This document shows positions 1 through 64,000 of a DNA stretch of 64,000 nt, piece after piece. The stretch lies in the sequence record MN445183.1. The stretch is one strand, 5' to 3'. The number at the start of each line of letters is the position of its first letter. Position 1 is the first letter of the stretch. Both the position numbers and the translations under genes were made by a program. The notes beneath the pieces are model-generated. The model did not search any database and was not told the DNA's origin. It saw only the letters and a list, made by a program, of their open reading frames with translations.

Positions 1-53
1 ATTGGTAAAGACCGTGATCGTAAACGGGAAGCAGCCGATGGGGCGGATACGAA

Positions 54-410
54 ATGAGCAAACACAAACGTTTGAAAGCAGCGCGTCGTAAGCAGCATAA
101 TACGACGGCTAAAGTACGGGCACGTGAGTGGGCCGAACAGTGCGCCGCACGTCGTCAGAAGGCCGATGAGATTCGTGCACAGATTCTTGCCACCGCATCG
201 GAATTAAAGATCAGTGAGCCACTACCCCCAACCGATCCGCTCTCTAAGTTGTTGGATGGGTTCCTGGACGGGGGTGAATTACCCGCGGGTCTTTACCATC
301 CTGACGGTACGCTGGATCTCTTCAGTATTGTTCAACGCGTTCAACGCCTTGGTGGCGTATCGTTCATTGACACTGAAGGGCCTATCAAATCTAGGGAGGC
401 TTCCTCATGA
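54..410 (+). CDS. hypothetical protein, basic N-terminus
   Basis: 118-aa ORF, first of a tightly packed + strand run; ATGA overlap with next gene. Confidence 0.75.
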   Translation: MSKHKRLKAARRKQHNTTAKVRAREWAEQCAARRQKADEIRAQILATASELKISEPLPPTDPLSKLLDGFLDGGELPAGLYHPDGTLDLFSIVQRVQRLGGVSFIDTEGPIKSREASS

Positions 411-673
411 GTTGGGATATCGAACAACCGCAACACGGTGTACGTGCTGAAGATGTTATTGAGTTCGACATTGATGAAGCTAAGCGCCGTGTCGAACAAC
501 GTAACCAGGAGCGCTGGGTCGGCATGACTTGCCCGGTGGTTCATGTTGCTGAAGGGGTGGATGTTGAGAAGCTGTTGCGTGAAGCTAAGAAGCCCATCAT
601 GGTTTGTAAGCTGACCATCAACGGTATCGACCATGCAACCGTGAATCATCACATGGGGCCGTATACGTCGTGA
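407..673 (+). CDS. hypothetical protein
   Basis: 88-aa ORF coupled to neighbours by 4-bp overlaps, GGAGG upstream. Confidence 0.75.
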   Translation: MSWDIEQPQHGVRAEDVIEFDIDEAKRRVEQRNQERWVGMTCPVVHVAEGVDVEKLLREAKKPIMVCKLTINGIDHATVNHHMGPYTS

Positions 674-918
674 CGGTAAAGAAGAAGCGCAAAAGCAGTA
701 AGGCCGCACCGGTCAGGCGTAGACGACGCCGTTCACGAAAACGTAAACCGTCCACTACGCCGGATCATGCACTGCAGTTTGTGATGCACTACGACCCAGT
801 GAAAGTTCAGCCATACGTCCCGCCACGTACTGACAACTACGGAGTGGTGGATAACCTGTTTCAACCGATTACTGCGGAAGAGCTGGAGTTTCAGCGTAAG
901 TTCCGTAGACGTCGCTAG
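670..918 (+). CDS. small Arg/Lys-rich hypothetical protein
   Basis: GTG start overlapping previous stop; KKKRKSSK..RRRRRRSRKRK. Confidence 0.65.
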   Translation: MTVKKKRKSSKAAPVRRRRRRSRKRKPSTTPDHALQFVMHYDPVKVQPYVPPRTDNYGVVDNLFQPITAEELEFQRKFRRRR

Positions 919-927
919 AGGGAAGTC

Positions 928-1518
928 ATGAATCAACATCAAGAGTTAGAAACAATAAAGTTAGGGAATAGTACGCGCTTCTGCTACGGTTATTTGAATG
1001 TCCAGATGCAGTACCGTCTCGACGAGACAAGGTTTCTGAGTGATTGTCCAGAACCCATTGTCGAGGTATTCTGGCGTGATATCTCACTGGGTCGTTATAA
1101 CTCACTCCAGGTTGCGTTAACAGAAACTTTCAATGCGGTGCGGGTATGCCGTCCTGGTATTACTGAAAAGATCAAGAATGAACGTGCGACGTTACTGTTG
1201 ACGCTCTCTGCGGTAGGTGCATTGGTTGGTGTGGAACTTAACGGTAGTTGTGACACGCCAGAAGTAGAAACCCGCATGCATCCTGAAGACGATCGTTTAC
1301 GTGAGGCCTTTAAGCATTGGGATGACCGTCCCCGGGTTATGGTCTGTTCGTTGGTTTCTTCCACAGATCGTCATAACTACAATAATGAGGGTATTCGTTA
1401 TCGTATTCGCATGGTTAATTCGAGCACCACGTTTGAACACGAAGTGTCCATGTCGTCGTGTAATCCGATTGATCTGGAACCGTTGTTGGTCGATCTGATG
1501 ATCAAACACTTTGCATAA
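928..1518 (+). CDS. hypothetical protein
   Basis: 196-aa ORF, GAGGG RBS, ends at a terminator. Confidence 0.8.
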   Translation: MNQHQELETIKLGNSTRFCYGYLNVQMQYRLDETRFLSDCPEPIVEVFWRDISLGRYNSLQVALTETFNAVRVCRPGITEKIKNERATLLLTLSAVGALVGVELNGSCDTPEVETRMHPEDDRLREAFKHWDDRPRVMVCSLVSSTDRHNYNNEGIRYRIRMVNSSTTFEHEVSMSSCNPIDLEPLLVDLMIKHFA

Positions 1519-1560
1519 TCTAAGAGGCTGCTCACGCGGCCTCTTTTTTTTTTTATGCCG
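1513..1560 (+). terminator. intrinsic terminator, GCATAA/TTATGCCG family
   Basis: aagaggctg-ctcacg-cggcctctt stem, T11 (1544-1554), TTATGCCG. Confidence 0.85.
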
Positions 1561-1608
1561 ATCTGTATTAATGAACATCAAAGAATAATTAATTGCAGTC
1601 TAATAATT

Positions 1609-1624
1609 TTCAACCCTACATTAC
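1609..1624 (+). promoter_or_regulatory. putative early promoter motif, copy 1
   Basis: TTCAacCCTACATTAC; four copies, all intergenic, all + strand; resembles phiKZ early TATATTAC. Confidence 0.7.
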
Positions 1625-1681
1625 TAATGTGAATGCATTCCCGCTCATATTGAGCTTTCTACACAACGAGGATATATCCAC

Positions 1682-2389
1682 ATGAATAACCAATTCGGTC
1701 AGCAACCTTACTTTGCAGGTGCCGCATATCAGTCTATTGCTGATAAAATTGTTGGCATTGTTAACGACGCAAACGACCTCATCAAAGAAGTCACGTCGGA
1801 TTACAGCATCGACCCGACCACCGGCGCTCTCGCTGGCCTGCGTGCCATTCCATCCCTGACCGGTAATCACTCCTACGAACCGGCGATTATCGGTTACATC
1901 GCTATTGACGATCATGAAGAGTTCGCCCGTGCGTACTTCAGTAATGAACCGGCCGTTAGTCAGGCGCTGTACTCTCGTAGCCTGTCCTTCGTTAATAAGG
2001 AAGAGCTGAAGGCCAGCATTGAAGATGCGAAGACACCGATTGCGCAGTACAGCCCAATCACGTTGCTGTCATCCTTTGATGGCCTTTATCTCGATGCACT
2101 GGTTGTGGTGCTGGAAGAACGTGGCTTCCTGTGCCGCGTAACCACCACCATTATCGACAAACCGAACGAATGGCCGGGTGCTAACTACGGTCGTCGTCAT
2201 ATCACTCCTAACCTGACCGCTCCGGTTGACATCCGCGGTGCGCGCGATGAATTCATCAACAAGTGGACTGCGGCGTTCAAAGCACCGAACTCGTATCAAG
2301 CACAAGCACAACACCTCAGCAGCCTGGCCAGTGATGTACACGTTGGCGACCAGCCAACTGCGCAGGAAGAAACCGGCCCAGCGGCATAA
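1682..2389 (+). CDS. hypothetical protein
   Basis: 235-aa ORF, GAGG RBS, strongly biased (highly expressed-type) codons. Confidence 0.9.
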   Translation: MNNQFGQQPYFAGAAYQSIADKIVGIVNDANDLIKEVTSDYSIDPTTGALAGLRAIPSLTGNHSYEPAIIGYIAIDDHEEFARAYFSNEPAVSQALYSRSLSFVNKEELKASIEDAKTPIAQYSPITLLSSFDGLYLDALVVVLEERGFLCRVTTTIIDKPNEWPGANYGRRHITPNLTAPVDIRGARDEFINKWTAAFKAPNSYQAQAQHLSSLASDVHVGDQPTAQEETGPAA

Positions 2390-2407
2390 CCAATACGGAT
2401 AACTGAC

Positions 2408-2773
2408 ATGAACGATTACACTCTCGCAATATACAGAGCGGTCTGCTGCAAGACAGTGACCACCGGCAGTACGATGCACATCGATGATTTCGGTGACATC
2501 TGGACACTGACACCTGCGTTGAACCGCTGTGGTGAGCAGAGTGTATATCGTCAGTACTCCGGGAACTTAGTGATTTCCGGACATCCGTTACCGTCTAACA
2601 TCAATGGGAATCATCTGTACCTTGGGCAGTTGATTCCTACTTACCATTTTAACATCAGTAATCCATCGCCATTCATTAACGGGTTACAACAGCAAGTCGG
2701 GTATTATTTACAAAACCGACTACTGAAAGTTTTAGCGCGTTACAATAAGAAACCAATTAGCTTTAGGGGATAA
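2408..2773 (+). CDS. hypothetical protein
   Basis: 121-aa ORF in operon. Confidence 0.75.
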   Translation: MNDYTLAIYRAVCCKTVTTGSTMHIDDFGDIWTLTPALNRCGEQSVYRQYSGNLVISGHPLPSNINGNHLYLGQLIPTYHFNISNPSPFINGLQQQVGYYLQNRLLKVLARYNKKPISFRG

Positions 2774-2779
2774 CTTGAC

Positions 2780-3214
2780 ATGTTGAAGAAACTGGTATTA
2801 CTCGCAGCACTAGCGATCACCGCAAACAGCTTTGCCGCAGACACTGTGGTTAATGGTAAAGTCTGGTCGGTGGAATACAACACGGCTTCCGCTTTCTATT
2901 CTGCATCAAAAGGCGAACAAGAGATCACCATGGAATGTATCCTGGGTGACATGACCTTTGCAGTCCATGATGACGAAACCGGGTTGGAATTTAACTCTCG
3001 TGATAACCACATGGCGGTGATCATTGATGGGGTCATTTATAAGGTACCCAAAACGCTCTCTGAGCGCCGTGACTTTTATGACACTGTCTTACATGCCAGT
3101 GACACGATAGAGCTACAGGAGGTGTCTGGTGAGCGTTCTAAGGCCTATCCAATAAAAGAACTCCGCCAGCTCTTCCAATCCATTGAATTTGACCTGTCAG
3201 ATTGCAAGGAATAA
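2780..3214 (+). CDS. exported/periplasmic hypothetical protein
   Basis: Sec signal peptide MLKKLVLLAALAITANSFA. Confidence 0.75.
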   Translation: MLKKLVLLAALAITANSFAADTVVNGKVWSVEYNTASAFYSASKGEQEITMECILGDMTFAVHDDETGLEFNSRDNHMAVIIDGVIYKVPKTLSERRDFYDTVLHASDTIELQEVSGERSKAYPIKELRQLFQSIEFDLSDCKE

Positions 3215-3216
3215 CC

Positions 3217-3708
3217 ATGAGTAACAAATATGTAATGCGCATTGACGATTTGATTACTCGCATGGGCAAGCAAGAGTTGAAACCAAAGTTAATTCTTACT
3301 GGTTTTTATGCTGACCTGAAGATGTATAATGACTGGGAAAAGAAAAACCAGTTTATTCCGGTGCCGAGGGATGTGTCGGAAGAGTACATGGCGAAGTTAC
3401 GGTCGTACGGCTATGTGTTGGACGGTGAGGTATTTGATGTATCATTCACCGATGCACTTGGTCACCAGCGGAACCTTAGAATTGAAATGACCTGTTGTTT
3501 AGAACAGTCGGCGTATTCCGATTTCGACATTCATTTGCCGGAGCACTTCAATTGCTGCGTCAGAGATATTGAAGGCGGATATATGCATGTGGATAACATA
3601 CGTGCGATATTCGACATTACGCTGGCCCGCGTTATCATGGGTAACGGTGATTACATTCGATCTAACCTAAACTCAATTGTAGATCATGATGATAGAAATC
3701 TTTACTAA
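3217..3708 (+). CDS. hypothetical protein
   Basis: start moved to ATG 3217 behind AAGGA. Confidence 0.75.
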   Translation: MSNKYVMRIDDLITRMGKQELKPKLILTGFYADLKMYNDWEKKNQFIPVPRDVSEEYMAKLRSYGYVLDGEVFDVSFTDALGHQRNLRIEMTCCLEQSAYSDFDIHLPEHFNCCVRDIEGGYMHVDNIRAIFDITLARVIMGNGDYIRSNLNSIVDHDDRNLY

Positions 3709-3725
3709 CCCGTTGGAGCTGTATC

Positions 3726-4052
3726 ATGAAAACTTCTACCTTGCCAGGGAATCTCGTTAGTGACAAATGTCCTGATGGGATTTTGGTCTACATTAACAAA
3801 GATCACTTTCTGCTGATTAAGTCTTCCCGTAACGGTTCCCCAATAGAAACAGTTATCGGTGCAGTGCTGGTCAGCGACGAACCGGTGAAACAAGGCACAA
3901 CAACCAATACGGTGACATTCCCGTTACAACGGGATCCACATACTTACCTGTACATCACCGGTAACGAATTCCCTGATCCACGTGCGTTAGCGATTTGGGA
4001 TATGATCTTTGACAACCTGAATAAATATTTAATGCTGAAAGGATATCGCTAA
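3726..4052 (+). CDS. hypothetical protein
   Basis: 108-aa ORF, GGAG RBS. Confidence 0.75.
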   Translation: MKTSTLPGNLVSDKCPDGILVYINKDHFLLIKSSRNGSPIETVIGAVLVSDEPVKQGTTTNTVTFPLQRDPHTYLYITGNEFPDPRALAIWDMIFDNLNKYLMLKGYR

Positions 4053-4415
4053 ATGAAATTTCATATTGAAAGTATTTCATTTGTCGCTGAAATCAATGGT
4101 TGGCGTATGGAGGTCACCATAGATGATCGTGACGTCATGCCATTACAGCACTTGTCGTTACATGCCAGCGCTAATACCTGCATTGAGTTGAATTACTGCA
4201 TGGACGTAGTAGGTACCATTTACAAAGTCACGTTGCCGGTTACGTTAATCTGTTTGCAAGGTCGTGCGATTGCAATGGAAATACCGAACGCGGTAGAAGT
4301 GGTTTATAATGACAAGACCACCATCATGCACATCAGAGACGTCAACTTTGCTCTGGTTAACTTAGATTCTATTGTGCACGTTGGCCGAGCCATGCCGACT
4401 AACATTGGTCGTTAA
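4053..4415 (+). CDS. hypothetical protein
   Basis: 120-aa ORF abutting previous stop. Confidence 0.7.
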   Translation: MKFHIESISFVAEINGWRMEVTIDDRDVMPLQHLSLHASANTCIELNYCMDVVGTIYKVTLPVTLICLQGRAIAMEIPNAVEVVYNDKTTIMHIRDVNFALVNLDSIVHVGRAMPTNIGR

Positions 4416-4442
4416 TCACGATTTAATGTTAAAGGAGGATCG

Positions 4443-4625
4443 TTGAGAAGTAAGCCTGTTGTTATAAAAGGTCGTTACTACGAATCTATAATTCAAGCTG
4501 CCAGAAGCATGCCAAGGGGATCTTACCGGTGGCGGCGTAATGAAGTCAGTGAGCGTGTTCATTCGCCGGATTACCCAGAATGGCGACTTGCCACAGAAGA
4601 AGAAATTAACGACCGTAAAAGATAA
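4443..4625 (+). CDS. small NUMOD1-like DNA-binding protein
   Basis: KPVVIKGRYYESIIQAAR...SPDYPEWR pattern; TTG start after AAGGAGG. Confidence 0.55.
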   Translation: MRSKPVVIKGRYYESIIQAARSMPRGSYRWRRNEVSERVHSPDYPEWRLATEEEINDRKR

Positions 4626-4632
4626 TGATATA

Positions 4633-4663
4633 CAGCGGGGATCCACCTCGCTGTTTTTTTTTT
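4633..4663 (+). terminator. intrinsic terminator
   Basis: cagcgggg-atcca-cctcgctg then T10. Confidence 0.75.
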
Positions 4664-4676
4664 GTTGAGGTGATTC

Positions 4677-5087
4677 ATGGCTAAGGTCCATAGCAAGATA
4701 GTGGCAATTGCCTGTGACTTTGTCGGTGACTTCTCGTTCCCCGCGCTAAGGGAATGTTTGCCACCCGGCACTCGCATCGCAGCATTATACAACTTTGCCA
4801 CCGCTACCCAGTTCGCAGAAGACATCAAGTCCGCGATGAAACGTAGCGACGTCATTCTTGTCGACACCAGTTCGCATACGTTACGCTTCCTTAAGATGCT
4901 GGATATCCCTTATCAACTTATCTTTGCAAGCTACCACACATCGGAAGATGACCAGCAACACATTAACAATTGTCGATTGCAAACCAATTGCATCCACACT
5001 GAAATCCAAACGCCTGATGATTTTAAACGTTTGGTTTGGCACTACCGACCCGATATAGGTCTCTCTGTTGAACTACCGCCGGCATAA
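4677..5087 (+). CDS. hypothetical protein (possible degenerate nucleotide-kinase-like fold)
   Basis: GAGGTG RBS; DVILVDTSSH..LDIPYQLIF strand pattern, no intact Walker A. Confidence 0.65.
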   Translation: MAKVHSKIVAIACDFVGDFSFPALRECLPPGTRIAALYNFATATQFAEDIKSAMKRSDVILVDTSSHTLRFLKMLDIPYQLIFASYHTSEDDQQHINNCRLQTNCIHTEIQTPDDFKRLVWHYRPDIGLSVELPPA

Positions 5088-5154
5088 AAGCACGAGGGTC
5101 TCTTCTCCCGTTGGGGAGAAGAGACACCTCTATGCTGTCTTTTTTTTTTTATGC
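5081..5154. terminator. bidirectional terminator, GCATAA/TTATGC family
   Basis: gagggtctcttctccc-gttg-gggagaagagacacctc between convergent genes; T11 at 5140-5150. Confidence 0.85.
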
Positions 5155-5487
5155 ATTCAATTTTTCAGCAAAGCGCAACGCATGGTACTGACGGGCGTAT
5201 TGCTCATCATCCGTGTGACTGTAACGCTTGCCAATGAGCGACGTGCTCAATCCATGACGTATTAAACGATCAACGTTACGCTCATTATCTATGATCGTTA
5301 ACTGCACGCTGACGTGTTTTACACCGAAGGCCTTACGCACCACTTCATTGTAGTGGGCTTCAAGCAATGCACAGCCAACATTGGTTCTGACTGATACGGC
5401 GATTGTTGCGATGTTCTGCTCGCGCGCACCCAGAGCAATGGCGGCTATTTGACATAGCTTTTTCTTAGTATAATCTAATGCCAACAT
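5149..5487 (-). CDS. hypothetical protein
   Basis: 112-aa ORF, AGGA upstream, last gene of minus-strand operon. Confidence 0.7.
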   Translation of the reverse strand: MLALDYTKKKLCQIAAIALGAREQNIATIAVSVRTNVGCALLEAHYNEVVRKAFGVKHVSVQLTIIDNERNVDRLIRHGLSTSLIGKRYSHTDDEQYARQYHALRFAEKLNA

Positions 5488-5514
5488 TCCCAGAGTCCTT
5501 AATGAAGGGCGGTG

Positions 5515-5898
5515 TTACCCGCCCGGTTTAGGTTGAGCTGCGTTTAACTTGAGAAAAGTTTTCTCTAATTCCGACAGCCCATCGCCCTTACTTTTTGCTT
5601 TCTTTTCCCCATAACGAATACTGCGTTCTACCATCATCTTTTGTTTGGCGTAGGTATACGTCATCCAGGTGTCAAACGTAATGCCCGTGTGCTCGAAGAT
5701 GTTCGCATTGAGGTATTCATCGAAGTACCCGCCAAACCCACTGAGCAGTAAGGGATCTTCCTGTTCCACTTGACTGGCCAGTGAAAACGGCGACGGATCG
5801 GTATCGTGGTTAACAATACCGTAGGTGTCGTCGTAGAGCTCCAACAACCGCAGCTGCACCAGTTCCGGGTCACCGGCCATGAACTTAGGATCGTTCAA
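5515..5898 (-). CDS. hypothetical protein; candidate -1 frameshift extension of upstream gene
   Basis: frame stays open upstream to 6024, across T7 slippery site; only a TTG or later ATG start. Confidence 0.75.
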   Translation of the reverse strand: MNDPKFMAGDPELVQLRLLELYDDTYGIVNHDTDPSPFSLASQVEQEDPLLLSGFGGYFDEYLNANIFEHTGITFDTWMTYTYAKQKMMVERSIRYGEKKAKSKGDGLSELEKTFLKLNAAQPKPGG

Positions 5899-5954
5899 GG
5901 CCTTCTCCCAGGCTTCACCACGGTCGTAGTAGTCGCTACCGAAATCGTGGTGGA

Positions 5955-7604
5955 TTAGATGTCGGCGCTGTTGATAGAATTCGCTACTGTATTCGTTAAG
6001 AGGGTAAAAAAAGCTCGCTCCAGGTTAACCGGTGTGTACGACGGGAAGTGGTGGTTAACCATCGGTTGACGATGCTGACACGCCGGGCATTTGTAACGAG
6101 GCAGTGCAACAATACCCACCGTTGTTTCCGTGATGAAGCGGTTAACTTCAGCATAGAACTTCTTGCGGATCTCATCGTCTTTGCTGAGCTCTTTCAGCGT
6201 TTCGTAGATTGGTTCTTCGCCTTCTACGAAGCCGTCGATCTCACCGTCTGCATCGAGATAGTCAACGCGACGTACGAAGTGTGCATACTGACGCAGTGCA
6301 GAAATTGCAGCCTGCTTGTTAATGTACTGCGTGCGTTGCTCACGAGAGATGGTGTCTTTAAACGCCAGGGTCAGGGAATCTTCAATGGCGTTGATCCATG
6401 CTTCGCCAGCTTGCAGTTTGTTCTCCACGGACGACATGCCGAAGATAACACGCACACCCGGAGTCAACACCGCTACGTTATCAGCCATCGTAGCAAAGTG
6501 TTCCTGGTATGCCAGCACGGATTCCGTAGTGTGGCCGTTGCGTTTACGGATATGCGCACGCTGGCCTTCGGTCAGACGGGCGTTATCAATAATCGTCATG
6601 CGGCCAATGCTGGTTTTCCGTACTTCGATGTGGTTACACTTCAGCGGATCAACCTGGCAAGGCTGTGCGATGTTGTAGCCCGTGCGGAAGCGCGCGGCCA
6701 TGTAACCAGCAACCAGCAGCGGAATGTCCTGAATCAGAACGATATTACCCAGCTCTTTCTTGTTCGCACTACCCAGTGAGGTATTGACGATCATGCCTGC
6801 CATCAGATCCCACAGGTGACGCAGAATGATGACGTCAGAGTTGGAGAACACCAGACCTGCCGTACGACGACCCAGCACCGATTTGGATTCCAGTACACGC
6901 GTATGGAAGTTAACCATCTCGTCTTCGCCAGCAACCAGCAGGGTAACCCAAATACCGGTGTGTGGAAGTGGTAACGTAATAAAGTCGCCGATCTGCATGA
7001 CCTGACGTGCACGAATCATGGCGTCTTTACCGGACAGGAGTTCGCCTTTCTTGTGCTTAGAGTTTGTTACGTTAGGACGGAATGCGCCTACTACCTGATC
7101 GTCGATCAGAATACCTTGCAACCAACGGCTGTCTTTACGCATCACTACGTCGGTCAGACCGTTCTTATATGCCATGTGGTTGATGGACTGCTGGGTTGCG
7201 TTCAGCCACTGCATGGCTGATTCTGCACCTTTCAGTCGGACCATTTCACGGAACAGCTCAGACTCACTGGAATCGGCTTTGCCCTGGTTAATACCATCAA
7301 CCAGATCGTTGATGGTAATCTGGTCGCCGTGCGCAACGTGCAGCACGTCCATCAGTTCAGGGTACGGCGTCAGGACACGTTCGATTGCCGGATCAACGTA
7401 CTTAGAATCCAGCTCGATATCCGGATCGTTTGGCATGTCCGCCACTTGTTCAGTTACAGATGTGTCGATGGCATCTGGGTCATTGATAATCCCGCCGATC
7501 GGATCCTGGCGACCCATTTCACCAGTCTCACCCAGCTGCTCAACTTTGTTGGTGATGACCTGATCCAGATCGATACTTACTTCGTCATTCTGATCGTTTG
7601 ACAT
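5955..7604 (-). CDS. putative tail/baseplate assembly protein with C-terminal CxxC pairs
   Basis: 549 aa; CQVDPLKC and CPAC motifs as in T4 gp26/gp51-type hub assembly proteins (resemblance only). Confidence 0.55.
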   Translation of the reverse strand: MSNDQNDEVSIDLDQVITNKVEQLGETGEMGRQDPIGGIINDPDAIDTSVTEQVADMPNDPDIELDSKYVDPAIERVLTPYPELMDVLHVAHGDQITINDLVDGINQGKADSSESELFREMVRLKGAESAMQWLNATQQSINHMAYKNGLTDVVMRKDSRWLQGILIDDQVVGAFRPNVTNSKHKKGELLSGKDAMIRARQVMQIGDFITLPLPHTGIWVTLLVAGEDEMVNFHTRVLESKSVLGRRTAGLVFSNSDVIILRHLWDLMAGMIVNTSLGSANKKELGNIVLIQDIPLLVAGYMAARFRTGYNIAQPCQVDPLKCNHIEVRKTSIGRMTIIDNARLTEGQRAHIRKRNGHTTESVLAYQEHFATMADNVAVLTPGVRVIFGMSSVENKLQAGEAWINAIEDSLTLAFKDTISREQRTQYINKQAAISALRQYAHFVRRVDYLDADGEIDGFVEGEEPIYETLKELSKDDEIRKKFYAEVNRFITETTVGIVALPRYKCPACQHRQPMVNHHFPSYTPVNLERAFFTLLTNTVANSINSADI

Positions 7605-8059
7605 TATACATTTCCCTTGGGTTGGTTCTGTGCCGCAACTGCGGCTGCATGAGCCTGTTCGTTAGAGTTAAAGAGCGGTACGAAGCTGTCGTTCCAGACT
7701 TGAATGATCATGCTCTGGATAAGGACATATTCTTCATGGATCGCCAGAAACTGCGTAATCTCATCCGGAGACAATGCATAACCCGTACGACCCATGTGTT
7801 TTGGATGCACAACTGCCAATGCCTGCTCGGCATTTTTAACAGTGGTCAGCAAAGCATTAATGCACGGATCTAAGATAGCCGGGTTAGGATGGAAGTGGAT
7901 GATATTGTTATTTACCGCCATGAGACACGTGTTACGATACTGGTTCACCAGGTCAATCGTATAGTGTCTCACGACGGTATCCAGATACTCCCAGCTGGAG
8001 TCTGAAGGGGTTGGTTGCTCTGGTGGAGCAGCCAGCGGATAAAGTGGTGCTGTTGACAT
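7604..8059 (-). CDS. hypothetical protein
   Basis: 151-aa ORF, AAGGA RBS, stop overlaps next start. Confidence 0.8.
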   Translation of the reverse strand: MSTAPLYPLAAPPEQPTPSDSSWEYLDTVVRHYTIDLVNQYRNTCLMAVNNNIIHFHPNPAILDPCINALLTTVKNAEQALAVVHPKHMGRTGYALSPDEITQFLAIHEEYVLIQSMIIQVWNDSFVPLFNSNEQAHAAAVAAQNQPKGNV

Positions 8060-8153
8060 AATTTGGACGTCCTTAACAAACCAAAAAGAATAGGGCCTTC
8101 ATATATTGATACAGCATATGTAATAGAATACAATAAATGAAGAGTGTGCTTAC

Positions 8154-8999
8154 ATGAGCGATTTCAGCGAACTGAATGAATATTTAATGCCATTACTGGT
8201 CGACGTACGCCGTGATCGTATCATCACAGCATGTCAAAACTTGGCGGCCGGCGGCAACAACCAGCTGCAACCGGACATTGATCGTCTGTTAAACATGTCT
8301 AACGACGGCGAAGCGCCGGACGTCATTGATGATATCCACAAACTGATCTTTGAACACATGTACAGCAAGACCCTGGAGCTGGGTTTTGTGTGGGCTGAAG
8401 ACGTAGACTGGCTTAGTGACTTTAACCTGTTAACCGATGTGATGCAGGGTCTGATGCTGCTTGATGGCGTCGAAGATTACGGTGAGATCTCTCGTGTTAT
8501 CACTGATGAACTCATGAGCACTGAAGAGAAGGTCACTGACATTCTCACCGCAACTCTGGCGAAAGACATGAGCATCTTGCTTGAGCGTGTCGATCAAATC
8601 GCGGAAGAGACCATCATCGGCATTGCGGGTGCAATCACCGGTGAGTTGGTTGTCGAGGAAGAAGACCCCCCCCCACCTGCTGAGCTTGATTACGTCAAAG
8701 CCCGTTTGGTGAAATACCACGAGAAGTTCTACAAAGGATTAGCTTACGAATACATCGTCTGTGGCGGTGCTTTAGGGGTCGATTACGAATCCTTGCTTCA
8801 ACTGTTCAACGACCCCCTGGGTGCGTTGATTGACACTGATTTAACGGTGCTGACACAAGAGTTGATTGGTTTCGCTCTGGTCAGTAACATCATTGATGAC
8901 CTGCTCCAGGACGAAGTCTGCAAACAGCTCGACATTTATGTTGATGACAAAATGCGCCTGCAAGACCTGGGGGCAGTCGTAACAGGATTCCTCGCATGA
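8154..8999 (+). CDS. acidic helical hypothetical protein coupled to RNAP subunit gene
   Basis: 281-aa ORF, ATGA overlap with RNAP gene. Confidence 0.85.
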   Translation: MSDFSELNEYLMPLLVDVRRDRIITACQNLAAGGNNQLQPDIDRLLNMSNDGEAPDVIDDIHKLIFEHMYSKTLELGFVWAEDVDWLSDFNLLTDVMQGLMLLDGVEDYGEISRVITDELMSTEEKVTDILTATLAKDMSILLERVDQIAEETIIGIAGAITGELVVEEEDPPPPAELDYVKARLVKYHEKFYKGLAYEYIVCGGALGVDYESLLQLFNDPLGALIDTDLTVLTQELIGFALVSNIIDDLLQDEVCKQLDIYVDDKMRLQDLGAVVTGFLA

Positions 9000-10306
9000 A
9001 CCAGAAAGAGTTTTTACTACTGTCTATCCGAAATTATGCGTACCGCGAGCGTGCCTGGGTAGTCAGCGTATTGTCCGTCAGCCAGTTTGATTACAACTGG
9101 ATGCTGCCTGATCAGCCCCAGGGCCTGAAAGACTGTCAGGTTATCCGAACCCAGGACAACGGCGTCATCATGTTCTGGAACCCAGAAACCAATCAGATGG
9201 AAGAGATTACCGGACTCGATCCGAACTTCCCGGTGTTTCGTGGTGATGACCCGATTGAGCTTGGGCCTGAAGATTGGTCCGTCATCAAAGAACCAACCAC
9301 GACGACATTCGGCCGTGTGCTGGCTAACCTGTATTACTTCTATGACGTGCTGGGTGACCGTGCACCGTTCTTCAACCAGGAATTCAGTAAGAAGATGTTA
9401 GAAGGTTTCTTCGACAAACGCTTCCGTAATCCTGACCATCCACGTTTCCATGATGCCGACACTATCACCTATGATGAGTTCACGCGCTGTGTAAACAACG
9501 GGTTTGCGATGACGCCGTTTAGCCGGGTCTGTGTTGCGACCGCCTGTCCGGAAACCATGTATCCGCCGAAGTGGCTGATCGAGATGCGTGACAAGCTGTT
9601 TGAAGAAAACAAAGATCAGCTGCATGACCCGTTGGTGATGGGTCGTATCCAGGCGCAACTCCTGACCGCGTACAAAGAGTTCCTGGCCACCACACCATCA
9701 AAGAACTCGTTCATCAAAGACAAGACCATTAATGACGCTTTCAACAAAATGTTCGTGTCCGGTGGTATTTCCACGAACTTCGGTGTCTCGACGGTGGTTA
9801 CCCGTTCCTTGTACGAAGGCTGGGACCTGAAACAGTTACCTGCATTAGCGAACTCGTCTATTGAAGCCTCTTTCGGTCGTGGTGCATCCACAGCGGATGG
9901 TGGCGAAAAGGTTAAGATGCTGATTCGTGCTACGCAGAACATCTTAATTACTCAAGATGACTGTGGGTCGAAGTTAGGTATTCCGTGGACCATCGACAAA
10001 CATGCGGTGAAACGCCAGGTAGGCGCGTACGCATTTATTAATGGGCAGTCCACGTTATTAACCGAAGAGATCCTGAAGGCCCACCTTGGCAAGCCGCTGC
10101 TGATTCGTTCGCCTGACTTCTGTAAGAAGACACACGGCGACTCCTGTCGTTATTGTGCCGGCGCGCACAACGCCACGAACGATCGCGGTATGTCATCCGG
10201 GGCCTCGAAGATCGGTTCAAGTATCATGCTCCTTTCAATGAAGGCAATGCACAAGGGGAGTAAGATCGACTTAGTCGAGCTTGACCTCGATGAAATCTTC
10301 TTCTAA
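8996..10306 (+). CDS. virion RNA polymerase beta' fragment (phiKZ gp80-like)
   Basis: RGASTADGGE bridge-helix-like segment, DDCG...RSPDFC...CRYCAG Zn site, SKIGSSIMLLSMKAMH trigger-loop-like end; syntenic position. Confidence 0.85.
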   Translation: MNQKEFLLLSIRNYAYRERAWVVSVLSVSQFDYNWMLPDQPQGLKDCQVIRTQDNGVIMFWNPETNQMEEITGLDPNFPVFRGDDPIELGPEDWSVIKEPTTTTFGRVLANLYYFYDVLGDRAPFFNQEFSKKMLEGFFDKRFRNPDHPRFHDADTITYDEFTRCVNNGFAMTPFSRVCVATACPETMYPPKWLIEMRDKLFEENKDQLHDPLVMGRIQAQLLTAYKEFLATTPSKNSFIKDKTINDAFNKMFVSGGISTNFGVSTVVTRSLYEGWDLKQLPALANSSIEASFGRGASTADGGEKVKMLIRATQNILITQDDCGSKLGIPWTIDKHAVKRQVGAYAFINGQSTLLTEEILKAHLGKPLLIRSPDFCKKTHGDSCRYCAGAHNATNDRGMSSGASKIGSSIMLLSMKAMHKGSKIDLVELDLDEIFF

Positions 10307-10309
10307 CAT

Positions 10310-10328
10310 GGCCCTTCGGGGCCTCTTT
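10310..10328 (+). terminator. short UUCG hairpin terminator
   Basis: ggccc-ttcg-gggcc followed by tcttt. Confidence 0.5.
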
Positions 10329-10343
10329 AGTTTAGAGGTTAAA

Positions 10344-11063
10344 ATGTTAGAATGTTTACTTGGCGGAGCGCCAGCCGTAAAAGACACAGGACCCGGCCCG
10401 CAGGATTTGGTGAAGTCTTACAAGGCCGGGCCGGGTAAACTCACCGGATTCTACGGCCGCGTGGGATCTGAGGACTTCATCACATACAGTCAACTGCGCA
10501 ACATGGTAAACGTGTCCGGTGCGTTAAGTACCGATATCGGTTGGATGAAGCTCCACATTGACGGTAAAGTCCTTTTTGTACCACGTAGCCCTATTTGCAC
10601 AAACATTACGTGGAATCAAATTTATAACGCGGGTGCGGTATATGGTATCCCCGGAGCGGGGGTGGTCTTCAACAACTTAACACCAAAAAATCAAAATCTG
10701 ACCATAGTGGTGCAGGGGTATAAGTTTTTGGTGCGGTGTTTTGTTGGGGCTAACAGTAACCCCGTGGGTATTGACAACGGCGGTGCACGTGATAGCTCAT
10801 TAACCAAGGGTTGCGAATACGATCGTTTGATTTTGAACATGGGTGTGTCGATACAATCAGCTAACCAGGAAGGACCTATATTCGGTTATGAGTTTTCAAA
10901 CCCCTCAACGGCGGTGCATGTCGCCAACTACTCTTATTCGGCATTTAACGGAACCCAATACACGTTATCACGTAACGAAGGATGGGCCAGTGCATATAAC
11001 CCAACATGGGCGTCGACTTCAGTCGGCTGGCTACCTGTGTTAGAGTTACTGGGTAAAGCTTAG
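10344..11063 (+). CDS. MLE-tag putative virion protein, gp131-like domain
   Basis: MLECLLGG start behind GAGG; GPGP..GFYG..WMKLHIDGKVLFVP..WLPVLE. Confidence 0.8.
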   Translation: MLECLLGGAPAVKDTGPGPQDLVKSYKAGPGKLTGFYGRVGSEDFITYSQLRNMVNVSGALSTDIGWMKLHIDGKVLFVPRSPICTNITWNQIYNAGAVYGIPGAGVVFNNLTPKNQNLTIVVQGYKFLVRCFVGANSNPVGIDNGGARDSSLTKGCEYDRLILNMGVSIQSANQEGPIFGYEFSNPSTAVHVANYSYSAFNGTQYTLSRNEGWASAYNPTWASTSVGWLPVLELLGKA

Positions 11064-11124
11064 TTAAATCCAAGATAATGCAACTACAGCGGTCTTACGG
11101 GTACAGTGCGAATCTCTAACGTAA

Positions 11125-11140
11125 TTCATTCCTACATTAC
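11125..11140 (+). promoter_or_regulatory. putative early promoter motif, copy 2
   Basis: TTCAttCCTACATTAC. Confidence 0.7.
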
Positions 11141-11274
11141 TAAGGTGGATGCCAATCGGTGTCCGCTTTGGTAATCCTTTTATGCTGACCTATTTGTTAA
11201 GTTAGACATAAAAGACTAATCTTAATGATAGTCGACTATAGCCGGCTGAATTTAAGCTTTGAAAGGAGTGGTAT

Positions 11275-12066
11275 ATGTATGCGTTAGAGTTGCTAACAGT
11301 ATCAGGGACTGACGCTAAGCATTTGAACATCTCCACCGATGAACATGATTTCATCAAATGGCGGAGACTGCTGCAGGAGGGTCTGTTTAAGAACAAAGAG
11401 TTCAATCAGATCTTCACCGAATCGGCGAGTCAAAACATCGACTCATTAAAGTTCCTTGATGACCAAGACAAAACGTTTGAAGATTTGAACCAAGCTCGTC
11501 GAATGGCTTTCAAATACATCAACTCGGTGGCGTGTAAAAAAGGGGAAGACCTGCGCCAGATCCTGAACATCGGAACGTGGTTAGACGAACCTGGTTATAT
11601 TGGATTCGAAGACGGAAGCAAACAGTACACGCCTTCGTTAATTCGCGCCATCATGCGAATGGATGCCTGGGCCAGTTCGATTACAGTTAATCCGTTGGCA
11701 CAGGACCGTTGGCCCCAAGGCGCGGAAGTAGTTAATGAAGACATGAACCAACCCATTCCGTATCGTGATGAACAAAAGGACATCTGCGGGTGTGTGATGA
11801 TCAAACACACGGAAGACCCTGGGTTCGTGGTGTTTCTAACACGTCGACTTAATGCATTCCAGCAAAACCCCCTTCCGTTATATAACGCACTGCGTACCAA
11901 GCTTCCACGCTTTGGTCGTATGTACGATCGCTGTCATGGCCAGGATATTTACTATCAGGTCATTGCCAAAGGTGACGAGGCGGTGTGTCGTAAGAAGACA
12001 CAGGAGATGCTGGCCAAGTACGTTGATGACATTCGCTGCCTCAACTTTGAATCGGGGAATTGGTAA
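11275..12066 (+). CDS. hypothetical protein, degenerate GIY-YIG-like N-terminus
   Basis: AAGGAG RBS; paralog of 14684 (LNIGTWLDEPGYI vs VNIGDWLDDEGFI). Confidence 0.7.
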   Translation: MYALELLTVSGTDAKHLNISTDEHDFIKWRRLLQEGLFKNKEFNQIFTESASQNIDSLKFLDDQDKTFEDLNQARRMAFKYINSVACKKGEDLRQILNIGTWLDEPGYIGFEDGSKQYTPSLIRAIMRMDAWASSITVNPLAQDRWPQGAEVVNEDMNQPIPYRDEQKDICGCVMIKHTEDPGFVVFLTRRLNAFQQNPLPLYNALRTKLPRFGRMYDRCHGQDIYYQVIAKGDEAVCRKKTQEMLAKYVDDIRCLNFESGNW

Positions 12067-12377
12067 TGCCTAAATCTACGTTTAACATCACGATCCCGAA
12101 GTTTGATCAAGAGCACTTCACGTTCTGTAAACATATTCAGGGATTGCGTCACAAAGGCATCCAACCAAAAGTAGAGCTGGTTGGGTTTGTGGTGTACGAC
12201 GGTTTGGCGGTGGCCGGTCAGGATCACACACGTCGTATTGACCTGAGTAAGGTACCTGACCAGTACGGTATGTTGGATGAGCAGGAAGTCATCCTTGCCA
12301 TCAATGCTACGTGCGGTACCAGCTTCCCGGATACCTGTCGAGTGGCTAAAGCGTTAGAGGTCAGTTATGAGTCTTAA
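12066..12377 (+). CDS. hypothetical protein
   Basis: TAATG coupling to previous gene. Confidence 0.75.
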   Translation: MPKSTFNITIPKFDQEHFTFCKHIQGLRHKGIQPKVELVGFVVYDGLAVAGQDHTRRIDLSKVPDQYGMLDEQEVILAINATCGTSFPDTCRVAKALEVSYES

Positions 12378-12714
12378 GCATCGCGAACGTAACAACGTGA
12401 TGTTGGTCAATAACGACGAATGGAACGATCGTTTCTTTAAAGCCTGTCAGGCGGCTAAAGATGGTCGGTTCATGAATCAACAGGTAAACATCATTGCCTG
12501 GAAAGCGTATCGTCGTGGCGGGATGATTGATTTCCGCACCGAGACCAAGATCGACATCACCCTGGAAGCCATGTCTGGGCAGAAGCCACCAAGCTTCAGT
12601 GATTACATCAAGTTACTGAACAAGCATGACCAGGCCGGGATCAACGACGACGGTGACGTGACGTTAAGTCTCACCATCGAAGTTAAGTGTTTAGCCAGGA
12701 AGAAGGTAAAATAA
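12367..12714 (+). CDS. hypothetical protein
   Basis: 115-aa ORF, GAGG RBS. Confidence 0.75.
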   Translation: MSLKHRERNNVMLVNNDEWNDRFFKACQAAKDGRFMNQQVNIIAWKAYRRGGMIDFRTETKIDITLEAMSGQKPPSFSDYIKLLNKHDQAGINDDGDVTLSLTIEVKCLARKKVK

Positions 12715-12798
12715 TCATGCGGTTGATTTTGGGAACGAGTATCTGGTGATGCACGTTTCTGACTGACGATCTTATGTGTTTTGTTATCTGGAGCTATC

Positions 12799-13125
12799 AT
12801 GAAAGAAACTATCCTTATCACGGATGAAGCTTACCGTGGCGACATGGAGAAGCTGTGGCGTACTGTACGTCGTTTACGTGACTCTACGCAATACAGCAAT
12901 GTAACTTTCACTATGCAGAACTGGATGTTGTCCTGTGACGGTGAAAAGATCAAGCACGGCTTGAACCAGGGATTGAATATTACGGATCTGTTGTTCCGCC
13001 TACCGTTGGCACCAACCAACAGTGAACTGATCGATGCCATGAAAGCAGGTGGTGTTGATGTAGCCAGTGAACTCCCTGTGCATCTTACCTTTACGGTGGA
13101 TGTGGAATACACCCGAATCGCATAA
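12799..13125 (+). CDS. hypothetical protein
   Basis: ATG 12799 behind GGAG. Confidence 0.75.
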   Translation: MKETILITDEAYRGDMEKLWRTVRRLRDSTQYSNVTFTMQNWMLSCDGEKIKHGLNQGLNITDLLFRLPLAPTNSELIDAMKAGGVDVASELPVHLTFTVDVEYTRIA

Positions 13126-13179
13126 ATCGGCATAAAAGAGCCAGGGTTCCGTCAAGGACCCTGGACTCTTTATTTATGC
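13120..13179. terminator. terminator, GCATAA/TTATGC family
   Basis: two GCATAA, agagccagggttcc-gtcaa-ggaccctggactct, TTATGC. Confidence 0.8.
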
Positions 13180-13486
13180 AGAGGATATATAGCAGGCAAC
13201 CTATCAGTAGCCAGCCGATAGGGTATGACTAACAACAACGGGCAAGACTTCGCTCTATATAATACACAGGAATACGAAACATGTTTGGAGTTATGATAGT
13301 GCACTTTATCGTGATTATTAGTATTAACTAACACGATTATTATTTAGTATAATAAGTGGCAGTATTATTACTATTAAATATATATTGTCATAAAAGTCTG
13401 TCTCGTTAGCGTTAGCTCGCTAAGAAATCAATAATGACTTCTATACGAAGAGATTATAATGTACATTTTTACATAAGAGAAAAACC

Positions 13487-14137
13487 ATGAATCAAGAACT
13501 CGAACAGGTTGTATTGAATGTTGCAGATGCATTGAACGGCTATGATCCGAGTACCTATCCCATGCTGGAAGCTTATCGTCATCACATGCGTTTGATCATT
13601 CGTCCAGAAGATCAAATTTATCAACTGTTTAAACTGGTAGATTTGAACGATAAAGAACTGCAAGATATCCTCCAGTGTCGAGGTATCGAAGTGGTGAAAC
13701 TAAATGACCAGTTAACCGGTCTACGTTTAGAACATCACGTTAGCGGTGAAGCGCCAATCTATTGGATCGAATGCAACACGGAATTGCGTGGGATGCCAAT
13801 GAGCGAGTTCTATGACAGCCTAACCAATTTCATGGCAGCTATTCCAGAAGAGAAGCATCACCTTCAACGTATCAAACTCACCGGATGCGGTAAACTCATC
13901 CCATGGCGCAGTGCATTGAATCATATCGTGGATAACCCACGTGAATTGATTCTGGGTTGTCTTAACCATCCCCATCGTTTCTTCACACCGTCAGCAGACC
14001 TTTATGTGCGCTCTAAGGCACGCACAGACGACGCAATCTACCCAGCCAGTGACTTTGTATCACTGACTGACGTGGAGCCGTCAGAGAGCCTCTGGTTCAC
14101 GATTCGTAGCGAAGTACGCAGTACCACGGTGTTGTAA
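13487..14137 (+). CDS. hypothetical protein
   Basis: 216-aa ORF after AT-rich gap. Confidence 0.8.
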   Translation: MNQELEQVVLNVADALNGYDPSTYPMLEAYRHHMRLIIRPEDQIYQLFKLVDLNDKELQDILQCRGIEVVKLNDQLTGLRLEHHVSGEAPIYWIECNTELRGMPMSEFYDSLTNFMAAIPEEKHHLQRIKLTGCGKLIPWRSALNHIVDNPRELILGCLNHPHRFFTPSADLYVRSKARTDDAIYPASDFVSLTDVEPSESLWFTIRSEVRSTTVL

Positions 14138-14148
14138 GGATATACATA

Positions 14149-14658
14149 ATGCGTAAATCTGATACAACCCAATCTGACGTACCGTGTTCATCAGCGACGA
14201 CGACTGCAAGCGGTGCGCATATGCATAACGACCCATTGGCCGAAGTAGCCCCGCTACCCATTTACGAAACCCGGCCTATTCAGAAGAAGGAAGAACCCGT
14301 GTCAACACCCGCGAATGGTAATGACGTTAATGTCATGAAGCTGCTGGATTACGACCCTAACAACACGCCGATTGACGTGGACCGTTACACTGAAGAACAA
14401 AAGCTGATGCATGATCTGGGTGTGCGTGCTGAAGCCCGTTTGGCCTCGTTCATGGACAGCTGCCGTAAGCTTCGCGAAATGAAGCCAGAAGGTTGGCAGA
14501 TCCAGGTTTCCCTGTTCACTAACAACATGGTTGATCTGATGTTTGAAGGCCGACCACCGCTGGCGTCAACGGAACGCCATAAGGCGACCATGAAGTTGGT
14601 GTTGCGTGCCACATTGGTTAACTTGGTCACCAGCCATGACCAGGAAAACCCGCAGTAA
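14149..14658 (+). CDS. hypothetical protein
   Basis: 169-aa ORF, AAGGA RBS. Confidence 0.75.
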   Translation: MRKSDTTQSDVPCSSATTTASGAHMHNDPLAEVAPLPIYETRPIQKKEEPVSTPANGNDVNVMKLLDYDPNNTPIDVDRYTEEQKLMHDLGVRAEARLASFMDSCRKLREMKPEGWQIQVSLFTNNMVDLMFEGRPPLASTERHKATMKLVLRATLVNLVTSHDQENPQ

Positions 14659-14683
14659 CCTGCTTGACTAAAAAGGTAAATCT

Positions 14684-15466
14684 ATGTTTATTAATAAACA
14701 GTTCCCGTTAGTGCATTTGGTACGGTTTCGTAATGGGACCCCACTGATGTACATGACCACCATCATGGACCAAGAGCGCGCGTATGAATCAGTGAATCAT
14801 TTCTTACGTCGTGGTATCTTTCAGAACCTGGCATTCCAGGCGGCGTATGATAAAGCCAAACTCCACATGGGGTTGTTGGATCCCGACCCAAACGATCTAC
14901 TGGTGCATCAGTTCATTGAGATCGCCAATACGTCGGGTTACAATGCAGGCCATTGGTTGATCCGTGATTATCTGGCCCGTAACATCGGTTTAAGCAATAT
15001 TGTTAACATCGGGGATTGGTTGGATGACGAAGGGTTTATCGATGTCACCCCACCGGATCAGGATAAGCGTAAGTATTTACGTGTCACCGACATTGGTAAG
15101 TATTATGCGGCAAACGGGTGTTTCGACACCAACGTGTTCCCGTTGTATATCTTAGCCAGTGAAGACAGTCAGATCCAATCCACTGGCCTGTTGGAGAACC
15201 ACCGCGATCCTCAGCCTAAGCATGTTGGGTACGACACGGTGATGGGTGAAGGTACTGTTGCCTTGGCCTATGATAACCTGGTCTTGGTAGACGATGCCGA
15301 TCTGGAGGTGATTAAAGAAAAACCGATCATCGCTAACGGTCGTCTGTACAGCAGCATTGATCAGTTTGCCAAAGCCCGTAACTTACCAGCCTGGTTTATA
15401 CTAGAACAAATCAACAACGCTGAAGATATGCGTTATGGCTTTGCAGCGGATTGGCGTTTTGTCTAA
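14684..15466 (+). CDS. degenerate GIY-YIG-like protein with C-terminal NUMOD1-like motif
   Basis: VHLVRFRNG..MYMTTI..FLRRGIFQNLAFQAAYDK; C-term KPIIANGRLYSSIDQFAK. Confidence 0.65.
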   Translation: MFINKQFPLVHLVRFRNGTPLMYMTTIMDQERAYESVNHFLRRGIFQNLAFQAAYDKAKLHMGLLDPDPNDLLVHQFIEIANTSGYNAGHWLIRDYLARNIGLSNIVNIGDWLDDEGFIDVTPPDQDKRKYLRVTDIGKYYAANGCFDTNVFPLYILASEDSQIQSTGLLENHRDPQPKHVGYDTVMGEGTVALAYDNLVLVDDADLEVIKEKPIIANGRLYSSIDQFAKARNLPAWFILEQINNAEDMRYGFAADWRFV

Positions 15467-15511
15467 CCCACATCCTATGTAACCACCCTTTCGTGATTAA
15501 GAGGATTACAT

Positions 15512-16240
15512 ATGGGCAAGCAACGTAAAAACAACAAGGAGACCACCGTGTCTGATGTAGAAAAGAAAGATGAACAACTGCCTGATGCAATTGAACAGAC
15601 TGGCGAAGCCAATGGTCCAGATGACCGTGATGTAGGTCAGGAGCCTGGAACTGAAGGCCCGGTAGGTGAAGCATCCGCTGATGAAGGCGACGGTGAAACT
15701 GAAGGTCAGGACGACAGCGACTTTGGTGAAGAACCAGCGCCAGAAACCGTGACGTCGCTGGCGCAGCTGGCCACGGCTAATGACAAACCGGCGTTCGTTG
15801 AACCGAAGTCTGATGAAGCCGATGCGATCATCAACTACATTCGCGAATACGTTGTGAAAATGGATCCATCCAAATACAACGATGCAAAAACCGGTGTGCC
15901 GGCGCAAGCGCGTCTGTACCGCATGATCGTAGCACTGATGAAGCTGGAGTTCACGTCGTTCAAATCCGGCATGGACCAACTGCTGTCGTTGATCCACGAA
16001 TACCGCGCAGCGGCGTTCAACGATATCTACAGCCGTCGCTTCTTCGAAAACCTGTACCCGACTCTGACTCATGCTCAGGTACGCGAGTTTGACGATCTGC
16101 TGAACGTATTGGTTACCGTCGGCGTGTCGTCTAACCGTAGCCGTGCAATGACTCAGATCGATCTGGCCGCTGCACTGAAATCTGTGAAAGACGCTAAGTC
16201 TCATCAGAACATGTCGGCATACTTCAGCGCCCTGCGCTAA
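15512..16240 (+). CDS. hypothetical protein, acidic disordered N-terminus
   Basis: AGAGGA RBS; D/E/G-rich first 80 aa then helical domain. Confidence 0.85.
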   Translation: MGKQRKNNKETTVSDVEKKDEQLPDAIEQTGEANGPDDRDVGQEPGTEGPVGEASADEGDGETEGQDDSDFGEEPAPETVTSLAQLATANDKPAFVEPKSDEADAIINYIREYVVKMDPSKYNDAKTGVPAQARLYRMIVALMKLEFTSFKSGMDQLLSLIHEYRAAAFNDIYSRRFFENLYPTLTHAQVREFDDLLNVLVTVGVSSNRSRAMTQIDLAAALKSVKDAKSHQNMSAYFSALR

Positions 16241-16244
16241 GTCA

Positions 16245-16317
16245 GCATAAAGGAGCCACTGCTTCCCTGCTTGCGCGGGGAGGCAGGGCTCTCTTTTATG
16301 CCGTTCTTTTTTTTTTT
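16245..16317. terminator. bidirectional terminator, GCATAA/TTATGCCG family
   Basis: gagccactgcttccctgc-ttgc-gcggggaggcagggctc, TTATGCCG, T11. Confidence 0.85.
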
Positions 16318-16341
16318 ATAAGAAACCAATCGCCCAACTTA

Positions 16342-17025
16342 TCAAGGTATCCATTCGAGCACAGGACGCCAGGAAAAGGAACTTACCGGTGTATTTTTCA
16401 ACGACCTCGATACGCTAGCAACAGCATAATAAATACCCAATGCCCTAGTGCTGTCACCATATAAAGTTTCTTGGCACGGAACAAAGGTGGCAGACATCGG
16501 TATCACGATGGAATCCCACTTAGCACCGTTTTCAGTTGTTTCGGCCGACACCGTGCTGGCGATTGGATACATGCAGCGCGCCCATTCTGAGTTATTGATC
16601 GTGCTGTCTGGCGCAGGATCGGTTAGTGCTGCACGCGGTAACCTAACAGTGAACTTGGCATCTGCTATAGTGATCTCAGTTGTAGGTTGTCCATTTCGCC
16701 CACCATACACCAATCTACCAAAATTGAGGTTGTTCCAGTAACTACCATTAGCAATGCTGCTTACGGGCATAAACAATATTTTCCCATCAAGCAAGAACTT
16801 TAACCACACAGCTGAGCCACTTACGACATTACCCACGGTGTTGCTGTAAGGTATCTTACTAACTAGTTCCTGGTTACTGAACCATCCACTGGCAATGGTG
16901 CCAGTGACAGAGCCGAAATAACCGGTCTCTCGCCCGTTACCATCCGTCCAATAGCCAACGAGTTCACTGGGGCCCGGTCCAGTGTTGTTAGTCGATTTTC
17001 CCCCACCCATTATCATTTCCAACAT
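16342..17025 (-). CDS. MLE-tag putative virion protein, gp131-like domain
   Basis: MLEMIMGG start at 17025; GPGP..GYFG..WLKFLLDGKILFMP..WRPVLE. Confidence 0.8.
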   Translation of the reverse strand: MLEMIMGGGKSTNNTGPGPSELVGYWTDGNGRETGYFGSVTGTIASGWFSNQELVSKIPYSNTVGNVVSGSAVWLKFLLDGKILFMPVSSIANGSYWNNLNFGRLVYGGRNGQPTTEITIADAKFTVRLPRAALTDPAPDSTINNSEWARCMYPIASTVSAETTENGAKWDSIVIPMSATFVPCQETLYGDSTRALGIYYAVASVSRSLKNTPVSSFSWRPVLEWIP

Positions 17026-17045
17026 AGTAAAAGTCCCGTTATAAT

Positions 17046-18158
17046 TTATTCGACACCGGTCATAGGTAGAGACACCCAGTTGCGTTGCCACATCGTGCTG
17101 TAACCCGGTATCTTTGCAGTAACCGTATCACCTCGGAACGCAAAGCACCCACGGTCGTAGCACACCTGAAGGGCGGCTGATTGGTTTCTCAGAAACACGG
17201 GATTTTGTAAACCGGTTGTATCCAATTTCATGAGTGTGGCGGTACTTGCCGTGGCGTCAGCATCATAGCGTGGATATGTGCCAGAAAAATACCAGCCATC
17301 CGCAAGTTTAACATAAACGCCATACGTCTTACCCACCACGTCTAACACGGTTTCAGGATGTGCATACCAGCTGGTCCTCGTGTTGGCAACACCGTTCCCA
17401 CCCATCACCCCGTCAGCCAGCTGACCAAATGCTTGTGCGCCCGCCGAAAATAACGTGGTGCCGCTCAAATAATGAGTGGCGTAGTAACTTGAGGTGAATT
17501 TGTCGACGTTAGTTGCAAACGCCCTGGCTACTGGCGTTGGCCCGCTACCAACTGACCCGGACACCCCATACGCATCGTTACCCGTAATCAAGAGACGTCG
17601 GTTAGTGTCAAGGAAGAGGTTGTGTTCTTGCGGTGAATCAGAAGCGACGGGGATCGCTCCGCCCATATTGGCCATGAGTATAAAGCTGTGAACTTCAGAA
17701 CCAGCCGAAGACCCTAGCCCCTGCCATGCGTTACGGCCGGCACCATATAACGTTCCATTGGAGCCGATAATAAAGGTGTTAACGCCAGCGCCGCCGTTGA
17801 TACTGACTATACCTAAGTTACCAGCTATAGCGGTGCAGTATGAAGAGACATTGGTCTTTACTGCAACGTTTAATGCTCCAAACATATACCCAAAGTAACC
17901 GATCGCCCACCATTGCTTGTTATTCTTTCTCCAAAGTAAAGACCCGTTACTGCAAAACCCAACGGTCTCTACATCCGTATCGATTAACTTCCATTTTGTT
18001 AACACGGCTGATGTGTTGTTCTCATCCGCTAATCGCCCAGCGTTACCAGTGACGTATAAATTACCTTTCATGGTGAGTATCGCGGGACACGCACCAAACG
18101 CATACCACTTTAAAGGCGCAGCACCCGCAGGAGCCCCGCCAAGCATCATTTCTAACAT
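17046..18158 (-). CDS. MLE-tag RCC1/BLIP-II-like beta-propeller protein
   Basis: MLEMMLGG; repeated G.LY..G.N..G.LG units. Confidence 0.75.
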   Translation of the reverse strand: MLEMMLGGAPAGAAPLKWYAFGACPAILTMKGNLYVTGNAGRLADENNTSAVLTKWKLIDTDVETVGFCSNGSLLWRKNNKQWWAIGYFGYMFGALNVAVKTNVSSYCTAIAGNLGIVSINGGAGVNTFIIGSNGTLYGAGRNAWQGLGSSAGSEVHSFILMANMGGAIPVASDSPQEHNLFLDTNRRLLITGNDAYGVSGSVGSGPTPVARAFATNVDKFTSSYYATHYLSGTTLFSAGAQAFGQLADGVMGGNGVANTRTSWYAHPETVLDVVGKTYGVYVKLADGWYFSGTYPRYDADATASTATLMKLDTTGLQNPVFLRNQSAALQVCYDRGCFAFRGDTVTAKIPGYSTMWQRNWVSLPMTGVE

Positions 18159-18200
18159 AGTAAGGATCCCATTGTAATTTTGGTTGCTATAAAATCGGCC

Positions 18201-18259
18201 GGCATAAAGCCCTCTGGCTCCCCATGTAGGGAAGACCAGAGGTTAAGACAACTTTATGC
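18201..18259. terminator. terminator, GGCATAA/TTATGC family
   Basis: cctctggctccc-catgta-gggaagaccagagg flanked by the inverted hexamers; overlaps polymerase stop. Confidence 0.8.
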
Positions 18260-19984
18260 AGCATCCAGGAAAGTAAACTCAAGATCGTTTTCAGCGGCGT
18301 ACGAACGTGCCAGTGTAACCAGGTCCGGTGCTTGGTAAACCATACGCGCAATCTCACCCGCATTGTTAAACCCACCGGCTGCCAAGTTAACCGCAACTTG
18401 ACGGTACTGCGTATCATCCAGCCCTTCTATTGCCGTCATCTCAATCCAGGTGGTTTGTTTACCCACGTTCATGATGACGGTGCCAGACGGATAGGCCCCT
18501 TCTACGTCGATATCGTTCGTACCAGTACGCACATACGACTTGAGGTTCGGTAGCTCTTTAAACATTGGCTTGCCGTTAATCGCCACAAGCTCTGTTGGCA
18601 GCATAACAATCCAACCACCAAGACCTTGCAGATAATCATCAAGGTCAGTACGCATCTTGTCAGACGTGGTACCCCAGATATAACCGTTATCCATAACGTC
18701 ATAATGCATGGCTTCGGCAATACGAGTTGGCTGGGAAGTGAAGTTACGGTATTCAGATACCCCACAGAACGCAGGTACCGCTGCCGCAAGATCGTTGGTC
18801 TTCTCGTCCATCATTTCAACGACGATGCAGTCGAATAAGTTATACACCACATATTCATAACGGTAGTTGGTTTGCATGAATTCGTGCAGGTCAAGACCGT
18901 AGTACCCTTCGGCTTCTTTAAACGCAAGCTTACCGATACCATCCAGCACTTTACTGGCAATGTAGTCAAGCTTGTAGTTCAGCTCTTTCCCTTTTGCTGT
19001 GCGCAGGTAATAATACGCACACATGGAGTCGGCCCAACGGAACGACGCTGGCGCGTTCACATACGGCCACTTCTCATAGTTCGCCAACGGACGTTTCTTC
19101 TCAGTAACCCCGTCGTTTTTAACCTGGTGTGTTTTACCCTGGTAATATTTCACATGACGGTATTCTTTCGGTACCGATGGATCACAATAGACATCCGCTG
19201 GGTTAATACCCGCCATTTCTAAACACTGAGTGATAACCTGATAATCAAAGTCCAAGCTGTTCCAGCCGGTTACCCAATCAGGTTTCCATTCATGTGCCCT
19301 AGCAAACAGTTTAACGAAACCATCCGCAGGGTGGTCTACCAGCTCGTATTCCATTTTCAGATTACGCGCCTGGATGACTTCACCAATGTGTTTGTGCGCA
19401 CATTCGTGCAGCTTACGGATAATGGTTTCATCGTCTTCACCCGGGAAGAAGCGACGGACCACGAACGTATAAGAACGGTCCTTAAAGGACAACGACGCCA
19501 TCAACGGCTCACCTTGGTGCTCTTTGCTGACCACGTCGGTTTCGATATCGATTACGCTGACTTTGTACGGTGTCATCCCGATCTCAGGAAACTTACGATC
19601 GTACATGCCTTTAACCACAGACGCCGGACTGATATCCGCGCCATAAACGTACGGGCTGCGACAGATCTGCTTTAACGGTAAGTCGGACGCCCCCTTACCT
19701 AATGAACGACTGATGTGGTTTGGCAAGTTCCAATACGGTGTAGTGAATTTCTGAAGCTTCTTAATCTCTTCGTAGTCTTTCTTATCCTGGTGATTACGAA
19801 ACGCTTCACGAGTTAAGTAATAATCATACGGCATGTCTTTGATTATACGCGTATTGGGTGTCTGTGTTCCATCTGGGTGATGGATCACTTCCTTGACAAA
19901 AACGATATCAGACTTACCGTTGTAGCTCGGACTGTATACCGCAAACTTACATTCAAACTTAAGCTGATTGGTATTATCGCTCAT
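18254..19984 (-). CDS. family-B DNA polymerase subunit with 3'-5' exonuclease (phiKZ gp82-like half of split polymerase)
   Basis: ExoI IDIET, ExoII GWNSLDFD, ExoIII YNLFDC, motif A DIDVEGAYPS; ends before motifs B/C. Confidence 0.9.
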   Translation of the reverse strand: MSDNTNQLKFECKFAVYSPSYNGKSDIVFVKEVIHHPDGTQTPNTRIIKDMPYDYYLTREAFRNHQDKKDYEEIKKLQKFTTPYWNLPNHISRSLGKGASDLPLKQICRSPYVYGADISPASVVKGMYDRKFPEIGMTPYKVSVIDIETDVVSKEHQGEPLMASLSFKDRSYTFVVRRFFPGEDDETIIRKLHECAHKHIGEVIQARNLKMEYELVDHPADGFVKLFARAHEWKPDWVTGWNSLDFDYQVITQCLEMAGINPADVYCDPSVPKEYRHVKYYQGKTHQVKNDGVTEKKRPLANYEKWPYVNAPASFRWADSMCAYYYLRTAKGKELNYKLDYIASKVLDGIGKLAFKEAEGYYGLDLHEFMQTNYRYEYVVYNLFDCIVVEMMDEKTNDLAAAVPAFCGVSEYRNFTSQPTRIAEAMHYDVMDNGYIWGTTSDKMRTDLDDYLQGLGGWIVMLPTELVAINGKPMFKELPNLKSYVRTGTNDIDVEGAYPSGTVIMNVGKQTTWIEMTAIEGLDDTQYRQVAVNLAAGGFNNAGEIARMVYQAPDLVTLARSYAAENDLEFTFLDAA

Positions 19985-20082
19985 GTGATTTCTAATCCTA
20001 TGTCAACAAGGGCGGATGTTAATCCCTTTTAAGAAGGCTATAACATCAAGTACCCATTTATCTTTTTACAAAGGAGATTACC

Positions 20083-21339
20083 ATGCTGCTTGGCAGTGGT
20101 TTAGAAGCCATCGCATTCCAACGTACCCGCCCTGTATTTACCTTGCTCACTGCCGAGGTTCAGTCGCTGATGGACAAAATGGTTTCGAATAATGAGACCA
20201 AACTGACCGATGCACTGTTGAAAGAATCGAAGATCCCAACCATTCTCTCTGCGGCAAGTGGGTTTGATAATATCACTATGGTGGCGGACCAATACGCACC
20301 TATTAATGCGTACACGAACATTATCACAATCTCTAAGATGCACGTGTTCCATGATAAGTGGCGTCGTCAATTTACGACCAACGCCGATGCTTATGCATTA
20401 TACCGTCAAACCAATAACGTACTGACGGGTCAGATTGATCTGGAGACCGGCCGGGTAAGCGGTGATTTTAGTAAGATTCCATTAACCATTGGCTTGGGTA
20501 ACCAATTCCTGAATCCTAAGTACGGGTTTACGGCTGCCGAGGTTGCGGCAATTCTGTTACACGAACTGGGTCATGACTTCACGTATTGTTACACGCTACA
20601 TTATACTTGTACCACTAACATGGTGTTGGCGTTGGCAGCGAAAGCGATTGTGGCAGAAAGTGACAATCGCCAGAAACACGCAATCATGACCGATCTTCAG
20701 AACACGTTGGGGATCCGTATTGATAACATGGATGAGCTCACCCGCTACGACAAGTACGAAGATTACTATATCACCATGCTGGGTTCATATCGTAAGAAGA
20801 CTTACGACGCCCTAGGTTCCCCATCTTACAATACTAACATGTCAGAACAAATGGCGGACATGTTTGCCGCACGTCATGGTGGGGGCGCAGCTATTGTAAC
20901 TGGCCTTAACCGCATGAACAAACTGTTTACCCCGCCGACCTGGTACCGTGCCATTGAACGCGCACAGGGCATCCTGGCGTTTGTGATGTTGTCACCAATT
21001 ACAGTGCCGTTGTTCTTGGTCGGCGTGTTTGTCAACGATTTTGTTTCAGGTACGTATGACCTTGACAAAGATCGTTTCATCCGTATTCGTAATGAAGCAA
21101 TCGCTTCCTTAAAAGACCAGTCTTTATCCTCGGATGAAAAGAAAACCATCATGTCAGAAATTGACACGATTAACGAAATCATCAAGAGCACTGATAACGA
21201 CTGGTCGTTTGCTGGTAAGGTAGCCATGTTGGTTCGCTCCAGTCAACGCACACAATCGCGCCAAAAGAATTTGCTGCAAGATCTTGAAGCACTCACCAAT
21301 AACCCTCTGTATGTTGCTGCTGCAAAATACTCTGTTTAA
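20083..21339 (+). CDS. putative virion protein with zinc-metallopeptidase motif
   Basis: HELGH plus downstream EQMAD; N-terminal GSGLE site; hydrophobic C-terminal helix. Confidence 0.75.
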   Translation: MLLGSGLEAIAFQRTRPVFTLLTAEVQSLMDKMVSNNETKLTDALLKESKIPTILSAASGFDNITMVADQYAPINAYTNIITISKMHVFHDKWRRQFTTNADAYALYRQTNNVLTGQIDLETGRVSGDFSKIPLTIGLGNQFLNPKYGFTAAEVAAILLHELGHDFTYCYTLHYTCTTNMVLALAAKAIVAESDNRQKHAIMTDLQNTLGIRIDNMDELTRYDKYEDYYITMLGSYRKKTYDALGSPSYNTNMSEQMADMFAARHGGGAAIVTGLNRMNKLFTPPTWYRAIERAQGILAFVMLSPITVPLFLVGVFVNDFVSGTYDLDKDRFIRIRNEAIASLKDQSLSSDEKKTIMSEIDTINEIIKSTDNDWSFAGKVAMLVRSSQRTQSRQKNLLQDLEALTNNPLYVAAAKYSV

Positions 21340-21350
21340 AGGAAACCACA

Positions 21351-21851
21351 ATGATCGTTTTGAATGCTACTGATGTAAAGAACAACGTAATCGCTGTCCG
21401 CAGCATGTCAGAGATCCCGTCTACCCTGCGTGAAGAACTGGTGGTGTTCGGCCTGGCCCGCCTGATTGCTTTCGGCACTGGTATCCCGGCTAACCCGGTT
21501 GAGAACCCAGTGGCTTTCTTTGCTGAAAACAGCAAGACTGCAAAAGGGATCATTGCCGAAGTTAACGAAGGTACCGTGGTTAACATTAGCAAAGTGCTGG
21601 AGATGGCTGCGGCTATCTATCGTGCTCGCTATGACATGGTTCACTCACCGGTCACCAAGTCTTCTCAACAGCTGGCTATGCAGGCGCTGATCGGGAACAG
21701 CACTTATAACTTCCCACAGGCGATCGCTGACGCACTGGCCGCGTCACAGGACAGTAATGACATGGGTCGTTCCATTGGTTTTGCCCTGAACATGTTCAGC
21801 CTGATCACCACGCCAACCATCGATGTGGCTGAAGAAAACAACGAAGAATAA
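21351..21851 (+). CDS. hypothetical (probable virion) protein
   Basis: AAGGA RBS, in structural operon. Confidence 0.8.
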   Translation: MIVLNATDVKNNVIAVRSMSEIPSTLREELVVFGLARLIAFGTGIPANPVENPVAFFAENSKTAKGIIAEVNEGTVVNISKVLEMAAAIYRARYDMVHSPVTKSSQQLAMQALIGNSTYNFPQAIADALAASQDSNDMGRSIGFALNMFSLITTPTIDVAEENNEE

Positions 21852-21860
21852 GGAGCGGTC

Positions 21861-23267
21861 ATGTCTCTCGAAATGATTACTAGCTTCATGCAACCTAACG
21901 GAGCGCTGCCAAAGTCAGCGTTCACCGTGGTGAAGAAGCCAAACGATGACGTTGAGATTATCACCGATTCAGAAGACAAGGCGGTGCAGGCATCTCTGGA
22001 AGTCATTGGTCGTTTGGTGAACCTGCACAACCGTGTTGCGCGTGACGGGTTGTCTCGTGCTAACGTGGCTGAACTACAAGAGATTGCCCCAGCTGCTATC
22101 CCTGGCGGTTACGGACTCGAAGCCTTTACTGAGATGCCGTCTAACGTCATGATGGCCGCGGGCCTGGAGGGTATCATTAGCCAAACGCTGGACGGCCTGA
22201 AGAAGCTGATCAAGTTCCTCATTGAGAAACTGAAAGCCGGCTTTAACATCCTGGTTGACTCCTACAAGGTACTGACTGGCATTTCTCCAACAGCGTACAA
22301 GTTGGCCAAGCGTCAGGTGATTACCGAGCAGCTCATCAAGAACTGGCACAAGGTAATGACCAACGATCTGGACACCGTGGTACTGGAAGCGTTGCAGGCA
22401 AACAGCTACGACACGGATGGCGCACAGGTTGTTCTGGACGGCTTCTTTAAAGATGCCAGTGCCATTGTGGACAACCTCGGTGGTTTCGAAATGGTCATCA
22501 GTCAGTTGCAACGCGCGGTTGAAGAACTGATGACAGAATCCTCCATGCAGCAAGCCGCGTACAACAGGATGTGGGAGCGTGTTAATCGCGGTAAAGTCAC
22601 TGATGACGAGTACCGTGAAATGGCACTTCGTCTGTCCGGCATGATGGAGCCTCCTGCATTCCAGAAAATCAGCGGGCTGCTGGATCAGCTGGCGAAGAAG
22701 GTCGTGGAATCTAAACTGTACAAAGCAGACACCAAAGACGGTAAGCCGATCGTTGATCGTCTGCGCAGTGATAAGTTCCGTGACGTGTTGGTGGGTCTAC
22801 AAGATGCTTGTCGTCAGTCCAAGCCTACCGCACTGAAGTCTGTTGAAGCTTACGCCATGGCTAAGCAGCAGAATATCGATGCCACTGTTGAACAGCTGAA
22901 GTTCTTTGATCCGGTAGACCAGAAATCGGCCCGTGAATTCAAACAACAGCTGGATGCTCTGAAGGTGTACGATCGTTTCGTGTCGATCGACCTCGGTGAC
23001 GACGAAGGCTTTGAGATCATGTCGACGAAGTTCTTGGAACAACAGAACGACGTGAAGTCTGTTATTGACGTGGTGCGTAACATCACTGCGAACTATGCCG
23101 AGACCGTGTTCAAGATCACTGCCTTCCGTGACCATACTCGTCTGGTTGTGGTGCCGAAGATGGTGGCCAACACTCCGGAAGAGAAGTTTGCTGAAATGGT
23201 TGAAGGGATGACCGATAACCTGCGCAACGATATCCGTGAATGGGCCATGAAGATGGTTAAAATCTAA
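21861..23267 (+). CDS. putative head protein with propeptide
   Basis: YGLE and AGLE sites followed by hydrophobic helix LKKLIKFLIEKL. Confidence 0.75.
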   Translation: MSLEMITSFMQPNGALPKSAFTVVKKPNDDVEIITDSEDKAVQASLEVIGRLVNLHNRVARDGLSRANVAELQEIAPAAIPGGYGLEAFTEMPSNVMMAAGLEGIISQTLDGLKKLIKFLIEKLKAGFNILVDSYKVLTGISPTAYKLAKRQVITEQLIKNWHKVMTNDLDTVVLEALQANSYDTDGAQVVLDGFFKDASAIVDNLGGFEMVISQLQRAVEELMTESSMQQAAYNRMWERVNRGKVTDDEYREMALRLSGMMEPPAFQKISGLLDQLAKKVVESKLYKADTKDGKPIVDRLRSDKFRDVLVGLQDACRQSKPTALKSVEAYAMAKQQNIDATVEQLKFFDPVDQKSAREFKQQLDALKVYDRFVSIDLGDDEGFEIMSTKFLEQQNDVKSVIDVVRNITANYAETVFKITAFRDHTRLVVVPKMVANTPEEKFAEMVEGMTDNLRNDIREWAMKMVKI

Positions 23268-23276
23268 GGAGCGTCC

Positions 23277-24536
23277 ATGACCACGTTAGCAGAATCCATT
23301 CGTGAAACGGTTGACCTAACAGACAGCCTAATCACGCTGGTACAACGTGCTGATGTGCTGGAATCTCTTACTACTGAACATACTGAGTTCGCTTCGTTGT
23401 ATGAGACGATCCGTAAAAAGATCGTCTTTATTGCGGGGTCAATGGAATCCATTGAAGAGCACGGTATCTCACAAGAGATCGTTGCCAGCATCCAAACCAT
23501 GTTGCCAGGTATTGCTCCCGACGTCCCGTTAAACGGTTATACCCGCGCTTTATCTAAGCATAACGTCAACTATGCGCTGGAGTCTTTATCCAGCGGTAAG
23601 ATGGCCTTGCTGTCAGGTTCTGTTGGTGGGGTAATTGCAATCATACTGAAAGCCATTCAATGGTGCATCACTACACTGAAAGCATACCTGAAGTCACGCC
23701 GTGAAATTAATAAAGTAGGGATCGCCGTCACTACCAACGCTAATCGCATTCCAACTATGGAAACACCAGCGGACGTGATGGAACAATTGGTGCGTTCGAA
23801 AGAATTCATCAATGCGGCCAACGGTTATAACTGGTTGATCTCTGTGCGTGATGAAGTTGACGCACCGTTTAAGTTTGACGGCAATGCGATGGTAGAGTGG
23901 TGGCCTGAGCTTTCTAAAGAAATGGAGTACGAGTTCAAAGCGATTACTGCGATGTACGAAGCTCTGTTAGCGGGCGAAACCTTTAAGCCTAACGTTTCCA
24001 GGGTTAAAGACTCCGCTGCGTTTTATCGCTTCTTTAAAGCATTGCCACAGGGCGTGAAGACCGACGGTAAGCCATGCAGCGTTGACGCGGCTGTCTCCGA
24101 TTTTAATCGGGATCCCGCTGTTGCGCTGACTAACCTGAACTCACGTTTAGGCCGCATGTTCATCATTCCACGTATTGATGATAAAGAAGGCTTAGCTAAG
24201 AACTTGTTACGCATTGGTCGTAGCATCGAAACGTACACCAGTATCGATCGTGTGGTTTACGATGCGTTAAACAACCTGGAAACCAACCGCGCCTTTGACA
24301 AACTGCACGGTGATTTTAAGGTGTTCTACCAGAAAGTTCAGTCCCAGCGTTACACTGCACCACAGCAGTATGTGGATGACTTTGTATCGGTGGTAAACAT
24401 CTACGCTGATAAGATGAACTGCTATTCTCGTCTGATCACTGTAGTGGCTTATCTGGACGCCATGTCGTTTACAGCCGGCGAAGCAGTTGGTCTGTTCACC
24501 GCGAAGTGGACGGCATTGATGGAAGATCGCGCATAA
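23277..24536 (+). CDS. putative head protein with propeptide
   Basis: NYALE site followed by hydrophobic helix; same N-terminal layout as upstream gene. Confidence 0.75.
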   Translation: MTTLAESIRETVDLTDSLITLVQRADVLESLTTEHTEFASLYETIRKKIVFIAGSMESIEEHGISQEIVASIQTMLPGIAPDVPLNGYTRALSKHNVNYALESLSSGKMALLSGSVGGVIAIILKAIQWCITTLKAYLKSRREINKVGIAVTTNANRIPTMETPADVMEQLVRSKEFINAANGYNWLISVRDEVDAPFKFDGNAMVEWWPELSKEMEYEFKAITAMYEALLAGETFKPNVSRVKDSAAFYRFFKALPQGVKTDGKPCSVDAAVSDFNRDPAVALTNLNSRLGRMFIIPRIDDKEGLAKNLLRIGRSIETYTSIDRVVYDALNNLETNRAFDKLHGDFKVFYQKVQSQRYTAPQQYVDDFVSVVNIYADKMNCYSRLITVVAYLDAMSFTAGEAVGLFTAKWTALMEDRA

Positions 24537-24593
24537 AGCACAGAGGGTTCCTCTCCCACTGCGGGAGAGGAACACCTCTTATGCCGATTATGC
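24531..24593. terminator. bidirectional terminator, GCATAA/TTATGCCG family
   Basis: gagggttcctctccc-actgc-gggagaggaacacctc; both convergent stops lie in GCATAA. Confidence 0.9.
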
Positions 24594-27542
24594 GCTCAGG
24601 TTGGACTTGGAGTCTTTATGTTTCAGGAAGTTGACGGTGATGTCCTCCATAACGGTTAACCCGCCATTGGATGTCACATCCAGACGTTTCTTGATCGCAC
24701 ACCGCAGGGTTGGATCCGATACGGTCAGTACCTGAATATCCTGATCAGGACCAAAGCCTGCCACACGAATATCCACGATCTCAGACGTACGATACGGTTT
24801 CAACTCATCAGTTACATCACTAACCGCAAACGTTTCACGGGACAGGATTTCAGTAATAACCGTTGGGATTGCTTTCTTCAGGTTATCACGCAGCGAAGTA
24901 TTCTTGTAGCCGGTATCGGTGAGATACACGTCGAACGAGAAGCCCACTGCCGCAGAAATCTGTCGTGCTTCTTTGGCGTTAGCAATGATGTCAATGACAC
25001 CCAGCGTTTGTTTCGGACGGAACACCACTTTTGTTTGGTTAAGCAGTTTCTTCGACACATACGGCATGTCATCCCCAACCCATGAAACCAGCTGAGTAAT
25101 GACTTCAGCGATATAGGTGGCATCCAGATTGCTTGTGGAGAAATAGTACGACCCATCCAGCCCCACCACATCAAACTCGTACAATGCAACACGCATGTTG
25201 AGCGGGATTGGATTGCCTTGGCTATCGTATTTAACATCACCTTTATGGTAACGAATGTACGGCTTGCCTTCCGCATCCAAACGCAAATCACCCTTAGCGT
25301 GCAACTTGATCGGGTTACCGTCTTTATCAAACACCAGCTGTTGACGATCATCACGTTTCCACTCATCTTCTTCGTAACGCCAGTACACGTCTTCCTCGTA
25401 GCGTTTAAAGGCCACATCAGACGGAATAGGACGAGAGCGTGTGTACATCATGTCAAGCGCACGGCCAAACTGTAACTGATACTGCTGGTCCGTTACCACC
25501 ACGAACTGACGATCGGTGTATACGTTACCCAGCTTCTTATCGCTGTCCGTCAACACCACATCGTTCGGTGACTTACTGCGTGCGATACAGTTAAGGATAG
25601 TAAATGAACCAGACATCAGCGACTTCAGCTTAGACGGCGCGTTACCAAACTGACCGAACGCAGTTAACACCAATTCGTTCTTATCGGTAATGTCCATGTT
25701 GGACGTCAGACGGAATTCCCACACACGTTCGCGTGATTCGGTGCGACCGATAATCTTACCGTTAAGGTAGGCGTGCGTGGACTCGTCTTCCGGCAGGAAC
25801 ATCATCTGCATCAGAACGTCTTCATCATCCAGGTTCTTGTAGTAGTCCCCGGATGTGGTGGTGACCGTAAAGGTGTATCCATCCGCCGTTTTCGCAAACG
25901 CGTAGTTGGCAATTCCGGCCTCTACCCCGATGGAGTTGTTCTCATTCAGGAATGAACGGTATTCCACCTTCGGGCGATCCATGTCGTAGACGCGCGACGT
26001 GAACAGATCGTTGTTGGTATCCAACACATAGTAGAACGGCGAGTACAGATACAGCCCGCTGTTAATCAGCACTGCGATATCTTCTGGCTTACCGCCCTTG
26101 ATTGCCGACATACGTGCGTCAGAAACCATGGTGTAGATGCCGTCAACCACTTCGTACAACGCACTCGGTGTGATGGTGACACGGTTGCCGTTGTCTTTCA
26201 CCGCGGAGTTTGTGACCAGCTGGTCAATCGTCATCTGGGTAGTGATCAGCCCGGTACCGACAGACGAAGTCAATTTCTTGTTCGTCTGATTTCCTACCAT
26301 TCGGCTTGCTTGATAGATACGGCTGGTGACTAGGTCCTCGACTTTCAGAACGTCGTAACCGAGGTCACTCAATGTCGTGTCAACCTGGGCCGGTGTGATC
26401 GGAATGTTCGTTACGTTACCGTCATAGATAACTTGTTCGCGCAGCTGCTCAAACCCGATACCGTTGGCCCCGCCGACTAAAGAACCATTGGTCAAAATGG
26501 TTTTCTCATTGAACACCACAATCGGGGCAGAGAACTTCGACAGCTGACGGTTGTCATAGTTGAAGTCTAACCACTCTGCGGTAATTTGTGAACCCACCAC
26601 CACTGTAGGTTCGAGGTACAACGCCCCTTTTGATGTATAGATGTCCACCCGCACCTGGCGACCAACGCCCAAACCGTTAGCGATATAGATTTCCGGTAAG
26701 CGCACTTCCACCGAGTTTTCCAGTACCTTAATGGTAAAGGTCAAGCGGTTCGAGTCAAAGACCTGATCACTATGTGTAGTGTACGCTTCGTCCCAGGCAT
26801 CGTTCACGTTGGTGCGTGTCCACACACGAGCGTAGTAGAACTGTTCACTGTTTAAGGTAAACGTGTTCTTGTACGCCGACATGGCGGTAATCATGCCGTA
26901 GTATGGCGTCGCTGTGAATTGTCGCATGTTGAATTCGATGTACAGGTATTCAACGTTGTTGATGGTCGCGATGCGCCAATCGATCTGGTTGGTTTCCAGG
27001 TTCAGCAGCGGTGTGTGTTCTGACACATCCCATACCACCATAAAACCACCGTGTTTCATTACACGGATTTCCAGTGGGTATTCTTGACTGAAGCTCGCAC
27101 CCGCAATACTGTACTGCGAGTTACGCGGGATCACCAGTTTTGAATACACGGAATCAATGTCATCGTTCGATGCTTGATCAACTGGCACTGCACGCTGACG
27201 GATTTCATCGGCGTTAAAGATGTAAACAAACGGCAGACGCGAAGGCGTGCAGAAACGGTTCTTGTAATCTTCGTCAGACATGTGACGATACAAGTCCTCC
27301 TGTTTCTCAGCCTGCACCGGATAGTATCCGGAGATGGTGTCTCGCATAGTCTGCATGCTGGCCGTGTTCATCAATGCAGCCATTTCAATGGCAAACCAGA
27401 AAGGGTTGTTCGCATCGGGGATGTCGATCTCACCGTTCATGGCTTGGTCGAGCACGTCCATAGCCACGTCAACCATTCGGGACGGATCATAACGAACCGC
27501 AAGAATACGATCGACAATTGGCAGGTTGGATAAATCACTCAT
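24588..27542 (-). CDS. large virion structural protein (probable baseplate; phiKZ gp87-like by position)
   Basis: start reset to MSDLSNL behind GAGG; 984 aa; synteny. Confidence 0.7.
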   Translation of the reverse strand: MSDLSNLPIVDRILAVRYDPSRMVDVAMDVLDQAMNGEIDIPDANNPFWFAIEMAALMNTASMQTMRDTISGYYPVQAEKQEDLYRHMSDEDYKNRFCTPSRLPFVYIFNADEIRQRAVPVDQASNDDIDSVYSKLVIPRNSQYSIAGASFSQEYPLEIRVMKHGGFMVVWDVSEHTPLLNLETNQIDWRIATINNVEYLYIEFNMRQFTATPYYGMITAMSAYKNTFTLNSEQFYYARVWTRTNVNDAWDEAYTTHSDQVFDSNRLTFTIKVLENSVEVRLPEIYIANGLGVGRQVRVDIYTSKGALYLEPTVVVGSQITAEWLDFNYDNRQLSKFSAPIVVFNEKTILTNGSLVGGANGIGFEQLREQVIYDGNVTNIPITPAQVDTTLSDLGYDVLKVEDLVTSRIYQASRMVGNQTNKKLTSSVGTGLITTQMTIDQLVTNSAVKDNGNRVTITPSALYEVVDGIYTMVSDARMSAIKGGKPEDIAVLINSGLYLYSPFYYVLDTNNDLFTSRVYDMDRPKVEYRSFLNENNSIGVEAGIANYAFAKTADGYTFTVTTTSGDYYKNLDDEDVLMQMMFLPEDESTHAYLNGKIIGRTESRERVWEFRLTSNMDITDKNELVLTAFGQFGNAPSKLKSLMSGSFTILNCIARSKSPNDVVLTDSDKKLGNVYTDRQFVVVTDQQYQLQFGRALDMMYTRSRPIPSDVAFKRYEEDVYWRYEEDEWKRDDRQQLVFDKDGNPIKLHAKGDLRLDAEGKPYIRYHKGDVKYDSQGNPIPLNMRVALYEFDVVGLDGSYYFSTSNLDATYIAEVITQLVSWVGDDMPYVSKKLLNQTKVVFRPKQTLGVIDIIANAKEARQISAAVGFSFDVYLTDTGYKNTSLRDNLKKAIPTVITEILSRETFAVSDVTDELKPYRTSEIVDIRVAGFGPDQDIQVLTVSDPTLRCAIKKRLDVTSNGGLTVMEDITVNFLKHKDSKSNLSA

Positions 27543-27567
27543 AGTGAACCTCAGTAAGTGAATCGAA

Positions 27568-28710
27568 TTAGAATCCGTTACCACCGGCATTAAAGGATGA
27601 CCAGTTACTGCCGCCAGCACTAAAGGATGACCAGTTACTGCCGCCAGCATTAAAGCGCGGGGTGTCATCAACGTTACTCGCAGTCGGCATCTTCGCATCT
27701 TTCGGCACCCACCATTCAAACTCATTGGTGTTGATATTGATGCGTGGATAACCCACGAAGTTAAAACGTTGATATTCCTGCGGTGTTAACTTACGGTAGA
27801 AGTTGTTACGGTTCTCATCCTTCATCTGCGGGTTAAACATCGTCACCGTGGAGTTGAAATCCTGAATCAGTGACATGGTATTGTAACGGAAACCCACGCA
27901 GGACCATGAACAACTGATCTGGTTGTTTGCTTTGATCAACGGGGTATCTTTGGTTGATGCATAATCAAACGCAGAACCAATCGGGTTAGTGTTACAGATG
28001 GCAGCATAAGGCGCACCGATCTTCGTGACATAACGACAAGTCTGATCTAACACAATACGATACGGACGCATGGTGTAATCAATGTAGTTATTCACAATCG
28101 CATCCCAGTACGGCACCATCTCGCCCAGATACACGGCAGACGCGTACGTTTGCAGTAAGTCCAGGACCATCGTGATAGGGTCACCAGAGATGTTCCCAAA
28201 GGATGCTGTTAACTGAAACGCTTCGTTAAACTCCGATTGCCCGTCCACCATCTGCCAGGTTTCTTTGCGCGCACCCGGCGCCGCAGTAAACAGATCCACC
28301 ACAATGTCGGGAAATCCTGTAAGGGATTCTAACGTGTTTCCCAGGATAGGCACAAAGGCTTGACTGTTATCAAACAGCCGACTGTAACGTTTTTCCTTTA
28401 CTGTACCGATCGCATCGAACATTGATCGTATAGCACCTGGTATCGTATCAGGGTTGTTTGTGGCTAACGAGTAGAGCTTCTCCTTCCTTAGCAGGTTATC
28501 GTATGATAAGTTAAGGATCGGCCGAGTCCAAAAGGTATAGCCCATCACGTCTCGGTTTATCGGGAGAAATGCGGCACGGTTGCTAAACTTGTTAAAGCCG
28601 TAGTAGTTATGTGCGAGCGAAGATGAGACGCTTCCGTGTCCACCTTCTCGTGCTGCTGCGTCAATCTCATCCATCCATAGGTTCGGGTTAAAGCTGCTTT
28701 CGTCGGCCAT
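27568..28710 (-). CDS. virion structural protein (phiKZ gp88-like by position)
   Basis: start reset to MADESS; synteny. Confidence 0.65.
   Translation of the reverse strand: MADESSFNPNLWMDEIDAAAREGGHGSVSSSLAHNYYGFNKFSNRAAFLPINRDVMGYTFWTRPILNLSYDNLLRKEKLYSLATNNPDTIPGAIRSMFDAIGTVKEKRYSRLFDNSQAFVPILGNTLESLTGFPDIVVDLFTAAPGARKETWQMVDGQSEFNEAFQLTASFGNISGDPITMVLDLLQTYASAVYLGEMVPYWDAIVNNYIDYTMRPYRIVLDQTCRYVTKIGAPYAAICNTNPIGSAFDYASTKDTPLIKANNQISCSWSCVGFRYNTMSLIQDFNSTVTMFNPQMKDENRNNFYRKLTPQEYQRFNFVGYPRININTNEFEWWVPKDAKMPTASNVDDTPRFNAGGSNWSSFSAGGSNWSSFNAGGNGF
27581..27655. repeat. 30-bp tandem repeat, about 2.5 copies
   Basis: taaaggatgaccagttactgccgccagca(c/t) at 27591 and 27621; encodes (N/S)AGGSNWSSF. 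Confidence 0.95.
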
Positions 28711-28762
28711 TCCTGAGTTCCTCAAAAATCATTTATATTAGTCTCTTAAAGGAGTGACGTAT

Positions 28763-29947
28763 ATGTTACCAGTTGCTGTTACTGGCGTAGTTACGTTGGC
28801 CACGGCTTTATCCTCGCTGGCTGCTTGGTTTACTTCAGCCAAGAACAAAGCACAAGATGCAGGCCTGACCCTCGATAAAACGTTACAAGCCATTGGTGCG
28901 GTGGGCAACGCAGATTTGATCACCTTCACCAAAGTTTGCCGTATGGAACCTCTGGTGTTGCTAGATGATCGCTTACGTAATGATCCGGTAACCCCAGACA
29001 TTATGCAGGTGCTTACCAGCATCGTCGCAGGGTATTACCTTCAAACCTTTGCCCTGCTTGGTCAAGTCAAGGGTGTTGACGTCATCGGAACGCTGGATAA
29101 GTTGAACCCATCCCGTACGGGTATTGGGTTAAACTCGTATGACCTCCCGCATATGGACTACATTAACAGCCATAGGGTTGTGGGTAAAGCACTTCCGTTC
29201 TATAGTATCGGGGTTGAAGCACTGATTGATGCGGATCTCCCACCGGATGCAGCGGGTACATCACAAAGCAAAACCAGCCTGTCTGTTCCGGGTAACGTAG
29301 CGGACATTTACCAGGCGACTAACCTCGCTGTAGGTAAGATGATTAAAGCCGTGATCACTGCCGACGGCAACTCCGTCGAAGTCCCGATCACCATCCGCAT
29401 GAAACCAGTCACCACGGATTCCAAGTCCATTGCTGCGACGTTAGCAATCGGTACGACCAAGAATACCGTGAAAGAACGCTGGCAACGATTTAAAGCCGGT
29501 GAACTCACCTTCTCCAACTTCATCTTTATGGATGACGTGGTTCAGCAGCACAAGTCGATTTTGATCAAAGACAAATCCGGCTTTTATGCTGAGGTGGTTC
29601 GTCGTGCAAACGGTAACCTGGCGAAGGGTATCATCAGCGGTAACCTGTCCCTGGCTACTAACTCCAACATCATCGTGATCTCTGCTCCGACAGCGGTAGC
29701 CGTTGAGCGTGAACTCGGTGGTAGTCTGAACAACTTCAAAGTCCGCGAAGGCATCTTCAAGAACGTCTATTCTAATATTCTGGTTGTCTTCAACCAGGAC
29801 AGTGGGATGGTGACGCTCTATTACCGTGGTGAGACCACCGGTACGACCGTGTCTGCGTATGACCTGAAACTGTCCAGCAAAGGCAATGGTCCGGACATCA
29901 TGTCCATCTTCACCGCATTTGCCGAAAACAAAATTCCTCCACTCTAA
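28763..29947 (+). CDS. putative head protein (phiKZ gp89-like by position)
   Basis: ATG 28763 behind AAGGAG; IGVE possible cleavage site. Confidence 0.7.
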   Translation: MLPVAVTGVVTLATALSSLAAWFTSAKNKAQDAGLTLDKTLQAIGAVGNADLITFTKVCRMEPLVLLDDRLRNDPVTPDIMQVLTSIVAGYYLQTFALLGQVKGVDVIGTLDKLNPSRTGIGLNSYDLPHMDYINSHRVVGKALPFYSIGVEALIDADLPPDAAGTSQSKTSLSVPGNVADIYQATNLAVGKMIKAVITADGNSVEVPITIRMKPVTTDSKSIAATLAIGTTKNTVKERWQRFKAGELTFSNFIFMDDVVQQHKSILIKDKSGFYAEVVRRANGNLAKGIISGNLSLATNSNIIVISAPTAVAVERELGGSLNNFKVREGIFKNVYSNILVVFNQDSGMVTLYYRGETTGTTVSAYDLKLSSKGNGPDIMSIFTAFAENKIPPL

Positions 29948-29960
29948 GGGAACAGGTTGA

Positions 29961-30866
29961 ATGAACATTTTTGATTACGCTAAATCGTTCTTTGGCGGTG
30001 GCGTTGAGAAACGTGACTTGCTGAGCGAAGTAGACCGTCTTGAGACCGAGCTGAACAAGTTCACTCTGATGGGGTACAAGCAGGCAGTGGGAATGGGGTT
30101 GACGGCGGGTGGTAGCAATTACTACTGCAAGCAGATCAGCAAGCTGTACGAGTCAACCCGTACGCAGCAGCGTCTGCGTGCCGTCGACATCGTTGAAGGG
30201 GTTTACCTCAGCTTAAACCAGCTGACGCTGACACTCCCGTGGTTGCGCAAGCAACTGGAGAAAGAAGCGAAACAACGCATCGTCGCTGAGAACATCGATT
30301 TCAAAACGGCGAACTTCCTGCGTTACATCGACTCGATCGACTTCTACCTGCGCTATTCACGCTCCATGCTGCTGGTGATCTCCAGCATCAAAGCATCGGA
30401 TAACGAAGCCGCCTTCCAGCTGGATAAGCAGGTCCTGGTCTCCGAAGCGAAGTTCCTGACTGAAACAGCAGGTTTCTTTGCGTATCTGGTTGGTCTGTTC
30501 TCACAACCGGTTGCGGTAACTGAGAAGCTGTTTGATGCGGTGCCGACCGTGGTGGTGTCCGAAGCGGACGAGGCCTCTGTTGCTGCGGTGCTGGGTGATA
30601 AGATCAACGCGTTCCAAAGCGGCTTCATCCCGATGCGCTTTAACATCTTCTTTATCATCGGTAAACGTCGTGCAGAGCGTCGTGTTGCTCGTCTGCGTGC
30701 AGCAGAAGCGGCAGCCAACGCTATCGAGCTGACGTTGAACAAACTGCAAGAGCAGAAGGCCGGGGGTAGCGAAGACCCAACCATCGACAAGCAGATCGCT
30801 TATTACACTAACGTGCTGAATAAGCTGAACTTCGAAATCGAAACCATTACCGCCGAAGCGAGTTAA
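29961..30866 (+). CDS. putative virion protein with C-terminal coiled coil
   Basis: 301 aa, highly expressed-type codons, structural operon. Confidence 0.75.
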   Translation: MNIFDYAKSFFGGGVEKRDLLSEVDRLETELNKFTLMGYKQAVGMGLTAGGSNYYCKQISKLYESTRTQQRLRAVDIVEGVYLSLNQLTLTLPWLRKQLEKEAKQRIVAENIDFKTANFLRYIDSIDFYLRYSRSMLLVISSIKASDNEAAFQLDKQVLVSEAKFLTETAGFFAYLVGLFSQPVAVTEKLFDAVPTVVVSEADEASVAAVLGDKINAFQSGFIPMRFNIFFIIGKRRAERRVARLRAAEAAANAIELTLNKLQEQKAGGSEDPTIDKQIAYYTNVLNKLNFEIETITAEAS

Positions 30867-30875
30867 GGAGTCGGT

Positions 30876-31406
30876 ATGTCTAAAGTGAATACCGGCGCTG
30901 ACGCCATTTACGATACCGGGTTTACTTCCCACGCCTCACGTAGCAACGTGAAGCTGGAACGTGATTCCGATGTCGTGGCGTTGTATCAGGAGCAGATTGC
31001 CAATCCTGCGGTGTACGATAACTGGAATTATAAAGAACGTGTGCTCGAAGTGACCGCGCGTTTATTGTTCCCGTTAGCGCCGTGGGTCATGGCTCAGCGC
31101 GCAAACAGCATGCACTCAAAACACGCACTGATGTTTGTTCGCGATATTGCTACTGTGGCCCTGGGTGGCGATCGTTCAATGTCGGTAAACATGCGCATGA
31201 ACCTGATGACGGAAGCTGCGGTCATGTCCAACCCACTGCAATTGCGCGGTGATCTGGATAAGGTGAACATGTATTTACCGATCGAAGTGGTTGAGCAACT
31301 GCGTGCTGCTGATGATGGACATTCGTTAGCTAACCTGACTGCCACACCGGCGAAGTTGAAGGATATGGTTCAGTCATTATATGTCATGTTTGGTACGGGC
31401 CGGTAA
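30876..31406 (+). CDS. hypothetical (probable virion) protein
   Basis: AAGGAG RBS, structural operon. Confidence 0.75.
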   Translation: MSKVNTGADAIYDTGFTSHASRSNVKLERDSDVVALYQEQIANPAVYDNWNYKERVLEVTARLLFPLAPWVMAQRANSMHSKHALMFVRDIATVALGGDRSMSVNMRMNLMTEAAVMSNPLQLRGDLDKVNMYLPIEVVEQLRAADDGHSLANLTATPAKLKDMVQSLYVMFGTGR

Positions 31407-31444
31407 CGGCCCTTATCATCAATCTATTAAAAGAGGAATTGGTA

Positions 31445-32926
31445 ATGAGTTCACTTCTCCTTCAAACTCTGCTCGGCGAAGGTCTGGAGTCGTTCGAAGA
31501 TAGCGACGGTCCAGCAGTTGTCGCTACCCCGGAGAATACCCCAGCCCCGACCCCTTCCATCGACGTCACGATTTGTGAAGAAGAAATAGCTGTTGTTGAA
31601 GCAGCTGAAGAAGCGGCACGTGCTGAAGTCGTTCTGGTCGATAGCGCAGAAGACCTGGCAAAGACCGACGCCCTGGCTGATGCACAGACCGTTCTGGTTA
31701 CTGAAACCAGCAAAGTGGTCGCCTCCATGGAAAGCTTCATTGGCTCTCCGATGTCCAAACAAGATGCGATGGCATTGCAAAGCCGTGTGATCGAAGCCAC
31801 TAAAGGCCAATACAGCCAGCAGCACATCGTTGGTTCTCTCGAAGCCTTCGGTACCGACATCACCACCGATGACGCACTGAATGCGGGTCTGGAAGGCCTG
31901 GGTGATTTCCTGAAAGAAGCCCGTAATAAACTTTCCGGTATCGTTCAGGTGCTTCGCGCTAAAGTGGGCGGGTTCTTTAAAGACATCGGTGTTAACTTCG
32001 ATAAAGTTGCTAAACGTTCCGAAGCCATTCAACGTCTGGCGAAGAACACTTCCGGCGAATCCAATTCTTCTGCTATTCAGCTACCGCTGGATACCGCTTG
32101 GCATCTGGTAAAAGATGGCAAAGTGGTTACTAACCTGGCAAAAGAAGTTACTGACCTGACCAAACTGGCCGAGTCTGTAATGCGTGATAACAACGCCGAA
32201 ATGTCTGCCGACCGTAAAAAGTTCATCGAACTGGTTTCTCCGCTGGCGACCGCCAACCTGGATGAAGCGCAGAAGATCGCTAAGAAGATTTCCGAGTGGA
32301 AACTGCCGAAGCCGTCCTTTGCGAAAACCAAAATCCAGACCAGCGCCCGCACCGTTGATCTGTATCGTTCTGATGTGCTGCCAGGTGATGAAGCGCTGTT
32401 CGTTACCATGCCGCAGGATATCAGCGTCGCATCTGATAACGTCAGCAAGCGTTTGGAGAACATCAGCACCACGTTCTTCGCATTAGACGTTTCCCTGTGT
32501 GACGTGGCCAAACGTCCTAACAAACTGGACGTGGCGGTTGACACTCTGAAACCGGCTGAGATCGTGAAGATCACTGAAGCAGTATCCGCCATCCTTGGTG
32601 ACATCAAAACTTACTCCAAAACTTGGGGTGCGTGGGATGAAGCCAACAACGAGCTGGATCGTCTGATGAACATTCTCGTTAACGTGGAATGGAACGACGA
32701 CGAAACGTATGAAGGTTCTACCGCGTACGCTAACGGTTACACCGTTTACACCAGCAAACTGAACTACCGTGTTGCTGATGCTGTGTGGTACATCAACGCC
32801 AGCTACGGTTACCTGTCGACTTATCCGGTAATCCATCTGTCTAAGAAACTGATTATCCTGATGAACCGTATCCTGGAAGTGTGCGAACGCTCCCTGGCCA
32901 CCTACAGCGACAACAATCTGAAATAA
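31445..32926 (+). CDS. internal head protein, phiKZ gp93-like paralog family
   Basis: GEGLE, GSLE, AGLE sites, acidic propeptide. Confidence 0.8.
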   Translation: MSSLLLQTLLGEGLESFEDSDGPAVVATPENTPAPTPSIDVTICEEEIAVVEAAEEAARAEVVLVDSAEDLAKTDALADAQTVLVTETSKVVASMESFIGSPMSKQDAMALQSRVIEATKGQYSQQHIVGSLEAFGTDITTDDALNAGLEGLGDFLKEARNKLSGIVQVLRAKVGGFFKDIGVNFDKVAKRSEAIQRLAKNTSGESNSSAIQLPLDTAWHLVKDGKVVTNLAKEVTDLTKLAESVMRDNNAEMSADRKKFIELVSPLATANLDEAQKIAKKISEWKLPKPSFAKTKIQTSARTVDLYRSDVLPGDEALFVTMPQDISVASDNVSKRLENISTTFFALDVSLCDVAKRPNKLDVAVDTLKPAEIVKITEAVSAILGDIKTYSKTWGAWDEANNELDRLMNILVNVEWNDDETYEGSTAYANGYTVYTSKLNYRVADAVWYINASYGYLSTYPVIHLSKKLIILMNRILEVCERSLATYSDNNLK

Positions 32927-32936
32927 GGAAAAAGGA

Positions 32937-34250
32937 ATGCGCACGTCACTACTCGATATTGCGCTTTCCGCCGGACTGGAGGGGTTCGCCCCTCCTTCCA
33001 CCGACGTGGAAGCCCCAGATGAATCCGCAATCAACACCCAGTTGGCTGCAAACGTAGTCACGACGACTGATATTCGTACGACACAAATCAACATCGCTGA
33101 CTTAACCCGTCTAGCCGGTGGGCTGGAAGGGTTAATGATCGAAGTAACCCGTGTTGAAAACAAAGAAGACCCAACCACTGAAGAACTTGCCGCTTTACGT
33201 TCCACAGCCGCTGCGGTAGAACGTAAGTTCCTGGAGCCTGATCAACGTCGGGTAGTGGATGAGATTGCCGAAGGCCGACTGGAAGGTTCTACTGAAGGTC
33301 TGGGCGACATGATGAAAAGTGTCTCCACCAAACTGGGTTTCGCCATCGGTAACTTCTGGGATGGGTTGAAACGTTCCAGAGGCAAGAACAAAATTGTTAC
33401 CGACATGACCAAGCGCCGTTTGGTTGATTTGTCTAACCGCGTTGCTAGCTTACCGGACGTGACGTATTCCACGACCCTCAGTAAAGACCTGGCACAGCAA
33501 ACGCTGTTAAACGGCAAGTCAGATCCGAAAGGGTGTTTTGCTGATATCGTGCCAGCGATTGAAGATTGGTATAATCGTCCGATCAGTTTGATCTTGACCA
33601 AAACCGATGAGCTGGTTGAGTTGCTGACCCAGGTGTTGCGAACCACCACTCGCGAAGAGTTTGACGCGCTGACGAATGCCAATGCCGATAAGTTTGTTGT
33701 TCCTTTGCCAGACAACGCTGAGAAACAAAACCCGGTTAGCGGTAAGTATTATACCTTTGACGTGTATAACGTCCACCAGTCACTGCGTGGTCGCTGTACT
33801 CGTTATTACGTAGCGCGCCCAAGTGCAAACGGCCGTATAGCTAACGCTATGAACGATAACGCGATGGCAGTGAACGTGGCTTTCGTGGACATGGTGTCTC
33901 TGGTTAAACCACCGGTCAAACCTGAAACAGTCACTTTTACCAAAGCAGAACTGCTGGATGGACTGCGTCAGCTGAGCCGTGCTATCGCTGAGCTTGAAGT
34001 GCACTTCAACCAGATGGAGCAGGTTTACGGTGCGTACAACAAGTACCTGAACGTAACACGCGCGTACGATGGTTTCATCAAGCACTCCTTTGTTAACAAA
34101 GATGTGCAGGCGATCGTGGGTAACCACGCCGGCGCTATCCTGGCATTGTTCGAACTGACCTTTACGCCGGTTGAAGGCACCATCGAAGCAATCAACAAAC
34201 TGGCCGATGTCGTTAAGGCCCTCGTCTACGGTTCTGATTTAAGCAACTAG
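32937..34250 (+). CDS. internal head protein, gp93-like paralog family
   Basis: SAGLE and GSTE sites, same architecture. Confidence 0.75.
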   Translation: MRTSLLDIALSAGLEGFAPPSTDVEAPDESAINTQLAANVVTTTDIRTTQINIADLTRLAGGLEGLMIEVTRVENKEDPTTEELAALRSTAAAVERKFLEPDQRRVVDEIAEGRLEGSTEGLGDMMKSVSTKLGFAIGNFWDGLKRSRGKNKIVTDMTKRRLVDLSNRVASLPDVTYSTTLSKDLAQQTLLNGKSDPKGCFADIVPAIEDWYNRPISLILTKTDELVELLTQVLRTTTREEFDALTNANADKFVVPLPDNAEKQNPVSGKYYTFDVYNVHQSLRGRCTRYYVARPSANGRIANAMNDNAMAVNVAFVDMVSLVKPPVKPETVTFTKAELLDGLRQLSRAIAELEVHFNQMEQVYGAYNKYLNVTRAYDGFIKHSFVNKDVQAIVGNHAGAILALFELTFTPVEGTIEAINKLADVVKALVYGSDLSN

Positions 34251-34258
34251 GAGTAATC

Positions 34259-35713
34259 ATGTCTGAAATGTCGATGTTGATGCACGGCATGGGATTAGAA
34301 GCATTTGTAGACGAACGACCAGACGTCAATTACGAACGCGTTGACGTAGACGATAGCGAACTGATCGAAGCCGGCAAACAAACTGATTTCATGATTGGTG
34401 AACTCGCTGAACAGCAGCAGCGTGTAGCGGGGCTAATCGACGCGCGCGACTACGCATTGGCTAACCGTGAAAGTCTGTCAGAAGAAATGGCAAGCGAATT
34501 ACGTAGCCGTGTTATTGCGGTACTGGGCGAAGATCGTGGTGTACGCCTCGTGGGGTCCGTTGAAAGCTATAACGGACCTAACGGGTTGCAGATACTGGAC
34601 TGCGGTTTGGAATCCATCGGTGGGATGATCCGTTCAGCGCTAGCTGCGTTGATTAAACTGATCCGCACCGGCGCAAGAATTCTGATGAATTTCTTTGCCT
34701 CTGCAAAAGTTGTGCTGGGTAACCAACTTCGTGCAATTGGGGTGTTAAGTGCGGCGTCCAATCGCAAGATTGAAGGTTGGGATGAGTTCATGGTTAATGT
34801 GGGTAACAGCCAATCGGCTAAACCTAACACATACACCACCCCGCCAAGCATGTCATCGTCTTCTGCGGCGACTGACACAACGCCGTTGAAATCGCAGCCG
34901 GTTAATAATGCAGTGCCGGGTGACCTTAGTATTTCAACGTACACCACCCTGGCCATGGAATCTGGCGGATATTTATTTATCCCGTCTGATTTCACGTATG
35001 CTTTGCGAAACACCTGCGACACCGTTGAAGGCATCTGCCTGGATGTGGTAGGGGGGTTCAACAAACAATACGGTGCGTTGCTTAATCTGTTCGCGGACTC
35101 CATCAAGTTCAAAGACGGGATCGAGGCATTCAATGCTTTGCAACAGATGTCGGCTGATAAGTTCCTGCCGATGAAACGTCTGGGTTACGATGCGGACGCA
35201 TCCACCGCCACGCATTCGGTGTTAACCACAGGCGTTTTACTGGGCGACACGCGGTTCACCGTGGAGTCACGTCGCGAAGCGCTGTATGCAACTAATGCTC
35301 AAGGTCCAGACAACCGTTTGAACAACGCAGAAGGCCTGAGTAACATTCGTGTTTACTTTACCGCACCGACCACGAAGACCTGGCCTCGTGGTGAACGCGT
35401 TAAAACATTAAGCCGCACGGCAGCCCTGCAATCACTGGCATTGATTGACAAGTTAGTCAAAGCGGTAATTGACAGTCCGTTGCAGGCTGAAGCTAATGCT
35501 CTGAGTAAAGAAGCTGATAAAATTGCCAGTACGGTAATTCCACGTCTTGACAGCACCGATGATCGCATGGAACAATTCCAGTCGTATTCGGTCAGCATCA
35601 TGTCTGGAATGACTAACCTCACTGCCGCAGGCCCGCGTTTGTTAATCACCTATGTTAACAATCTGGCAAGTGCTGTTCGTGAGTTTGTCGAACTGAGCGG
35701 CGACTTCAAATAA
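34259..35713 (+). CDS. internal head protein, gp93-like paralog family
   Basis: GMGLE, GSVE, CGLE sites. Confidence 0.75.
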   Translation: MSEMSMLMHGMGLEAFVDERPDVNYERVDVDDSELIEAGKQTDFMIGELAEQQQRVAGLIDARDYALANRESLSEEMASELRSRVIAVLGEDRGVRLVGSVESYNGPNGLQILDCGLESIGGMIRSALAALIKLIRTGARILMNFFASAKVVLGNQLRAIGVLSAASNRKIEGWDEFMVNVGNSQSAKPNTYTTPPSMSSSSAATDTTPLKSQPVNNAVPGDLSISTYTTLAMESGGYLFIPSDFTYALRNTCDTVEGICLDVVGGFNKQYGALLNLFADSIKFKDGIEAFNALQQMSADKFLPMKRLGYDADASTATHSVLTTGVLLGDTRFTVESRREALYATNAQGPDNRLNNAEGLSNIRVYFTAPTTKTWPRGERVKTLSRTAALQSLALIDKLVKAVIDSPLQAEANALSKEADKIASTVIPRLDSTDDRMEQFQSYSVSIMSGMTNLTAAGPRLLITYVNNLASAVREFVELSGDFK

Positions 35714-35811
35714 CTGATAACCATCGTTGTTAACCATTATATGTACCACCCGTGCGGTACCACGGGTTAATGACGATGCGTTATTTCATGAAATAATACG
35801 GAGTACAAACA

Positions 35812-37503
35812 ATGAGTTTTTACATTGATGCCATCCTGGCCGGTGCCGGAGTTGAGGCGTTTGAAGACGCAGACGCGCCAGTCGTACCTGCTGTAGATCC
35901 GGTGGTTCCCGTTGACCCAATTCCAGAACCTGCGCCAGCGCCGGTTGATCACATCGTTCCAGTTGAACCGGTAGACCCGGTTGTCCCTGTCGATCCTACC
36001 CCTACACCAGCACCAGAAGTGGTTGACCCAACTGCTCCTGCTGATGTTCAGGTCCCTGTTGAACCAGTTGAACCTGCTGTACCTACCGACCCAGTTGATG
36101 CACCAGTCGATCCGGTTGACGTCGTGCCGGCGCCAGTCGAAGTTGAGCCTGAAGATATCGGCGCGATTGCCGCAGCCGCTGTAGCGGTTGCTGAAGCCGA
36201 ACGTGAAATTGCTGAAGGTAATGTTACCATTGCAACCATGGACAGTGGTCTGGCTACCGAAGAGCGCGTTATTGAAGACGCTACTGCTGCTGTCGCACAC
36301 ATTCAGGAAGTCCAGGCAAGTCTGGAACACTTTATCGAAGAAGGTAATGTATCCGTTAAGACCGCCATGTTGCTGCAAGACTCCATCAACAACGTTATGC
36401 GTTCCGTTGGTAAGTCCGGCGCCGAGATCACCAGCGGTGGCCTCGAAGCATTCGGCGACGACCCTGATCAAATGCTGATCGTTCTGAGCGCTGGCCTGAA
36501 CGCACTGGAAGAAGAGAAGAAATCCCTGGGCTCTCGTGCCATGGGTGCTCTGAAATCCGTGCTGGCTGGTATTGCGAAGTTCGGTGCTGAAATCCTGAAT
36601 CAGTCTAAGCGTCACGGCGCGAAAGCAACTGAACTGGAAGCCGCCATTAAAGGCAAGCCAGAGAAAGAAGTTTCTATCTCTAGTCAGTCCCTGATGGTAG
36701 GTAAAGAATACTCCAAAGACCTGGCCGGCGATCTGAACAAGTTCAAAGACAAACTGGTAAAAGGTTCTGTCTCGGCTATCAACGATCGTAGCAACTGGTT
36801 CTTCAAAACTGCACCGGGTATCATTGCTGAGATCAATGGCGCTGAAACCGCTGACGCAGCTGTTGCTGCTGCGGCTAAATTCAAGCTGCCACAGGTTAAA
36901 GGCGTGACCATCTCCGTGCGCGACGAAGACGGCATGTCTCTGATGCGCTCTGACGTGGTCCTGGGTAACTATGCGTTGTTTGAACTGCGTACCAAAGCGG
37001 CTGCACCGTCTGACACAGCTTCTGCTGTAGCGTACCTGAAAGCCGCAACCAAGTCTCGCATCACCATCCAGCGCGCTAAAGCACAGCCGCCGGAAGCACT
37101 GTCTCTGAAACTGTCTGAAGGCGCCGCGGCGAAGATCATCACTGCGGTTAAAGGTGTGCTGTCTGAAACCGAATCCCTGAAAGGCGTAATCGATACCATC
37201 AGCAAACAGTCTCTTGAACTGGATGCGAACGGTAAAGGCGACGGTGACAAAGATGTTAAGAAGATTGCTTCCGCTGCATCTGCACTGCCTGACAGCCTGG
37301 TAGATACCGTGTCTCAACTGCCACGTACTTCTACTCGCGCCGCAATGGACGTTGTCGAAGCGTCTCTGGCCGTTGTCTCTTCTTTTGCTAAAGGCGCTAA
37401 AGCCGAGAAAGCACCGAAAGATGACAAAGGCGACAAAGGCGACGACGGCAAACCTGACAATAAAGATGACAAGTCAGGTAAAGGTGAAGGCGAAGAAGAG
37501 TAA
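35812..37503 (+). CDS. internal head protein, gp93-like family, Pro/Val/Asp-rich propeptide
   Basis: GAGVE, ASLE, GGLE sites; PVDP repeats; strongly biased codons. Confidence 0.8.
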   Translation: MSFYIDAILAGAGVEAFEDADAPVVPAVDPVVPVDPIPEPAPAPVDHIVPVEPVDPVVPVDPTPTPAPEVVDPTAPADVQVPVEPVEPAVPTDPVDAPVDPVDVVPAPVEVEPEDIGAIAAAAVAVAEAEREIAEGNVTIATMDSGLATEERVIEDATAAVAHIQEVQASLEHFIEEGNVSVKTAMLLQDSINNVMRSVGKSGAEITSGGLEAFGDDPDQMLIVLSAGLNALEEEKKSLGSRAMGALKSVLAGIAKFGAEILNQSKRHGAKATELEAAIKGKPEKEVSISSQSLMVGKEYSKDLAGDLNKFKDKLVKGSVSAINDRSNWFFKTAPGIIAEINGAETADAAVAAAAKFKLPQVKGVTISVRDEDGMSLMRSDVVLGNYALFELRTKAAAPSDTASAVAYLKAATKSRITIQRAKAQPPEALSLKLSEGAAAKIITAVKGVLSETESLKGVIDTISKQSLELDANGKGDGDKDVKKIASAASALPDSLVDTVSQLPRTSTRAAMDVVEASLAVVSSFAKGAKAEKAPKDDKGDKGDDGKPDNKDDKSGKGEGEEE

Positions 37504-37515
37504 CCTAAACTAAAT

Positions 37516-37545
37516 GGGGGAGGGGGTTTCCCCTCTCCCTTTATT
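37516..37545 (+). terminator. intrinsic terminator
   Basis: G-run/C-run hairpin then tttatt. Confidence 0.7.
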
Positions 37546-37564
37546 CCGCCCTATAGGTGAAATT

Positions 37565-39850
37565 ATGAGTGAAGGATTATCCCTCGGTGTGAACCACCAG
37601 ATGCTCGTTGACGAGTATTCGCCTAAAGCCGCTGACACGGACCAGGCCCTGGATGACATTACCGAGACGTTATCAACTGACGATTTAGATCTGTCAGAAG
37701 GAAATGAAACGCTGGTTATGTTAGCCGCCCATGCCCCTGAAGCGATTCCAACTGATCTTGAATTAGAGACGTTGTTGAACCGCGTAAAGGACGCTGTGCT
37801 CAGTTACATGGCTGGTCACAACGGCGAAACCAAGATCGAGTTGCAACAGCCAGAGGAACCACTGACTGATATCGGTCTTGAAGATTACAAAGATACCTTA
37901 CGTCTGATCAGAGACCGGGTGATTAAAGCCCTACGTTGGCTTGGTCGTCAGGTAGTGGCAACGTATAAACGTCTGAGTGACCGGTTGGGCCGTCTATCCT
38001 TACGTGTGATGTATATCGAACGTAAGATCGACTCATCTGGCGATACAACCATTCCTACAGACGTTGTTGCGCTACCGGCCTCAGCTGCAATGCTGTCGTT
38101 GTACGCTAAGCCACCGCAGAACGCTTCAGAAGTGATGAACGCCGTAGCCAAGGTAAAATGGTTGTTCACGACCATTCACAACGACTACGGGTTGTTCCAG
38201 CAAACGTTTAAACGGGCCATTGACGCTGGCGGTCGTGCAGAAGCTTTGGAAATCATCCAGGGATTTTTAAGCCATTTGTCCAATCGTCTGAACACTCGTG
38301 TAGATCCACAGCGTAACGGTCGTCAGGTCTTTAACCAGTTACCGAGTAACTTTATTGTTGAGATCTCGTCCGGTGCGTCGTTTACCGATTGCTGGGCAAC
38401 GATTAACCGTACAGCCATGGTGAACGTTGCCGGTACTGAATCACGCCGTCCTGATCGTGCTAGCCTGTCTCGTCTGATCAACGAGTTGAAGAACTTCTTA
38501 AAAGTGATCAATGAGTTGTACGGTAAGGTAGGGAGTCGTTTGACCACGGACTTCCGCAATATCACACGCGATGCGGAGCGTAGCCTGAGCGGAGATGATG
38601 TCGATTCGCGTACCGTAGAAGCATCGATCAACTGGTTCACCGAGCAGCAGAACCGTTTGTTCTATCGCAGCATGGTGTTAGGTTGTTCAGCTATCGCGGC
38701 AGCGTTGGACTACTGTGAAGTGTCGTTACGGCGTAACGTCGGTACGGAAGGGTTTGAAGACGAAGAGTCGGATATGCAACCGATCACACAATCGTTGTCT
38801 GACCTGCGGGGTGAGTTTGCTCAGCGTGAACGCGCATTGAGCGTCGCTTCGGTAAGCATGGCAACTGTGGCTGCATCATTGGAGGCCTTTAACGAACAGG
38901 TTGAAGGTTACGCTGACCATAGTGTCGGTAAACTGATGACCACCGAGTTGTTGCCGTTACGGATGCCTTGTGAAGCCCTGACGTATAACCACTGGGTCCT
39001 GGCGCCTGCTGAGATGAGTGAAGACTATTCACCTACGTTGCTTAAGCTGCTGCATAACGCCGATCGTGAACTTGATACTTTCTGTGAACGTGATGAAGTC
39101 TTTAAAACGTTAATCACCATACAGCAAGACAAGGAAGCTGAGAGCAATGAGATACTTGAACGTTATGGGTATCACGGCGGAGCTAACTATGTTCAATATC
39201 TATTTAACGATAATGCGATTCCGACGAGTTGCGCTGGTGTCCTGGAAGGGCCCGCTGTTAGCGTTGATAAGCTTATTGCTTTACTTAGTGCTTTCAGAAA
39301 GAGGACCTGTGTGGTTGGGGCGTCTCTTAGCAATAGCGATGTCCTCGTAAGCGAGCTGTATCGTGCGATAAGCCCCGCATCCTGCGTTGACGTGCAGGCG
39401 TCCGGTTTTACGGCTGGATGGGGTGTAAACACCGCTGTGAAGCATTCTGACTATGGTCCAACATCGGTGTACATCTCCTGCCTTAATAATGATGAAGTCT
39501 ACTGCGGTGATTTCCCAGCAATTGATGCTGAGGGTCGCGTACGCGCACAGGAACTCATCATCAAGCTGGTAGAGATGGATGGCGATCTGGTCGCGCAATG
39601 GTCTGACCTTAATCAGATCGTGCAGCGTGCTCGGTCGGTGCAAAACATCATTGCTGATGCATTAGCCGTGTCTAACCAAGGTAAGGTGGACGAATGCTTG
39701 ATGGACGGCGTGAAGTACATGCAGATGCTGCTTGTCGAAGTGCGTTGGCAAACTCGCTTACTGCGTGACATCGTGATGTACCGTTACGCATTGTTAATGG
39801 CGTTGTGCCAGTATCAGAAAACGGAGGTGACCGATGTTTCGTCCAGCTAA
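37565..39850 (+). CDS. putative head protein, two-part architecture
   Basis: IGLE early and VGTE/ASLE internally. Confidence 0.7.
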   Translation: MSEGLSLGVNHQMLVDEYSPKAADTDQALDDITETLSTDDLDLSEGNETLVMLAAHAPEAIPTDLELETLLNRVKDAVLSYMAGHNGETKIELQQPEEPLTDIGLEDYKDTLRLIRDRVIKALRWLGRQVVATYKRLSDRLGRLSLRVMYIERKIDSSGDTTIPTDVVALPASAAMLSLYAKPPQNASEVMNAVAKVKWLFTTIHNDYGLFQQTFKRAIDAGGRAEALEIIQGFLSHLSNRLNTRVDPQRNGRQVFNQLPSNFIVEISSGASFTDCWATINRTAMVNVAGTESRRPDRASLSRLINELKNFLKVINELYGKVGSRLTTDFRNITRDAERSLSGDDVDSRTVEASINWFTEQQNRLFYRSMVLGCSAIAAALDYCEVSLRRNVGTEGFEDEESDMQPITQSLSDLRGEFAQRERALSVASVSMATVAASLEAFNEQVEGYADHSVGKLMTTELLPLRMPCEALTYNHWVLAPAEMSEDYSPTLLKLLHNADRELDTFCERDEVFKTLITIQQDKEAESNEILERYGYHGGANYVQYLFNDNAIPTSCAGVLEGPAVSVDKLIALLSAFRKRTCVVGASLSNSDVLVSELYRAISPASCVDVQASGFTAGWGVNTAVKHSDYGPTSVYISCLNNDEVYCGDFPAIDAEGRVRAQELIIKLVEMDGDLVAQWSDLNQIVQRARSVQNIIADALAVSNQGKVDECLMDGVKYMQMLLVEVRWQTRLLRDIVMYRYALLMALCQYQKTEVTDVSSS

Positions 39851-40151
39851 GCTGCCGTATCTGTACGAGTATCCGTTGGACTTCACGCCATTTGCAAAAA
39901 CTATGGCTGCTCAAGTTGTTGGGCAACCGCCTACAAGAGAACTGGCTGCGGCACTGGCTGAACTCACAGGCCATCCATGGACTACGGAAGCACAACAACC
40001 GTATACGTTGTACGGCGCTACCGTGTTCTATCGGGGGCCAAATAAGCGTGAGTTTGCAACGAGCAATCGTTTCAAGTTCTGCATTGGGGTAAAACTGAGC
40101 ACGTACTACTTCAGTAAAGAATTGTACCTCGTATTTAACATATTACCATAA
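39834..40151 (+). CDS. hypothetical protein
   Basis: GGAGGTG RBS, overlaps previous stop. Confidence 0.8.
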   Translation: MFRPAKLPYLYEYPLDFTPFAKTMAAQVVGQPPTRELAAALAELTGHPWTTEAQQPYTLYGATVFYRGPNKREFATSNRFKFCIGVKLSTYYFSKELYLVFNILP

Positions 40152-40154
40152 TCA

Positions 40155-40209
40155 GCATAAAAGGTGTTTCTTCCCCGGTTGGGGAAGAAACCCTTTAGCA
40201 CTTATGTCG
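40155..40209. terminator. bidirectional terminator, GCATAA family
   Basis: aaggtgtttcttcccc-ggtt-ggggaagaaacccttt; TTATGTCG variant. Confidence 0.85.
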
Positions 40210-40210
40210 C

Positions 40211-41134
40211 TTACAGAACCAGTTCTAAAACAGGCCGCCAGTAATAGCCAGCCGCATTGTAAATAAGACCAGTTGCCATTGCATCAAAAGTAGTGGTGCC
40301 GAACATGACAAGGTATCCGGAATTATTGTAATAATGCTGAGTTAACGTATAGCCGTGCGCGTTGGATGAATTACCTGCAGTGTAAAGATAATCGTCACAA
40401 CGTGGGCGCGTGGTTAACGTGCTGGAGTTTAAGAAAACTCGGCCCATGGTACGGAACCATTCCGAGTTCATGTGGGTTTCACCAATGGTGGCGGCAGCGT
40501 ATTCGTTAGTGGGTACGGTAGACCCTTTCGGTAACCGCACCGCGTAAGTGAACCCGGCCTTAGTTACTTTCTTGTTCTGAATCGTCGGGGAGGCGCCCGG
40601 TATAGCGTTTGGTTTCCAGGGGTGGTTGCCATTGTCATCGCTGCCGAATACACAACCAGCCAAGTAAATTTTACTCATACTTGCATCAGTGCATACGGAT
40701 TGCATAGGGATAAATACAATTTTACCATCCAATGCAAATTTGCACCAGGTGCTCATCGAAGCATTTGCAGTTGCGTTGATGCCAGTGGCTGACACCAATT
40801 CCGCAGCGGAAAAGAACTCAGCGGCTGTCAGTGTGCCAAAATACCCTTCTGTCCAGTCACCACGAATCAGCGTAGTTGGTCCAGGTCCTGTGTCAGGAAA
40901 ATAACCGTATGCCTTATTCTGGCTAAGCACTACGTCATTACCTTTGGCGATGGCAATTACGTAATGATACACTTTGTTACGCGCGGCAGTGGCATCGATG
41001 TACGAGGTCTCACTACCGGATAAGGTGACTAGTTCGCTTGGTAAGTTGGCCAGATTAATAGGGGATGTCGCGCGGTATATTTTGACGGAATCCGCATCAG
41101 TGTTTCCTGTACCCCAATCTATTTTAATACTCAT
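40211..41134 (-). CDS. putative virion protein, FN3-like N-domain plus gp131-like domain
   Basis: IDW..VKIYR..YID..YHYVI; GPGP..GYFG..WRPVLE. Confidence 0.8.
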   Translation of the reverse strand: MSIKIDWGTGNTDADSVKIYRATSPINLANLPSELVTLSGSETSYIDATAARNKVYHYVIAIAKGNDVVLSQNKAYGYFPDTGPGPTTLIRGDWTEGYFGTLTAAEFFSAAELVSATGINATANASMSTWCKFALDGKIVFIPMQSVCTDASMSKIYLAGCVFGSDDNGNHPWKPNAIPGASPTIQNKKVTKAGFTYAVRLPKGSTVPTNEYAAATIGETHMNSEWFRTMGRVFLNSSTLTTRPRCDDYLYTAGNSSNAHGYTLTQHYYNNSGYLVMFGTTTFDAMATGLIYNAAGYYWRPVLELVL

Positions 41135-41136
41135 GC

Positions 41137-42138
41137 TTAACCCTCAATCAATTCAAGTACTGGCCACCACTCGTAGCCTTGGGTTGTGATACCCGATACG
41201 TTGTCGAAAGCCAATGTTTTAGACAGCATCATCTTAGCACCGTATTCCAGATCAGAGCTGGTTAAGTTGACAGGTCCGCGGGCACTGCAATAGTTAGCAG
41301 AGCGTATCTCCTGGCCCAGTAAATAGGTGTTCATTGTCCCATTGAGGGTAAGATCAGCGTAATAGTAACGACCGTTCAAATAGAAGTTATTAAGACGTTG
41401 TGTCGGTATGACCTGATGATAGATCGGGGATGTCAAATCATCAAACTCTGGATATGGAACTTTGTTCTGCACGCTTGGTACTTCAACAGAAGGTGTGTCG
41501 AACCACGTCTTCATGAGACGGACGCGATACCAGTCAGCACCGATCTTTACTTTCCCCGTCTGGGGCTTATACGGGCCGGTAAATAGAGATTGGGCAAATG
41601 AGTTAGTTCCATCACCATCCTGACCAAACACCAGACCTAAGTCATACAGACCTTTCCAGCTAACGTTAAGCGCAATAGGTCCTTCAGGAATAATCAGGAT
41701 TTTATTGTTGCGAACATATTTGTGCCACAGCGGGGCAATACGCGGCATCGATATGTTAGCGAAGATGGCGGTTGTGACACCAACGGCCGTAGCTAAAGCA
41801 TTGGGGTAGATGAATTCGCCGCTCGGTATGCTACCAAAATAACCAAGCGTGTTATCGCCTTGGATTAGTTTCTGTGGGCCATAGCCACGACGGGATATTG
41901 CGGTCACTTCATAGTTCTGCGATACCGCGCGGTCGGTGGCGTTGCTGGTTACGAAGACGTAGTAGTACGTCTTACCAAGCAACACATCTTTGGTATCGGT
42001 GTAATTGGTTTCACCGCCTGTTAAGGTTGCGATAGGTGTGTCAGGTAAATTATTGCGATCCAGTGGCGCGTCTCCACGGAAAATTTCTAACTTAACACTG
42101 TTGCTGTTAAGGTTTTCCCAGTTTAAATAAATCTGCAT
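41137..42138 (-). CDS. putative virion protein, FN3-like N-domain plus gp131-like domain
   Basis: LNW..LEIFR..YTD..YYYVF; GYFG..WWPVLE; paralog of neighbour. Confidence 0.8.
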   Translation of the reverse strand: MQIYLNWENLNSNSVKLEIFRGDAPLDRNNLPDTPIATLTGGETNYTDTKDVLLGKTYYYVFVTSNATDRAVSQNYEVTAISRRGYGPQKLIQGDNTLGYFGSIPSGEFIYPNALATAVGVTTAIFANISMPRIAPLWHKYVRNNKILIIPEGPIALNVSWKGLYDLGLVFGQDGDGTNSFAQSLFTGPYKPQTGKVKIGADWYRVRLMKTWFDTPSVEVPSVQNKVPYPEFDDLTSPIYHQVIPTQRLNNFYLNGRYYYADLTLNGTMNTYLLGQEIRSANYCSARGPVNLTSSDLEYGAKMMLSKTLAFDNVSGITTQGYEWWPVLELIEG

Positions 42139-42149
42139 ACAAGCACCCG

Positions 42150-43331
42150 TTAATCAGTTACAGTTGTGATGGCTATTAGTGGGATAGACTGTTGGGTAGT
42201 ATCAATCTTAATATTAAACACCGGGCTAATTAACCCAGTTTTCTCAAACGACAAAGAAATACGAGGGTCGAGATCAGGCGTATTTGCAGTCAACAACACA
42301 GGTGCATTACTGACAGACAAGTATGGTTTGGCCTGAGCGGTAGAGTCAGCGGTTATATTACCGACCGCCTTAATCAATTGGTCAGTTGTTATTGAGACGA
42401 CCAGTGTCTGCGCCGCACCCACCGCTTGCCCAACTATAATTGGCTCAGCATTTTCTACTACGACGCCAGGCGGCTTAATCGATTTCCCAGTCGTAATTGC
42501 GACATTGGTAACATTTTTGACAGGCACGCCAACCGGCCCAAATGACGGAACAGGCGTATTGATCAGAACGCCTTCCGCCGCTGCCGTTACCGCATAAGGA
42601 CCTAACACAATGTTAGGATCACGCACAAGTTCAACCACTGGTGTCCACGCATAGTTAGCCGGTGCCGATGACCCCATCCCCTCACTGCCGATGACTTCCA
42701 TCGCGTAGCCGCCCATTGGTGCGTTTAGGGTACTGAGGTTACGTCGATAAGCAACGGTAGCGTTACTGCTGCGCTCCAACATCAACGAAAACGAACTTGC
42801 AACACCATTATTTGCCCACGGTCCATGTACCACTTTGTCGAACAAAGCAAGTTCGGCAGACAGGATACTCATATCTGCATATGGATCGGTGTCGGTGCCA
42901 TACGGCGTACGAACCACCAACGGCCAATATGTCATCTTTCCTTTAGTGAACTCGGGTTTCACCTGTAGGTTAAACTGCTCGACCTCCTTCATTCCACTGG
43001 GTAGTGGCGAACGACCATACCCTTTCTTACCGTAGATCAATCCACTGTTATAAAGATCTTTCCACGTCACCTTCCCCAGGACGTAACTGGAAGGTATATA
43101 GAAAACGGTGCTGTTGTTTAAAATAAACTTGTGCCACAACGACAGGGCGTACGTCAGCTTGGTAGCAGACGTTACCATGGCGCTGATCTCACCCATGCTA
43201 AACAATTCACCCGGCGTTACCGTTCCAAAATACCCCGCTTCTTTATTTCCTGCAATTAACTTCTTGTTACCAGGTCCGGACCAAGAGACCAGATTAGGAT
43301 CTCCGCCGCCAGACAACATCATCTCTAACAT
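42150..43331 (-). CDS. MLE-tag putative virion protein, gp131-like domain plus Val/Pro-rich tail
   Basis: MLEMMLSGG start at 43331 behind GAGG; GPG..GYFG..WTPVVE. Confidence 0.8.
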   Translation of the reverse strand: MLEMMLSGGGDPNLVSWSGPGNKKLIAGNKEAGYFGTVTPGELFSMGEISAMVTSATKLTYALSLWHKFILNNSTVFYIPSSYVLGKVTWKDLYNSGLIYGKKGYGRSPLPSGMKEVEQFNLQVKPEFTKGKMTYWPLVVRTPYGTDTDPYADMSILSAELALFDKVVHGPWANNGVASSFSLMLERSSNATVAYRRNLSTLNAPMGGYAMEVIGSEGMGSSAPANYAWTPVVELVRDPNIVLGPYAVTAAAEGVLINTPVPSFGPVGVPVKNVTNVAITTGKSIKPPGVVVENAEPIIVGQAVGAAQTLVVSITTDQLIKAVGNITADSTAQAKPYLSVSNAPVLLTANTPDLDPRISLSFEKTGLISPVFNIKIDTTQQSIPLIAITTVTD

Positions 43332-43382
43332 ACAGACCTCGGTATAAAAGGACGCCAGGATTACACCCAACGTCCTGGATTA

Positions 43383-44057
43383 TTATTCGAGGAAGCTTAA
43401 CGGTAATTCAGGCAGTGTGTCACCAACGGCCAGTTTAAGCACCGCATCTTTGAACCCCCAGTAACGCTTATACGCTGCGTCAATGCCGGACAGTAGCGCC
43501 AGCAATTGATCAACGAGTTCAGCAGGGGTGAATTCAATGAAGGTGTTTTCGTAGGTACGGATAGAAGTTACATCCGTTGCCCCGGCTTCTTTGCGCATCT
43601 GTGCTACCTGGAACAGACCAACCCAGTTAGAGCGGTCACGTGGTGCGGCCTGTAAATGGAAGCTGACAGGTTCACCGTTCACTTCTTTCGTAAACGGAAT
43701 ACCCGTTTTCAGTTCACTCTCAACCAACTCGTCAGCTTCTTTCAGCAGCGCTGAACGGGCGTCGTTAAACTTGATGGAAGCGTCAGTTTCAGACACAACC
43801 CAGGTCTGGTACCACTCACCGTCTTCACGCAGCTCAGGCGCACCCTGAGTAACAATATCACCGGTAGGCGGGTTAGATGGATTAACCACCGCATAACCAA
43901 ATTCAGCCAGTTCAGATACCGGTAAGGTATCGGAAGAGAAGATGGTCTGCTGGTTATCGGCTTTCAGGTTACGGTAGTAACGTGGGTACTCAAGAGTATC
44001 CAGTTTAATCAACGGCGTAGAACCGTTAATCACACGTACAGTTTGGGTATCGCTCAT
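43383..44057 (-). CDS. putative tail fibre assembly/chaperone protein (DUF4376-like C-terminus)
   Basis: follows fibre gene; W.Q.W motif then GIPF..FHLQAAPRDRSNW..IRTYEN pattern. Confidence 0.65.
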   Translation of the reverse strand: MSDTQTVRVINGSTPLIKLDTLEYPRYYRNLKADNQQTIFSSDTLPVSELAEFGYAVVNPSNPPTGDIVTQGAPELREDGEWYQTWVVSETDASIKFNDARSALLKEADELVESELKTGIPFTKEVNGEPVSFHLQAAPRDRSNWVGLFQVAQMRKEAGATDVTSIRTYENTFIEFTPAELVDQLLALLSGIDAAYKRYWGFKDAVLKLAVGDTLPELPLSFLE

Positions 44058-44094
44058 AGCGTCCTCAATCTACAAAAATGAAAAAGGTAAGGTA

Positions 44095-44114
44095 AGGGGA
44101 GGTTTCCCTCCCCT
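44095..44114. terminator. hairpin between fibre and chaperone genes
   Basis: aggggagg-tttc-cctcccct. Confidence 0.5.
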
Positions 44115-44119
44115 AACAC

Positions 44120-47100
44120 TTAGACAGTCATGGCGACCTGACCAGTCAGGTTAGCACCATCCCACAGCAGCGCGATAACCGTACGGGTATCGCCCAGCGT
44201 AGGCGCTTCACCACGAGACCAGCTGATGGGGTTAGTAAAGGTAATGTTACCGCCTTTACCTTCCAGCACGATCACGATGGTCGCGATACGTGTTGCCGCC
44301 GGCAGGTTCTTAATGGTCAGCGCTTTGGTGGTGGTTGCGGACAGTTTAAAGCCGTTACCCAGCGCGAAATCCAACGTGGCGCCAGTAGGTTGCACCAGCT
44401 TCAGATCGTAGCGATCGAAGTCGAATACCAGATCAACCCAGGTACCGTCGATACGAACTTTACGTTTCCCGTCGTGAGCAGCATCGTAAACGTTACCGCC
44501 GCCCAGCACACCGAGTTTAGACCATGCGGTCGTAGAGGTCTTCTGGTAGTATTCCTGGTTGGTGGTATCCAAGAAGTAGTCACCAATAACCCCATCGGCT
44601 ACGCCAGGTTCACGAGCGAAGACGAGCCACTTGGTGCCAGGGTCGCCCTTGTCACCTTTGTTGCCTTTGTCACCCTGCTCACCTTTAGCGCCGGTCAGAC
44701 CACGCGCGCCCACGTCACCTTTCGGTCCCTGGATAGGGCCAACGTTCACGAATGCGGAACCATCCCACACGTAGAAGTTGGTGCCGATCATGTACCCGTC
44801 ACCAGCGGCAGCGGCAGAAGCAGGCAGATCACCCACGGTATCTTTCTTACCGAGGATCCTGATACCTGCACCCATCTCACCCTGAGGACCCTGAGGACCA
44901 ACATCGCCCTTGAAGTCACCCAGTTCTTGCCAGGAGGCGCCATTCCAGTATTTCAGGATGGTACCCACCGCCCAGGTGTCGCCCACTACTCGATCAGCGC
45001 TTGGCAGACCGTCATCGGTATCAACGTGACCTTTGAAGGAAACACTATCACCTTTGACACCCTGAGGACCAACTTCACCAGTCAGACCCTGGATACCCCG
45101 ATCACCCTGGATACCTTTTTCACCGGTATCACCTTTGTCACCCTTGGCACCAGTTTGACCAATATCCCCCTTATCGCCTTTAGGACCTTGCAGGCTACCC
45201 AGATCCAGCCATGCGGTTCCGCTGGAGACATGGGAGTGCATGGTGTCAGACGCGACGTAGATCCAACCGGTGTTACCAACAGCAGCCGCAGGTAGTGCAG
45301 ATGCAGAAGCTACCGTGCCTTTCGGCACCAGACCCACACCCATATCACCCTTCGCACCAGTATCGCCCTTCGCACCAGTGTCACCCTTGGCTCCTGACAT
45401 ATCACCCATGTCAATCCAAGATGCACCGTCGGAGATATACGAATGCTTGGTGTCAGCTGTGGTGTAGTACCAGCCGGCGTTGGCCGGAGCGGCCGCAGGC
45501 AGCGCTGCCGCATTAGCAACAGAACCTTTAGCTACCACTGACGCGCCGGCGTCACCTTTGCTGCCGGTATCGCCTTTATCACCCTTGGCGCCTGTCGGCC
45601 CAACGTCGCCCTTCGCACCAGAAAAATCACCGAAATCAATCCAGGCAGTACCGTTAGAGATATGCGAGTGCTTATCATCTAACGTCACATACATGTGACC
45701 GGTGTTGTCTGCTGCTGCCGCAGGTAAATCAGCAGCTGAAGCAACGGTACCCTTAGGTGTCACCCCAGCCCCCACATCACCCTGAGGACCAACTTCACCG
45801 GTGTCACCTTTCGGACCAACCTCACCCTGAGGACCAACCTCACCGGTATCGCCTTTATCGCCTTTCGGACCCTGCTCACCCTTATCACCTTTCGGCCCCT
45901 GAATCACACCAACATCAACAAAGGCGGTGTCAACCCAAGTCCAGAGATGACCATTGATCAGGTAACCATCACCGTTAGAGGCAACTGACGGCAACTGCGA
46001 CTCGTTGTCAAATTTACCCAGGATCGTGACCGAGCGACCAGGGTCACCTTTGTCACCCTTGGCGCCGGTATCACCTTTGGCGCCAGCAGCACCAGTCGCA
46101 CCGGTATCACCCTTGTCGCCTTTATCGCCTTTATCACCTTTAATGCCGGTGACAACGCCGGAGTCTTCCCAGGCGTCGGTCTGCCACACCATCAGGTGGG
46201 ATTCACCACTAACGGTAACGATGTAAGCATCGCCATCGGTGTTACCGCTGCTCGGTAATGCGGAAGAAGAAGCAAGTTTGCCTTTCAATGCAATACCAGT
46301 ACCGGTATCACCCTTGTCGCCTTTCTCACCCTTGTCGCCTTTCTCACCCTTGGCACCGTCTACGCCGTTAGTGCCGTCTTTACCAGCAGGACCTTGAAGA
46401 CCAGTATTACCCTGTTCCCCTTTCTCCCCTTTCTCACCGGTTTCACCTTTCTCACCAGTGTCACCTTTCGGTCCCTGGATAGGCCCCATATTTTCGAAAG
46501 AGTCGCCATCCCAACCGTAGAAATCACCATTGATCAGGTAACCCTGACCGAGTTCAGCGGAACCAGGTAATTCAGACGTGGCGTTCAATTTACCGAGAAT
46601 GGTAATGCCTGGGCCCATTTCACCCTGGATACCCTGATCACCCTTATCGCCTTTGGCGCCAGACATATCGCCCATGTCGATCCAGGCAGTGCCGTTAGAA
46701 ATATGCGAATGCTTGGTATCGAGCGTGGTGTAGTAGTGACCGATGTTATCGGCGGATGCAGGTGGGAGTGCTGCCGCGTTAGCAACAGAACCTTTAGCGA
46801 ATACAGGCGCGCCGGTATCACCCTTGTCGCCTTTATCACCCTTATCACCTTTGACACCCTGGATACCCTGAATGCCCTGCTCCCCAGTATCACCCTTAGG
46901 ACCGGTTTGGCCGATGGAGCCTTGTTCCCCTTTATCGCCCTTATCGCCTTTATCGCCTTTAGGACCCACCTGACCAACGATAGACCACTGAGTGCCGTCC
47001 CACACGTGCATTTGTTTCTCGATGATGTACGCATCACCGTTAATCATGCCGGATACCGGCAGGTCAGCTGTGGTGCCAAAAGAACCACGGATTTGCAGAC

Positions 47101-48271
47101 CGATACCGTCGTGACCTTTCAGGGACTCGAGGAATTCAGTCACCGTGCCTTCGTTACCATCAGACAGCCAAACCTGGTAAGCGGATTTACCTTCTGGGCC
47201 GGACATGTCACCGAGATCAACCCACGCGCCCTGGTAGTTAGTCCAGTAGTGGCCGCCAATAACAAAGGTGTCGCCGTTGGTGTAATCAGCAGGTTCTGGC
47301 AGCTGGGAGACGTCGTCCAGGCGATCGATGATCTGCACACCCAGGCCACGTTCGCCTTGGACGCCTTGATCGCCTTTATCACCTTTATCGCCTTTCGGCC
47401 CGGTATCACCTTTATCGCCTTTCAGGCCTTGGATACCCTGTTCACCAGTGTCCCCTTTATCGCCTTTCAGGCCTTGGATACCCTGGATACCCTGTTCACC
47501 TTTGTCACCCTGAGGGCCTTTGATGCTCCCGAAGTTCACCCATTCAGTGCCGTCGGATACATACATCACGCCATCAATCAGGTACATCCAGGCCGCGTTA
47601 TCGGATGACGGTTCAGGCAGGCTGGACTCGTTAGACAGTTGACCTTTCGGGAACAGACCCAGACCTTGCGGGCCACGCAGGTCACCCAGGTCGGTCCAGG
47701 AGGAACCGTCGCAACCGTACAGGTGAGAACTGACCATCGCCAGGGCGTTTGTGTTGTCGCCGGCAGGTGGGAGCGCAGAAGCATCAGCAAAGACACCGAT
47801 AATGCTAACAGACACACCGTTCTCACCTACGAAGCTACCGATGGTTTTCCACATCGCTTCGGTAACGTTCCAGGTGTAACCCGCACCACCTACGAACCAA
47901 GTGTCACCAGCCTGGTTATCGGTGGTTGGCAAATCGTCGATAGTCGGTTTAGTGCCGAGCAGACGAATGTTGGTGCCGTCAGTGCCGTCTTTACCGTCTT
48001 CGCCTTTATCGCCCTTATCGCCTTTGTCACCCTTAGCACCAGCCGCGCCTTCAGCGCCGGTGTCGCCTTTGTCGCCTTTGTCGCCCTTATCGCCTTTTGC
48101 GCCAGCGGCACCTTCAGCGCCTTTGTCGCCTTTGTCGCCTTTCGGGCCTTTCAGAATGGAAAGCGGAAACTTAACCGTCTTACCAGACTGAACCGCAGGG
48201 ACCACTTCGTTGCCAGTTAGCTCTGAGTTACCAGCAGGCAACTGACTAATTGGAGTAGTATTGTTCGCCAT
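44120..48271 (-). CDS. collagen-like tail fibre protein
   Basis: many G-X-Y tracts (KGDKGD, GPQG) separated by 14 copies of a 45-50-aa module; ISQLP..LTG.E N-terminal anchor. Confidence 0.9.
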   Translation of the reverse strand: MANNTTPISQLPAGNSELTGNEVVPAVQSGKTVKFPLSILKGPKGDKGDKGAEGAAGAKGDKGDKGDKGDTGAEGAAGAKGDKGDKGDKGEDGKDGTDGTNIRLLGTKPTIDDLPTTDNQAGDTWFVGGAGYTWNVTEAMWKTIGSFVGENGVSVSIIGVFADASALPPAGDNTNALAMVSSHLYGCDGSSWTDLGDLRGPQGLGLFPKGQLSNESSLPEPSSDNAAWMYLIDGVMYVSDGTEWVNFGSIKGPQGDKGEQGIQGIQGLKGDKGDTGEQGIQGLKGDKGDTGPKGDKGDKGDQGVQGERGLGVQIIDRLDDVSQLPEPADYTNGDTFVIGGHYWTNYQGAWVDLGDMSGPEGKSAYQVWLSDGNEGTVTEFLESLKGHDGIGLQIRGSFGTTADLPVSGMINGDAYIIEKQMHVWDGTQWSIVGQVGPKGDKGDKGDKGEQGSIGQTGPKGDTGEQGIQGIQGVKGDKGDKGDKGDTGAPVFAKGSVANAAALPPASADNIGHYYTTLDTKHSHISNGTAWIDMGDMSGAKGDKGDQGIQGEMGPGITILGKLNATSELPGSAELGQGYLINGDFYGWDGDSFENMGPIQGPKGDTGEKGETGEKGEKGEQGNTGLQGPAGKDGTNGVDGAKGEKGDKGEKGDKGDTGTGIALKGKLASSSALPSSGNTDGDAYIVTVSGESHLMVWQTDAWEDSGVVTGIKGDKGDKGDKGDTGATGAAGAKGDTGAKGDKGDPGRSVTILGKFDNESQLPSVASNGDGYLINGHLWTWVDTAFVDVGVIQGPKGDKGEQGPKGDKGDTGEVGPQGEVGPKGDTGEVGPQGDVGAGVTPKGTVASAADLPAAAADNTGHMYVTLDDKHSHISNGTAWIDFGDFSGAKGDVGPTGAKGDKGDTGSKGDAGASVVAKGSVANAAALPAAAPANAGWYYTTADTKHSYISDGASWIDMGDMSGAKGDTGAKGDTGAKGDMGVGLVPKGTVASASALPAAAVGNTGWIYVASDTMHSHVSSGTAWLDLGSLQGPKGDKGDIGQTGAKGDKGDTGEKGIQGDRGIQGLTGEVGPQGVKGDSVSFKGHVDTDDGLPSADRVVGDTWAVGTILKYWNGASWQELGDFKGDVGPQGPQGEMGAGIRILGKKDTVGDLPASAAAAGDGYMIGTNFYVWDGSAFVNVGPIQGPKGDVGARGLTGAKGEQGDKGNKGDKGDPGTKWLVFAREPGVADGVIGDYFLDTTNQEYYQKTSTTAWSKLGVLGGGNVYDAAHDGKRKVRIDGTWVDLVFDFDRYDLKLVQPTGATLDFALGNGFKLSATTTKALTIKNLPAATRIATIVIVLEGKGGNITFTNPISWSRGEAPTLGDTRTVIALLWDGANLTGQVAMTV

Positions 48272-48301
48272 TACAGTACCTTATTCGTAAATGGAGTGGA
48301 A

Positions 48302-48823
48302 TTAAGAACCTTCGACAACGAGATACTTGCCATCTTCTGTTATCAAGGCAAAATCGTCTTCGGTCATAATGGCACCAGCCGGGATACCGATAATCGCTAC
48401 GGTAACCTGCCCTTCATACACGCGTGACTTGTTGGTCACAATCGTGTAGATGATGTTGCCATCCTGATCGAGGTTATCTGGATCGATTGGGTTGTTAACA
48501 ATTTCGCTGGGGTCCAACCCTAAACCGTAACGTTCGTTGAATGCCGCAATAACAGCATCAACGCCAGACAAGTCTGCGACTGTGAGTAAGACCTTAAACC
48601 GGAACAGAGTGTCCAGATTAAGGCGGTTATAGTTTGCTAATACACTGCCTACGTACCCGCCACCAGGTTTGGCCAGGATAGGAAGATTGGTGTCTCCGTT
48701 AACTGGATTTAGTACCTGATCAGGTGTACCAAACCGCACTTGCGCCATGGTTAAATTGACAGCATTGTCTTTATTTAACTGAGCAAGAATGATTTGATCC
48801 GAAGGCTGTTTCAGGATGGTCAT
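48302..48823 (-). CDS. putative virion protein / fibre adaptor
   Basis: LNKDN..FGTP..GYVGSV..YNRLNL domain typical of phiKZ-like virion proteins; C-terminal ITEDG repeats. Confidence 0.7.
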   Translation of the reverse strand: MTILKQPSDQIILAQLNKDNAVNLTMAQVRFGTPDQVLNPVNGDTNLPILAKPGGGYVGSVLANYNRLNLDTLFRFKVLLTVADLSGVDAVIAAFNERYGLGLDPSEIVNNPIDPDNLDQDGNIIYTIVTNKSRVYEGQVTVAIIGIPAGAIMTEDDFALITEDGKYLVVEGS

Positions 48824-48938
48824 ACAAGGTCTCCCTAACGCCGGTTTCGATGATCATAGTATATTTTCAACTTTACATAACCAGTCTATTAAGGTAGTTA
48901 CGAAATCGTATAGCTTTCTACTTAACTTGGGGTCTCGT

Positions 48939-50477
48939 ATGCCTATCGTAAAGCGCCAAATAAAGGAACAGCATAAATCGATTATTCGTCCGGTGGTGAT
49001 CGATGTGGTAAACGACCTGATTCGTTTCATGGAACTGAAACCCAACACCGACATTATCTTTAAAGGGTATGCTGAAATCGCCCTGATGCCAAACGGTATC
49101 ATTGGAATCAAAACCGATAATGAAAATAAAGAGAACATCCGCACCGTCGGTCGGGAACGTATCTTTATTGATATTGAGGAAGAGGATACAGAAACCTCGC
49201 ATTTAGAGATGCCGGTAACCTATCCAGAACAACGCTTTATTTTTGCTGATCAGGACACAGGGATATTTGTTCGGCCGATTAAGAAACGTGTGGCAATTCG
49301 GTTAAGCTTTAACAATCGCTTTACGTCGAAAGCCGCAGCAGATGCCTGGAAGGGAAACATGGAGGCGTTGCTTGCGCAGTACGTGAAAGATTACGTGCAC
49401 GAGGTGAAGTACAATTATGCTTACCCAGACGAAGTGTTGCATCTGTTACATGAACTCTGGAAGTACCGTGAATACCAGGGCGGGTACAATCAATCGTTCT
49501 CCGAATGGTTTCGTGGGTTCTCCACCAACAAGCTAACGGCCATTGCCAACCAGAACGGACAACAGACCGATCTGGTTATCGGTGAGACGGCGGATAACGT
49601 GCAGGGGAGCTGGGAGTTTGATACCACACCGTATCCAACCAAAGCCAACGCCTTAGGGAACTGGCAGGCAGAGTTCAGCTATCGTTTTGAATTCGATAAG
49701 CCGATTGCGCTGGATATTCAATACCCGATCATCATTCATAACCGGGTGTTGACAGAAGACATGATCCCACGCCGCCGTCAGCCGTCCTACCGGGGTAAGG
49801 TTTATCAGAAGCCACTGCAACAGGATCGGTTCGAAGGAATCCAGGAAGACCTAGGTGACGTTTACAACGACAACTTAACAGATTGGTTGCGCTACCCTGA
49901 GTTTGATGAGTGGCAGCTGCCACGTTTTGATTATAACTTTGTTCCGCAGTACCAGGCATTGTTAACGTTAAATCCGGAAGACCTGCAAGAAGTTGTCAAA
50001 CTCACCGAACTGGGCCCGTACAAGTTTACTCCCCGTACGCTGAAGTATTTGCAGCACGTGGGTGGTAAATGCATGCATCATCGCCAGTCAATTATTCAAA
50101 TTGCATTGTTTGAAGGCGATGACCTGATTGACCCTAACGACCTGACGTTTAATCCTCGAACGTTTGAGATTCGTGCTAACCGTGATCTGAATATCCGTAA
50201 ACAGTATCGCTTGGCTGTGTATATTGATTCTGATCTGCGTAGGCTGTGGGAAGACACGGTGTCTGATCTGAAGGACCGTGGTGTGTGGACACAGGAGGTC
50301 ATCTCGGTAATCTACCCGGACAAAGTACCACCGATAGATGAAGAGGGTCGAGTAACCGATGATGAGTGGCGTAAGCTGATCGACGGTATCGACTGGAGTA
50401 AGCTGCCATCGACCGACACTTTGTACGTGGGTCGTTTTGTTATTATTGCGAGGAGTGAACGAGATGGGTATCGCTAA
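48939..50477 (+). CDS. virion structural protein (phiKZ gp101-like by position)
   Basis: start reset to MPIVKR; synteny. Confidence 0.65.
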   Translation: MPIVKRQIKEQHKSIIRPVVIDVVNDLIRFMELKPNTDIIFKGYAEIALMPNGIIGIKTDNENKENIRTVGRERIFIDIEEEDTETSHLEMPVTYPEQRFIFADQDTGIFVRPIKKRVAIRLSFNNRFTSKAAADAWKGNMEALLAQYVKDYVHEVKYNYAYPDEVLHLLHELWKYREYQGGYNQSFSEWFRGFSTNKLTAIANQNGQQTDLVIGETADNVQGSWEFDTTPYPTKANALGNWQAEFSYRFEFDKPIALDIQYPIIIHNRVLTEDMIPRRRQPSYRGKVYQKPLQQDRFEGIQEDLGDVYNDNLTDWLRYPEFDEWQLPRFDYNFVPQYQALLTLNPEDLQEVVKLTELGPYKFTPRTLKYLQHVGGKCMHHRQSIIQIALFEGDDLIDPNDLTFNPRTFEIRANRDLNIRKQYRLAVYIDSDLRRLWEDTVSDLKDRGVWTQEVISVIYPDKVPPIDEEGRVTDDEWRKLIDGIDWSKLPSTDTLYVGRFVIIARSERDGYR

Positions 50478-51759
50478 CATCCCTGAGAAGAAGCCCGACA
50501 CGCCGTTGCCGAATCCGCCAGAGATCAAGGGTCCTAAGCTACCGAACGAAGTCGTTAACGCCGGCTACGTGCCGCTGAAGTCATTAATTACGTACGTCAG
50601 TGGTAAGCCGTGGCTCACGACGTTCCATCGTCAGATCCTGGGTCCTGGCAGTGAGCCGATGCCACCGCAGTTCGACAGCGCAAAAGCATTGCAGAGTTAC
50701 CACCGTATTCGTAAGTTTACGTTGAAGGTGCAAACTGAATTGACCCGTAACCCTAACCCAGAGAAAGGGGAAACGGAAGTCACGGGCTCTGCGCACATTC
50801 TGCCGGGCATCGTACCAAACATCTACGATACCTTCTTTGCCGATATCGGCGATGGCAACGTTGGGGTGTTCGTCATCACCAACGTCGAGCAGATGTCCAT
50901 CTATAACGATGCAGCATACTACATCGACTACGGTCTGGTTGACTACCTTACAGCTGAAATTGATGCAACCATGAATGAGCGCGTGGTGCAGGATTCGATT
51001 TACGATATGGATTATGTCCATACCGGCAAGAATCCAATCATCGCCATTGAAGAGTACTTTACTCGCGAACGCCTGTTCAATGAAGAGATGGCGCTTATCC
51101 GTCATTACTTCAGCAAGTTTTACTATAAAGAGCTGGGCACGTTGATGGTGCCACAGGTGGATGTATTCAACAAACTGTACGACCCGTATTACACACGTTT
51201 TGTGGATCGTCTGATCGAGCATGAGAAACGACCGTCTCGTTTACGCATGCTGGTATTGGATGAATCCATGGGTGGGGATAATGCACCGGTAACGCTGTGG
51301 GACATGTTGGTCACACAAGACCCACGTCAGTTTGCGTATGTGCAACGTGATCTGCGTGTAACGCCGACCAAGTACTTCCGAGGTGGTTCGGTGTTAATGG
51401 GTGGGGTGGCTTACAGCGGCTTTGACGATGTGGTTTATCCGGTAACGGATTACTCACCGTTAATGGACCGTGACCTCATGGGGGATGAAACGTCCAATGC
51501 GGATGCTGAAGGCATGTTGTTCCGCCGTATCGGCGTGATGGGTAACTATGTGTTCTCTGCGGCGTTCTATGAGCAACGTCGGGTCGACATGACCTTGTTA
51601 GAACGTGAAATCCACAACCTTATTACCGCCCAGCCTATTAACGTAGATAACGTTGATCTACTGCTGAACGTGTATTACGACGCGCCGAAGCTGGTGCAGT
51701 TCTACGCATTCCCATTGCTGGTTGTGTTGTGCCGCACAGCGTCTCAACGTTTAGTGTAA
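50464..51759 (+). CDS. virion structural protein
   Basis: start reset to MGIANI behind GAGG; structural operon. Confidence 0.65.
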   Translation: MGIANIPEKKPDTPLPNPPEIKGPKLPNEVVNAGYVPLKSLITYVSGKPWLTTFHRQILGPGSEPMPPQFDSAKALQSYHRIRKFTLKVQTELTRNPNPEKGETEVTGSAHILPGIVPNIYDTFFADIGDGNVGVFVITNVEQMSIYNDAAYYIDYGLVDYLTAEIDATMNERVVQDSIYDMDYVHTGKNPIIAIEEYFTRERLFNEEMALIRHYFSKFYYKELGTLMVPQVDVFNKLYDPYYTRFVDRLIEHEKRPSRLRMLVLDESMGGDNAPVTLWDMLVTQDPRQFAYVQRDLRVTPTKYFRGGSVLMGGVAYSGFDDVVYPVTDYSPLMDRDLMGDETSNADAEGMLFRRIGVMGNYVFSAAFYEQRRVDMTLLEREIHNLITAQPINVDNVDLLLNVYYDAPKLVQFYAFPLLVVLCRTASQRLV

Positions 51760-51768
51760 GGACAAACC

Positions 51769-52395
51769 ATGGCCCTTAAAATGTCCCGTCGCGATCATGT
51801 GGTGGCTGAAGTCAAGCGATTACAGATCGTGATCTTTGAATGTCGTTACAATTGCCGCATCATGCAGCGCGACCAGTACGACATTGAAACCCTTGAAAAC
51901 AGAGGCATCCCCGTCACGGGGATTGAGTGGCTGGACAACATTAACGATGAGTCACACGTCTCGCGTTTGCTGACCATCGAGAAAATGTGCGATTACGCCG
52001 CTAAAGGGGTAAACTTCTGGTTAGATGACCCGTCGTCCTATGCCGGTGTCATTTATAAAGCCTGCGTGGATTACATCACGTACTACGCCGAACTCAGTGA
52101 CATGTATCCGAACTTACAGATTCCGGACCAAGAAGACTTCGAAGCCCTGGATCTGTTAGCACGTAACATGTATAAACTGTATCGCTGTTACGAAACAGAA
52201 CTCGACACAGCCACCTTCATGGGTCGCCTGCGTTCGCGTCGTCGTGGTTTTGATATCAACCACTCATCGGTGAGTCGTTACGGTAAGCCGCTGACCGACG
52301 ACCAGGGTGTGGTTCCGCAGAAGGAGCACAAGTCTAACCTGTCACTGTTTGGTCATCGTTACCAGCCGCGTAAGGAGCCGACACATGACGATTGA
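51769..52395 (+). CDS. hypothetical protein
   Basis: 208 aa, AAGGA RBS. Confidence 0.8.
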   Translation: MALKMSRRDHVVAEVKRLQIVIFECRYNCRIMQRDQYDIETLENRGIPVTGIEWLDNINDESHVSRLLTIEKMCDYAAKGVNFWLDDPSSYAGVIYKACVDYITYYAELSDMYPNLQIPDQEDFEALDLLARNMYKLYRCYETELDTATFMGRLRSRRRGFDINHSSVSRYGKPLTDDQGVVPQKEHKSNLSLFGHRYQPRKEPTHDD

Positions 52396-53731
52396 TAGCA
52401 CATCGTTGATTAACGAGATTACACTGATCGCTGCGCCACAGCGACGCATGTACCACTTGTTAACCGCTGAGCTGACTTTCGACACTACCGTTGTAAACGT
52501 CTTTCGTGTGGCGACCTTACGTCGCTACGCCAACTACACCGACAACTACGCCGAAGAGTGGATCATCGATTTGGTGATCAACAAAGGACTCTACAACACG
52601 TATTTGATTGACAACCAAGACAAGCTGAACATTAACCTGTATATCGATTCGTCGTATCCAGGTCAACCACCTAATATCACCAAGCTGACCATGCGGGCGT
52701 TTCCAAAGAACACCACGGATGACCGCGTGAAACAAAACCGCTCTGCCGATTTGAATCAGGGAGAAGTCGGTAAGCTTGAGCTTGAGGTGTACCAGTTCGA
52801 ATTGCTTGATTTGGCCGTTGAACAGATGCGTGTCATGCAGACAGGGGGTAACTACCCGGTGACATCTGCGGCGTCCGTGCTACGTGTGCTGATGGGCGGT
52901 GCCGGTGCGATGTTAGATCTGCCGTTGGAACAAAAACCAAAGGCACCTGACATGATTGCTCCGGATACGGAAGTTGTCAAAAACATGGTGGCGGTAAAAC
53001 AAGGCACCAACCTCTGTGACCTGCCAGGTTACCTGCAACACCACTACGGGTTATACAACACACAGATGGGATCGTTTTATCACGACCGTTCGTGGTACAT
53101 CTGGCCACTGTATAATACCAAGCGTTTTGAGTTGGCGAATAAGACCTTGACACTCATTAACGTTCCTGCTGACCGCTTCCCGGATATTGAGACTACCTTC
53201 CAGCGTCGCGGTAGTAGCGTAGTGATCTTACTGACCGGGGATTCGGTCTACGAGGACAGCTCTAACCAGCAACAGTATAATGAAGGTAACGGGACACGTG
53301 CAGTGCGTGCCTCGGCGATGTCAGGCGATGAAGGACGAATCGTGGATAAAGGTCAGGTCTTGCTACAGCGTAGTCAGACCAACACGGAGATCATGACCAA
53401 CAATCGCCGTACTGGTGTACAGAATGCGCCGTCCGCCACGGAGATCACCGATAACACATCCCGTGTGTTAAGTCGTACAGCAACCGTTAATGGTACAACA
53501 GCCCAGTTTACATGGCAATCCTCAGATCCTGCATTGATCTTCCCTGGAATGCCTGTGAAACTGTTGTACTTGAAAGACGAGAAGGTTGTGCAGCGTTATG
53601 GTGTGTTAATTGCGGTGGAATCGCAATATCGATTAGCCAACCCTGGTTTGATTGATACGTCATTCTTAGCTGACACGGCGTTAACGGTGTTCATCAGTAA
53701 CGCGGACGACGAGTACAACACTTCACTGTAA
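52385..53731 (+). CDS. virion structural protein (possible baseplate hub-like)
   Basis: start reset to MTIDST behind AAGGAG; structural operon. Confidence 0.6.
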   Translation: MTIDSTSLINEITLIAAPQRRMYHLLTAELTFDTTVVNVFRVATLRRYANYTDNYAEEWIIDLVINKGLYNTYLIDNQDKLNINLYIDSSYPGQPPNITKLTMRAFPKNTTDDRVKQNRSADLNQGEVGKLELEVYQFELLDLAVEQMRVMQTGGNYPVTSAASVLRVLMGGAGAMLDLPLEQKPKAPDMIAPDTEVVKNMVAVKQGTNLCDLPGYLQHHYGLYNTQMGSFYHDRSWYIWPLYNTKRFELANKTLTLINVPADRFPDIETTFQRRGSSVVILLTGDSVYEDSSNQQQYNEGNGTRAVRASAMSGDEGRIVDKGQVLLQRSQTNTEIMTNNRRTGVQNAPSATEITDNTSRVLSRTATVNGTTAQFTWQSSDPALIFPGMPVKLLYLKDEKVVQRYGVLIAVESQYRLANPGLIDTSFLADTALTVFISNADDEYNTSL

Positions 53732-53734
53732 ACT

Positions 53735-53772
53735 AAACGACGGGGTCTTAACTGATCTCGTCGTTTATGCCG
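53735..53772 (+). terminator. terminator, TTATGCCG family
   Basis: aaacgacggggtc-ttaact-gatctcgtcgttt then ATGCCG. Confidence 0.85.
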
Positions 53773-53791
53773 ATTTTGAATTGCAGATGAT

Positions 53792-53807
53792 TTCAATCCT
53801 ACATTAC
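53792..53807 (+). promoter_or_regulatory. putative early promoter motif, copy 3
   Basis: TTCAatCCTACATTAC. Confidence 0.7.
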
Positions 53808-53827
53808 CGTCGTGATAATGATGACAA

Positions 53828-54325
53828 ATGGAACTTAACATGTCGCTCGATAAATTAATACACATCAGCTTTGATCACACTTTAGAAGGCATGTGGGAAC
53901 CTAAGGTACCCGCGTCCATTGATACTGGTTGCAAATCAATCTATTCAGAACCTGAGTTTCCTAGAATCTGTTTAGCACCTTCCGTGAAGGAATGTTTCTG
54001 GGCTATCTACCCTAATATCTCAAACCTATTTGAGCATCAAAAACTTCCGCACATGGACTTCTACGTCTATGCCCCTGTAACCTTGTCACACACGGAAGTT
54101 GTTACCCCGGACATGTTGACCAGTGAACGACTGGTATTAGATGCGCACGTGACGAATGAACATTGGGTACTTTCTAACACCGACATGAAACTTATTAGTA
54201 AGGTTAGGGTGTATAACCCTGGCCAGTGTCATTTCGTGTCTTTCAACCCTTTTAATGATTGCAGCATGCGCCGGCTTGATCTGGCGCCAGAGACAATCAC
54301 TTTTGAAGAATGGAGTTTACTATGA
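53828..54325 (+). CDS. hypothetical protein, possible ADP-ribosyltransferase-like fold
   Basis: IHIS...RICLAPS...FYVYAP...VLDAHVTNEHW; first gene after promoter copy 3. Confidence 0.6.
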   Translation: MELNMSLDKLIHISFDHTLEGMWEPKVPASIDTGCKSIYSEPEFPRICLAPSVKECFWAIYPNISNLFEHQKLPHMDFYVYAPVTLSHTEVVTPDMLTSERLVLDAHVTNEHWVLSNTDMKLISKVRVYNPGQCHFVSFNPFNDCSMRRLDLAPETITFEEWSLL

Positions 54326-54717
54326 TTGATGCACGCGTGGATAAAAGCATTGCCTCGGATGTGCTGATGAACCTCATGCACCCGCTGACGGAGTATGAGC
54401 GCAACTTCCTCAACACTGCTCCAGAGCTTGCACAAGCGTACCGCTTCATTGGGCTGTATCGTCTCCTCACTAATCCGGTGGTGGAGTTCTACAGCAGCCC
54501 AACCTGGTTCATGCAGTTGATCATCGAAACCGAGATCGAGCGTGATAATGTAAAAATCAACACCTGCGCCCAATTAGATGAGTACCGAGATCGCTTCATT
54601 GAAAATATGAAGAAGTACAACCTGAGCTACCACGCTAATAAACAGGTGCAGCGCTCGATCGAATTGGGATTCAATAACGTCTATGATGCCAAAGGGTTTA
54701 ATGATGAAGAAGAATGA
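54322..54717 (+). CDS. hypothetical protein
   Basis: ATG 54322 behind GGAG. Confidence 0.75.
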   Translation: MIDARVDKSIASDVLMNLMHPLTEYERNFLNTAPELAQAYRFIGLYRLLTNPVVEFYSSPTWFMQLIIETEIERDNVKINTCAQLDEYRDRFIENMKKYNLSYHANKQVQRSIELGFNNVYDAKGFNDEEE

Positions 54718-54991
54718 TTTTCACGATAAGCTGTTCCGCGTATCAATGATTAGTTTCGTAGTTGGAATGGTTGCGTTGTCGGTGATCACATTAGGCTTTG
54801 TTTTAAGTACTAAGGCACATGCCTCTCAGGACGCACCAAACGACCTGTACGCGATGCAATGCATCGACGGCCAGTGTTACTATGCAACGGGTAAGAAAGT
54901 GCCTGAGGACGTTTTGAAGAAGTTTGAAAAACACCTGGCTGATGAGATGGCCAAGTTAGAACAAGAAGAAGGGGAGTCGCGTGAAGAGTAG
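54701..54991 (+). CDS. small membrane-anchored/exported protein
   Basis: hydrophobic helix SMISFVVGMVALSVITLGFVL then AHA. Confidence 0.7.
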   Translation: MMKKNDFHDKLFRVSMISFVVGMVALSVITLGFVLSTKAHASQDAPNDLYAMQCIDGQCYYATGKKVPEDVLKKFEKHLADEMAKLEQEEGESREE

Positions 54992-55625
54992 TTTCTTTTC
55001 AATCGAAGGGTTGGACGGTTGTGGGAAGTCAGAATTACAACGCGCCATTGAAGCCGCGCTAACCGAAATGGGTGTGCGGTTCTCAATTGTAGAGGAACCC
55101 GGTCAGGATGGTGATCGTGCAGAACTGCGTCGTATTATGACCGATCCCGCAACCACGTTAGCGCCCGGTGACAAAAACATGGTGCGCACGTTGCTGATGG
55201 CTGCCGACCGTGTCATGAACGCTGAACGCATCCGGACGGACCTGGCTAACGGCATTACGGTATTGGCGTCGCGTTCGTTCATGTCCAGCGTGGTGTACCA
55301 AGGGATCATTGGCGGGCAGTTAGACCTGGTGACGGAAATCCATCAGAAAGCTAACCTGCCTTTCCCTGACATTATCTTTGTCATCAAAGTGTCTGGTGAA
55401 ACCTCTGTTAAACGCACTATGGGTCGCGGCGCGTTAGACGACATTGAAAAGCAAGTCCGCTTACGTGCCGATGAATATGCGTCTGCTTACGACTACGCTG
55501 AGGCGTTTGTCCGCCACATCACCAAAGGTAAAACCCGCGTTATCTATCTTGACGGTGAAGCATCTCGTGAAGATGTCTTTGCCCACGCTATGGCCCACAT
55601 TAAGGAGCAGCTTGAATGGAGTTGA
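54981..55625 (+). CDS. tmk: thymidylate kinase
   Basis: EGLDGCGKS P-loop, EEPG, LMAADR, SSVVYQG, PDIIF. Confidence 0.92.
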   Translation: MKSSFFSIEGLDGCGKSELQRAIEAALTEMGVRFSIVEEPGQDGDRAELRRIMTDPATTLAPGDKNMVRTLLMAADRVMNAERIRTDLANGITVLASRSFMSSVVYQGIIGGQLDLVTEIHQKANLPFPDIIFVIKVSGETSVKRTMGRGALDDIEKQVRLRADEYASAYDYAEAFVRHITKGKTRVIYLDGEASREDVFAHAMAHIKEQLEWS

Positions 55626-55960
55626 ACATGTGCGGTATCGCCCCGAGCGAAACCATCATGACCGAGTTGTACGGCTGGGGTGAGTTCCCCTTCAACTGGG
55701 TCGGTGAACGCGTTGCTGAGTTTAACGCTCTGAAGACCGATGAAAACAGCCAACCGGTTATGACGTGTGTGCTGAATCCACACGACCGTAAAGAAGACAA
55801 CGATTGGCGCTATCTTTTCGTCTACCCGGATGACAAGGATAAGTTTGACAAACTAGGTGAAGCAGCAGTAAAGATGATCGCAGCAATTCGTGACATCGAT
55901 AGCAAACTGTTTCGCGTCTCAGTGACCCATGATGGGATCGCCTGCGTTGCATTTATGTGA
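55616..55960 (+). CDS. hypothetical protein
   Basis: AAGGAG RBS. Confidence 0.8.
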   Translation: MELNMCGIAPSETIMTELYGWGEFPFNWVGERVAEFNALKTDENSQPVMTCVLNPHDRKEDNDWRYLFVYPDDKDKFDKLGEAAVKMIAAIRDIDSKLFRVSVTHDGIACVAFM

Positions 55961-55992
55961 TCCAATAAACCTTAACCTGTGAGATTGTAAAA

Positions 55993-56403
55993 ATGAAATT
56001 AGGCTACTACTACGGATTAGTGAAAGACAACAACTCCGACTTATACCGCCTTCTGAAGATCCAACGCGTTAATGCGGGTGAATCTTCGGTGGCAGCCTAC
56101 ACCCGCTGGATAAAAGAATTAGAACGTGAAGACAACAATCGCTACACTACCATGGGCCTGTCCTTTGGTGTGCTGAAAGTTGAATACAATACCAAAACGC
56201 GTATCGGCGTGGTAAAGGTAGGGTTTGCTGAGCTGGGAATGATTACGCCAAAACCGTCAATCATGTCCACGGCATTCAAAGGTGTGGCTGGTCAGACGAT
56301 GTACTTGTCTGGTAAGCCTAACCCCATACACAGCAATACCATGCTGAACCAAATTCGCGATGCGATCCTCGAACACATTAACGACGCTGTCTGGTCGATG
56401 TAA
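55993..56403 (+). CDS. hypothetical protein
   Basis: 136-aa ORF. Confidence 0.75.
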   Translation: MKLGYYYGLVKDNNSDLYRLLKIQRVNAGESSVAAYTRWIKELEREDNNRYTTMGLSFGVLKVEYNTKTRIGVVKVGFAELGMITPKPSIMSTAFKGVAGQTMYLSGKPNPIHSNTMLNQIRDAILEHINDAVWSM

Positions 56404-56412
56404 GGAACCACT

Positions 56413-56868
56413 ATGTATCAACTACACACCGACCCGAAACACTTCAGCAAGTTAATGGAGTTGCTGAGCGATTCCGTCCGACACCCCACTGACGGCGACG
56501 TTTACTTTAATACGTTCTTAGCCAGACTGAATGCGACGAATGAGATCATCACGTTAGCGTCCAGCACCGGTCAGGTCTACGTGAAGAGTAAGCAGATGCT
56601 TTACGTGCATATGGCCGTTACCCAACCAGGCGCTGAAATGATTGCTCATCTGTATCACGCGGTGCAGCGGCGTATTCACGAAGAGTGGGAAGCGGGTAAA
56701 CAGCCGTTAGGTGTTACCATTAAGCCGACGGCGATACAAGTGCGTTTTAATTATTACCAGCACAGCGGTATCTGGCTACAGGCCATGTCGTTACAGTGTC
56801 ATGGTATCATCAACAACGCGAACCAAAGTTATATCGTCGATCTACTACATAAAGCGCATACCTTGTAA
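56413..56868 (+). CDS. hypothetical protein
   Basis: AAGGA RBS. Confidence 0.75.
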   Translation: MYQLHTDPKHFSKLMELLSDSVRHPTDGDVYFNTFLARLNATNEIITLASSTGQVYVKSKQMLYVHMAVTQPGAEMIAHLYHAVQRRIHEEWEAGKQPLGVTIKPTAIQVRFNYYQHSGIWLQAMSLQCHGIINNANQSYIVDLLHKAHTL

Positions 56869-56872
56869 TAAC

Positions 56873-56936
56873 GCAGCTACCGCTCCCGACATGGGAAGCG
56901 GTAGCTGCTATTATGCCGATGTTCTTTTTTTTTTTT
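56873..56936. terminator. terminator, TTATGCCG family
   Basis: gcagctaccgctccc-gacat-gggaagcggtagctgc, TTATGCCG, T12. Confidence 0.9.
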
Positions 56937-58128
56937 AGATTTCGATACCGGTTATGTCGAGTGGAATAAAAACGTTGTTACCCGAATCTTTGCTCAGTGG
57001 AGCAAGCGCGTTCGCATAACCGTAGTTATAGCCGGTACCGTACAACGTCCCGTCTTTAACCGCCACCGTGTTAAAAAAGCTAGGGTCACAGCTGTAGATA
57101 TCAGCTCCGGTGAAATCGCCACCCATACCTGCGGTGATATTTGCTGGTGTGCCTCTGGTAATGGCCGTGGTCGACCCCAATCCATACCCAGACTGTCCAC
57201 CAACAAACCACCATTGACCGGCATTCTCTACATAGACACGATGTTGTAGTACAAATACCCGTATCGTTGTTCCACCCGCACCGGTAACGATAGATGTTGG
57301 TAACCCGGTCCCAGTGCTGTAATTAACCGGATACTTACCACCACCTATCTGACCATAGATGTAGTTACCTATACCGCTGAGCATTCTGTTTTGAAGCTCA
57401 TAGTAGTAACAGTTGGCGCCAGCATAAATGTTGGTGTATGCGCCGTTTCCTAGTCCTACGGCAACACGGTTTGCGCTGTTATTGTTATTTGACCCCATCG
57501 CATAGTTCGTGCCGGCACCCAATGCATAGATATAATTGTCAGTGGTGACAAAATAAGCGGTGTTGTTGTTGATTCCGACGGCAATGGATTTAAACTTGAC
57601 CCCCTCAGGGAATCCGGTGCCCGCACCGGTCAAGAGTTTACCGAATGTTCGAATATCCCCAGTGCTCTCTCTTATCCCCAGCGCACCGTTAGTAGCGTAC
57701 CCAGCGTTATATACGTCGCCATTACTCATCAATATCATGCTGGTGTTTGAACCGGACACATGACTTACGATAGTGGCATCTGTCGGCAACGCTGCAAAAT
57801 TGGCAGATAGATTAGTCTTGATGCTACAGTTTAAAGTGTTGGCACCTAAACCACTAATGTTGCCAGCGCCCCACCACTCACCGTCGTCTCTACGATAAAT
57901 CACACCACCCAGAGCGTTGGAATTAACGTAGTCAACCACATGGTCGTCAATCAAGTACCACTTATCCGTAAAAGTTTCGGTTTTACCCACTCCCCGCAAA
58001 AACCCCACAGAACCTCGACAGTACAATCCACCGGTTTCTGTTAATGCCATAGCTGCATACGTGCTGATCATCGCTTTCTTTATTCGTATCTCGGATTTAG
58101 GTGTGCTCCCCAGCATCATCTCCAACAT
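56935..58128 (-). CDS. MLE-tag RCC1/BLIP-II-like beta-propeller protein
   Basis: MLEMMLG start at 58128 behind GGGAG; G.LY..G repeats; paralog of 17046. Confidence 0.75.
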   Translation of the reverse strand: MLEMMLGSTPKSEIRIKKAMISTYAAMALTETGGLYCRGSVGFLRGVGKTETFTDKWYLIDDHVVDYVNSNALGGVIYRRDDGEWWGAGNISGLGANTLNCSIKTNLSANFAALPTDATIVSHVSGSNTSMILMSNGDVYNAGYATNGALGIRESTGDIRTFGKLLTGAGTGFPEGVKFKSIAVGINNNTAYFVTTDNYIYALGAGTNYAMGSNNNNSANRVAVGLGNGAYTNIYAGANCYYYELQNRMLSGIGNYIYGQIGGGKYPVNYSTGTGLPTSIVTGAGGTTIRVFVLQHRVYVENAGQWWFVGGQSGYGLGSTTAITRGTPANITAGMGGDFTGADIYSCDPSFFNTVAVKDGTLYGTGYNYGYANALAPLSKDSGNNVFIPLDITGIEI

Positions 58129-58166
58129 AACTAACTCCCAGAATAACACTTAATGTTCTATAAGAT

Positions 58167-58217
58167 CGGCATAAGGCCCGCCTAACCCACCACCCGAAGG
58201 CAATGAGTCAGGCAGGC
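58167..58217 (-). terminator. minus-strand terminator with UUCG loop, TTATGCCG family
   Basis: 19-bp stem that pairs on the minus strand through several G-U pairs, then cTTATGCCG. Confidence 0.8.
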
Positions 58218-58343
58218 AAGCGTACTACATATCGCATCAAAAATTACTCAAGTTAAAAGGTTAAAAGAAAATAGTCGTATTTGACAGATACGCCGATTAG
58301 GGCTGGGTTGTTGTTTTCGTTTTAAGGCGTGGAGCCTGAATAG

Positions 58344-58381
58344 AAAAAAAGAGGGGGCGAGTGACATCGTGTCCGCCCCCT
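58344..58381 (-). terminator. helicase terminator
   Basis: agggggcg..cgccccct stem then T7 on minus strand. Confidence 0.75.
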
Positions 58382-58422
58382 TAAAAACTTACTAAGTGTA
58401 TCTTCTGGTCATACCATATACG

Positions 58423-59958
58423 TTAACCGAACCACGGGTTCGCGCCACCGTCAGCCACGGTTTCACCAGCAACATGTTTACGAGACATGTCTTTACCGTT
58501 AATGTCATCCAGAATACCGGCCTCAGTAAACTTGTAGACACAGAACTTATCACGCTCAGGTGTAATGGAGATGGTGCGGTGTTTACCACGCTGCACACAC
58601 ATGTACGTTTCTTCACCGACACGCACGAGGTGGATAATGATCTCCACGTCGACTTCTTGGTCAATCTTCGTACAGTTATCCCAGTACCCTTTGTTCGCCG
58701 TTTCACGCGGCAGGTCTTCTTCCATCCCGTTACGCACCAGCATCTTCGCAGCAGGCGACAGCTGGTGAGGTGTGATCAGACAGATGCCACGTGCAGATGT
58801 GAAGTTACGGACACGACGGAACAGGTCACGGTATTCTTGACCCGCCACACCCTTCTCACATCCAGACTTATTGAACATCCCCAGGTAGTCAATGGTTAAC
58901 AGATGAATTTCATAACCCATGTTCTCGAACTGCTTAATGCGTTCGAACAGGTTACGGTAACCAAACTGTGATGGGTCGACACGACAGAAGTTGACTTCAT
59001 AACCCATAACGGATAATGATTCCATCACTTCTTTGGCTGCGGTCTCTTCATCAATTGCCTGATGGTCGTGCACTAAACCATCAACGTTGGCCTTAATCTT
59101 CTTCCACCAAGAAACCATGTTATCCGTCATGTTGTTTTCAGACGAGATGTGCATGATCATTGGTTTCTTCTTCGGATCGCGCATGTACGGTTTATTGTAG
59201 ATCGCAATCTGTCGGGTCAAGTCCATCGTGAACCCAGATTTGTTGTTGTGTTGCAATGCACCAATCAACACAAATTCAGAACGACGGAACCCACCGACTT
59301 CACCCAGCATACGGTTGATACCCTGATACCCGGTACGCAAAACCCCAACCGTTGAAGATTCTTCTTTGGCTTGCTTAAAGATTTGGCTTACCGCATTCAG
59401 GTCACTCACCGATACTTCACTGACAACCGCTGGGTCAAACTGGTCAGTGGTGGTTAAGTTCAGCGTTTCAATCTCTTCCATCAACTTACTGACAGCGACG
59501 TCAACATCAACGTCCTCACCGCCATAGATGATAGGCATGGCTAATTTCTTGATAACCGCTTTGGCTTTACGACGGCTATCCCAGCCTTTCAGGTCACGGT
59601 AAATCTGCGTGACGATCTGGTTGGCACGATACGGGTCATCTTCACTGGAGTTGATACCCATCTCCAGGGCTTGGTAAGTCGACGCATCTTGACCGCAGTC
59701 ATTCAGCAGACGTTGTAACAGGTCAAGTTTGTCTAACGCTTCCAGCTTGTTACGACCGATCAACCAACGAATTGTTTTACGCAACGCCAGCTGTACAGAA
59801 CGTTGCTCATCGCTACCCATTGTCTCAACAGGTGCGGGAATATTCTCCATGAGTTCGTCAACAAACTCACTGTAATCGTCACCGGCTTCACCACCAACAA
59901 CGCTGTGTTGGTAAAATAACGTAATAATCTTTATGATAAGCAGACCAGTGTCCATCAC
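58423..59958 (-). CDS. DnaB-like replicative helicase (phiKZ gp118-like)
   Basis: TGYQGINRMLG, GALQHNNKSG, HISSEN, IDYLGM, TPHQLS, QRGKHR. Confidence 0.92.
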   Translation of the reverse strand: MMDTGLLIIKIITLFYQHSVVGGEAGDDYSEFVDELMENIPAPVETMGSDEQRSVQLALRKTIRWLIGRNKLEALDKLDLLQRLLNDCGQDASTYQALEMGINSSEDDPYRANQIVTQIYRDLKGWDSRRKAKAVIKKLAMPIIYGGEDVDVDVAVSKLMEEIETLNLTTTDQFDPAVVSEVSVSDLNAVSQIFKQAKEESSTVGVLRTGYQGINRMLGEVGGFRRSEFVLIGALQHNNKSGFTMDLTRQIAIYNKPYMRDPKKKPMIMHISSENNMTDNMVSWWKKIKANVDGLVHDHQAIDEETAAKEVMESLSVMGYEVNFCRVDPSQFGYRNLFERIKQFENMGYEIHLLTIDYLGMFNKSGCEKGVAGQEYRDLFRRVRNFTSARGICLITPHQLSPAAKMLVRNGMEEDLPRETANKGYWDNCTKIDQEVDVEIIIHLVRVGEETYMCVQRGKHRTISITPERDKFCVYKFTEAGILDDINGKDMSRKHVAGETVADGGANPWFG

Positions 59959-59979
59959 GTTCCTCGTTAAGGTGAAGTT

Positions 59980-60606
59980 ATGTTTAAAGAGAAAATCGTT
60001 ATCGCTCCAGCTCCTATCCTACGAGCGCTGCGTGATAACCAATTGCCGTTAAAAGTTTTACTCGAACCAGAAAAACTACTTAGTATATTATCCACCCGAG
60101 ACGTTATCTTTTACTACGCTTTGAACGTCATGTTATGTAGCGCCGATTTTCGTAAGTCTCCCGCGGCGTCAGCCAACAAGCTGACCTACGCCTTGGCGCA
60201 GCTGCCTTACTACTCTAACGGTGTAATGGATGTGTTTACACAAGAAGAGTGGGTAATGTTCGGAAGTACTAATCAAAGTGACATCCGAGCTGAACTTTCG
60301 GAGGTGACCACACGCACTGCTTATGAATATGCCACAGGTGAGCCCTATGATGTAGAAGCGCATCGTAACGGCGAAGCAACGGAGTATGACTTCAAGACAA
60401 CGGTCATTAATGGCGACACAGTCTGTGTAATGATCGTACCCCGTGAAGATCAGAATGTGACTGATAGTATGTTAAGTCAGCGCCTGCTGCGTAAAGTGTT
60501 GTACTCTATGAACACTATCTCAGCAAAAGCCGACGAGTACAAAAGTCTTTACGTCGGGCTCTGCACTTCCATCATAAACAACGCGGTCGCGCAACGCAGT
60601 GTTTAA
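59980..60606 (+). CDS. hypothetical protein upstream of capsid gene (phiKZ gp119-like by position)
   Basis: AAGGTG RBS; synteny. Confidence 0.75.
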   Translation: MFKEKIVIAPAPILRALRDNQLPLKVLLEPEKLLSILSTRDVIFYYALNVMLCSADFRKSPAASANKLTYALAQLPYYSNGVMDVFTQEEWVMFGSTNQSDIRAELSEVTTRTAYEYATGEPYDVEAHRNGEATEYDFKTTVINGDTVCVMIVPREDQNVTDSMLSQRLLRKVLYSMNTISAKADEYKSLYVGLCTSIINNAVAQRSV

Positions 60607-60743
60607 CTGAATAATAATAGTATGTCAATTAACTTCGTTATGACGTGCTGTTTACCCGAGTGTTAGCGCAACACATATCCGTATCGGAACACCTGATCCG
60701 GGTGTAATCGAAAACTTATATAAGTTATTGAAAGGAACACCAA

Positions 60744-62966
60744 ATGGCATTAAAAGTCCTTCACACGCAGAATAGCTCTTCGCTGTTCAGCCGTATCAAA
60801 TCTGCGGTAAACAACGGCCAGTTCGCTGTTGACGATACTATTGTCCCGGGTTACGGTCTGGAGTCTCTGGATGCTGGCGCGATGGAAAAGCAGTCCGGTG
60901 CAATCACTACTGCGCTGAACGCGCTGCAAAGTGAATGTGGCCAGAAGGACGCTGTGAGCGCTGGGCTGGAAGGCTTCAACGAACAGCAGCTGGCCGCTGG
61001 TGCAATCGCTGCAACCATCGTTGGCGACCTGTCTGGTTACGGTCGTGCACTGCAATCCCGTTCCGCTACTGCGATGTCCGGTGGTTATCAGACCGTTTCT
61101 GGTTCCCGCTATGGTTCTGCTAACCCGAAACAGGGTTACGGTACTGAAGCGTTTGAACATGCTCAGGACTTTGTTCCTCAGCAGGCTCAGACCATCGAGT
61201 ACAACATCAAAGCATCCAAGCAGGATCCGGTTGGTGAAGCGTTCTTCCCAACTACTACCCTGACTGCAAACGACATCGGTCTGGATGTGAAGATCCCGGT
61301 TGATATCGTTGAGCCGTTCATCAAACACAAAGCCACCGGCGAAGTGACCGATTGGCAGCGTAAGAAACTGATCAACACCCTGCGTGATCCGTCCATCCTG
61401 CGCAACGACGCGATCAAACTGATCCCGTACAAGCCGGTTGATAAGTCTAACGACCAGCACTTCGCTGCCGGTACTGACTTCACCGAAGTTCAGGGTGGCG
61501 AAGATCTGCCGACTGCTGCGCTGAAGCCGGGTGTGCGTATTGGCTTCCTGGGCCTGTGCTCTACTCCGTCTCTGGTACAGAACGGCGTGATGGATCACAC
61601 TGACCAGATCGACAACAACGTCCGTCTGCAATATGTGTGGATCAAAGTCAGCAACGCTGGCGGCACCACCGAACTGTTCCGTCTGCGTACGGACAACCTG
61701 GATCGTTCTGCATTCCAGAAAACCCAGGAAGGCGATAAATTCCAGACTTCTCTGGACCTGGACGTTCCGGCATACCAGCTGAACTCCGCAGTGAAAACTG
61801 TGGCTGGCGCAGCTTCTGTACTGCTGGCTCCGCTGACCACCGGTAAACAAACTGTTGGTATCGCGCTGAAAATCAACGGCACCCTGAACCACGAAAAAGG
61901 TGACCTGGTTGTTAACGCCCTGGAACAGCCGCGCGTATCTCGCGTCTACGACAACGATTCTCGTGAAGACATCACTAAGACCAGTGCTGTACAGACCGAA
62001 ATCGCTAAGCTGACCTTTGAGTTCGCTGGCTACTACATCAAAGCCAACCTGCGTAACAGCAACTTCCGTACTCGCGAACAGCGTATCGACCGTCAGACCA
62101 GCACCTACAAGTACCTGGTGCAGCTGGGCGCGCCGATCACTGCAATCGCACCGGCAACCAACGACTGGGGCCCGGTTGAAGCTGTAGCTGTTGAGCAGCT
62201 GTCTACCGCTACCTACGCGCGTAACTCCGCAATGGCTATCAGCCGTCTGCTGGACTACGTTGACTCCATGCGCGCTTCTGGCATCGCTAACAATGCCCTG
62301 TGGCAGCGTTACGACGAAAACAGCGTGGAAGGTGTTGGTAAAGCTGTTGTTGATCCGTGGTTCGGTGAAGGCGACTACAACATCAAAGACCTGGTGAACT
62401 CCACCGCGTCCCACATGCGTCGCGAAGACATCAGCGAACAACTGCTGATGATCATCCGTAACTACGCATACCGCATGAACGCAGAATCCGGCTACAACGT
62501 AGCAATCGGCCTGCTGTACAACGAGACCCAGCCGAACCTGCTGATCGGTACCGACAACATCATCGCTCAGTACCTGATGGAAGTTGGCGATCTGCGTACT
62601 GCTGGTATCTCCTTCAAAGTAACTGTTGTGACTTCTAACAACATCGAAATGAAGGGCAAGGTCATCATGACCCTGTCTCGTATGAAAGCGGGCGGTCTGG
62701 ATCTGTGCACCTTCGGTATGCACCTGTGGGTACCTGAAATCGTAGCAACCGTTAAGATCATGCGTAACGGTAACTACATCCAGGAAACCATGGTACAGCC
62801 ACGTAACCTGCACGTTGTTGTGTGTCCGATCATCGCTGCGCTGACCATCTCTGGTCTGGACGAAGCGTACACCGGTTCCATCAACATCCCGGTTGCAACT
62901 GGCGACCTGGCTGCTAACATCGCTACTGCGGTGCTGGACGGTCTGAACGCACAGCCGAAACCGTAA
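60744..62966 (+). CDS. major capsid protein precursor (phiKZ gp120-like)
   Basis: 740 aa, YGLE/AGLE/YGTE propeptide sites, IEYN...EAFFPT and QPRNLHV motifs, extreme codon bias, next to helicase. Confidence 0.92.
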   Translation: MALKVLHTQNSSSLFSRIKSAVNNGQFAVDDTIVPGYGLESLDAGAMEKQSGAITTALNALQSECGQKDAVSAGLEGFNEQQLAAGAIAATIVGDLSGYGRALQSRSATAMSGGYQTVSGSRYGSANPKQGYGTEAFEHAQDFVPQQAQTIEYNIKASKQDPVGEAFFPTTTLTANDIGLDVKIPVDIVEPFIKHKATGEVTDWQRKKLINTLRDPSILRNDAIKLIPYKPVDKSNDQHFAAGTDFTEVQGGEDLPTAALKPGVRIGFLGLCSTPSLVQNGVMDHTDQIDNNVRLQYVWIKVSNAGGTTELFRLRTDNLDRSAFQKTQEGDKFQTSLDLDVPAYQLNSAVKTVAGAASVLLAPLTTGKQTVGIALKINGTLNHEKGDLVVNALEQPRVSRVYDNDSREDITKTSAVQTEIAKLTFEFAGYYIKANLRNSNFRTREQRIDRQTSTYKYLVQLGAPITAIAPATNDWGPVEAVAVEQLSTATYARNSAMAISRLLDYVDSMRASGIANNALWQRYDENSVEGVGKAVVDPWFGEGDYNIKDLVNSTASHMRREDISEQLLMIIRNYAYRMNAESGYNVAIGLLYNETQPNLLIGTDNIIAQYLMEVGDLRTAGISFKVTVVTSNNIEMKGKVIMTLSRMKAGGLDLCTFGMHLWVPEIVATVKIMRNGNYIQETMVQPRNLHVVVCPIIAALTISGLDEAYTGSINIPVATGDLAANIATAVLDGLNAQPKP

Positions 62967-62979
62967 GTCTACGGTAAAC

Positions 62980-63030
62980 GCATAAACGACACACGCCTGC
63001 CCTTCGGGGTGGGTGTGTGTTTTTATGCCG
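62980..63030 (+). terminator. capsid terminator, GCATAA/TTATGCCG family
   Basis: acacacgcctgccc-ttcg-gggtgggtgtgtgt then TTTTATGCCG. Confidence 0.9.
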
Positions 63031-63067
63031 ATGTTATAGACAAAGCGGATTCTTAACTGGTGGATTT

Positions 63068-63886
63068 ATGTTAGAATTATTTCTCGGTAGGCGAACTAAA
63101 AATGTAACAACAGTAACAGGCGAGATAATTTTTGCTAACGGCATTAATGGAACAGCAACCACGCGCTCATGGATAGTGCCAAAGGGCGTATACAGTGTCA
63201 GTGCTGTTGTCGTGGGGCAAGGTGGCGGAGGGTATGACAGACCAGGTGCCGGTGGCGATTTAAGATGGATAAGTGAATTAGAAGTCACACCCGGCGAAAC
63301 CATTACAGTGACAGTTGGTCCTGGCGGAAGTAGCGTCGCCAGCGCGCTTTTACGTGGATCCAGTATACTGATCACGGCCAAAGCGGGATCGGCCGTTGCA
63401 CCTAGCAGTGATATAGACGGTGTTTTGATTGGTGGTGGTAACGGCGGGCTTAAAGGGTACGGTACTTCGGGTGCGGGCGATTCAATTGCCGGCGGCGGAG
63501 GCGCTGGTGGTTATTTAGGGAACGGCGGTAACGGCGCTGACGCATCAACAAGCTACGGCGGAAATGGTCAAGGCGGCGGAGGCGGAGGCGGTGGTCGTTT
63601 TTATGCGAACGCCACTTCTAAATATGCCGCTGCCGCTGGAGGCGGTGTAGGGTTATACGGGATTAAGAACGGTGTAATCTTAAATGGCGCCGGCGGGACT
63701 TATGAGATCGTGTCATCCGGTAGCGCTAACTCAAGATCGTTAGGTAAAGGCGGTTCCGGGGGTGGTAACGCGATTGGTGGTTCTGGTGGTACGTATGGCG
63801 GTGGGTCGAGCTACCAGGGTGGTGGTGGTGGCGCAGTGCGTATTATCTGGGGGCCTGGCCGTAGCTTCCCTAACAATGCAGCTTAA
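63068..63886 (+). CDS. MLE-tag glycine-rich domain protein
   Basis: MLELFLG start; W.VPKGV.SVSAVVVG.GGGG...VTPGETITVTVG.GG...GAVRIIW. Confidence 0.8.
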   Translation: MLELFLGRRTKNVTTVTGEIIFANGINGTATTRSWIVPKGVYSVSAVVVGQGGGGYDRPGAGGDLRWISELEVTPGETITVTVGPGGSSVASALLRGSSILITAKAGSAVAPSSDIDGVLIGGGNGGLKGYGTSGAGDSIAGGGGAGGYLGNGGNGADASTSYGGNGQGGGGGGGGRFYANATSKYAAAAGGGVGLYGIKNGVILNGAGGTYEIVSSGSANSRSLGKGGSGGGNAIGGSGGTYGGGSSYQGGGGGAVRIIWGPGRSFPNNAA

Positions 63887-63890
63887 TGAG

Positions 63891-63920
63891 GTGGGTGCTC
63901 AGGCACCCACTTTTATGCCG
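63891..63920 (+). terminator. terminator, TTATGCCG family
   Basis: gtgggtgc-tcag-gcacccac then TTTTATGCCG. Confidence 0.9.
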
Positions 63921-63944
63921 TCCTTTATATAAAGGTAAAAATAT

Positions 63945-63960
63945 TTCATACCTACATTAC
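63945..63960 (+). promoter_or_regulatory. putative early promoter motif, copy 4
   Basis: TTCAtaCCTACATTAC. Confidence 0.7.
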
Positions 63961-64000
63961 TAATAGGTAACAGTATAAATGCCAGCATTGGATGAACTGT

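Follow-up and report, generated by a model that had tools for sequence, protein, structure and literature searches.

A candidate -1 slip site at the end of ACSA002_2800

In the Salmonella jumbo phage vB_SalM_SA002, the gene ACSA002_2800 (549 aa; 5955..7604, minus strand) is followed by the open reading frame (ORF) ACSA002_2790 (127 aa from a TTG codon; 5515..5898, minus strand), and the question raised by this locus is whether these are two genes or a single gene joined by a programmed -1 frameshift, as the initial annotation of this DNA had proposed. We addressed this question using the 64,000-nucleotide stretch of record MN445183.1 that carries the locus (hereafter the window) together with related phage loci. 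The comparative sequence evidence strongly supports the frameshift, and we estimate a probability of roughly 0.85 that the 549-aa protein and the following ORF are joined in this way, the gene at 5955..7604(-) and its neighbour then being one recoded gene.

Reading the zero frame on the minus strand gave the codons GCT TTT TTT ACC around the proposed slip site, confirming a T TTT TTT heptamer in the X XXY YYZ register at 6006..6012 that codes for Phe-Phe (residues 532-533). The second TTT is followed by 16 sense codons and a TAA stop (5957-5955). The -1 frame proved to be open as claimed, with no stop from 6024 until the one at 5517-5515, and runs unbroken into the annotated ORF. Past the heptamer, the whole -1 extension comprises 163 codons (5518-6005, minus strand). 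Its first 17 codons coincide with the zero-frame tail and stop, forming a dual-coding overlap (5955..6005, minus strand); it then crosses an apparent intergenic gap of 56 nt (5899..5954, minus strand), and the annotated ORF would be its C-terminal part. No ATG, GTG or TTG is present in the -1 frame from 6024 to the TTG at 5898. This TTG has a GGAG 6 nt upstream and is a plausible independent start; ATG 5880 is an alternative start for the downstream ORF.

A T7 run is by itself unremarkable in this DNA (27 overlapping matches in the window, about 12 expected); on the sequence comparisons described below, it is the conservation in relatives that exceeds chance. Other T runs of the window were also noted. 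Those of T10-T12 are positioned at the ends of listed ORFs, and the run at 58344-58350, downstream of a gene, is preceded by a G+C-rich hairpin and is unlike the slip site.

The proposed slip site is conserved in register among distant relatives

The initial annotation had suggested conservation of the heptamer in homologues as a check, and we carried this out on 39 related loci from phiKZ-, 201phi2-1-, SPN3US-, RSL2- and Agricanvirus-type phages, a Bacillus jumbo phage and metagenomes, with protein identities of 20-90%. An in-register T TTT TTN was present in 36 of the 39 loci. The heptamer was T TTT TTT in 28, T TTT TTC in seven and T TTT TTA in one, and was degenerate in three; PhiPA3, PS119XW and pVa-21 have T5-T6 runs only, with an imperfect first triplet. 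When the loci were reduced to 21 deep lineages, NNT TTT TTN was found in 18, against 2.09 expected from the codon usage of each gene itself (P about 2e-18). The heptamer is frequently kept despite a strong preference for TTC codons, and in RSL2 and the loci L020 and L029 the gene has no TTT codon at all outside the run. The Phe-Phe pair at the heptamer is near-invariant in family alignments. In the wider family of 1617 representatives, the best 150 all terminate soon after Phe-Phe, which lies 8-34 residues from the C-terminus in 143 of them. Judged by these counts, the slip site is retained beyond the demands of protein sequence and codon usage.

Homopolymer runs of this kind (T7-T8 in most lineages) could also act at the level of transcription, with a phage or host RNA polymerase stuttering on the T run so that a fraction of the mRNAs carries the two frames contiguously, and these phages do rely on multisubunit RNA polymerases of their own, which are unusual. 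However, the run always lies in exact ribosomal register over two Phe codons, and the lineages with only T5-T6 (PS119XW, pVa-21, PhiPA3, L030 and Yong XC32) retain the site for tRNA-Phe re-pairing. Runs as short as T5-T6 are poor substrates for polymerase stuttering. Since the dual-coding constraint could account for part of the register conservation, these observations only weaken the transcriptional explanation, which we consider improbable.

The -1 frame evolves as coding sequence from the heptamer onwards

We then analysed whether the -1 frame carries a protein-coding signature upstream of the annotated ORF. The initial annotation had named stops in the -1 overlap of homologues as evidence against a frameshift; none was found, the -1 frame being open into a homologous downstream piece at 39/39 loci. 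Across these loci the opening begins at or just before the heptamer, and -1 stops are often seen 2-4 codons upstream of it and never downstream, even where zero-frame tails reach 37-44 codons. Amino-acid homology in the -1 frame likewise starts at the heptamer, both in the family alignment and in profile matches. The conserved -1 sequence precedes the SA002 start by 38 codons and, in relatives, precedes any start by as many as 89 codons. The first ATG, GTG or TTG of the -1 frame is found 10-89 codons past the heptamer (median 50) at a position that is not conserved, and the annotated starts of the downstream ORF differ widely between GenBank records.

Substitution patterns in the SA002 clade were consistent with these alignments. 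The overlap shows constraint at each of the three codon positions (0.27/0.18/0.19, against 0.21/0.16/0.55 upstream); synonymous change is suppressed there and both translations are conserved. In the gap, most substitutions affect third positions when codons are read in the -1 frame (0.13/0.18/0.50), much as in the annotated ORF (0.27/0.12/0.50). Adding the upstream -1 stretch to the ORF raised its score to phrog_13274 from 90 to 135 bits, the match spanning the gap. The 56-nt "intergenic gap", in which the initial annotation had noted preferred codons, is start-less sequence that by these patterns evolves like coding sequence.

These data bear directly on the reading of the locus as two independent genes, in which translation of the downstream ORF starts at TTG 5898 or ATG 5880 and nowhere else, and the T run and open overlap are incidental. 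Two separate CDS are annotated in every GenBank record examined, metagenome gene callers also give a separate short ORF, and the GGAG 6 nt before TTG 5898 would suit such a start. Against this, the conserved -1 protein sequence begins at the heptamer, upstream of any start, the gap shows coding-like evolution although it has no start codon, start positions are unconserved among relatives and the T run is kept against codon bias. We regard two wholly independent genes as very unlikely. The caveat that translation may initiate at TTG 5898 holds for SA002 itself, where the GGAG is present, but does not extend to relatives, in which this start is not conserved; in SA002, some of the downstream piece could additionally be produced by itself, and some phages may have this as an added route.

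The distribution data effectively refute a further reading, in which one true long ORF was split in SA002 as an artefact of sequencing or assembly or by mutation in a gene undergoing decay. Some sequencing chemistries are prone to errors at homopolymer runs, but the same two-frame layout recurs in 39 independently sequenced genomes or metagenome contigs, the zero-frame tail and its stop are themselves conserved in relatives, and none of the best 150 of the 1617 family representatives has a fused single ORF.

If the -1 frameshift reading is true, the annotation of a core gene would be corrected in several hundred jumbo-phage genomes, in which the downstream ORF now has an arbitrary start or is truncated. 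To our knowledge, neither phiKZ-like jumbo phages nor T4 gp26/gp51 have so far been associated with a -1 frameshift, and our search of the open literature found no account of one for the phiKZ-like gene or for gp26/gp51. Proteomic or ribosome-profiling results on the phiKZ-like gene did not turn up in that search either.

Stimulatory elements and proposed mechanism

Sites of -1 frameshifting frequently, though not obligatorily, have a downstream hairpin or pseudoknot or an upstream Shine-Dalgarno-like element. No stimulatory RNA structure was found in single-sequence folds, in comparisons with shuffled controls over 38 loci or in a consensus fold of 15 sequences, in agreement with the initial annotation, which had seen no close stem. 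The fold z-score was +0.77 in the window and averaged +0.13 (45 nt) and -0.72 (80 nt) over the 38 loci, and the consensus fold reached -0.3 kcal/mol without covariation. Two candidate stimulators in SA002 were rejected: a hairpin about 54 nt downstream is not conserved, and neither is the GGAG just before the heptamer. Equally, no conserved upstream Shine-Dalgarno-like element was found in relatives. The slip efficiency may therefore be low, and the slip appears to rely on the heptamer alone. If true, a bare T-run heptamer would have been maintained over very deep phage divergence, which would be useful for frameshift predictors.

We infer that ribosomes, not RNA polymerase, are the slipping agent. 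Most ribosomes would stay in the zero frame and produce the 549-aa protein, ending 16 residues past Phe 532-533. A minority would slip one base back, with two tRNA-Phe re-pairing on T TTT TTT, and would read the 163 -1 codons to give a product of about 696 aa (a figure obtained by counting lengths only). This long form would gain a different, mainly helical C-terminal domain of about 150 added residues. A slip of probably low efficiency would fix the ratio of short to long form, and the extension would give this sub-population an extra binding surface.

The predicted fold of the 549-aa protein is similar to that of gp26-type hub assembly proteins

On the homologue notes given in the records of 201phi2-1 and PhiPA3, the 549-aa protein is homologous to phiKZ gp77, 201phi2-1 gp136 and PhiPA3 gp074, and it matches phrog_4585 (E 2e-119). 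Sequence searches of Pfam, NCBIfam and PDB with both pieces and with family profiles gave nothing usable, and the PHROG families matched by both pieces are all of 'unknown function'. A search for literature on the function of phiKZ gp77 found none, the matches to 'gp77' and 'gp136' being unrelated proteins of other phages. In SA002 the neighbouring genes include relatives of phiKZ gp78 and gp79 and the gene for a virion RNA polymerase beta subunit, together with unknown genes. In the 201phi2-1 record, gp138 and gp139 are marked as found by virion mass spectrometry, and gp136 and gp135 are unmarked.

An AlphaFold2 model of the 549-aa protein (pLDDT 85, pTM 0.82) was searched with Foldseek against BFVD and returned several 'baseplate hub assembly protein, T4-like' entries with E 6e-6 to 1e-3 and target-normalised TM 0.5-0.58. 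The same model gave only noise against PDB (best E 0.06, TM about 0.08). By hhalign, the match to gp26-type sequences had an E of 7e-4 with a probability of only 27%. None of 12 diverse family members matched PF12322 (T4_baseplate), the Pfam family of gp26, at E<=1, the control DLP6 gp26 scoring 3e-55. The extension was modelled poorly (pLDDT 67); its Foldseek matches were its own orthologues only, and no relatives outside its own family were detected. Homology of the extension to gp51 (phrog_634, 'baseplate hub assembly catalyst') was not supported, with 0/27 extension sequences matching phrog_634 at E<=1 and an hhalign probability of 0.6% against a gp51-type alignment. The modelled fold suggests that the 549-aa protein resembles, as a distant structural relative, the T4 gp26-type baseplate hub assembly proteins.

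Both gp26 and gp51 of T4 appear in PMC3004832 under the name of hub assembly chaperones. The ends of gp26 genes are similar to those of the jumbo-phage genes: Phe-Phe is encoded on an in-register T run a few codons before the stop, and the next conserved ORF lies in the -1 frame. This signature was found in 56/56 non-duplicate IMG/VR loci with true gp26 genes (PF12322) and is also present in the gp26 genes of phages DLP6, S-PM2 and HTVC008M. The predicted fold agrees with gp26 as well, although the profile match is weak. The two proteins also differ: that of the jumbo phages has double the length, carries insertions and a disordered N-terminus, and does not match PF12322; its zero-frame tail is longer (8-44 codons, against 0-3 in T4-like gp26 genes), and its extension is about 150 aa rather than about 60 aa, with no detectable homology to the gp51 type. 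By fold and gene-end signature together, the protein appears to be a greatly enlarged gp26-type relative and would therefore likely have a role in tail-hub assembly. With a structural match that is moderate, it is likely a hub assembly factor, probably one that stays outside the virion. If true, phiKZ gp77 and its neighbour would gain this likely role.

Comparison with known frameshift systems

The frameshifts of phage tail chaperones are a textbook case of fixed-ratio expression. Xu, Hendrix and Duda in 2004 reportedly described a conserved -1 frameshift in the tail assembly genes of long-tailed phages. Such a frameshift in these genes is also attributed to Levin et al. 1993, as cited in PMC8570332. 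The SA002 locus is similar to lambda G/GT in that a morphogenesis gene has a heptamer close to its 3' end, at which a -1 slip would give a short and a C-terminally extended product, and a flanking stimulatory structure is not evident. Products of lambda-type pairs are absent from the mature virion, on which the lack of a virion-protein flag for the 201phi2-1 homologues bears only indirectly. In contrast, the first ORF is roughly 100-150 aa in lambda-type pairs and 549 aa, about four times that size, in SA002, the T run of the SA002 slip site is read by tRNA-Phe, the SA002 protein has no sequence match to Pfam or NCBIfam chaperone families, and its gene adjoins a virion RNA polymerase subunit rather than lying between tube and tape-measure genes. 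The suggestion of a G/GT-like chaperone pair is thus partly supported: the architecture stands as an analogy, whereas membership of the G/GT family is not supported, with the size, the gene neighbourhood and the gp26-type fold all pointing elsewhere.

A second comparison is with dnaX, whose frameshift is driven by flanking stimulators, none of which were found in SA002. The dnaX shift terminates early and gives a shorter product, whereas the SA002 shift would lengthen the protein. The two would have in common a programmed -1 slip on a homopolymer-type heptamer and two products in a set ratio, the bacterial tau/gamma frameshift being the known case (PMC7412058).

In T4-like phages of the cyanophage type, the -1 frame of gp26 continues into gp51. 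We consider it an evenly balanced possibility that the -1 frameshift is an ancient family-wide signal common to T4-like gp26 (into gp51) and the enlarged homologues of the phiKZ-like jumbo phages, which form a nucleus. Under this proposal gp26/gp51 would be the long-missing counterpart of G/GT in these contractile-tail lineages, and the cyanophage-type 'gp51' would in many genomes be produced chiefly or exclusively as the extension that the shift adds to gp26. If true, this would open a concrete way into the study of gp26 and gp51, hub-assembly factors that are poorly understood. In the T4-like phage HTVC008M, the gp26-gp51 pair lies between the tail tube gene and a putative tape-measure gene, which is the classical chaperone position.

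A -1 frame open across two annotated genes

Over 5400-7700 the window shares 100% identity with MN445183.1, the record of the 288-kb Salmonella jumbo phage vB_SalM_SA002 (SA002), in which ACSA002_2800 (5955-7604, minus strand; 549 aa) and ACSA002_2790 (5515-5898, minus strand) are annotated as separate hypothetical proteins. The initial annotation had proposed a programmed -1 frameshift joining the two, and its heptamer, open -1 frame, ORFs and gap all proved correctly placed on re-reading of the sequence. The zero-frame codons on the minus strand are GCT TTT TTT ACC, with the T run at 6012-6006 in X XXY YYZ register over Phe-Phe codons 532-533; 16 sense codons follow before TAA at 5957-5955. 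In the -1 frame, the stop at 6027-6025 is the last one before that at 5517-5515, and the stretch between them runs open through the apparent intergenic gap (5899-5954) and the downstream ORF. Its first ATG, GTG or TTG in SA002 is TTG 5898, for which the GGAG and 6-nt spacer noted earlier were confirmed, and the next ATG lies at 5880.

By itself a T7 run is nothing unusual in the window, where T7 occurs roughly twice as often as in shuffled sequence; none of the other T runs inspected there was of the slip-site kind. The T10-T12 runs at ORF ends (1544-1554, 4654-4663, 5140-5150, 16307-16317 and 56925-56936) and a T7 at 58344-58350, directly after a G+C-rich hairpin downstream of the gene at 58423-59958 (minus strand), look like intrinsic terminators.

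The similarity of the downstream piece to its relatives reaches back to the heptamer. As annotated, the 127-aa ORF scored 90 bits against phrog_13274, in a match that began only at position 66 of the 182 in the profile; the entire open -1 stretch scored 135 bits from position 26, which aligns with its fourth residue, at the heptamer. Searching by tblastn with the -1 stretch matched 21 further phage records, in which the match starts about 60 nt ahead of the upstream gene's stop and spans two annotated CDS. The first possible -1-frame start lies 10-89 codons past the heptamer (median 50) and its position shifts between genomes, so that the annotated start of the downstream ORF varies. Among Erwinia phage relatives this one ORF is annotated at lengths from 68 to 182 aa despite close kinship (loci L004, 2423-2971; L006, 2576-2971; L005, 2720-2980; L003, 2768-2974; L002, 2678-2995), a disparity that reflects the lack of a start codon. 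In Simmy50 the downstream ORF as annotated shares 136 nt with the upstream gene.

The proposed slip site across jumbo phages

We compared 39 loci, comprising SA002, 12 metagenome or IMG/VR relatives (59-92% identity), three IMG/VR contigs (27-32%) and named phages (Erwinia phage pEa_SNUABM_37, Agricanvirus phages, Proteus phage 10, Pseudomonas phage DT01, the phiKZ-type SL2, 201phi2-1, PhiPA3, PS119XW, SPN3US, EarlPhillipIV, CR5, RSL2, pVa-21, 2050HW, FBKp24, PCH45, Halocynthia phage JM-2012, Yong XC32, KPN8 and Bacillus jumbo phage AgentSmith). As the proposed frameshift predicts, the -1 frame was open in all 39, from the Phe-Phe codons (or just before) through the homologous downstream piece, and the heptamer was T TTT TTN in 36 (T TTT TTT in 28, T TTT TTC in 7, T TTT TTA in 1). 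The three degenerate sites, in PhiPA3, PS119XW and pVa-21, keep a T5-T6 run on which tRNA-Phe re-pairing is still possible. Stops in the -1 frame often stand just 2-4 codons 5' of the heptamer and never 3' of it, and the frame is still without a stop in 2050HW, FBKp24 and PCH45, whose zero-frame tails run to 37-44 codons. TTC is the preferred Phe codon in most genes of the set, yet the T run is kept; in RSL2 and two further loci (L020, L029) the TTT codons of the heptamer are the only ones in the gene. NNT TTT TTN was found in 18 of 21 deep lineages against 2.09 expected from the Phe codon usage and the T content at third positions of the individual genes (P = 2e-18, assuming independent lineages, a reasonable though inexact approximation at 20-40% protein identity).

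Coding signal in both frames

Mean pairwise differences per codon position were calculated for twelve SA002-clade sequences. Read in the -1 frame, the gap gave 0.13, 0.18 and 0.50 at positions 1, 2 and 3, a third-position excess showing that it evolves like coding sequence; the annotated downstream ORF gave 0.27, 0.12 and 0.50 and the upstream gene 0.21, 0.16 and 0.55. In the overlap, from heptamer to zero-frame stop, the values were 0.27, 0.18 and 0.19, a constraint on all three positions that matches the expectation for dual coding. On this pattern both frames of the overlap would be translated and, since the zero-frame tail and stop are conserved, the short zero-frame form would be functional too.

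Probable mechanism of the proposed frameshift

No close stimulatory stem had been seen initially, and folding agrees: the window segment folded no better than its shuffles (z +0.77), no RNA structure emerged 3' of the site across 38 loci (mean z +0.13 for 45 nt, -0.72 for 80 nt), and the consensus fold of 15 sequences reached -0.3 kcal/mol with zero covarying pairs. Nor was an upstream stimulator found, the sequence 5' of the site being unconserved in relatives. As no stimulatory element was found, we favour, on evidence that is computational throughout, heptamer-only ribosomal slippage, in which tRNA-Phe would slip -1 with the heptamer alone sufficient, probably at low efficiency. The main rival is stuttering of RNA polymerase on the T run, made less likely by the strict codon register of the run and by the survival of the arrangement in lineages with T5-T6 only. 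Ribosomal slippage in SA002 would yield products of 549 aa and, by codon count, ~696 aa (533 residues from the zero frame and 163 from the -1 frame).

A fold-level relationship to T4 gp26

Record notes for 201phi2-1 and PhiPA3 place the 549-aa protein in the family of phiKZ gp77, 201phi2-1 gp136 and EL gp47, which tblastn found in 227 phage records. A family profile search of 1.84 billion representatives returned 1617 members, among the best 150 of which there was no fused single ORF; these 150 end a few to ~20 residues beyond the Phe-Phe profile position, with Phe-Phe 8-34 residues from the C-terminus in 143. The two-frame arrangement is thus the family rule and does not stem from an error in SA002.

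Sequence libraries gave no function for the 549-aa protein. Its AlphaFold2 model (128-sequence alignment) was confident (pLDDT 85, pTM 0.82), with the first ~65 residues disordered and a helix near the C-terminus (528-547) bearing Phe-Phe and the zero-frame tail. Foldseek found no match in the PDB; in BFVD, jumbo-phage orthologues came first, followed by several ~250-aa T4-like proteins (E 6e-6 to 1e-3, TM 0.5-0.58 normalised to target) named 'baseplate hub assembly protein, bacteriophage T4-like', 'baseplate hub assembly chaperone' or 'baseplate hub subunit'. Compared profile to profile, three gp26-type sequences gave a weak match (probability 27%, E 7e-4, 134 columns). A review of the T4 tail lists gp26 and gp51 among hub assembly chaperones (PMC3004832). 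The most apt description of the 549-aa protein is that of a larger relative of T4 gp26 at the level of the fold, with a conserved -1 recoding site and, we infer, a role in assembly. Cysteines 316, 323, 506 and 509 (C-x6-C, C-x2-C) are near-invariant across 128 family members, which suggests a structural metal site. The -1 extension was modelled with low confidence as mainly helical, and searches found only its own orthologues.

The same gene end occurs in T4-like phages. The gp26 gene of Stenotrophomonas phage DLP6 (15483-16369 of the fetched locus; accession from PMC5349666; PF12322, E 3e-55) carries Phe-Phe on T TTT TTC one codon ahead of the stop, with a gp51-type ORF (phrog_634) next, in the -1 frame. 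Gp26 relatives were taken from 80 IMG/VR loci (within L043-L124), of which 56 were non-duplicate. All 56 have the heptamer in register (T TTT TTT in 43, T TTT TTC in 10, T TTT TTA in 3), separated from the stop by 0-3 sense codons, and in every one the -1 frame leads directly into conserved gp51-type sequence; 39 lack ATG, GTG or TTG within 12 codons of the heptamer. The arrangement recurs in S-PM2 (locus positions 901-1793) and Pelagibacter phage HTVC008M (901-1790). The HTVC008M gene order (tail tube, gp26, gp51, a hypothetical gene, putative tape measure) puts the pair in the classical chaperone position; its annotated gp51 begins 20 codons inside the conserved -1 sequence. That both families share this gene-end signature is independent support for a relationship between them and for the recoding. 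The jumbo-phage extension has no detectable homology to gp51-type sequences.

The initial comparison with the lambda G/GT chaperone pair holds for the late -1 slip with two nested products, but the SA002 system lies outside that family by size, sequence and, in SA002, position. No joined CDS was annotated in the GenBank records examined, and no description of the frameshift was found in open full-text literature; a prior description is possible in subscription literature, which lay outside the search.

Genomic neighbourhood

The gene following the extension ORF differs among metagenome relatives. One encodes a Macro domain protein there (L020, 3603-4049), and two others (L025, L026) carry near the extension ORF, at their 3' ends, a gene with an I-TevI-like DNA-binding domain, possibly a homing endonuclease. 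Erwinia phage PhiEaH1 (KF623294.1 / NC_023610.1) has an unannotated homologue of the 549-aa protein at 18-1343, right where the record begins. Upstream in SA002, a 151-aa gene (7604-8059, minus strand; phiKZ gp78-like, phrog_10945) ends on the first base of the 549-aa gene, and every relative examined keeps the two genes in synteny; the shared base and the synteny suggest translational coupling.

What the first reader, a model, noticed from the sequence alone, without database searches (positions are those of the whole stretch)
10344..63886. Six dispersed genes with three unrelated folds share an N-terminal MLEMMLG-like tag
Seen: MLECLLGG (10344+), MLEMIMGG (17025-), MLEMMLGG (18158-), MLEMMLSG (43331-), MLEMMLGS (58128-), MLELFLGR (63068+). 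Behind the tag lie three gp131-like domains, two RCC1/BLIP-II-like propellers and one Gly-rich domain. The genes are scattered among core genes on both strands and use ATA/AGA/GGA/ACA/TTA codons that are rare in the core genes. Inference: a 7-residue docking or targeting peptide that plugs interchangeable receptor-binding or decoration modules into one common partner, i.e. a plug-in repertoire of accessory virion proteins. I know of no description of this tag.
Basis: partly seen in the sequence, partly recalled or inferred. Interest (0 to 1): 0.85.

Follow-up and report, generated by a model that had tools for sequence, protein, structure and literature searches.

The report
Shared N-terminal tag on phage modules
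A jumbo Salmonella phage starts at least 15 otherwise unrelated, probably sugar-binding proteins with the same eight residues (Met-Leu-Glu, three hydrophobic residues, Gly-Gly), most likely a plug that fastens swappable modules to the virus particle. Short docking peptides are known from small phages, but this tag, its scale and its spread across two phage families are not described in the papers I could search.

Summary
The window is the last 64 kb of Salmonella phage vB_SalM_SA002. All six ORFs start with the tag at the deposited start codons. The whole genome has 15 such genes with at least five kinds of domain behind the tag. The motif occurs only at N-termini. Its codons vary synonymously, so the constraint is on the peptide.

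Orthologues with 30-50% identity keep the tag. The nearest relative (Erwinia phage pEa_SNUABM_48) keeps the same gene slots but has different modules behind the tag. The tag also occurs in phiKZ gp83, PhiPA3, 201phi2-1, Noxifer, RSL2, PCH45, Agricanvirus, and in rV5-like PVP-SE1.

The label 'gp131-like' is wrong. That domain belongs to SPN3US 'paralog family B', which was found in tail-less head particles.

Two candidate partners emerge:
- the DUF7941 N-domain (window 48302-48823), which is fused to the same modules in other phages;
- the collagen-like fibre (window 44120-48271), which PVP-SE1 also has.

Best reading: a docking tag for interchangeable virion appendages, confidence about 0.5. 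The partner and the site (head or baseplate) are unresolved. Short N-terminal docking peptides are already known (K1-5/SP6, KP34), so this is a new variant of a known kind.

The parts
10344..11063 (+). Tagged gene A (ACSA002_2840, 239 aa). The tag is MLECLLGG at 10344-10367, followed by a short 'paralog family B' domain. It sits in the slot directly after the RNA polymerase beta gene (8996-10306).
   Evidence: PHROG 1062/3589 hits start at profile positions 158-226. pEa_SNUABM_48 has a different 213-aa tagged module in the same slot.
16342..17025 (-). Tagged gene B (ACSA002_2930, 227 aa). The tag is MLEMIMGG at 17002-17025, followed by a short family B domain.
17046..18158 (-). Tagged gene C (ACSA002_2940, 370 aa). 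The tag is MLEMMLGG at 18135-18158, followed by an RCC1-like beta-propeller. It sits in the slot downstream of the DNA polymerase gene (18254-19984).
   Evidence: It is a paralogue of E. pEa_SNUABM_48 has a Gly-rich tagged gene in this slot. phiKZ gp83 lies beside its DNA polymerase gene.
42150..43331 (-). Tagged gene D (ACSA002_3130, 393 aa). The tag is MLEMMLSG at 43308-43331, followed by a family B domain and a long low-confidence C-terminal region. It is chain 1 of a three-gene fibre-like module.
   Evidence: Orthologues at 44-99% identity all keep the tag. In the AlphaFold2 model the tag is a short helix (residues 2-6, pLDDT about 33) before a disordered linker.
56935..58128 (-). Tagged gene E (ACSA002_3280, 397 aa). 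The tag is MLEMMLGS at 58105-58128, followed by an RCC1-like beta-propeller. It sits in the slot beside the DnaB-like helicase gene.
   Evidence: Seven full-length relatives at 28-38% identity all start MLE plus hydrophobic residues. pEa_SNUABM_48 has a short family B tagged gene in this slot.
63068..63886 (+). Tagged gene F (ACSA002_3320, 272 aa). The tag is MLELFLGR at 63068-63091, followed by a glycine-rich domain. It sits in the slot directly after the major capsid protein gene (60744-62966).
   Evidence: Many homologues begin with the tag and their records carry PF21722. Erwinia phage Special G has a family B tagged gene after its capsid gene.
40211..42138 (-). Two sister chains of D: ACSA002_3120 (41137-42138) and ACSA002_3110 (40211-41134). 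Each has an FN3-like N-domain of about 75 aa in place of the tag, then the family B domain.
   Evidence: BLAST and HMM among paralogues. The same triplets occur at record positions 77678-83267 and in SPN3US, Machina, PhiEaH1, Noxifer, PhiPA3 and RSL2.
48302..48823 (-). Candidate partner 1: ACSA002_3160 (173 aa), a stand-alone N-terminal half of DUF7941 plus a conserved C-terminal tail.
   Evidence: Pfam PF25613 scores 79.4 bits against a cut-off of 27. The protein covers phrog_3589 positions 1-153, while the tagged proteins cover 151-487 of the same profile. Orthologues are 68-93% identical. The Goslar preprint reports that DUF7941 N-domains bind a neighbour's linker peptide (bioRxiv 10.64898/2026.04.21.720040).
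44120..48271 (-). Candidate partner 2: ACSA002_3150 (1383 aa), a collagen-like fibre with eight collagen-repeat stretches.
   Evidence: Pfam Collagen and phrog_3904. It is 36% identical over 979 aa to PVP-SE1 gp69. PVP-SE1 is the one non-chimallivirus genome I scanned in full and found to carry the tag.
43383..44057 (-). ACSA002_3140 (224 aa; DUF4376, phrog_4998). It lies between the fibre gene and tagged gene D and may be a fibre chaperone or adaptor.
   Evidence: It has a homologue in PVP-SE1, gp68. Homologues occur in most tag-bearing phage groups and not in the tag-less SPN3US and Machina groups.
39834..40151 (+). ACSA002_3100 (105 aa), a stand-alone C-terminal half of DUF7941.
   Evidence: It matches phrog_1037 positions 181-283, while 3160 matches positions 3-149 of the same profile.
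18187..18197 (-). Shared upstream element CGATnTTATAG, about 38 nt before the start of C. It may be a late promoter.
   Evidence: Three matches in the window against 0.05 expected. All three lie upstream of tagged genes.
58158..58168 (-). The same upstream element, before E.
63029..63039 (+). The same upstream element, before F.

Best explanation
The tag is a strictly N-terminal peptide, M-[L/F/I]-E, three hydrophobic residues, then [G/A/S]-G. A flexible linker rich in Gly, Ser, Pro, Ala and Lys follows it. I read it as a docking handle.

The initiator Met is expected to stay, because residue 2 is large. The free hydrophobic N-terminus with its invariant Glu-3 would insert into a pocket of one common virion component. 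This would hang interchangeable, mostly lectin-like modules on the particle: RCC1-like and Kelch propellers, LamG-like, glycine-rich and 'family B' domains. The modules can then be exchanged at fixed gene slots without changing the attachment chemistry.

Shown here:
- the tag exists and is N-terminal only;
- selection acts on the peptide, not on the DNA;
- the tag is conserved while the modules are swapped;
- tag-bearing relatives are annotated as virion proteins.

Inferred:
- Docking itself.
- The partner. It is either the DUF7941 N-domain protein (48302-48823), whose relatives bind a neighbour's linker peptide and are fused to the same modules in other phages, or the collagen-like fibre (44120-48271).
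- The site on the particle. Proteomics of SPN3US and the phiKZ record point to the head. The Goslar and phiKZ structural work points to the peripheral baseplate.
For: 1. The tag is N-terminal only and strongly enriched.
2. The constraint is on the peptide. Glu-3 is present in 28 of 28 tags in two genomes, encoded by GAG 13 times and GAA 15 times. Leu-2 uses five codons and Gly-8 uses four.
3. The tag is retained where the rest of the protein has diverged: D orthologues down to 28-44% identity, RCC1-like relatives at 28-38%, and Gly-rich relatives.
4. Slots are kept and modules swapped between SA002 and pEa_SNUABM_48. After RNA polymerase beta: family B versus an unknown 213-aa module. After DNA polymerase: family B plus RCC1 versus Gly-rich. 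Beside DnaB: RCC1 versus family B. A related metagenomic phage also has different tagged genes after its DNA polymerase.
5. Gene-fusion evidence. In phrog_3589, gene 3160 covers profile positions 1-153 and the tagged proteins cover 151-487. SPN3US and Machina chain-1 proteins are DUF7941 N-domain plus family B fusions without a tag. DUF7941 plus Gly_rich_2 fusions exist (P0084, and a 600-aa gene next to a tagged Gly-rich gene).
6. DUF7941 proteins are abundant virion proteins. In the Goslar preprint one protomer's linker is predicted to dock on the next protomer's N-domain, gp22 forms filaments in negative-stain microscopy, and some members carry carbohydrate-binding modules (bioRxiv 10.64898/2026.04.21.720040).
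7. Virion status of tag-bearers. 201phi2-1 gp452 and gp456 are 'identified as virion protein by mass spectrometry', and phiKZ gp83 is noted as 'structural head protein'.
8. Synteny of fibre, DUF4376 gene and tagged gene or genes in SA002, PhiEaH1, Noxifer, PCH45 and a 230-kb contig. The fibre and DUF4376 genes also co-occur with tagged genes in PVP-SE1.
9. Precedent exists for hydrophobic N-terminal docking peptides of 7-11 residues (PMC6872550, PMC13352976).
10. The AlphaFold2 model shows the tag as a short helix that does not pack on the domain, followed by a disordered linker. This is weak evidence because confidence is low.
Against: - No direct evidence places any RCC1-like, Kelch, LamG-like or Gly-rich tagged protein in a virion.
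- The partner is not identified, and the two candidates disagree. My DUF7941 N-domain profile found no match in PVP-SE1, which has two tagged genes. The Goslar preprint describes DUF7941 as restricted to chimalliviruses. Homologues of gene 3140 do not appear among the five Pseudomonas records, of which four are listed, although PhiPA3-like phages carry the tag.
- The literature conflicts on location. Family B is found in tail-less head particles (PMC5105663, PMC10052503). DUF7941 is placed at the peripheral baseplate in the Goslar preprint and the phiKZ atlas (PMC13250141).
- The tagged genes lie among replication genes and use poorly adapted codons. This also fits low-copy non-structural proteins.
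- Both structure models were of low confidence, so nothing structural is established.
Confidence: 0.5

Rival explanations
1. The tag is a capsid-targeting signal of the T4 type. It would route the proteins into the prohead interior, so that they are packaged with the DNA and possibly ejected. They would not be displayed outside the particle.
For: - SPN3US family B proteins, which include the relatives of A, B and D, are found in tail-less head particles. Two of them are marked 'Head ejection?' (PMC5694885, PMC5105663, PMC10052503).
- phiKZ gp83 carries the tag and is noted as 'structural head protein'.
- In T4, unrelated internal proteins share an N-terminal targeting peptide (summarised in PMC5694885).
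- F lies next to the capsid gene.
Against: - The tag has no canonical cleavage motif of the chimallivirus prohead protease (S/A/G-x-E, per PMC5694885). Family B proteins are not among the processed proteins (PMC5694885, PMC10052503).
- Propeller, lectin-like and FN3-like modules with fibre-like tails are typical of external appendages.
- The Goslar work argues that DUF7941 proteins form external filaments.
- PVP-SE1-like phages are not known to me to have an inner body (my knowledge, not tested here), yet they carry the tag.
Confidence: 0.15
2. The tagged proteins are not virion parts. The tag would bind a host or phage factor inside the infected cell, such as a chaperone, the membrane or a compartment surface, or it would control stability. 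The modules would act on the host during infection or after lysis.
For: - The genes are scattered among replication genes. Their codon usage is atypical and suggests low expression.
- The tag occurs in two unrelated phage families. A host-side partner would explain this.
- There is no proteomic evidence for the non-family-B modules.
Against: - Tag-bearing family B proteins are virion proteins in 201phi2-1 and phiKZ according to their records.
- The same module types are fused to the virion DUF7941 domain in other phages.
- Three tagged genes in the window and a fourth elsewhere in the genome share an upstream element that contains a late-promoter-like TATAG/TATG core. The promoter assignment is an inference.
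Confidence: 0.15
3. The conserved gene start is a nucleic-acid or recombination feature. It would be a shared 5' cassette boundary used for module exchange, or a translation-initiation context. The peptide itself would have no function.
For: - Modules are swapped at fixed slots.
- Four SA002 tagged genes share a nearly identical upstream element of about 22 nt.
- The first codons are rich in A and T.
Against: - Synonymous codons vary freely while the amino acids are kept.
- The upstream element is absent from pEa_SNUABM_48, which keeps the peptide.
- The peptide is kept across genera with no DNA similarity.
Confidence: 0.07
4. The similarity is chance, or a leftover of common ancestry with no present role.
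For: The motif is short, and three module types form paralogous groups.
Against: - 10 of 10 and 9 of 9 occurrences are at N-termini.
- At least five unrelated domain types carry the tag.
- The tag is retained at 28-38% overall identity.
Confidence: 0.02

Closest known systems
Conserved N-terminal docking peptides of branched receptor-binding proteins. Examples: the hepta- and undecapeptides of K1-5, K1E and SP6; 'MALxxLV' of KP34-like phages; the KP32, Menlow and PhiK64-1 groups (PMC6872550; tested in PMC13352976).
   Same: A short, hydrophobic, strictly N-terminal peptide is shared by proteins with different C-terminal modules. It differs between phage groups. It allows modules to be exchanged while attachment is kept.
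   Different: - Those peptides sit on tailspikes or depolymerases and dock on a T4 gp10-like branching domain of a tail protein. They occur in 2-11 genes clustered with tail genes.
- Here there are 15 genes dispersed across the genome. The modules are propellers, lectin-like or glycine-rich.
- No gp10-like partner was seen.
- The related family is assigned to the head in SPN3US.
- The tag crosses two phage families.
T4 capsid targeting sequence of the internal proteins (as summarised in PMC5694885).
   Same: An N-terminal peptide of about ten residues is shared by unrelated proteins and directs them into one virion compartment. Relatives of the family studied here are associated with the head.
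   Different: The T4 signal ends in a prohead-protease site and is removed. No such site is present in this tag, and family B proteins are reported as unprocessed.
DUF7941 filament system of chimalliviruses (Goslar gp22 and gp23, phiKZ gp126 and gp127; bioRxiv 10.64898/2026.04.21.720040).
   Same: Window gene 48302-48823 is a DUF7941 N-domain protein of the Goslar gp23 type. In that system a peptide segment of one protein docks on the N-domain of another, and host-recognition modules are attached to the domain.
   Different: In Goslar and SPN3US the modules are fused to the DUF7941 N-domain. In SA002 none is fused, and the modules carry the tag instead. The preprint does not mention the tag. 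Binding of the tag to the N-domain has not been tested.
SPN3US 'paralog family B' (gps 83, 138-154, 161, 237; PMC5694885).
   Same: A, B, D and their FN3-type sister chains are members of this family by HMM. The three-gene modules are the same.
   Different: The SPN3US members that I read (gp138 to gp155) have no tag. Their chain 1 carries a DUF7941 N-domain of about 150 aa at that position.
Cohesin-dockerin assembly of cellulosomes (analogy only).
   Same: One standard connector is placed on many different functional modules.
   Different: Dockerin is a folded calcium-binding domain of about 60 aa and is usually C-terminal. There is no homology to the tag.

Membership tests
Branched RBP systems with an N-terminal conserved docking peptide | A short conserved peptide at the extreme N-terminus of two or more proteins with different C-terminal modules | tested here: met
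   15 genes in SA002 and at least 13 in pEa_SNUABM_48 carry it.
Branched RBP systems with an N-terminal conserved docking peptide | A partner protein with a T4 gp10-like branching domain | tested here: inconclusive
   PHROG scans of 20 proteins (19 from the window and one from elsewhere in the SA002 genome) named no gp10-like family. No profile-profile search for gp10 domains was possible, and the rest of the genome was not scanned.
Branched RBP systems with an N-terminal conserved docking peptide | The tagged proteins are tailspikes or depolymerases encoded with the tail genes | tested here: not met
   The modules are RCC1-like, Kelch, LamG-like, Gly-rich or family B. The genes are dispersed beside replication and capsid genes.
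Branched RBP systems with an N-terminal conserved docking peptide | Physical binding of the peptide to the partner | not testable with these tools
   Only single-chain prediction was available.
T4-type capsid targeting sequence | The N-terminal peptide ends in a prohead-protease cleavage site and is removed | tested here: not met
   Residues 1-3 are M-[LFI]-E, so position P3 is Met and not the S/A/G of the chimallivirus motif (PMC5694885). This is a sequence-level test only. Family B proteins are reported as unprocessed.
T4-type capsid targeting sequence | The carriers are inside the head | not testable with these tools
   The literature places relatives in head particles, but does not say whether they are inside or outside (PMC5105663, PMC10052503).
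phiKZ gp131 family (SPN3US paralog family C) | Homology of A, B and D to gp131, whose C-terminal propeller is solved | tested here: not met
   There was no PDB match by sequence or by family profile, and none by fold, although the model was of low confidence. The literature assigns gp131 relatives to gps 168-170, not to this family (PMC5694885).
SPN3US paralog family B (PHROG 3589 / 1062) | A significant HMM match of A, B and D to the family profiles | tested here: met
   E-values range from 1e-37 to 2e-18. Fold matches in BFVD are only chimallivirus virion proteins. phiKZ gp83 matches the local family HMM.
DUF7941 (PF25613) | A Pfam score above the gathering threshold | tested here: met
   This holds for window gene 48302-48823: 79.4 bits against a cut-off of 27. 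The six window tagged proteins have no PF25613 match.
RCC1-like beta-propeller | Pfam RCC1 repeat or RCC1-like domain at or above threshold | tested here: inconclusive
   E scores 26.2 bits on RCC1_2 against a cut-off of 22. C scores 17 against 22. Both are below the cut-off of 150 for PF25390. PHROG 4219 matches at 3e-19 and 3e-17. Distant hits are cellular RCC1 proteins.
Gly_rich_2 (PF21722) | A Pfam score above the gathering threshold | tested here: inconclusive
   F has no Pfam hit. Its paralogue scores 18.8 bits against a cut-off of 24.3. Many homologues carry PF21722 in precomputed tables.

The most novel reading that the evidence does not exclude
The tag is a portable connector code shared by two unrelated families of large myoviruses, Chimalliviridae and PVP-SE1-like Vequintavirinae. 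It would plug up to 15 different lectin-like modules non-covalently into a peptide-binding site of a filamentous virion appendage, either DUF7941 filaments or a collagen-like fibre. The phage would then carry a reconfigurable cloud of binding modules. Other lineages would use their own code, for example the M-[L/I]-P-F-x-R-M..YGN start shared by Gly-rich and RCC1-like proteins of 121Q-like phages.
Probability: 0.3. Interest if true: 0.75.

Novelty: new variant of a known kind. Interest (0 to 1): 0.62.

Why it matters
If the tag is a docking handle, three things follow.

1. It would explain how chimalliviruses and some rV5-like phages carry many dispersed 'hypothetical' lectin-like genes. It would give those genes a common role as virion appendages.
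2. It would tie them to the newly described DUF7941 filaments and to the unexplained 20-member 'paralog family B' of SPN3US.
3. It makes an open question directly testable: where these proteins sit on the particle, and what they bind.

There is also a practical gain. The tag is a simple marker for correcting start codons. I found six mis-called starts in public records. It can also be used to find accessory virion proteins in jumbo phage genomes.

Tried and rejected
**Searches that led nowhere**
- A scan of metagenome contigs for the back-translated tag gave 120 loci. Almost all were chance or internal matches, and only one was a true relative.
- The first IMG/VR pattern gave one hit. Broader patterns gave five true loci among 50.
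- The word-indexed homologue search with D found only nine proteins.
- AlphaFold2 of the DUF7941 protein had a mean pLDDT of 50.5, too poor for a fold search. The D model had a mean pLDDT of 49 and gave no PDB match.
- PDB sequence searches with D, F and the family profile found nothing.
- A literature search for the tag strings and for the phage name found nothing relevant.
- Searches for phiKZ gp83 in papers found nothing useful.

**Ideas considered and rejected**
- The tag is the last beta-strand of the DUF7941 N-domain given in trans. Gene 3160 keeps that strand.
- The tag is a remnant of the junction in the fused proteins. SPN3US junctions lack it, and one Machina junction reading MLEGAGF looks like coincidence.
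- The tag is a double-glycine leader or a ClpS N-degron. The register, the length and the acidic residue 3 do not fit. This rests on my own knowledge and was not tested.

I stopped when I noticed.

Full report
**1. What the window is**

The window is identical to Salmonella phage vB_SalM_SA002 (MN445183.1), positions 224013-288012, the last 64 kb of a 288-kb jumbo phage. The record encodes split multi-subunit RNA polymerases, so it is a phiKZ-like (chimalli-type) phage. Its only close annotated relatives are Erwinia phages pEa_SNUABM_48 and _37.

**2. Check of the observation**

- A six-frame regex finds the six quoted N-termini at the stated coordinates.
- The deposited annotation uses the same starts. 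Each start has a Shine-Dalgarno-like motif upstream.
- I read the rest of the genome in separate pieces and found more members. With M-[LIF]-E plus hydrophobic residues there are 15 tagged genes.
- The members outside the window lie at these record positions: 77678+, 80488+, 83359+, 84975+, 87339-, 87994-, 117691-, 118804-, 138716+.
- Two further genes are doubtful: a 63-aa ORF at 29004 and a 185-aa ORF at 97142.
- The hexapeptide after Met occurs ten times in all six frames, always at an annotated start.
- In long ORFs, 9 of 9 hits lie at the N-terminal edge (p = 1.4e-7).
ATA, AGA and GGA are 7-18 times more frequent than in ten core genes, at equal G+C.

**3. The constraint is on the peptide, not on the DNA**

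I compared 28 tags from SA002 and pEa_SNUABM_48.

- Met-1 and Glu-3 are invariant. Glu-3 is encoded by GAG 13 times and GAA 15 times.
- Position 2 is Leu in 22 tags, Phe in 4 and Ile in 2. The Leu residues use five codons from both codon families.
- Positions 5 and 6 are hydrophobic in 28 of 28 tags.
- Position 8 is Gly in 19 of 28 tags, using all four codons.

Orthologues keep the tag while the rest drifts:

- D orthologues at 44-99% identity, and more distant relatives at 28-31%;
- seven full-length RCC1-like relatives at 28-38%;
- F relatives.

**4. What lies behind the tag**

| Genes | Domain behind the tag | Evidence |
|---|---|---|
| C, E | RCC1-like propeller | Pfam and PHROG, partly below the curated cut-offs |
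| 1640 | Kelch-like | |
| 1090 | Weakly LamG-like | |
| F, 1530, 1060 | Glycine-rich | |
| A, B, D, 0960, 0990, 1510 | Shared 'family B' domain (PHROG 3589/1062) | |
| 1020, 1080 | No family match (1020 was scanned against PHROG only) | |

The shared domain of A, B and D is not the gp131 fold.

- There is no PDB match by sequence, by family profile or by fold.
- The fold matches only chimallivirus 'virion structural proteins' in BFVD.
- The literature equates this family with SPN3US 'paralog family B' (gps 83, 138-154, 161, 237), which was detected in tail-less head particles of two different mutants.
- The gp131 relatives are family C, gps 168-170, which are absent from such particles (PMC5105663, PMC5694885, PMC10052503).

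D is chain 1 of a three-gene module. The two sister chains (41137-42138 and 40211-41134) carry an FN3-like N-domain of about 75 aa in place of the tag. Two more such triplets lie at record positions 77678-83267.

**5. Comparative anatomy**

- pEa_SNUABM_48 has at least 13 tagged genes. The slots are conserved but the modules differ:

| Slot | SA002 | pEa_SNUABM_48 |
|---|---|---|
| After RNA polymerase beta | Family B (A) | Unknown 213-aa module |
| After DNA polymerase | Family B (B) and RCC1-like (C) | Gly-rich |
| Beside DnaB helicase | RCC1-like (E) | Short family B |
| Beside the tail lysozyme cluster | Gly-rich (1530) | 343-aa Ig-like protein |

- A related IMG/VR phage has two other small tagged genes after its DNA polymerase. 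Another has RCC1-like and Gly-rich tagged genes.
- The tag heads the family B chain 1 in PhiPA3 gp238, Noxifer gp136, PhiEaH1 (twice), RSL2 ORF185, PCH45 (two genes), Special G gp322 (after the capsid gene), 201phi2-1 gp452 and gp456 (with Asp in place of Glu), and phiKZ gp83.
- The records describe gp452 and gp456 as virion proteins found by mass spectrometry, and gp83 as a structural head protein.
- SPN3US and Machina have the same triplets without a tag. There chain 1 begins with a domain of about 150 aa. That domain is the N-terminal half of Pfam DUF7941.
- In SA002 this half-domain is a separate 173-aa protein (48302-48823). It covers phrog_3589 positions 1-153, and the tagged proteins cover 151-487 of the same profile.
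- DUF7941 is also fused to Gly_rich_2 in other phages. One 230-kb contig has such a fusion, ten DUF7941 genes and a tagged Gly-rich gene side by side.
- Summary of these comparisons: the same modules are either fused to the DUF7941 N-domain or carry the tag.

**6. The DUF7941 system**

A 2026 preprint on phage Goslar (bioRxiv 10.64898/2026.04.21.720040) reports the following.

- DUF7941 proteins are among the most abundant virion proteins, with about 580 and 2140 copies.
- One protomer's disordered linker is predicted to dock on the next protomer's N-domain.
- Purified gp22 forms filaments.
- Some members carry carbohydrate-binding, glycoside hydrolase or LRR modules.
- The phiKZ gp127 N-domain sits in the peripheral baseplate.

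The authors propose a 'fibre cloud'. They do not mention the tag. Their work shows that the N-domain is a peptide-binding unit, and this makes it a natural candidate partner for the tag. It also conflicts with the head assignment from the SPN3US mutants. I cannot resolve that conflict.

**7. Spread beyond chimalliviruses**

- Many relatives of F start with the tag and come from contigs of about 150 kb.
- In PVP-SE1 (Vequintavirinae), gene 19 (Gly-rich, directly after the DNA polymerase region) and gene 179 (RCC1-like start, annotated with only 100 aa) carry the tag.
- A 150-kb contig has two adjacent tagged genes after its DNA polymerase.
- My profile of the DUF7941 N-domain found no match in PVP-SE1.
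- PVP-SE1 does share two genes with SA002. These are the collagen-like fibre (gp69, 36% identity over 979 aa to window 44120-48271; phrog_3904) and the small protein next to it (gp68 versus 43383-44057; phrog_4998).
- In SA002, PhiEaH1, Noxifer, PCH45 and the 230-kb contig these two genes lie directly upstream of tagged genes.
- Homologues of the small protein occur in the tag-bearing groups (Agricanvirus, Noxifer, RSL2-like, PhiEaH1, PVP-SE1-like).
- By record counts they do not occur in the tag-less SPN3US and Machina groups. They also do not appear among the five Pseudomonas records, four of which are listed, although PhiPA3-like phages carry the tag.
- The fibre is therefore a second candidate partner. 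Neither candidate fits every case.

**8. Mechanism I consider most likely**

A free hydrophobic N-terminus docks into one pocket of a virion appendage and hangs exchangeable binding modules on it. The N-terminus keeps its Met, has an invariant acidic residue 3, and is followed by helix-breaking glycines and a flexible linker.

The AlphaFold2 model of D agrees only weakly. It shows a helix at residues 2-6 at pLDDT about 33, followed by disorder.

The principle is established for tailspikes of K1-5, K1E, SP6 and Klebsiella phages, where the peptide can be as short as seven residues (PMC6872550; PMC13352976).

What is new here is the sequence of the tag, the number and kinds of modules, their dispersal at fixed slots beside core genes, the link to family B and DUF7941, and the occurrence in two phage families.

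**9. Rivals**

- A T4-like capsid-targeting signal. This would fit the head assignment. There is no protease site, and the modules look external.
- A non-virion role.
- A DNA-level cassette boundary. The codon data contradict this.
- Chance. The statistics contradict this.

**10. Regulation**

CGATnTTATAG occurs four times in the genome, each time 38-40 nt upstream of a tagged gene. Three of the four are in the window, against 0.05 expected. pEa_SNUABM_48 has related TTATGCCG...TAT(G/A) contexts instead. I read these as late-promoter-like. That is an inference.

**11. Limits and a slip**

- No complex prediction was possible, and both single-chain models were poor.
- The metagenome scan was mostly noise.

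**Verdict**

This is a new variant of a known kind. Interest is about 0.6.

Noticed in passing
window 18187-18197 (-), 58158-58168 (-), 63029-63039 (+); MN445183.1 record position 138673: CGATnTTATAG occurs only four times in the genome, each time about 38-40 nt upstream of a tagged gene (C, E, F and the Kelch gene). It is absent from pEa_SNUABM_48. It may be a late promoter or a recently spread cassette boundary.
   Followed up: partly
whole SA002 genome; in the window for example record positions 225564, 277776 and 287924 (window 1552, 53764, 63912): An intergenic element TTTATGCCG(AT) occurs 39 times. It often follows hairpins, and at several sites, including these three, it is followed by a phiKZ-early-promoter-like C[CT]TA[CT]ATTAC motif.
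   Followed up: no
window 39834-40151 (+) and 48302-48823 (-): The two halves of DUF7941 are separate genes on opposite strands flanking the fibre cluster. They match phrog_1037 positions 181-283 and 3-149. The arrangement is conserved in pEa_SNUABM_48.
   Followed up: partly
window 44120-48271 (-): The 1383-aa 'tail fibre' has eight collagen-repeat stretches separated by non-collagen segments. It is 36% identical to PVP-SE1 gp69, which suggests transfer of the fibre between phage families.
   Followed up: partly
window 10344, 17025/18158, 58128, 63068; L190, L193, L199, L062, L195: Tagged genes sit in fixed slots beside core genes: after RNA polymerase beta, after DNA polymerase, beside DnaB and after the capsid gene. 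The slot next to DNA polymerase recurs in phiKZ (gp83) and even next to the A-family polymerase of PVP-SE1-like phages.
   Followed up: partly
L187 (pEa_SNUABM_48 record positions 148597 and 128698), L011 20614, L191 3962, L194 4013, L193 4082: Six public records call the start codon of a tagged gene wrongly, from 4 to 27 codons upstream or downstream of the tag.
   Followed up: yes
P0059 (Escherichia phage 121Q gp243), P0232, P0289: A second tag-like N-terminus, M-[L/I]-P-F-[A/G]-R-M-x-x-Y-G-N, is shared by a Gly-rich protein of 121Q-like phages and by RCC1-like proteins from metagenomes. Other lineages may use their own connector.
   Followed up: no
L198 16449-16751 (PVP-SE1 gene 179): This tagged RCC1-like gene is annotated with only 100 aa and is followed by about 2.2 kb without an annotated gene. 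It may be a broken or mis-annotated gene. I did not analyse it.
   Followed up: no
L064 19557-20930 (Machina gp155): The junction between the DUF7941 N-domain and the family B domain reads MLEGAGF. The other fused paralogues lack this, so it is probably coincidence. It does show how an internal start could create a tagged gene.
   Followed up: partly
L003 29004-29195 (ACSA002_0220) and L185 29195: A 63-aa ORF starting MLEFIIGY is conserved at 63% identity in pEa_SNUABM_48, where it starts MFEFVVGY. It is unclear whether it belongs to the tagged set.
   Followed up: no
literature: PMC5105663 and PMC10052503 versus bioRxiv 10.64898/2026.04.21.720040: The published locations of the DUF7941 / family B proteins disagree. 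SPN3US tail-less particles place them on the head. The Goslar and phiKZ structural work places them at the peripheral baseplate.
   Followed up: partly

Follow-up and report, generated by a model that had tools for sequence, protein, structure and literature searches.

The terminator of phage phiKZ, mapped by ONT-cappable-seq, is a stem-loop followed by TTAT, with the consensus BCCYCCCCHWWDGGGRRGGBYTTATKYYGT (Putzeys et al. 2024, PMC10914365). The late promoter of this phage reads T(-3)ATG(+1), with +1 at the G (PMC7598289; PMC4666361; PMC12809450). It is recognised by the non-virion RNA polymerase (Ceyssens 2014; Yakunina 2015, PMC4666361; PMC12809450), and all four bases of TATG are needed in vitro (Yakunina 2015, PMC4666361). 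Regulatory sequences also delimit variable genes in the PeSL (promoter-early stem-loop) cassettes of T4-type phages, for which short-homology recombination has been proposed (Arbiol 2010, PMC2839356; Comeau 2014, PMC4122927). A further point of comparison is provided by the morons of lambdoid phages (Juhala 2000).

Here, we focused on a window that comprises the last 64 kb of the Salmonella jumbo phage vB_SalM_SA002 (MN445183.1 positions 224013-288012, 100% identical). SA002 is phiKZ-like, and its annotation shows many split RNA polymerase beta/beta' genes. A preliminary description had reported that three genes with an MLE tag share a 5' boundary consisting of a hairpin, the octamer TTATGCCG and TTATAG. 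All of its coordinates were correct (Table 1), and the pattern is far above chance in shuffle tests. The distance from the G of TTATAG to the A of the ATG is 29, 30 and 29 nt at sites 1, 2 and 3, respectively. Each octamer is preceded by a very stable hairpin, as six sites in the window fold at -20 to -35 kcal/mol (z -4.6 to -6.7), which was equalled in none of 200 shuffles. CCGATNTTATAG has three exact matches, and five at up to one mismatch against 0.57 expected, while TTATGCCG has 12 copies in the window against 1.84 expected; neither the five nor the 12 were reached in any shuffle. Both minus-strand units also end as had been claimed (TTATGCCG-TTC-T11 at 16296-16317 and TTATGCCG-ATG-TTC-T12 at 56911-56936), and direct TTTTATGCCG repeats at 63021-63030 and 63911-63920 bracket gp332. 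Neither the octamer nor the promoter-like motif is specific to these cassettes, as both occur genome-wide. We consider it probable that the shared boundary represents two generic phiKZ-like transcription signals placed back to back, a terminator and then a promoter-like element, behind which tagged variable cargo turns over in its slots by short-homology recombination.

Table 1. Features of the three slots in the SA002 window (window positions; terminator and promoter functions are predicted).
Feature	Position	Strand	Details
Site 1, 5' junction	TTATGCCG 18207-18200; GAT 18196-18194; TTATAG 18192-18187; ATG 18158	-	GCC spacer after octamer
Site 2, 5' junction	TTATGCCG 58174-58167; TTATAG 58163-58158; ATG 58128	-	octamer runs straight into ATCTTATAG
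Site 3, 5' junction	TTATGCCG 63023-63030; TTATAG 63034-63039; ATG 63068	+	octamer runs into ATGTTATAG
Resident bidirectional terminator, convergent genes	16252..16317	.	hairpin 16252-16292, TTATGCCG 16296-16303, T11 16307-16317; -35 kcal/mol, z -5.5
gp293, MLEMIMGG-tagged, phrog_1062/3589 'virion structural' family	16342..17025	-	phrog_1062 2e-29
gp294, MLEMMLGG-tagged RCC1-like beta-propeller protein	17046..18158	-	Pfam WD40_RLD 6.9e-8, phrog_4219 3e-19
Promoter-like GATTTTATAG (ATNNTATR class)	18187..18196	-	predicted start A 18188, leader ~30 nt
Tail TTATGCCG, 5' breakpoint of polymerase-slot unit	18200..18207	-	L040/L041 blastn homology ends at 18200
Hairpin after DNA polymerase gene (18254-19984)	18212..18241	-	-25.7 kcal/mol, z -4.81
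GATGTTATAG upstream of DNA polymerase gene	20038..20047	-	fifth genome-wide GATNTTATAG copy; no adjoining terminator
Resident bidirectional terminator	56865..56936	.	hairpin 56865-56914, TTATGCCG 56911-56918, T12 56925-56936; -31.7 kcal/mol, z -6.7
gp328, MLEMMLGS-tagged RCC1-like protein, gp294 paralog	56935..58128	-	protein alignment, profile matches
TTATGCCG (58174-58167) fused to promoter-like GATCTTATAG (58167-58158)	58158..58174	-	predicted start A 58159
Hairpin, 5' side of helicase-slot unit	58176..58217	-	-34.1 kcal/mol, z -4.86
Capsid-gene terminator	62980..63030	+	long hairpin with GCATAAA/TTTATGC pairing, ends in TTATGCCG 63023-63030; -34.1 kcal/mol, z -6.66
Promoter-like GATGTTATAG	63030..63039	+	predicted start A 63038
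gp332, MLELFLG-tagged glycine-rich-domain protein	63068..63886	+	phrog_4474 1e-48
Second terminator, direct repeat bracketing gp332	63888..63920	+	hairpin and TTATGCCG 63913-63920; -20.3 kcal/mol, z -4.63

By analogy with phiKZ and from its sequence statistics, the hairpin with TTATGCCG (tail YTTATGCCG) is the predicted general intrinsic terminator of the phage. The SA002 genome contains 48 copies of TTATGCCG, 39 of which are preceded by a hairpin of -16.4 kcal/mol or below, the 1% tail of the background. As in phiKZ, a GC-rich hairpin stands directly before the tail, which fits YTTATKYYG. Both phages also have dozens of copies per genome and bidirectional versions between convergent genes. 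Unlike in phiKZ, the SA002 tail is more strictly conserved (exact at its 48 sites), is often mirrored by a GCATAA overlapping the preceding gene's stop codon, and is frequently followed, after a few bases, by a T-run. Terminators at gene ends, including those between convergent genes, are found at genome positions 5982, 16659, 27916/27957 and 107608 and at window positions 16296 and 56911, and several TTATGCCG copies between convergent genes lie on both sides of one hairpin. As the terminator is often symmetrical (GCATAA-hairpin-TTATGC with a T-run), it would act in both directions, and it would serve the multisubunit RNA polymerases of the phage itself. Compensatory changes preserve the hairpin behind the DNA polymerase gene in pEa_SNUABM_48, L040 and L041, and the A-run/CGGCATAA/hairpin order of the terminator at 16252-16317 recurs in pEa_SNUABM_48, RAY, Proteus phage 10 and L040. 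The 3' ends of both minus-strand units appear to be resident bidirectional terminators that are kept in empty sites too: an equivalent of the one at 56865-56936 is present in the empty helicase sites of RAY and Proteus phage 10, which lack the hairpin at 58176-58217.

The second signal, GATNTTATAG, exemplifies a broader promoter-like motif, ATNNTATR, that is enriched in intergenic and depleted in coding DNA across the genome. AT..TAT[GA] has 80 matches in SA002, 44 of them intergenic, whereas intergenic DNA makes up 9% of the genome; 39 of these 44 point towards the following gene, usually 30-35 nt ahead of its ATG. The pattern is repeated in pEa_SNUABM_48 (82 matches, 46 intergenic, 42 facing the next gene), where the control AT..TAT[CT] showed no intergenic enrichment (17/144), while only 4% of matches to the control [GA]AT..TAT[CT] were intergenic in SA002. 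In alignments of four phages, GATGTTATA before the DNA polymerase gene is invariant, as is TAAT-NN-TATGT upstream of both a structural gene and the capsid gene. An equivalent of the element at 63030-63039 follows the capsid terminator in RAY, L043, L044 and L045, and the fused module of 58158-58174 precedes unrelated cargo in pEa_SNUABM_48, L042, L043 and L044.

Like the phiKZ late promoter, the motif has a TAT-purine core about 30 nt before the start codon, lacks a -35/-10 architecture and precedes capsid, sheath and other structural genes. Unlike it, the motif also conserves AT two bases before the core, accepts A as well as G at the predicted +1, and stands before the DNA polymerase and a helicase gene as well. 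All three SA002 sites have the core TATA; the core is TATG at their orthologues in pEa_SNUABM_48, L040 and L042 and before capsid and sheath genes. The TATA cores count against a phiKZ-type promoter, given that TATG is needed in vitro. By analogy, we nevertheless predict that the motif functions as a promoter with a start at TTATAG. ATNNTATR would extend the late promoter of the phiKZ non-virion polymerase, and a start at its last purine would give a leader of about 30 nt that carries the Shine-Dalgarno sequence.

The genes behind these junctions would be short insulated transcription units with a common tag, MLEMMLGG, and bodies from unrelated families. Only gp294 and gp328 are paralogous (34% identity over 164 aa), and gp332 shows no relation to them beyond the tag. 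It is related to gene 00323 of pEa_SNUABM_48, which matches Pfam Gly_rich_2. The units would sit directly behind the predicted terminators of core genes, namely those for the DNA polymerase, the DnaB helicase and the major capsid protein. We aligned these syntenic loci with those of ten related phages, including pEa_SNUABM_48, RAY, Proteus phage 10 and L040-L045. The relatives do not always carry the same genes, as slot contents differ among the ten. RAY and Proteus phage 10 have an empty helicase slot, which in five other relatives holds RCC1-like, Kelch or phrog_1062-type genes. In pEa_SNUABM_48, L042 and Proteus phage 10, gp332 is absent and nothing occupies the capsid slot, and the polymerase slot contains one, two or three genes of different families, depending on the phage. 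In L040, a close relative, gp294 is absent and the polymerase gene is directly followed by a gp293 homologue, which is 95% identical to gp293 except in the first ~12 residues. The cargo families found in the slots are RCC1-like, Kelch, glycine-rich and phrog_1062, almost all with the N-terminal tag, and composite promoter/terminator repeats flank the variable genes at all three slots in SA002 and seven relatives. Of the 15 genes with the MLE tag, 12 are located in regions without an alignment to pEa_SNUABM_48, against 97 of 302 other genes (p = 3e-4).

The breakpoints between SA002 and its relatives map to the last base of the octamer, to the promoter or within the tag codons. Homology with L040 and L041 ends at 18200, the last base of TTATGCCG (blastn), and homology with pEa_SNUABM_48 ends inside the promoter-like element at 18187-18196. 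At the capsid slot, homology with L043 and L045 ends at 63032-63037, after the capsid terminator, and homology with pEa_SNUABM_48 and L043 resumes at 63912, in the second terminator. In pEa_SNUABM_48, the empty capsid site matches the sequences to the left and right of the cargo in the occupied L043 site, fused at a single TTTATGCCG. Breaks within tag codons are found at 58115 in codon 5 of gp328, where the homology to L043, which has a Kelch protein as cargo, comes to an end, at 63079, and at 16994, where homology with L040 resumes within gp293. Slot turnover and the breakpoints at 18200 and TTTATGCCG support the earlier proposal that units are inserted or swapped at the terminator octamer, and contradict both of the sequence-based conditions under which it was to be rejected. 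Of 37 size-changing gaps, 11 touched a terminator tail, compared with 5 of the 69 same-size gaps (odds ratio 5.4, p = 0.004).

Turnover might instead result only from ordinary homologous recombination in the long core-gene flanks during co-infection, with apparent breakpoints that merely mark where conserved sequence lies beside divergent sequence. We regard this as unlikely, but it deserves the most weight among the alternatives. The flanks are 80-85% identical over kilobases between SA002 and its relatives, ample for exchange, whereas the octamer, at 8-11 bp, is short for homologous recombination. Conserved regulatory sequence beside fast-evolving genes would mimic breakpoints even without recombination there. 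Furthermore, ends of the 106 unaligned segments between SA002 and pEa_SNUABM_48 are not enriched near terminators (17/212, versus 63/674 gene ends). However, glycine-rich genes occupy the capsid slot in SA002, L043, L044 and L045 and the polymerase slot in pEa_SNUABM_48, RAY and Proteus phage 10, and phrog_1062 genes are found in all three slots. This argues against flank-guided exchange, which is unable to move genes between slots. The capsid-slot indel is also precise and bracketed by a direct octamer repeat, and comparison with L040 places the insertion of gp294 between the octamer and gp293's tag.

It is quite improbable that the shared upstream sequence is only a relic of duplication events that copied paralogs along with their upstream regions. 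The paralogy of gp294 and gp328 would fit this, as would a loose ATTCTTA-C-GG-GG block shared by the leaders of three units. However, the 17-nt module is intact, although neutral DNA would be randomised at 34% protein identity, and the module also precedes the unrelated gp332, MGA_164, the DNA polymerase gene and the Kelch and phrog_1062 cargo of relatives. Nor does duplication fit the genome-wide enrichment of the motif between genes.

The cassette-like presence and absence of units, with a repeated short sequence at their junctions, recalls integrons, where discrete single-gene units likewise vary at fixed positions. It is nonetheless extremely unlikely that a site-specific recombinase acts on the octamer, and the integron analogy drawn in the preliminary description fails: the units carry their own promoter-like element, no attC- or attI-like site is present, the genome annotation contains no integrase or other recombinase but only exonuclease VIII-like and SbcC-like proteins, most of the 48 octamer-bearing terminators adjoin stable genes, and crossover points vary between octamer, promoter and tag codons rather than being fixed. 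Because they are generic, the octamer and TTATAG are not dedicated recombination sites. Equally implausible is that TTATAG acts as a -10 box and that the units are classical morons, read by host RNA polymerase from a sigma-70 promoter. TTATAG does look like TATAAT, and terminators insulate the units, but a sigma-70 scan found no promoter at any of the sites, the expected -35 position is occupied by the GC-rich terminator stem, the element is TATGT or TATGA in relatives, which fits TATR(+1) rather than a -10 box, cassette G+C (0.48-0.54) matches that of the window (0.49), and phiKZ-type phages transcribe independently of the host polymerase (PMC7598289; PMC4666361).

Similar to morons (Juhala 2000), the SA002 cassettes are autonomous promoter-gene-terminator units (with a predicted promoter) between two genes that are adjacent in relatives. 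Unlike morons, they occur in a virulent jumbo phage, have a predicted promoter of the phage's own type, are not deviant in G+C, and probably encode a virion component rather than a factor that benefits a lysogenic host. The analogy with PeSLs fits better: composite terminator/promoter repeats flank non-core genes, the indel and replacement junctions between close relatives fall within these repeats, and one chimeric copy is left at the empty site. PeSLs differ in using host sigma-70, whereas the SA002 signals are predicted to serve phage-encoded polymerases. PeSL cargo consists of ORFans, that of SA002 of a defined class of tagged virion proteins, and the SA002 tag codons form a third crossover zone.

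We infer that the mechanism is likely short-homology recombination between repeated regulatory sequences, as in the PeSLs of T4. A promoter-gene-terminator unit behind another terminator would automatically be bracketed by a direct repeat of the tail, so that short-homology recombination would need no dedicated recombinase for excising, inserting or swapping units. Crossovers would then fall between tails, between promoters or between tag codons. Through such events, units may have been inserted, deleted and replaced in their slots over evolution, and their cargo probably represents hypervariable virion accessory proteins, either fibre or receptor-binding proteins.

The repeated boundary sequence of the cassettes, a putative terminator-promoter junction, is confirmed. 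Re-reading of the sequence bore out all coordinates in the preliminary description: three CCGATNTTATAG sites lie 29-30 nt upstream of an ATG, each preceded by the octamer TTATGCCG, and every octamer there comes after a hairpin whose folding energy, -20 to -35 kcal/mol, was unmatched by any shuffle. CCGATNTTATAG has three exact matches (five with at most one mismatch, against 0.57 expected), and the octamer occurs 12 times in the window, against 1.84 expected. From these patterns and the comparisons below, we infer promoter activity, terminator activity and a recombination mechanism. Window positions 16000-20000 are 100% identical by megablast to MN445183.1 (Salmonella phage vB_SalM_SA002, hereafter SA002; 288,012 bp), and the whole window corresponds to record positions 224013-288012. 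By annotation, SA002 is a jumbo myovirus of the phiKZ-like type; besides many split RNA polymerase beta-type genes, it encodes a DnaB helicase, a DNA polymerase and a major capsid protein of phiKZ type. In the phage collection, its nearest relatives are pEa_SNUABM_48 and 37, two Erwinia phages with ~83% nucleotide identity; members of the Agricanvirus group, such as RAY and Ea35-70, show ~74% identity, and Proteus phage 10 is also related. Our literature search turned up neither a paper on SA002 nor one dealing with promoters in Agricanvirus, where a MEME search had yielded no usable motif (PMC6690015).

By analogy with phiKZ, the octamer is predicted to be a general terminator tail. The phiKZ intrinsic terminators mapped by ONT-cappable-seq consist of a stem-loop followed by YTTATKYYGT (PMC10914365), a motif to which TTATGCCG conforms. 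Nearly all of its 48 copies in the SA002 genome directly follow a GC-rich hairpin by eye, and 39 of the 48 have an upstream RNAfold energy of -16.4 kcal/mol or lower, which puts them in the 1% tail of random genome windows; this criterion replaced a stricter hairpin detector that had flagged only 24. Tails with one mismatch add further sites, such as TTATGCTG (11/32 by the RNAfold criterion). The octamer is found behind tandem genes and also where two genes converge, a setting that makes no sense for a promoter. Several hairpins are flanked on both sides, as CGGCATAA-hairpin-TTATGCCG. The T11/T12 ends that the two minus-strand cassettes were said to share are present, but they belong to bidirectional terminators whose A-run/CGGCATAA/hairpin layout is kept in relatives, including at cassette-free sites. 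Gene ends in GCA-TAA are common; the stop codon of such upstream genes forms the outer base pairs of a terminator stem with a TTATGC tail, which ties the C-terminal residue and stop-codon choice to terminator structure. Conventional scans found little: Rfam gave no match in the whole window, and between 55000 and 64000 sigma-70 promoters and canonical T-run terminators did not exceed shuffled expectation, with only the capsid-gene hairpin partly detected as terminator-like.

The element downstream of the octamer resembles a phiKZ late promoter. All five genomic copies of GATNTTATAG, the promoter-like element containing TTATAG, are intergenic; four lie 34-38 nt upstream of MLE-tagged genes and the fifth upstream of the DNA polymerase gene. 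The 18 cassette boundaries of four phages yielded the consensus RAT-NN-TAT-R. AT..TAT[GA] has 80 matches in SA002, 44 of them intergenic in a genome with 9% intergenic DNA, and 39 of these 44 are oriented toward the next gene, mostly 30-35 nt from its ATG, whereas the pyrimidine control [GA]AT..TAT[CT] shows no enrichment (4% intergenic). The same holds in pEa_SNUABM_48, with 46 of 82 matches intergenic (42 oriented toward the next gene) against 17 of 144 for its control, AT..TAT[CT]. Across four aligned phages, GATGTTATA before the polymerase gene is invariant, and so is a TAAT-NN-TATGT block that precedes both a structural gene and the capsid gene; the four genome matches of TAATNNTATG are all intergenic and precede the capsid, tail sheath and two structural genes. 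In phiKZ, the late promoter reads T(-3)ATG(+1) on the non-template strand and is recognised by a beta-like subunit (PMC7598289, PMC4666361, PMC12809450), with G at +1 required in vitro (PMC4666361). TTATAG can thus be read as TAT-A(+1)-G, which gives the predicted transcription starts in the table below; orthologous sites of relatives read TATGT, TATGA or TATAA. This late-type motif surfaced only through cross-phage alignment, and k-mer enrichment of upstream regions returned mainly the Shine-Dalgarno sequence and an early-promoter motif. The cassette reading of the boundary is supported in substance, but both elements are generic phiKZ-type transcription signals and not cassette-specific.

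Several other features were observed. Over the whole of SA002 and pEa_SNUABM_48, [GA]AT..TAT[GA] is ~5x rarer in coding DNA than [GA]AT..TAT[CT] (20 versus 93 in SA002), which suggests selection against stray promoter-like sites within genes. CCTAYATTAC lies 25-60 nt past terminators, with AT-rich sequence before it; 11 of its 13 copies in pEa_SNUABM_48 are intergenic, 10 of those oriented toward the next gene, and it resembles the early (virion polymerase) promoters described for phiKZ-like phages. Some genes, gp313 among them, start 8-30 nt past a terminator tail, and no further promoter-like element lies in the gap (further cases at genome positions 5443, 50917 and 55455). Here the tail's own TTATG or TTATA might be a candidate TATR(+1) restart site. 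Three blocks ahead of the capsid gene show little or no variation among four phages; of these, ATC-AAAACTTATATAAGTT is too long and too near the Shine-Dalgarno sequence to be a promoter alone, and may be a candidate translational or RNA-level control site. A non-coding spacer of ~290 nt separates the helicase gene from the gp328 unit. It opens with its own hairpin and T-run terminator, and its blocks around AGGCT-C--GCCT-AAAA and AGCCCTAA-CGGCGT are conserved in four phages, with no Rfam match.

Features in the window (window coordinates).
Feature	Position	Strand	Remark
MLE-start gene	10344-11063	+	
MLE-start gene gp293	16342-17025	-	phrog_1062/3589 domain
MLE-start gene gp294	17046-18158	-	RCC1-like propeller
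MLE-start gene gp313	42150-43331	-	start 43331; phrog_1062/3589 domain
MLE-start gene gp328	56935-58128	-	RCC1-like propeller
MLE-start gene gp332	63068-63886	+	glycine-rich domain
Predicted transcription starts	18188, 58159, 63038		
Bidirectional terminators with T11/T12	16296-16317, 56911-56936		
Tail upstream of gp313	43340-43347	-	
GCA-TAA gene ends	5080-5087, 13128-13135, 16245-16250, 18240s, 62981-62986		
Helicase-gp328 spacer	58129-58422	-	
TAATAGTATGT	60615-60625	+	late-promoter-like
Small hairpin GTGTTAGCGCRACAC	60660-60674	+	
ATC-AAAACTTATATAAGTT	60707-60726	+	~20 nt upstream of capsid ATG
CCTAYATTAC	63951-63960	+	also after terminators at 1553 and 53765

The genes behind these boundaries share a start and little else. 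Fifteen SA002 genes begin with MLE, nine of them outside the window, and 12 carry the fuller tag MLE-[MLIC]-[MLI]-[LM] with a glycine soon after; a GPGP stretch often trails the tag. The cargo bodies, i.e., the proteins behind the tag, belong to unrelated families, at least three in SA002 and four counting a Kelch cargo in a relative: RCC1-like propellers, the phrog_1062/3589 'virion structural protein' domain (also in gp284) and a glycine-rich domain (Pfam Gly_rich_2 in relatives). Of the three tagged genes, gp294 and gp328 are paralogs, but gp332 resembles them in its first residues only. Simple paralogy as the origin of the shared upstream sequence was rejected. DNA that cannot be aligned with pEa_SNUABM_48 holds 12 of the 15 MLE genes against 97 of 302 others (p = 3e-4). 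An AlphaFold model of gp293 (9-sequence alignment; mean pLDDT 67, pTM 0.74) has tag residues 1-11 disordered, and a Foldseek search of the PDB with it gave no match below E = 1 and hence no fold assignment. The family names, the variability between phages of different hosts and the annotation of RAY gp318 as 'virion structural protein' suggest that the cargo may be fibre or receptor-binding proteins. RAY gp318 (FDH98_gp200, 8707-9420) is annotated from 8788, probably 81 nt too far downstream; from the in-frame ATG at 8707 it begins MLELLMIG, 25 nt past a TTATGCCG-TGT-GATTTTATAG module.

Comparison of syntenic loci, as the preliminary description had proposed, revealed both empty slots and different cargo behind the polymerase, helicase and capsid genes.

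Cargo in three slots of SA002 and its relatives (L040-L045, further relatives from the public runs SRR24234331, ERR15285234, SRR22375708, ERZ15185859, SRR33371454 and JGI 3300011643).
Phage	Polymerase slot	Helicase slot	Capsid slot
SA002	RCC1-like + phrog_1062 (gp294 + gp293)	RCC1-like (gp328)	glycine-rich (gp332)
L040	phrog_1062 only, 95% identical to gp293	not covered	not covered
L041	phrog_1062	not covered	not covered
L042	not covered	phrog_1062	empty
L043	not covered	Kelch	glycine-rich
L044	not covered	phrog_1062 + RCC1-like	glycine-rich
L045	not covered	RCC1-like	glycine-rich
pEa_SNUABM_48	glycine-rich	phrog_1062	empty
RAY	glycine-rich + two small paralogs	empty	phrog_1062
Proteus phage 10	two glycine-rich genes	empty	empty

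Nearly all cargo genes encode an N-terminus of M-(L/F/N/I)-E with hydrophobic residues after it, and the first gene of a slot is preceded by a hairpin, TTATGCCG, 0-4 bases and an ATNNTATR element, in that order. Some breakpoints fall at the octamer. By blastn, the homology of L040 and L041 to the window breaks off at the final octamer base, 18200, and that of L040 picks up again near codon 11 of gp293 (16994); compared with L040, SA002 has thus gained a promoter, leader, gp294 and a new tag. Homology with L043 extends from the hairpin across octamer, promoter and leader as far as codon 5 (58115), where an RCC1-like body in SA002 stands in place of the Kelch body. In the capsid slot it stops at 63032 (L043), 63037 (L045) and 63079 (L044). 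The capsid terminator hairpin is common to pEa_SNUABM_48 and L043, and the empty pEa_SNUABM_48 site consists of the L043 left flank through TTTATGCCG joined to the right flank past the second TTTATGCCG. RAY gp318 is flanked by two terminator hairpins that resemble each other. Genome-wide, 106 segments, covering 28% of the genome, do not align between SA002 and pEa_SNUABM_48; their ends are no closer to terminators (17/212) than gene ends in general (63/674). The terminator tail is touched by 11 of 37 length-changing segments versus 5 of 69 others (odds ratio 5.4, p = 0.004), so the tail is associated with indels but is not the sole place of divergence. An exact-pattern scan of IMG/VR for TTATGCCG-N0-4-GATNTTATAG gave 18 loci, of which RAY itself was the single genuine one; the remaining 17 were chance matches with neither hairpin nor tagged ORF.

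The slot pattern matches the PeSL-mediated shuffling of T4-type phages, as had been suggested. There, variable genes are flanked by composite promoter/terminator repeats, recombination between these repeats yields mini-circles, and an empty site retains one chimeric repeat (PMC2839356, PMC4122927). Unlike in T4-type phages, the signals in the SA002 clade would serve phage-encoded polymerases, the cargo genes form a single functional class defined by a common tag, and the tag codons probably provide an extra crossover zone. The main live rival is that all exchange was guided by long conserved flanks, which cannot account for the same families in different slots or for the precise octamer-bracketed indel. 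An integron-like system, the other analogy drawn earlier, is not supported, as no integrase is annotated, the units have their own promoter-like element and crossover points vary. A host-promoter moron is likewise not supported: no sigma-70-like promoter was detected at the sites, none of the promoter-like sites listed for 55000-64000 being a GATNTTATAG element.

Taken together, these observations allow a tentative reading, which we consider rather unlikely. This phiKZ-like clade would maintain a stock of domains for receptor binding or other accessory virion roles, all of them carrying the same N-terminal docking tag (MLEMMLGG). Tagged domains would shuttle among a small number of insulated slots downstream of core genes, with the terminator tail, promoter and tag codons of the phage itself as portable recombination handles, and this recombinase-free cassette exchange would drive host-range change. 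In addition, the tail's TTATG may act as a TATG(+1) restart, one short element ending one transcript and beginning the next.

Our analysis provides working rules for both terminators and promoters in SA002, the pEa_SNUABM_48 group and Agricanvirus, which can correct gene starts such as that of RAY gp318. The tag and its 5' module offer a simple handle to find such genes in new jumbo-phage genomes. PeSL-type modular shuffling may extend beyond T4-like phages, which use the host polymerase, to phages that transcribe themselves. The genes affected encode hypervariable tagged virion proteins, the likeliest host-range determinants in these Salmonella, Erwinia and Proteus phages.
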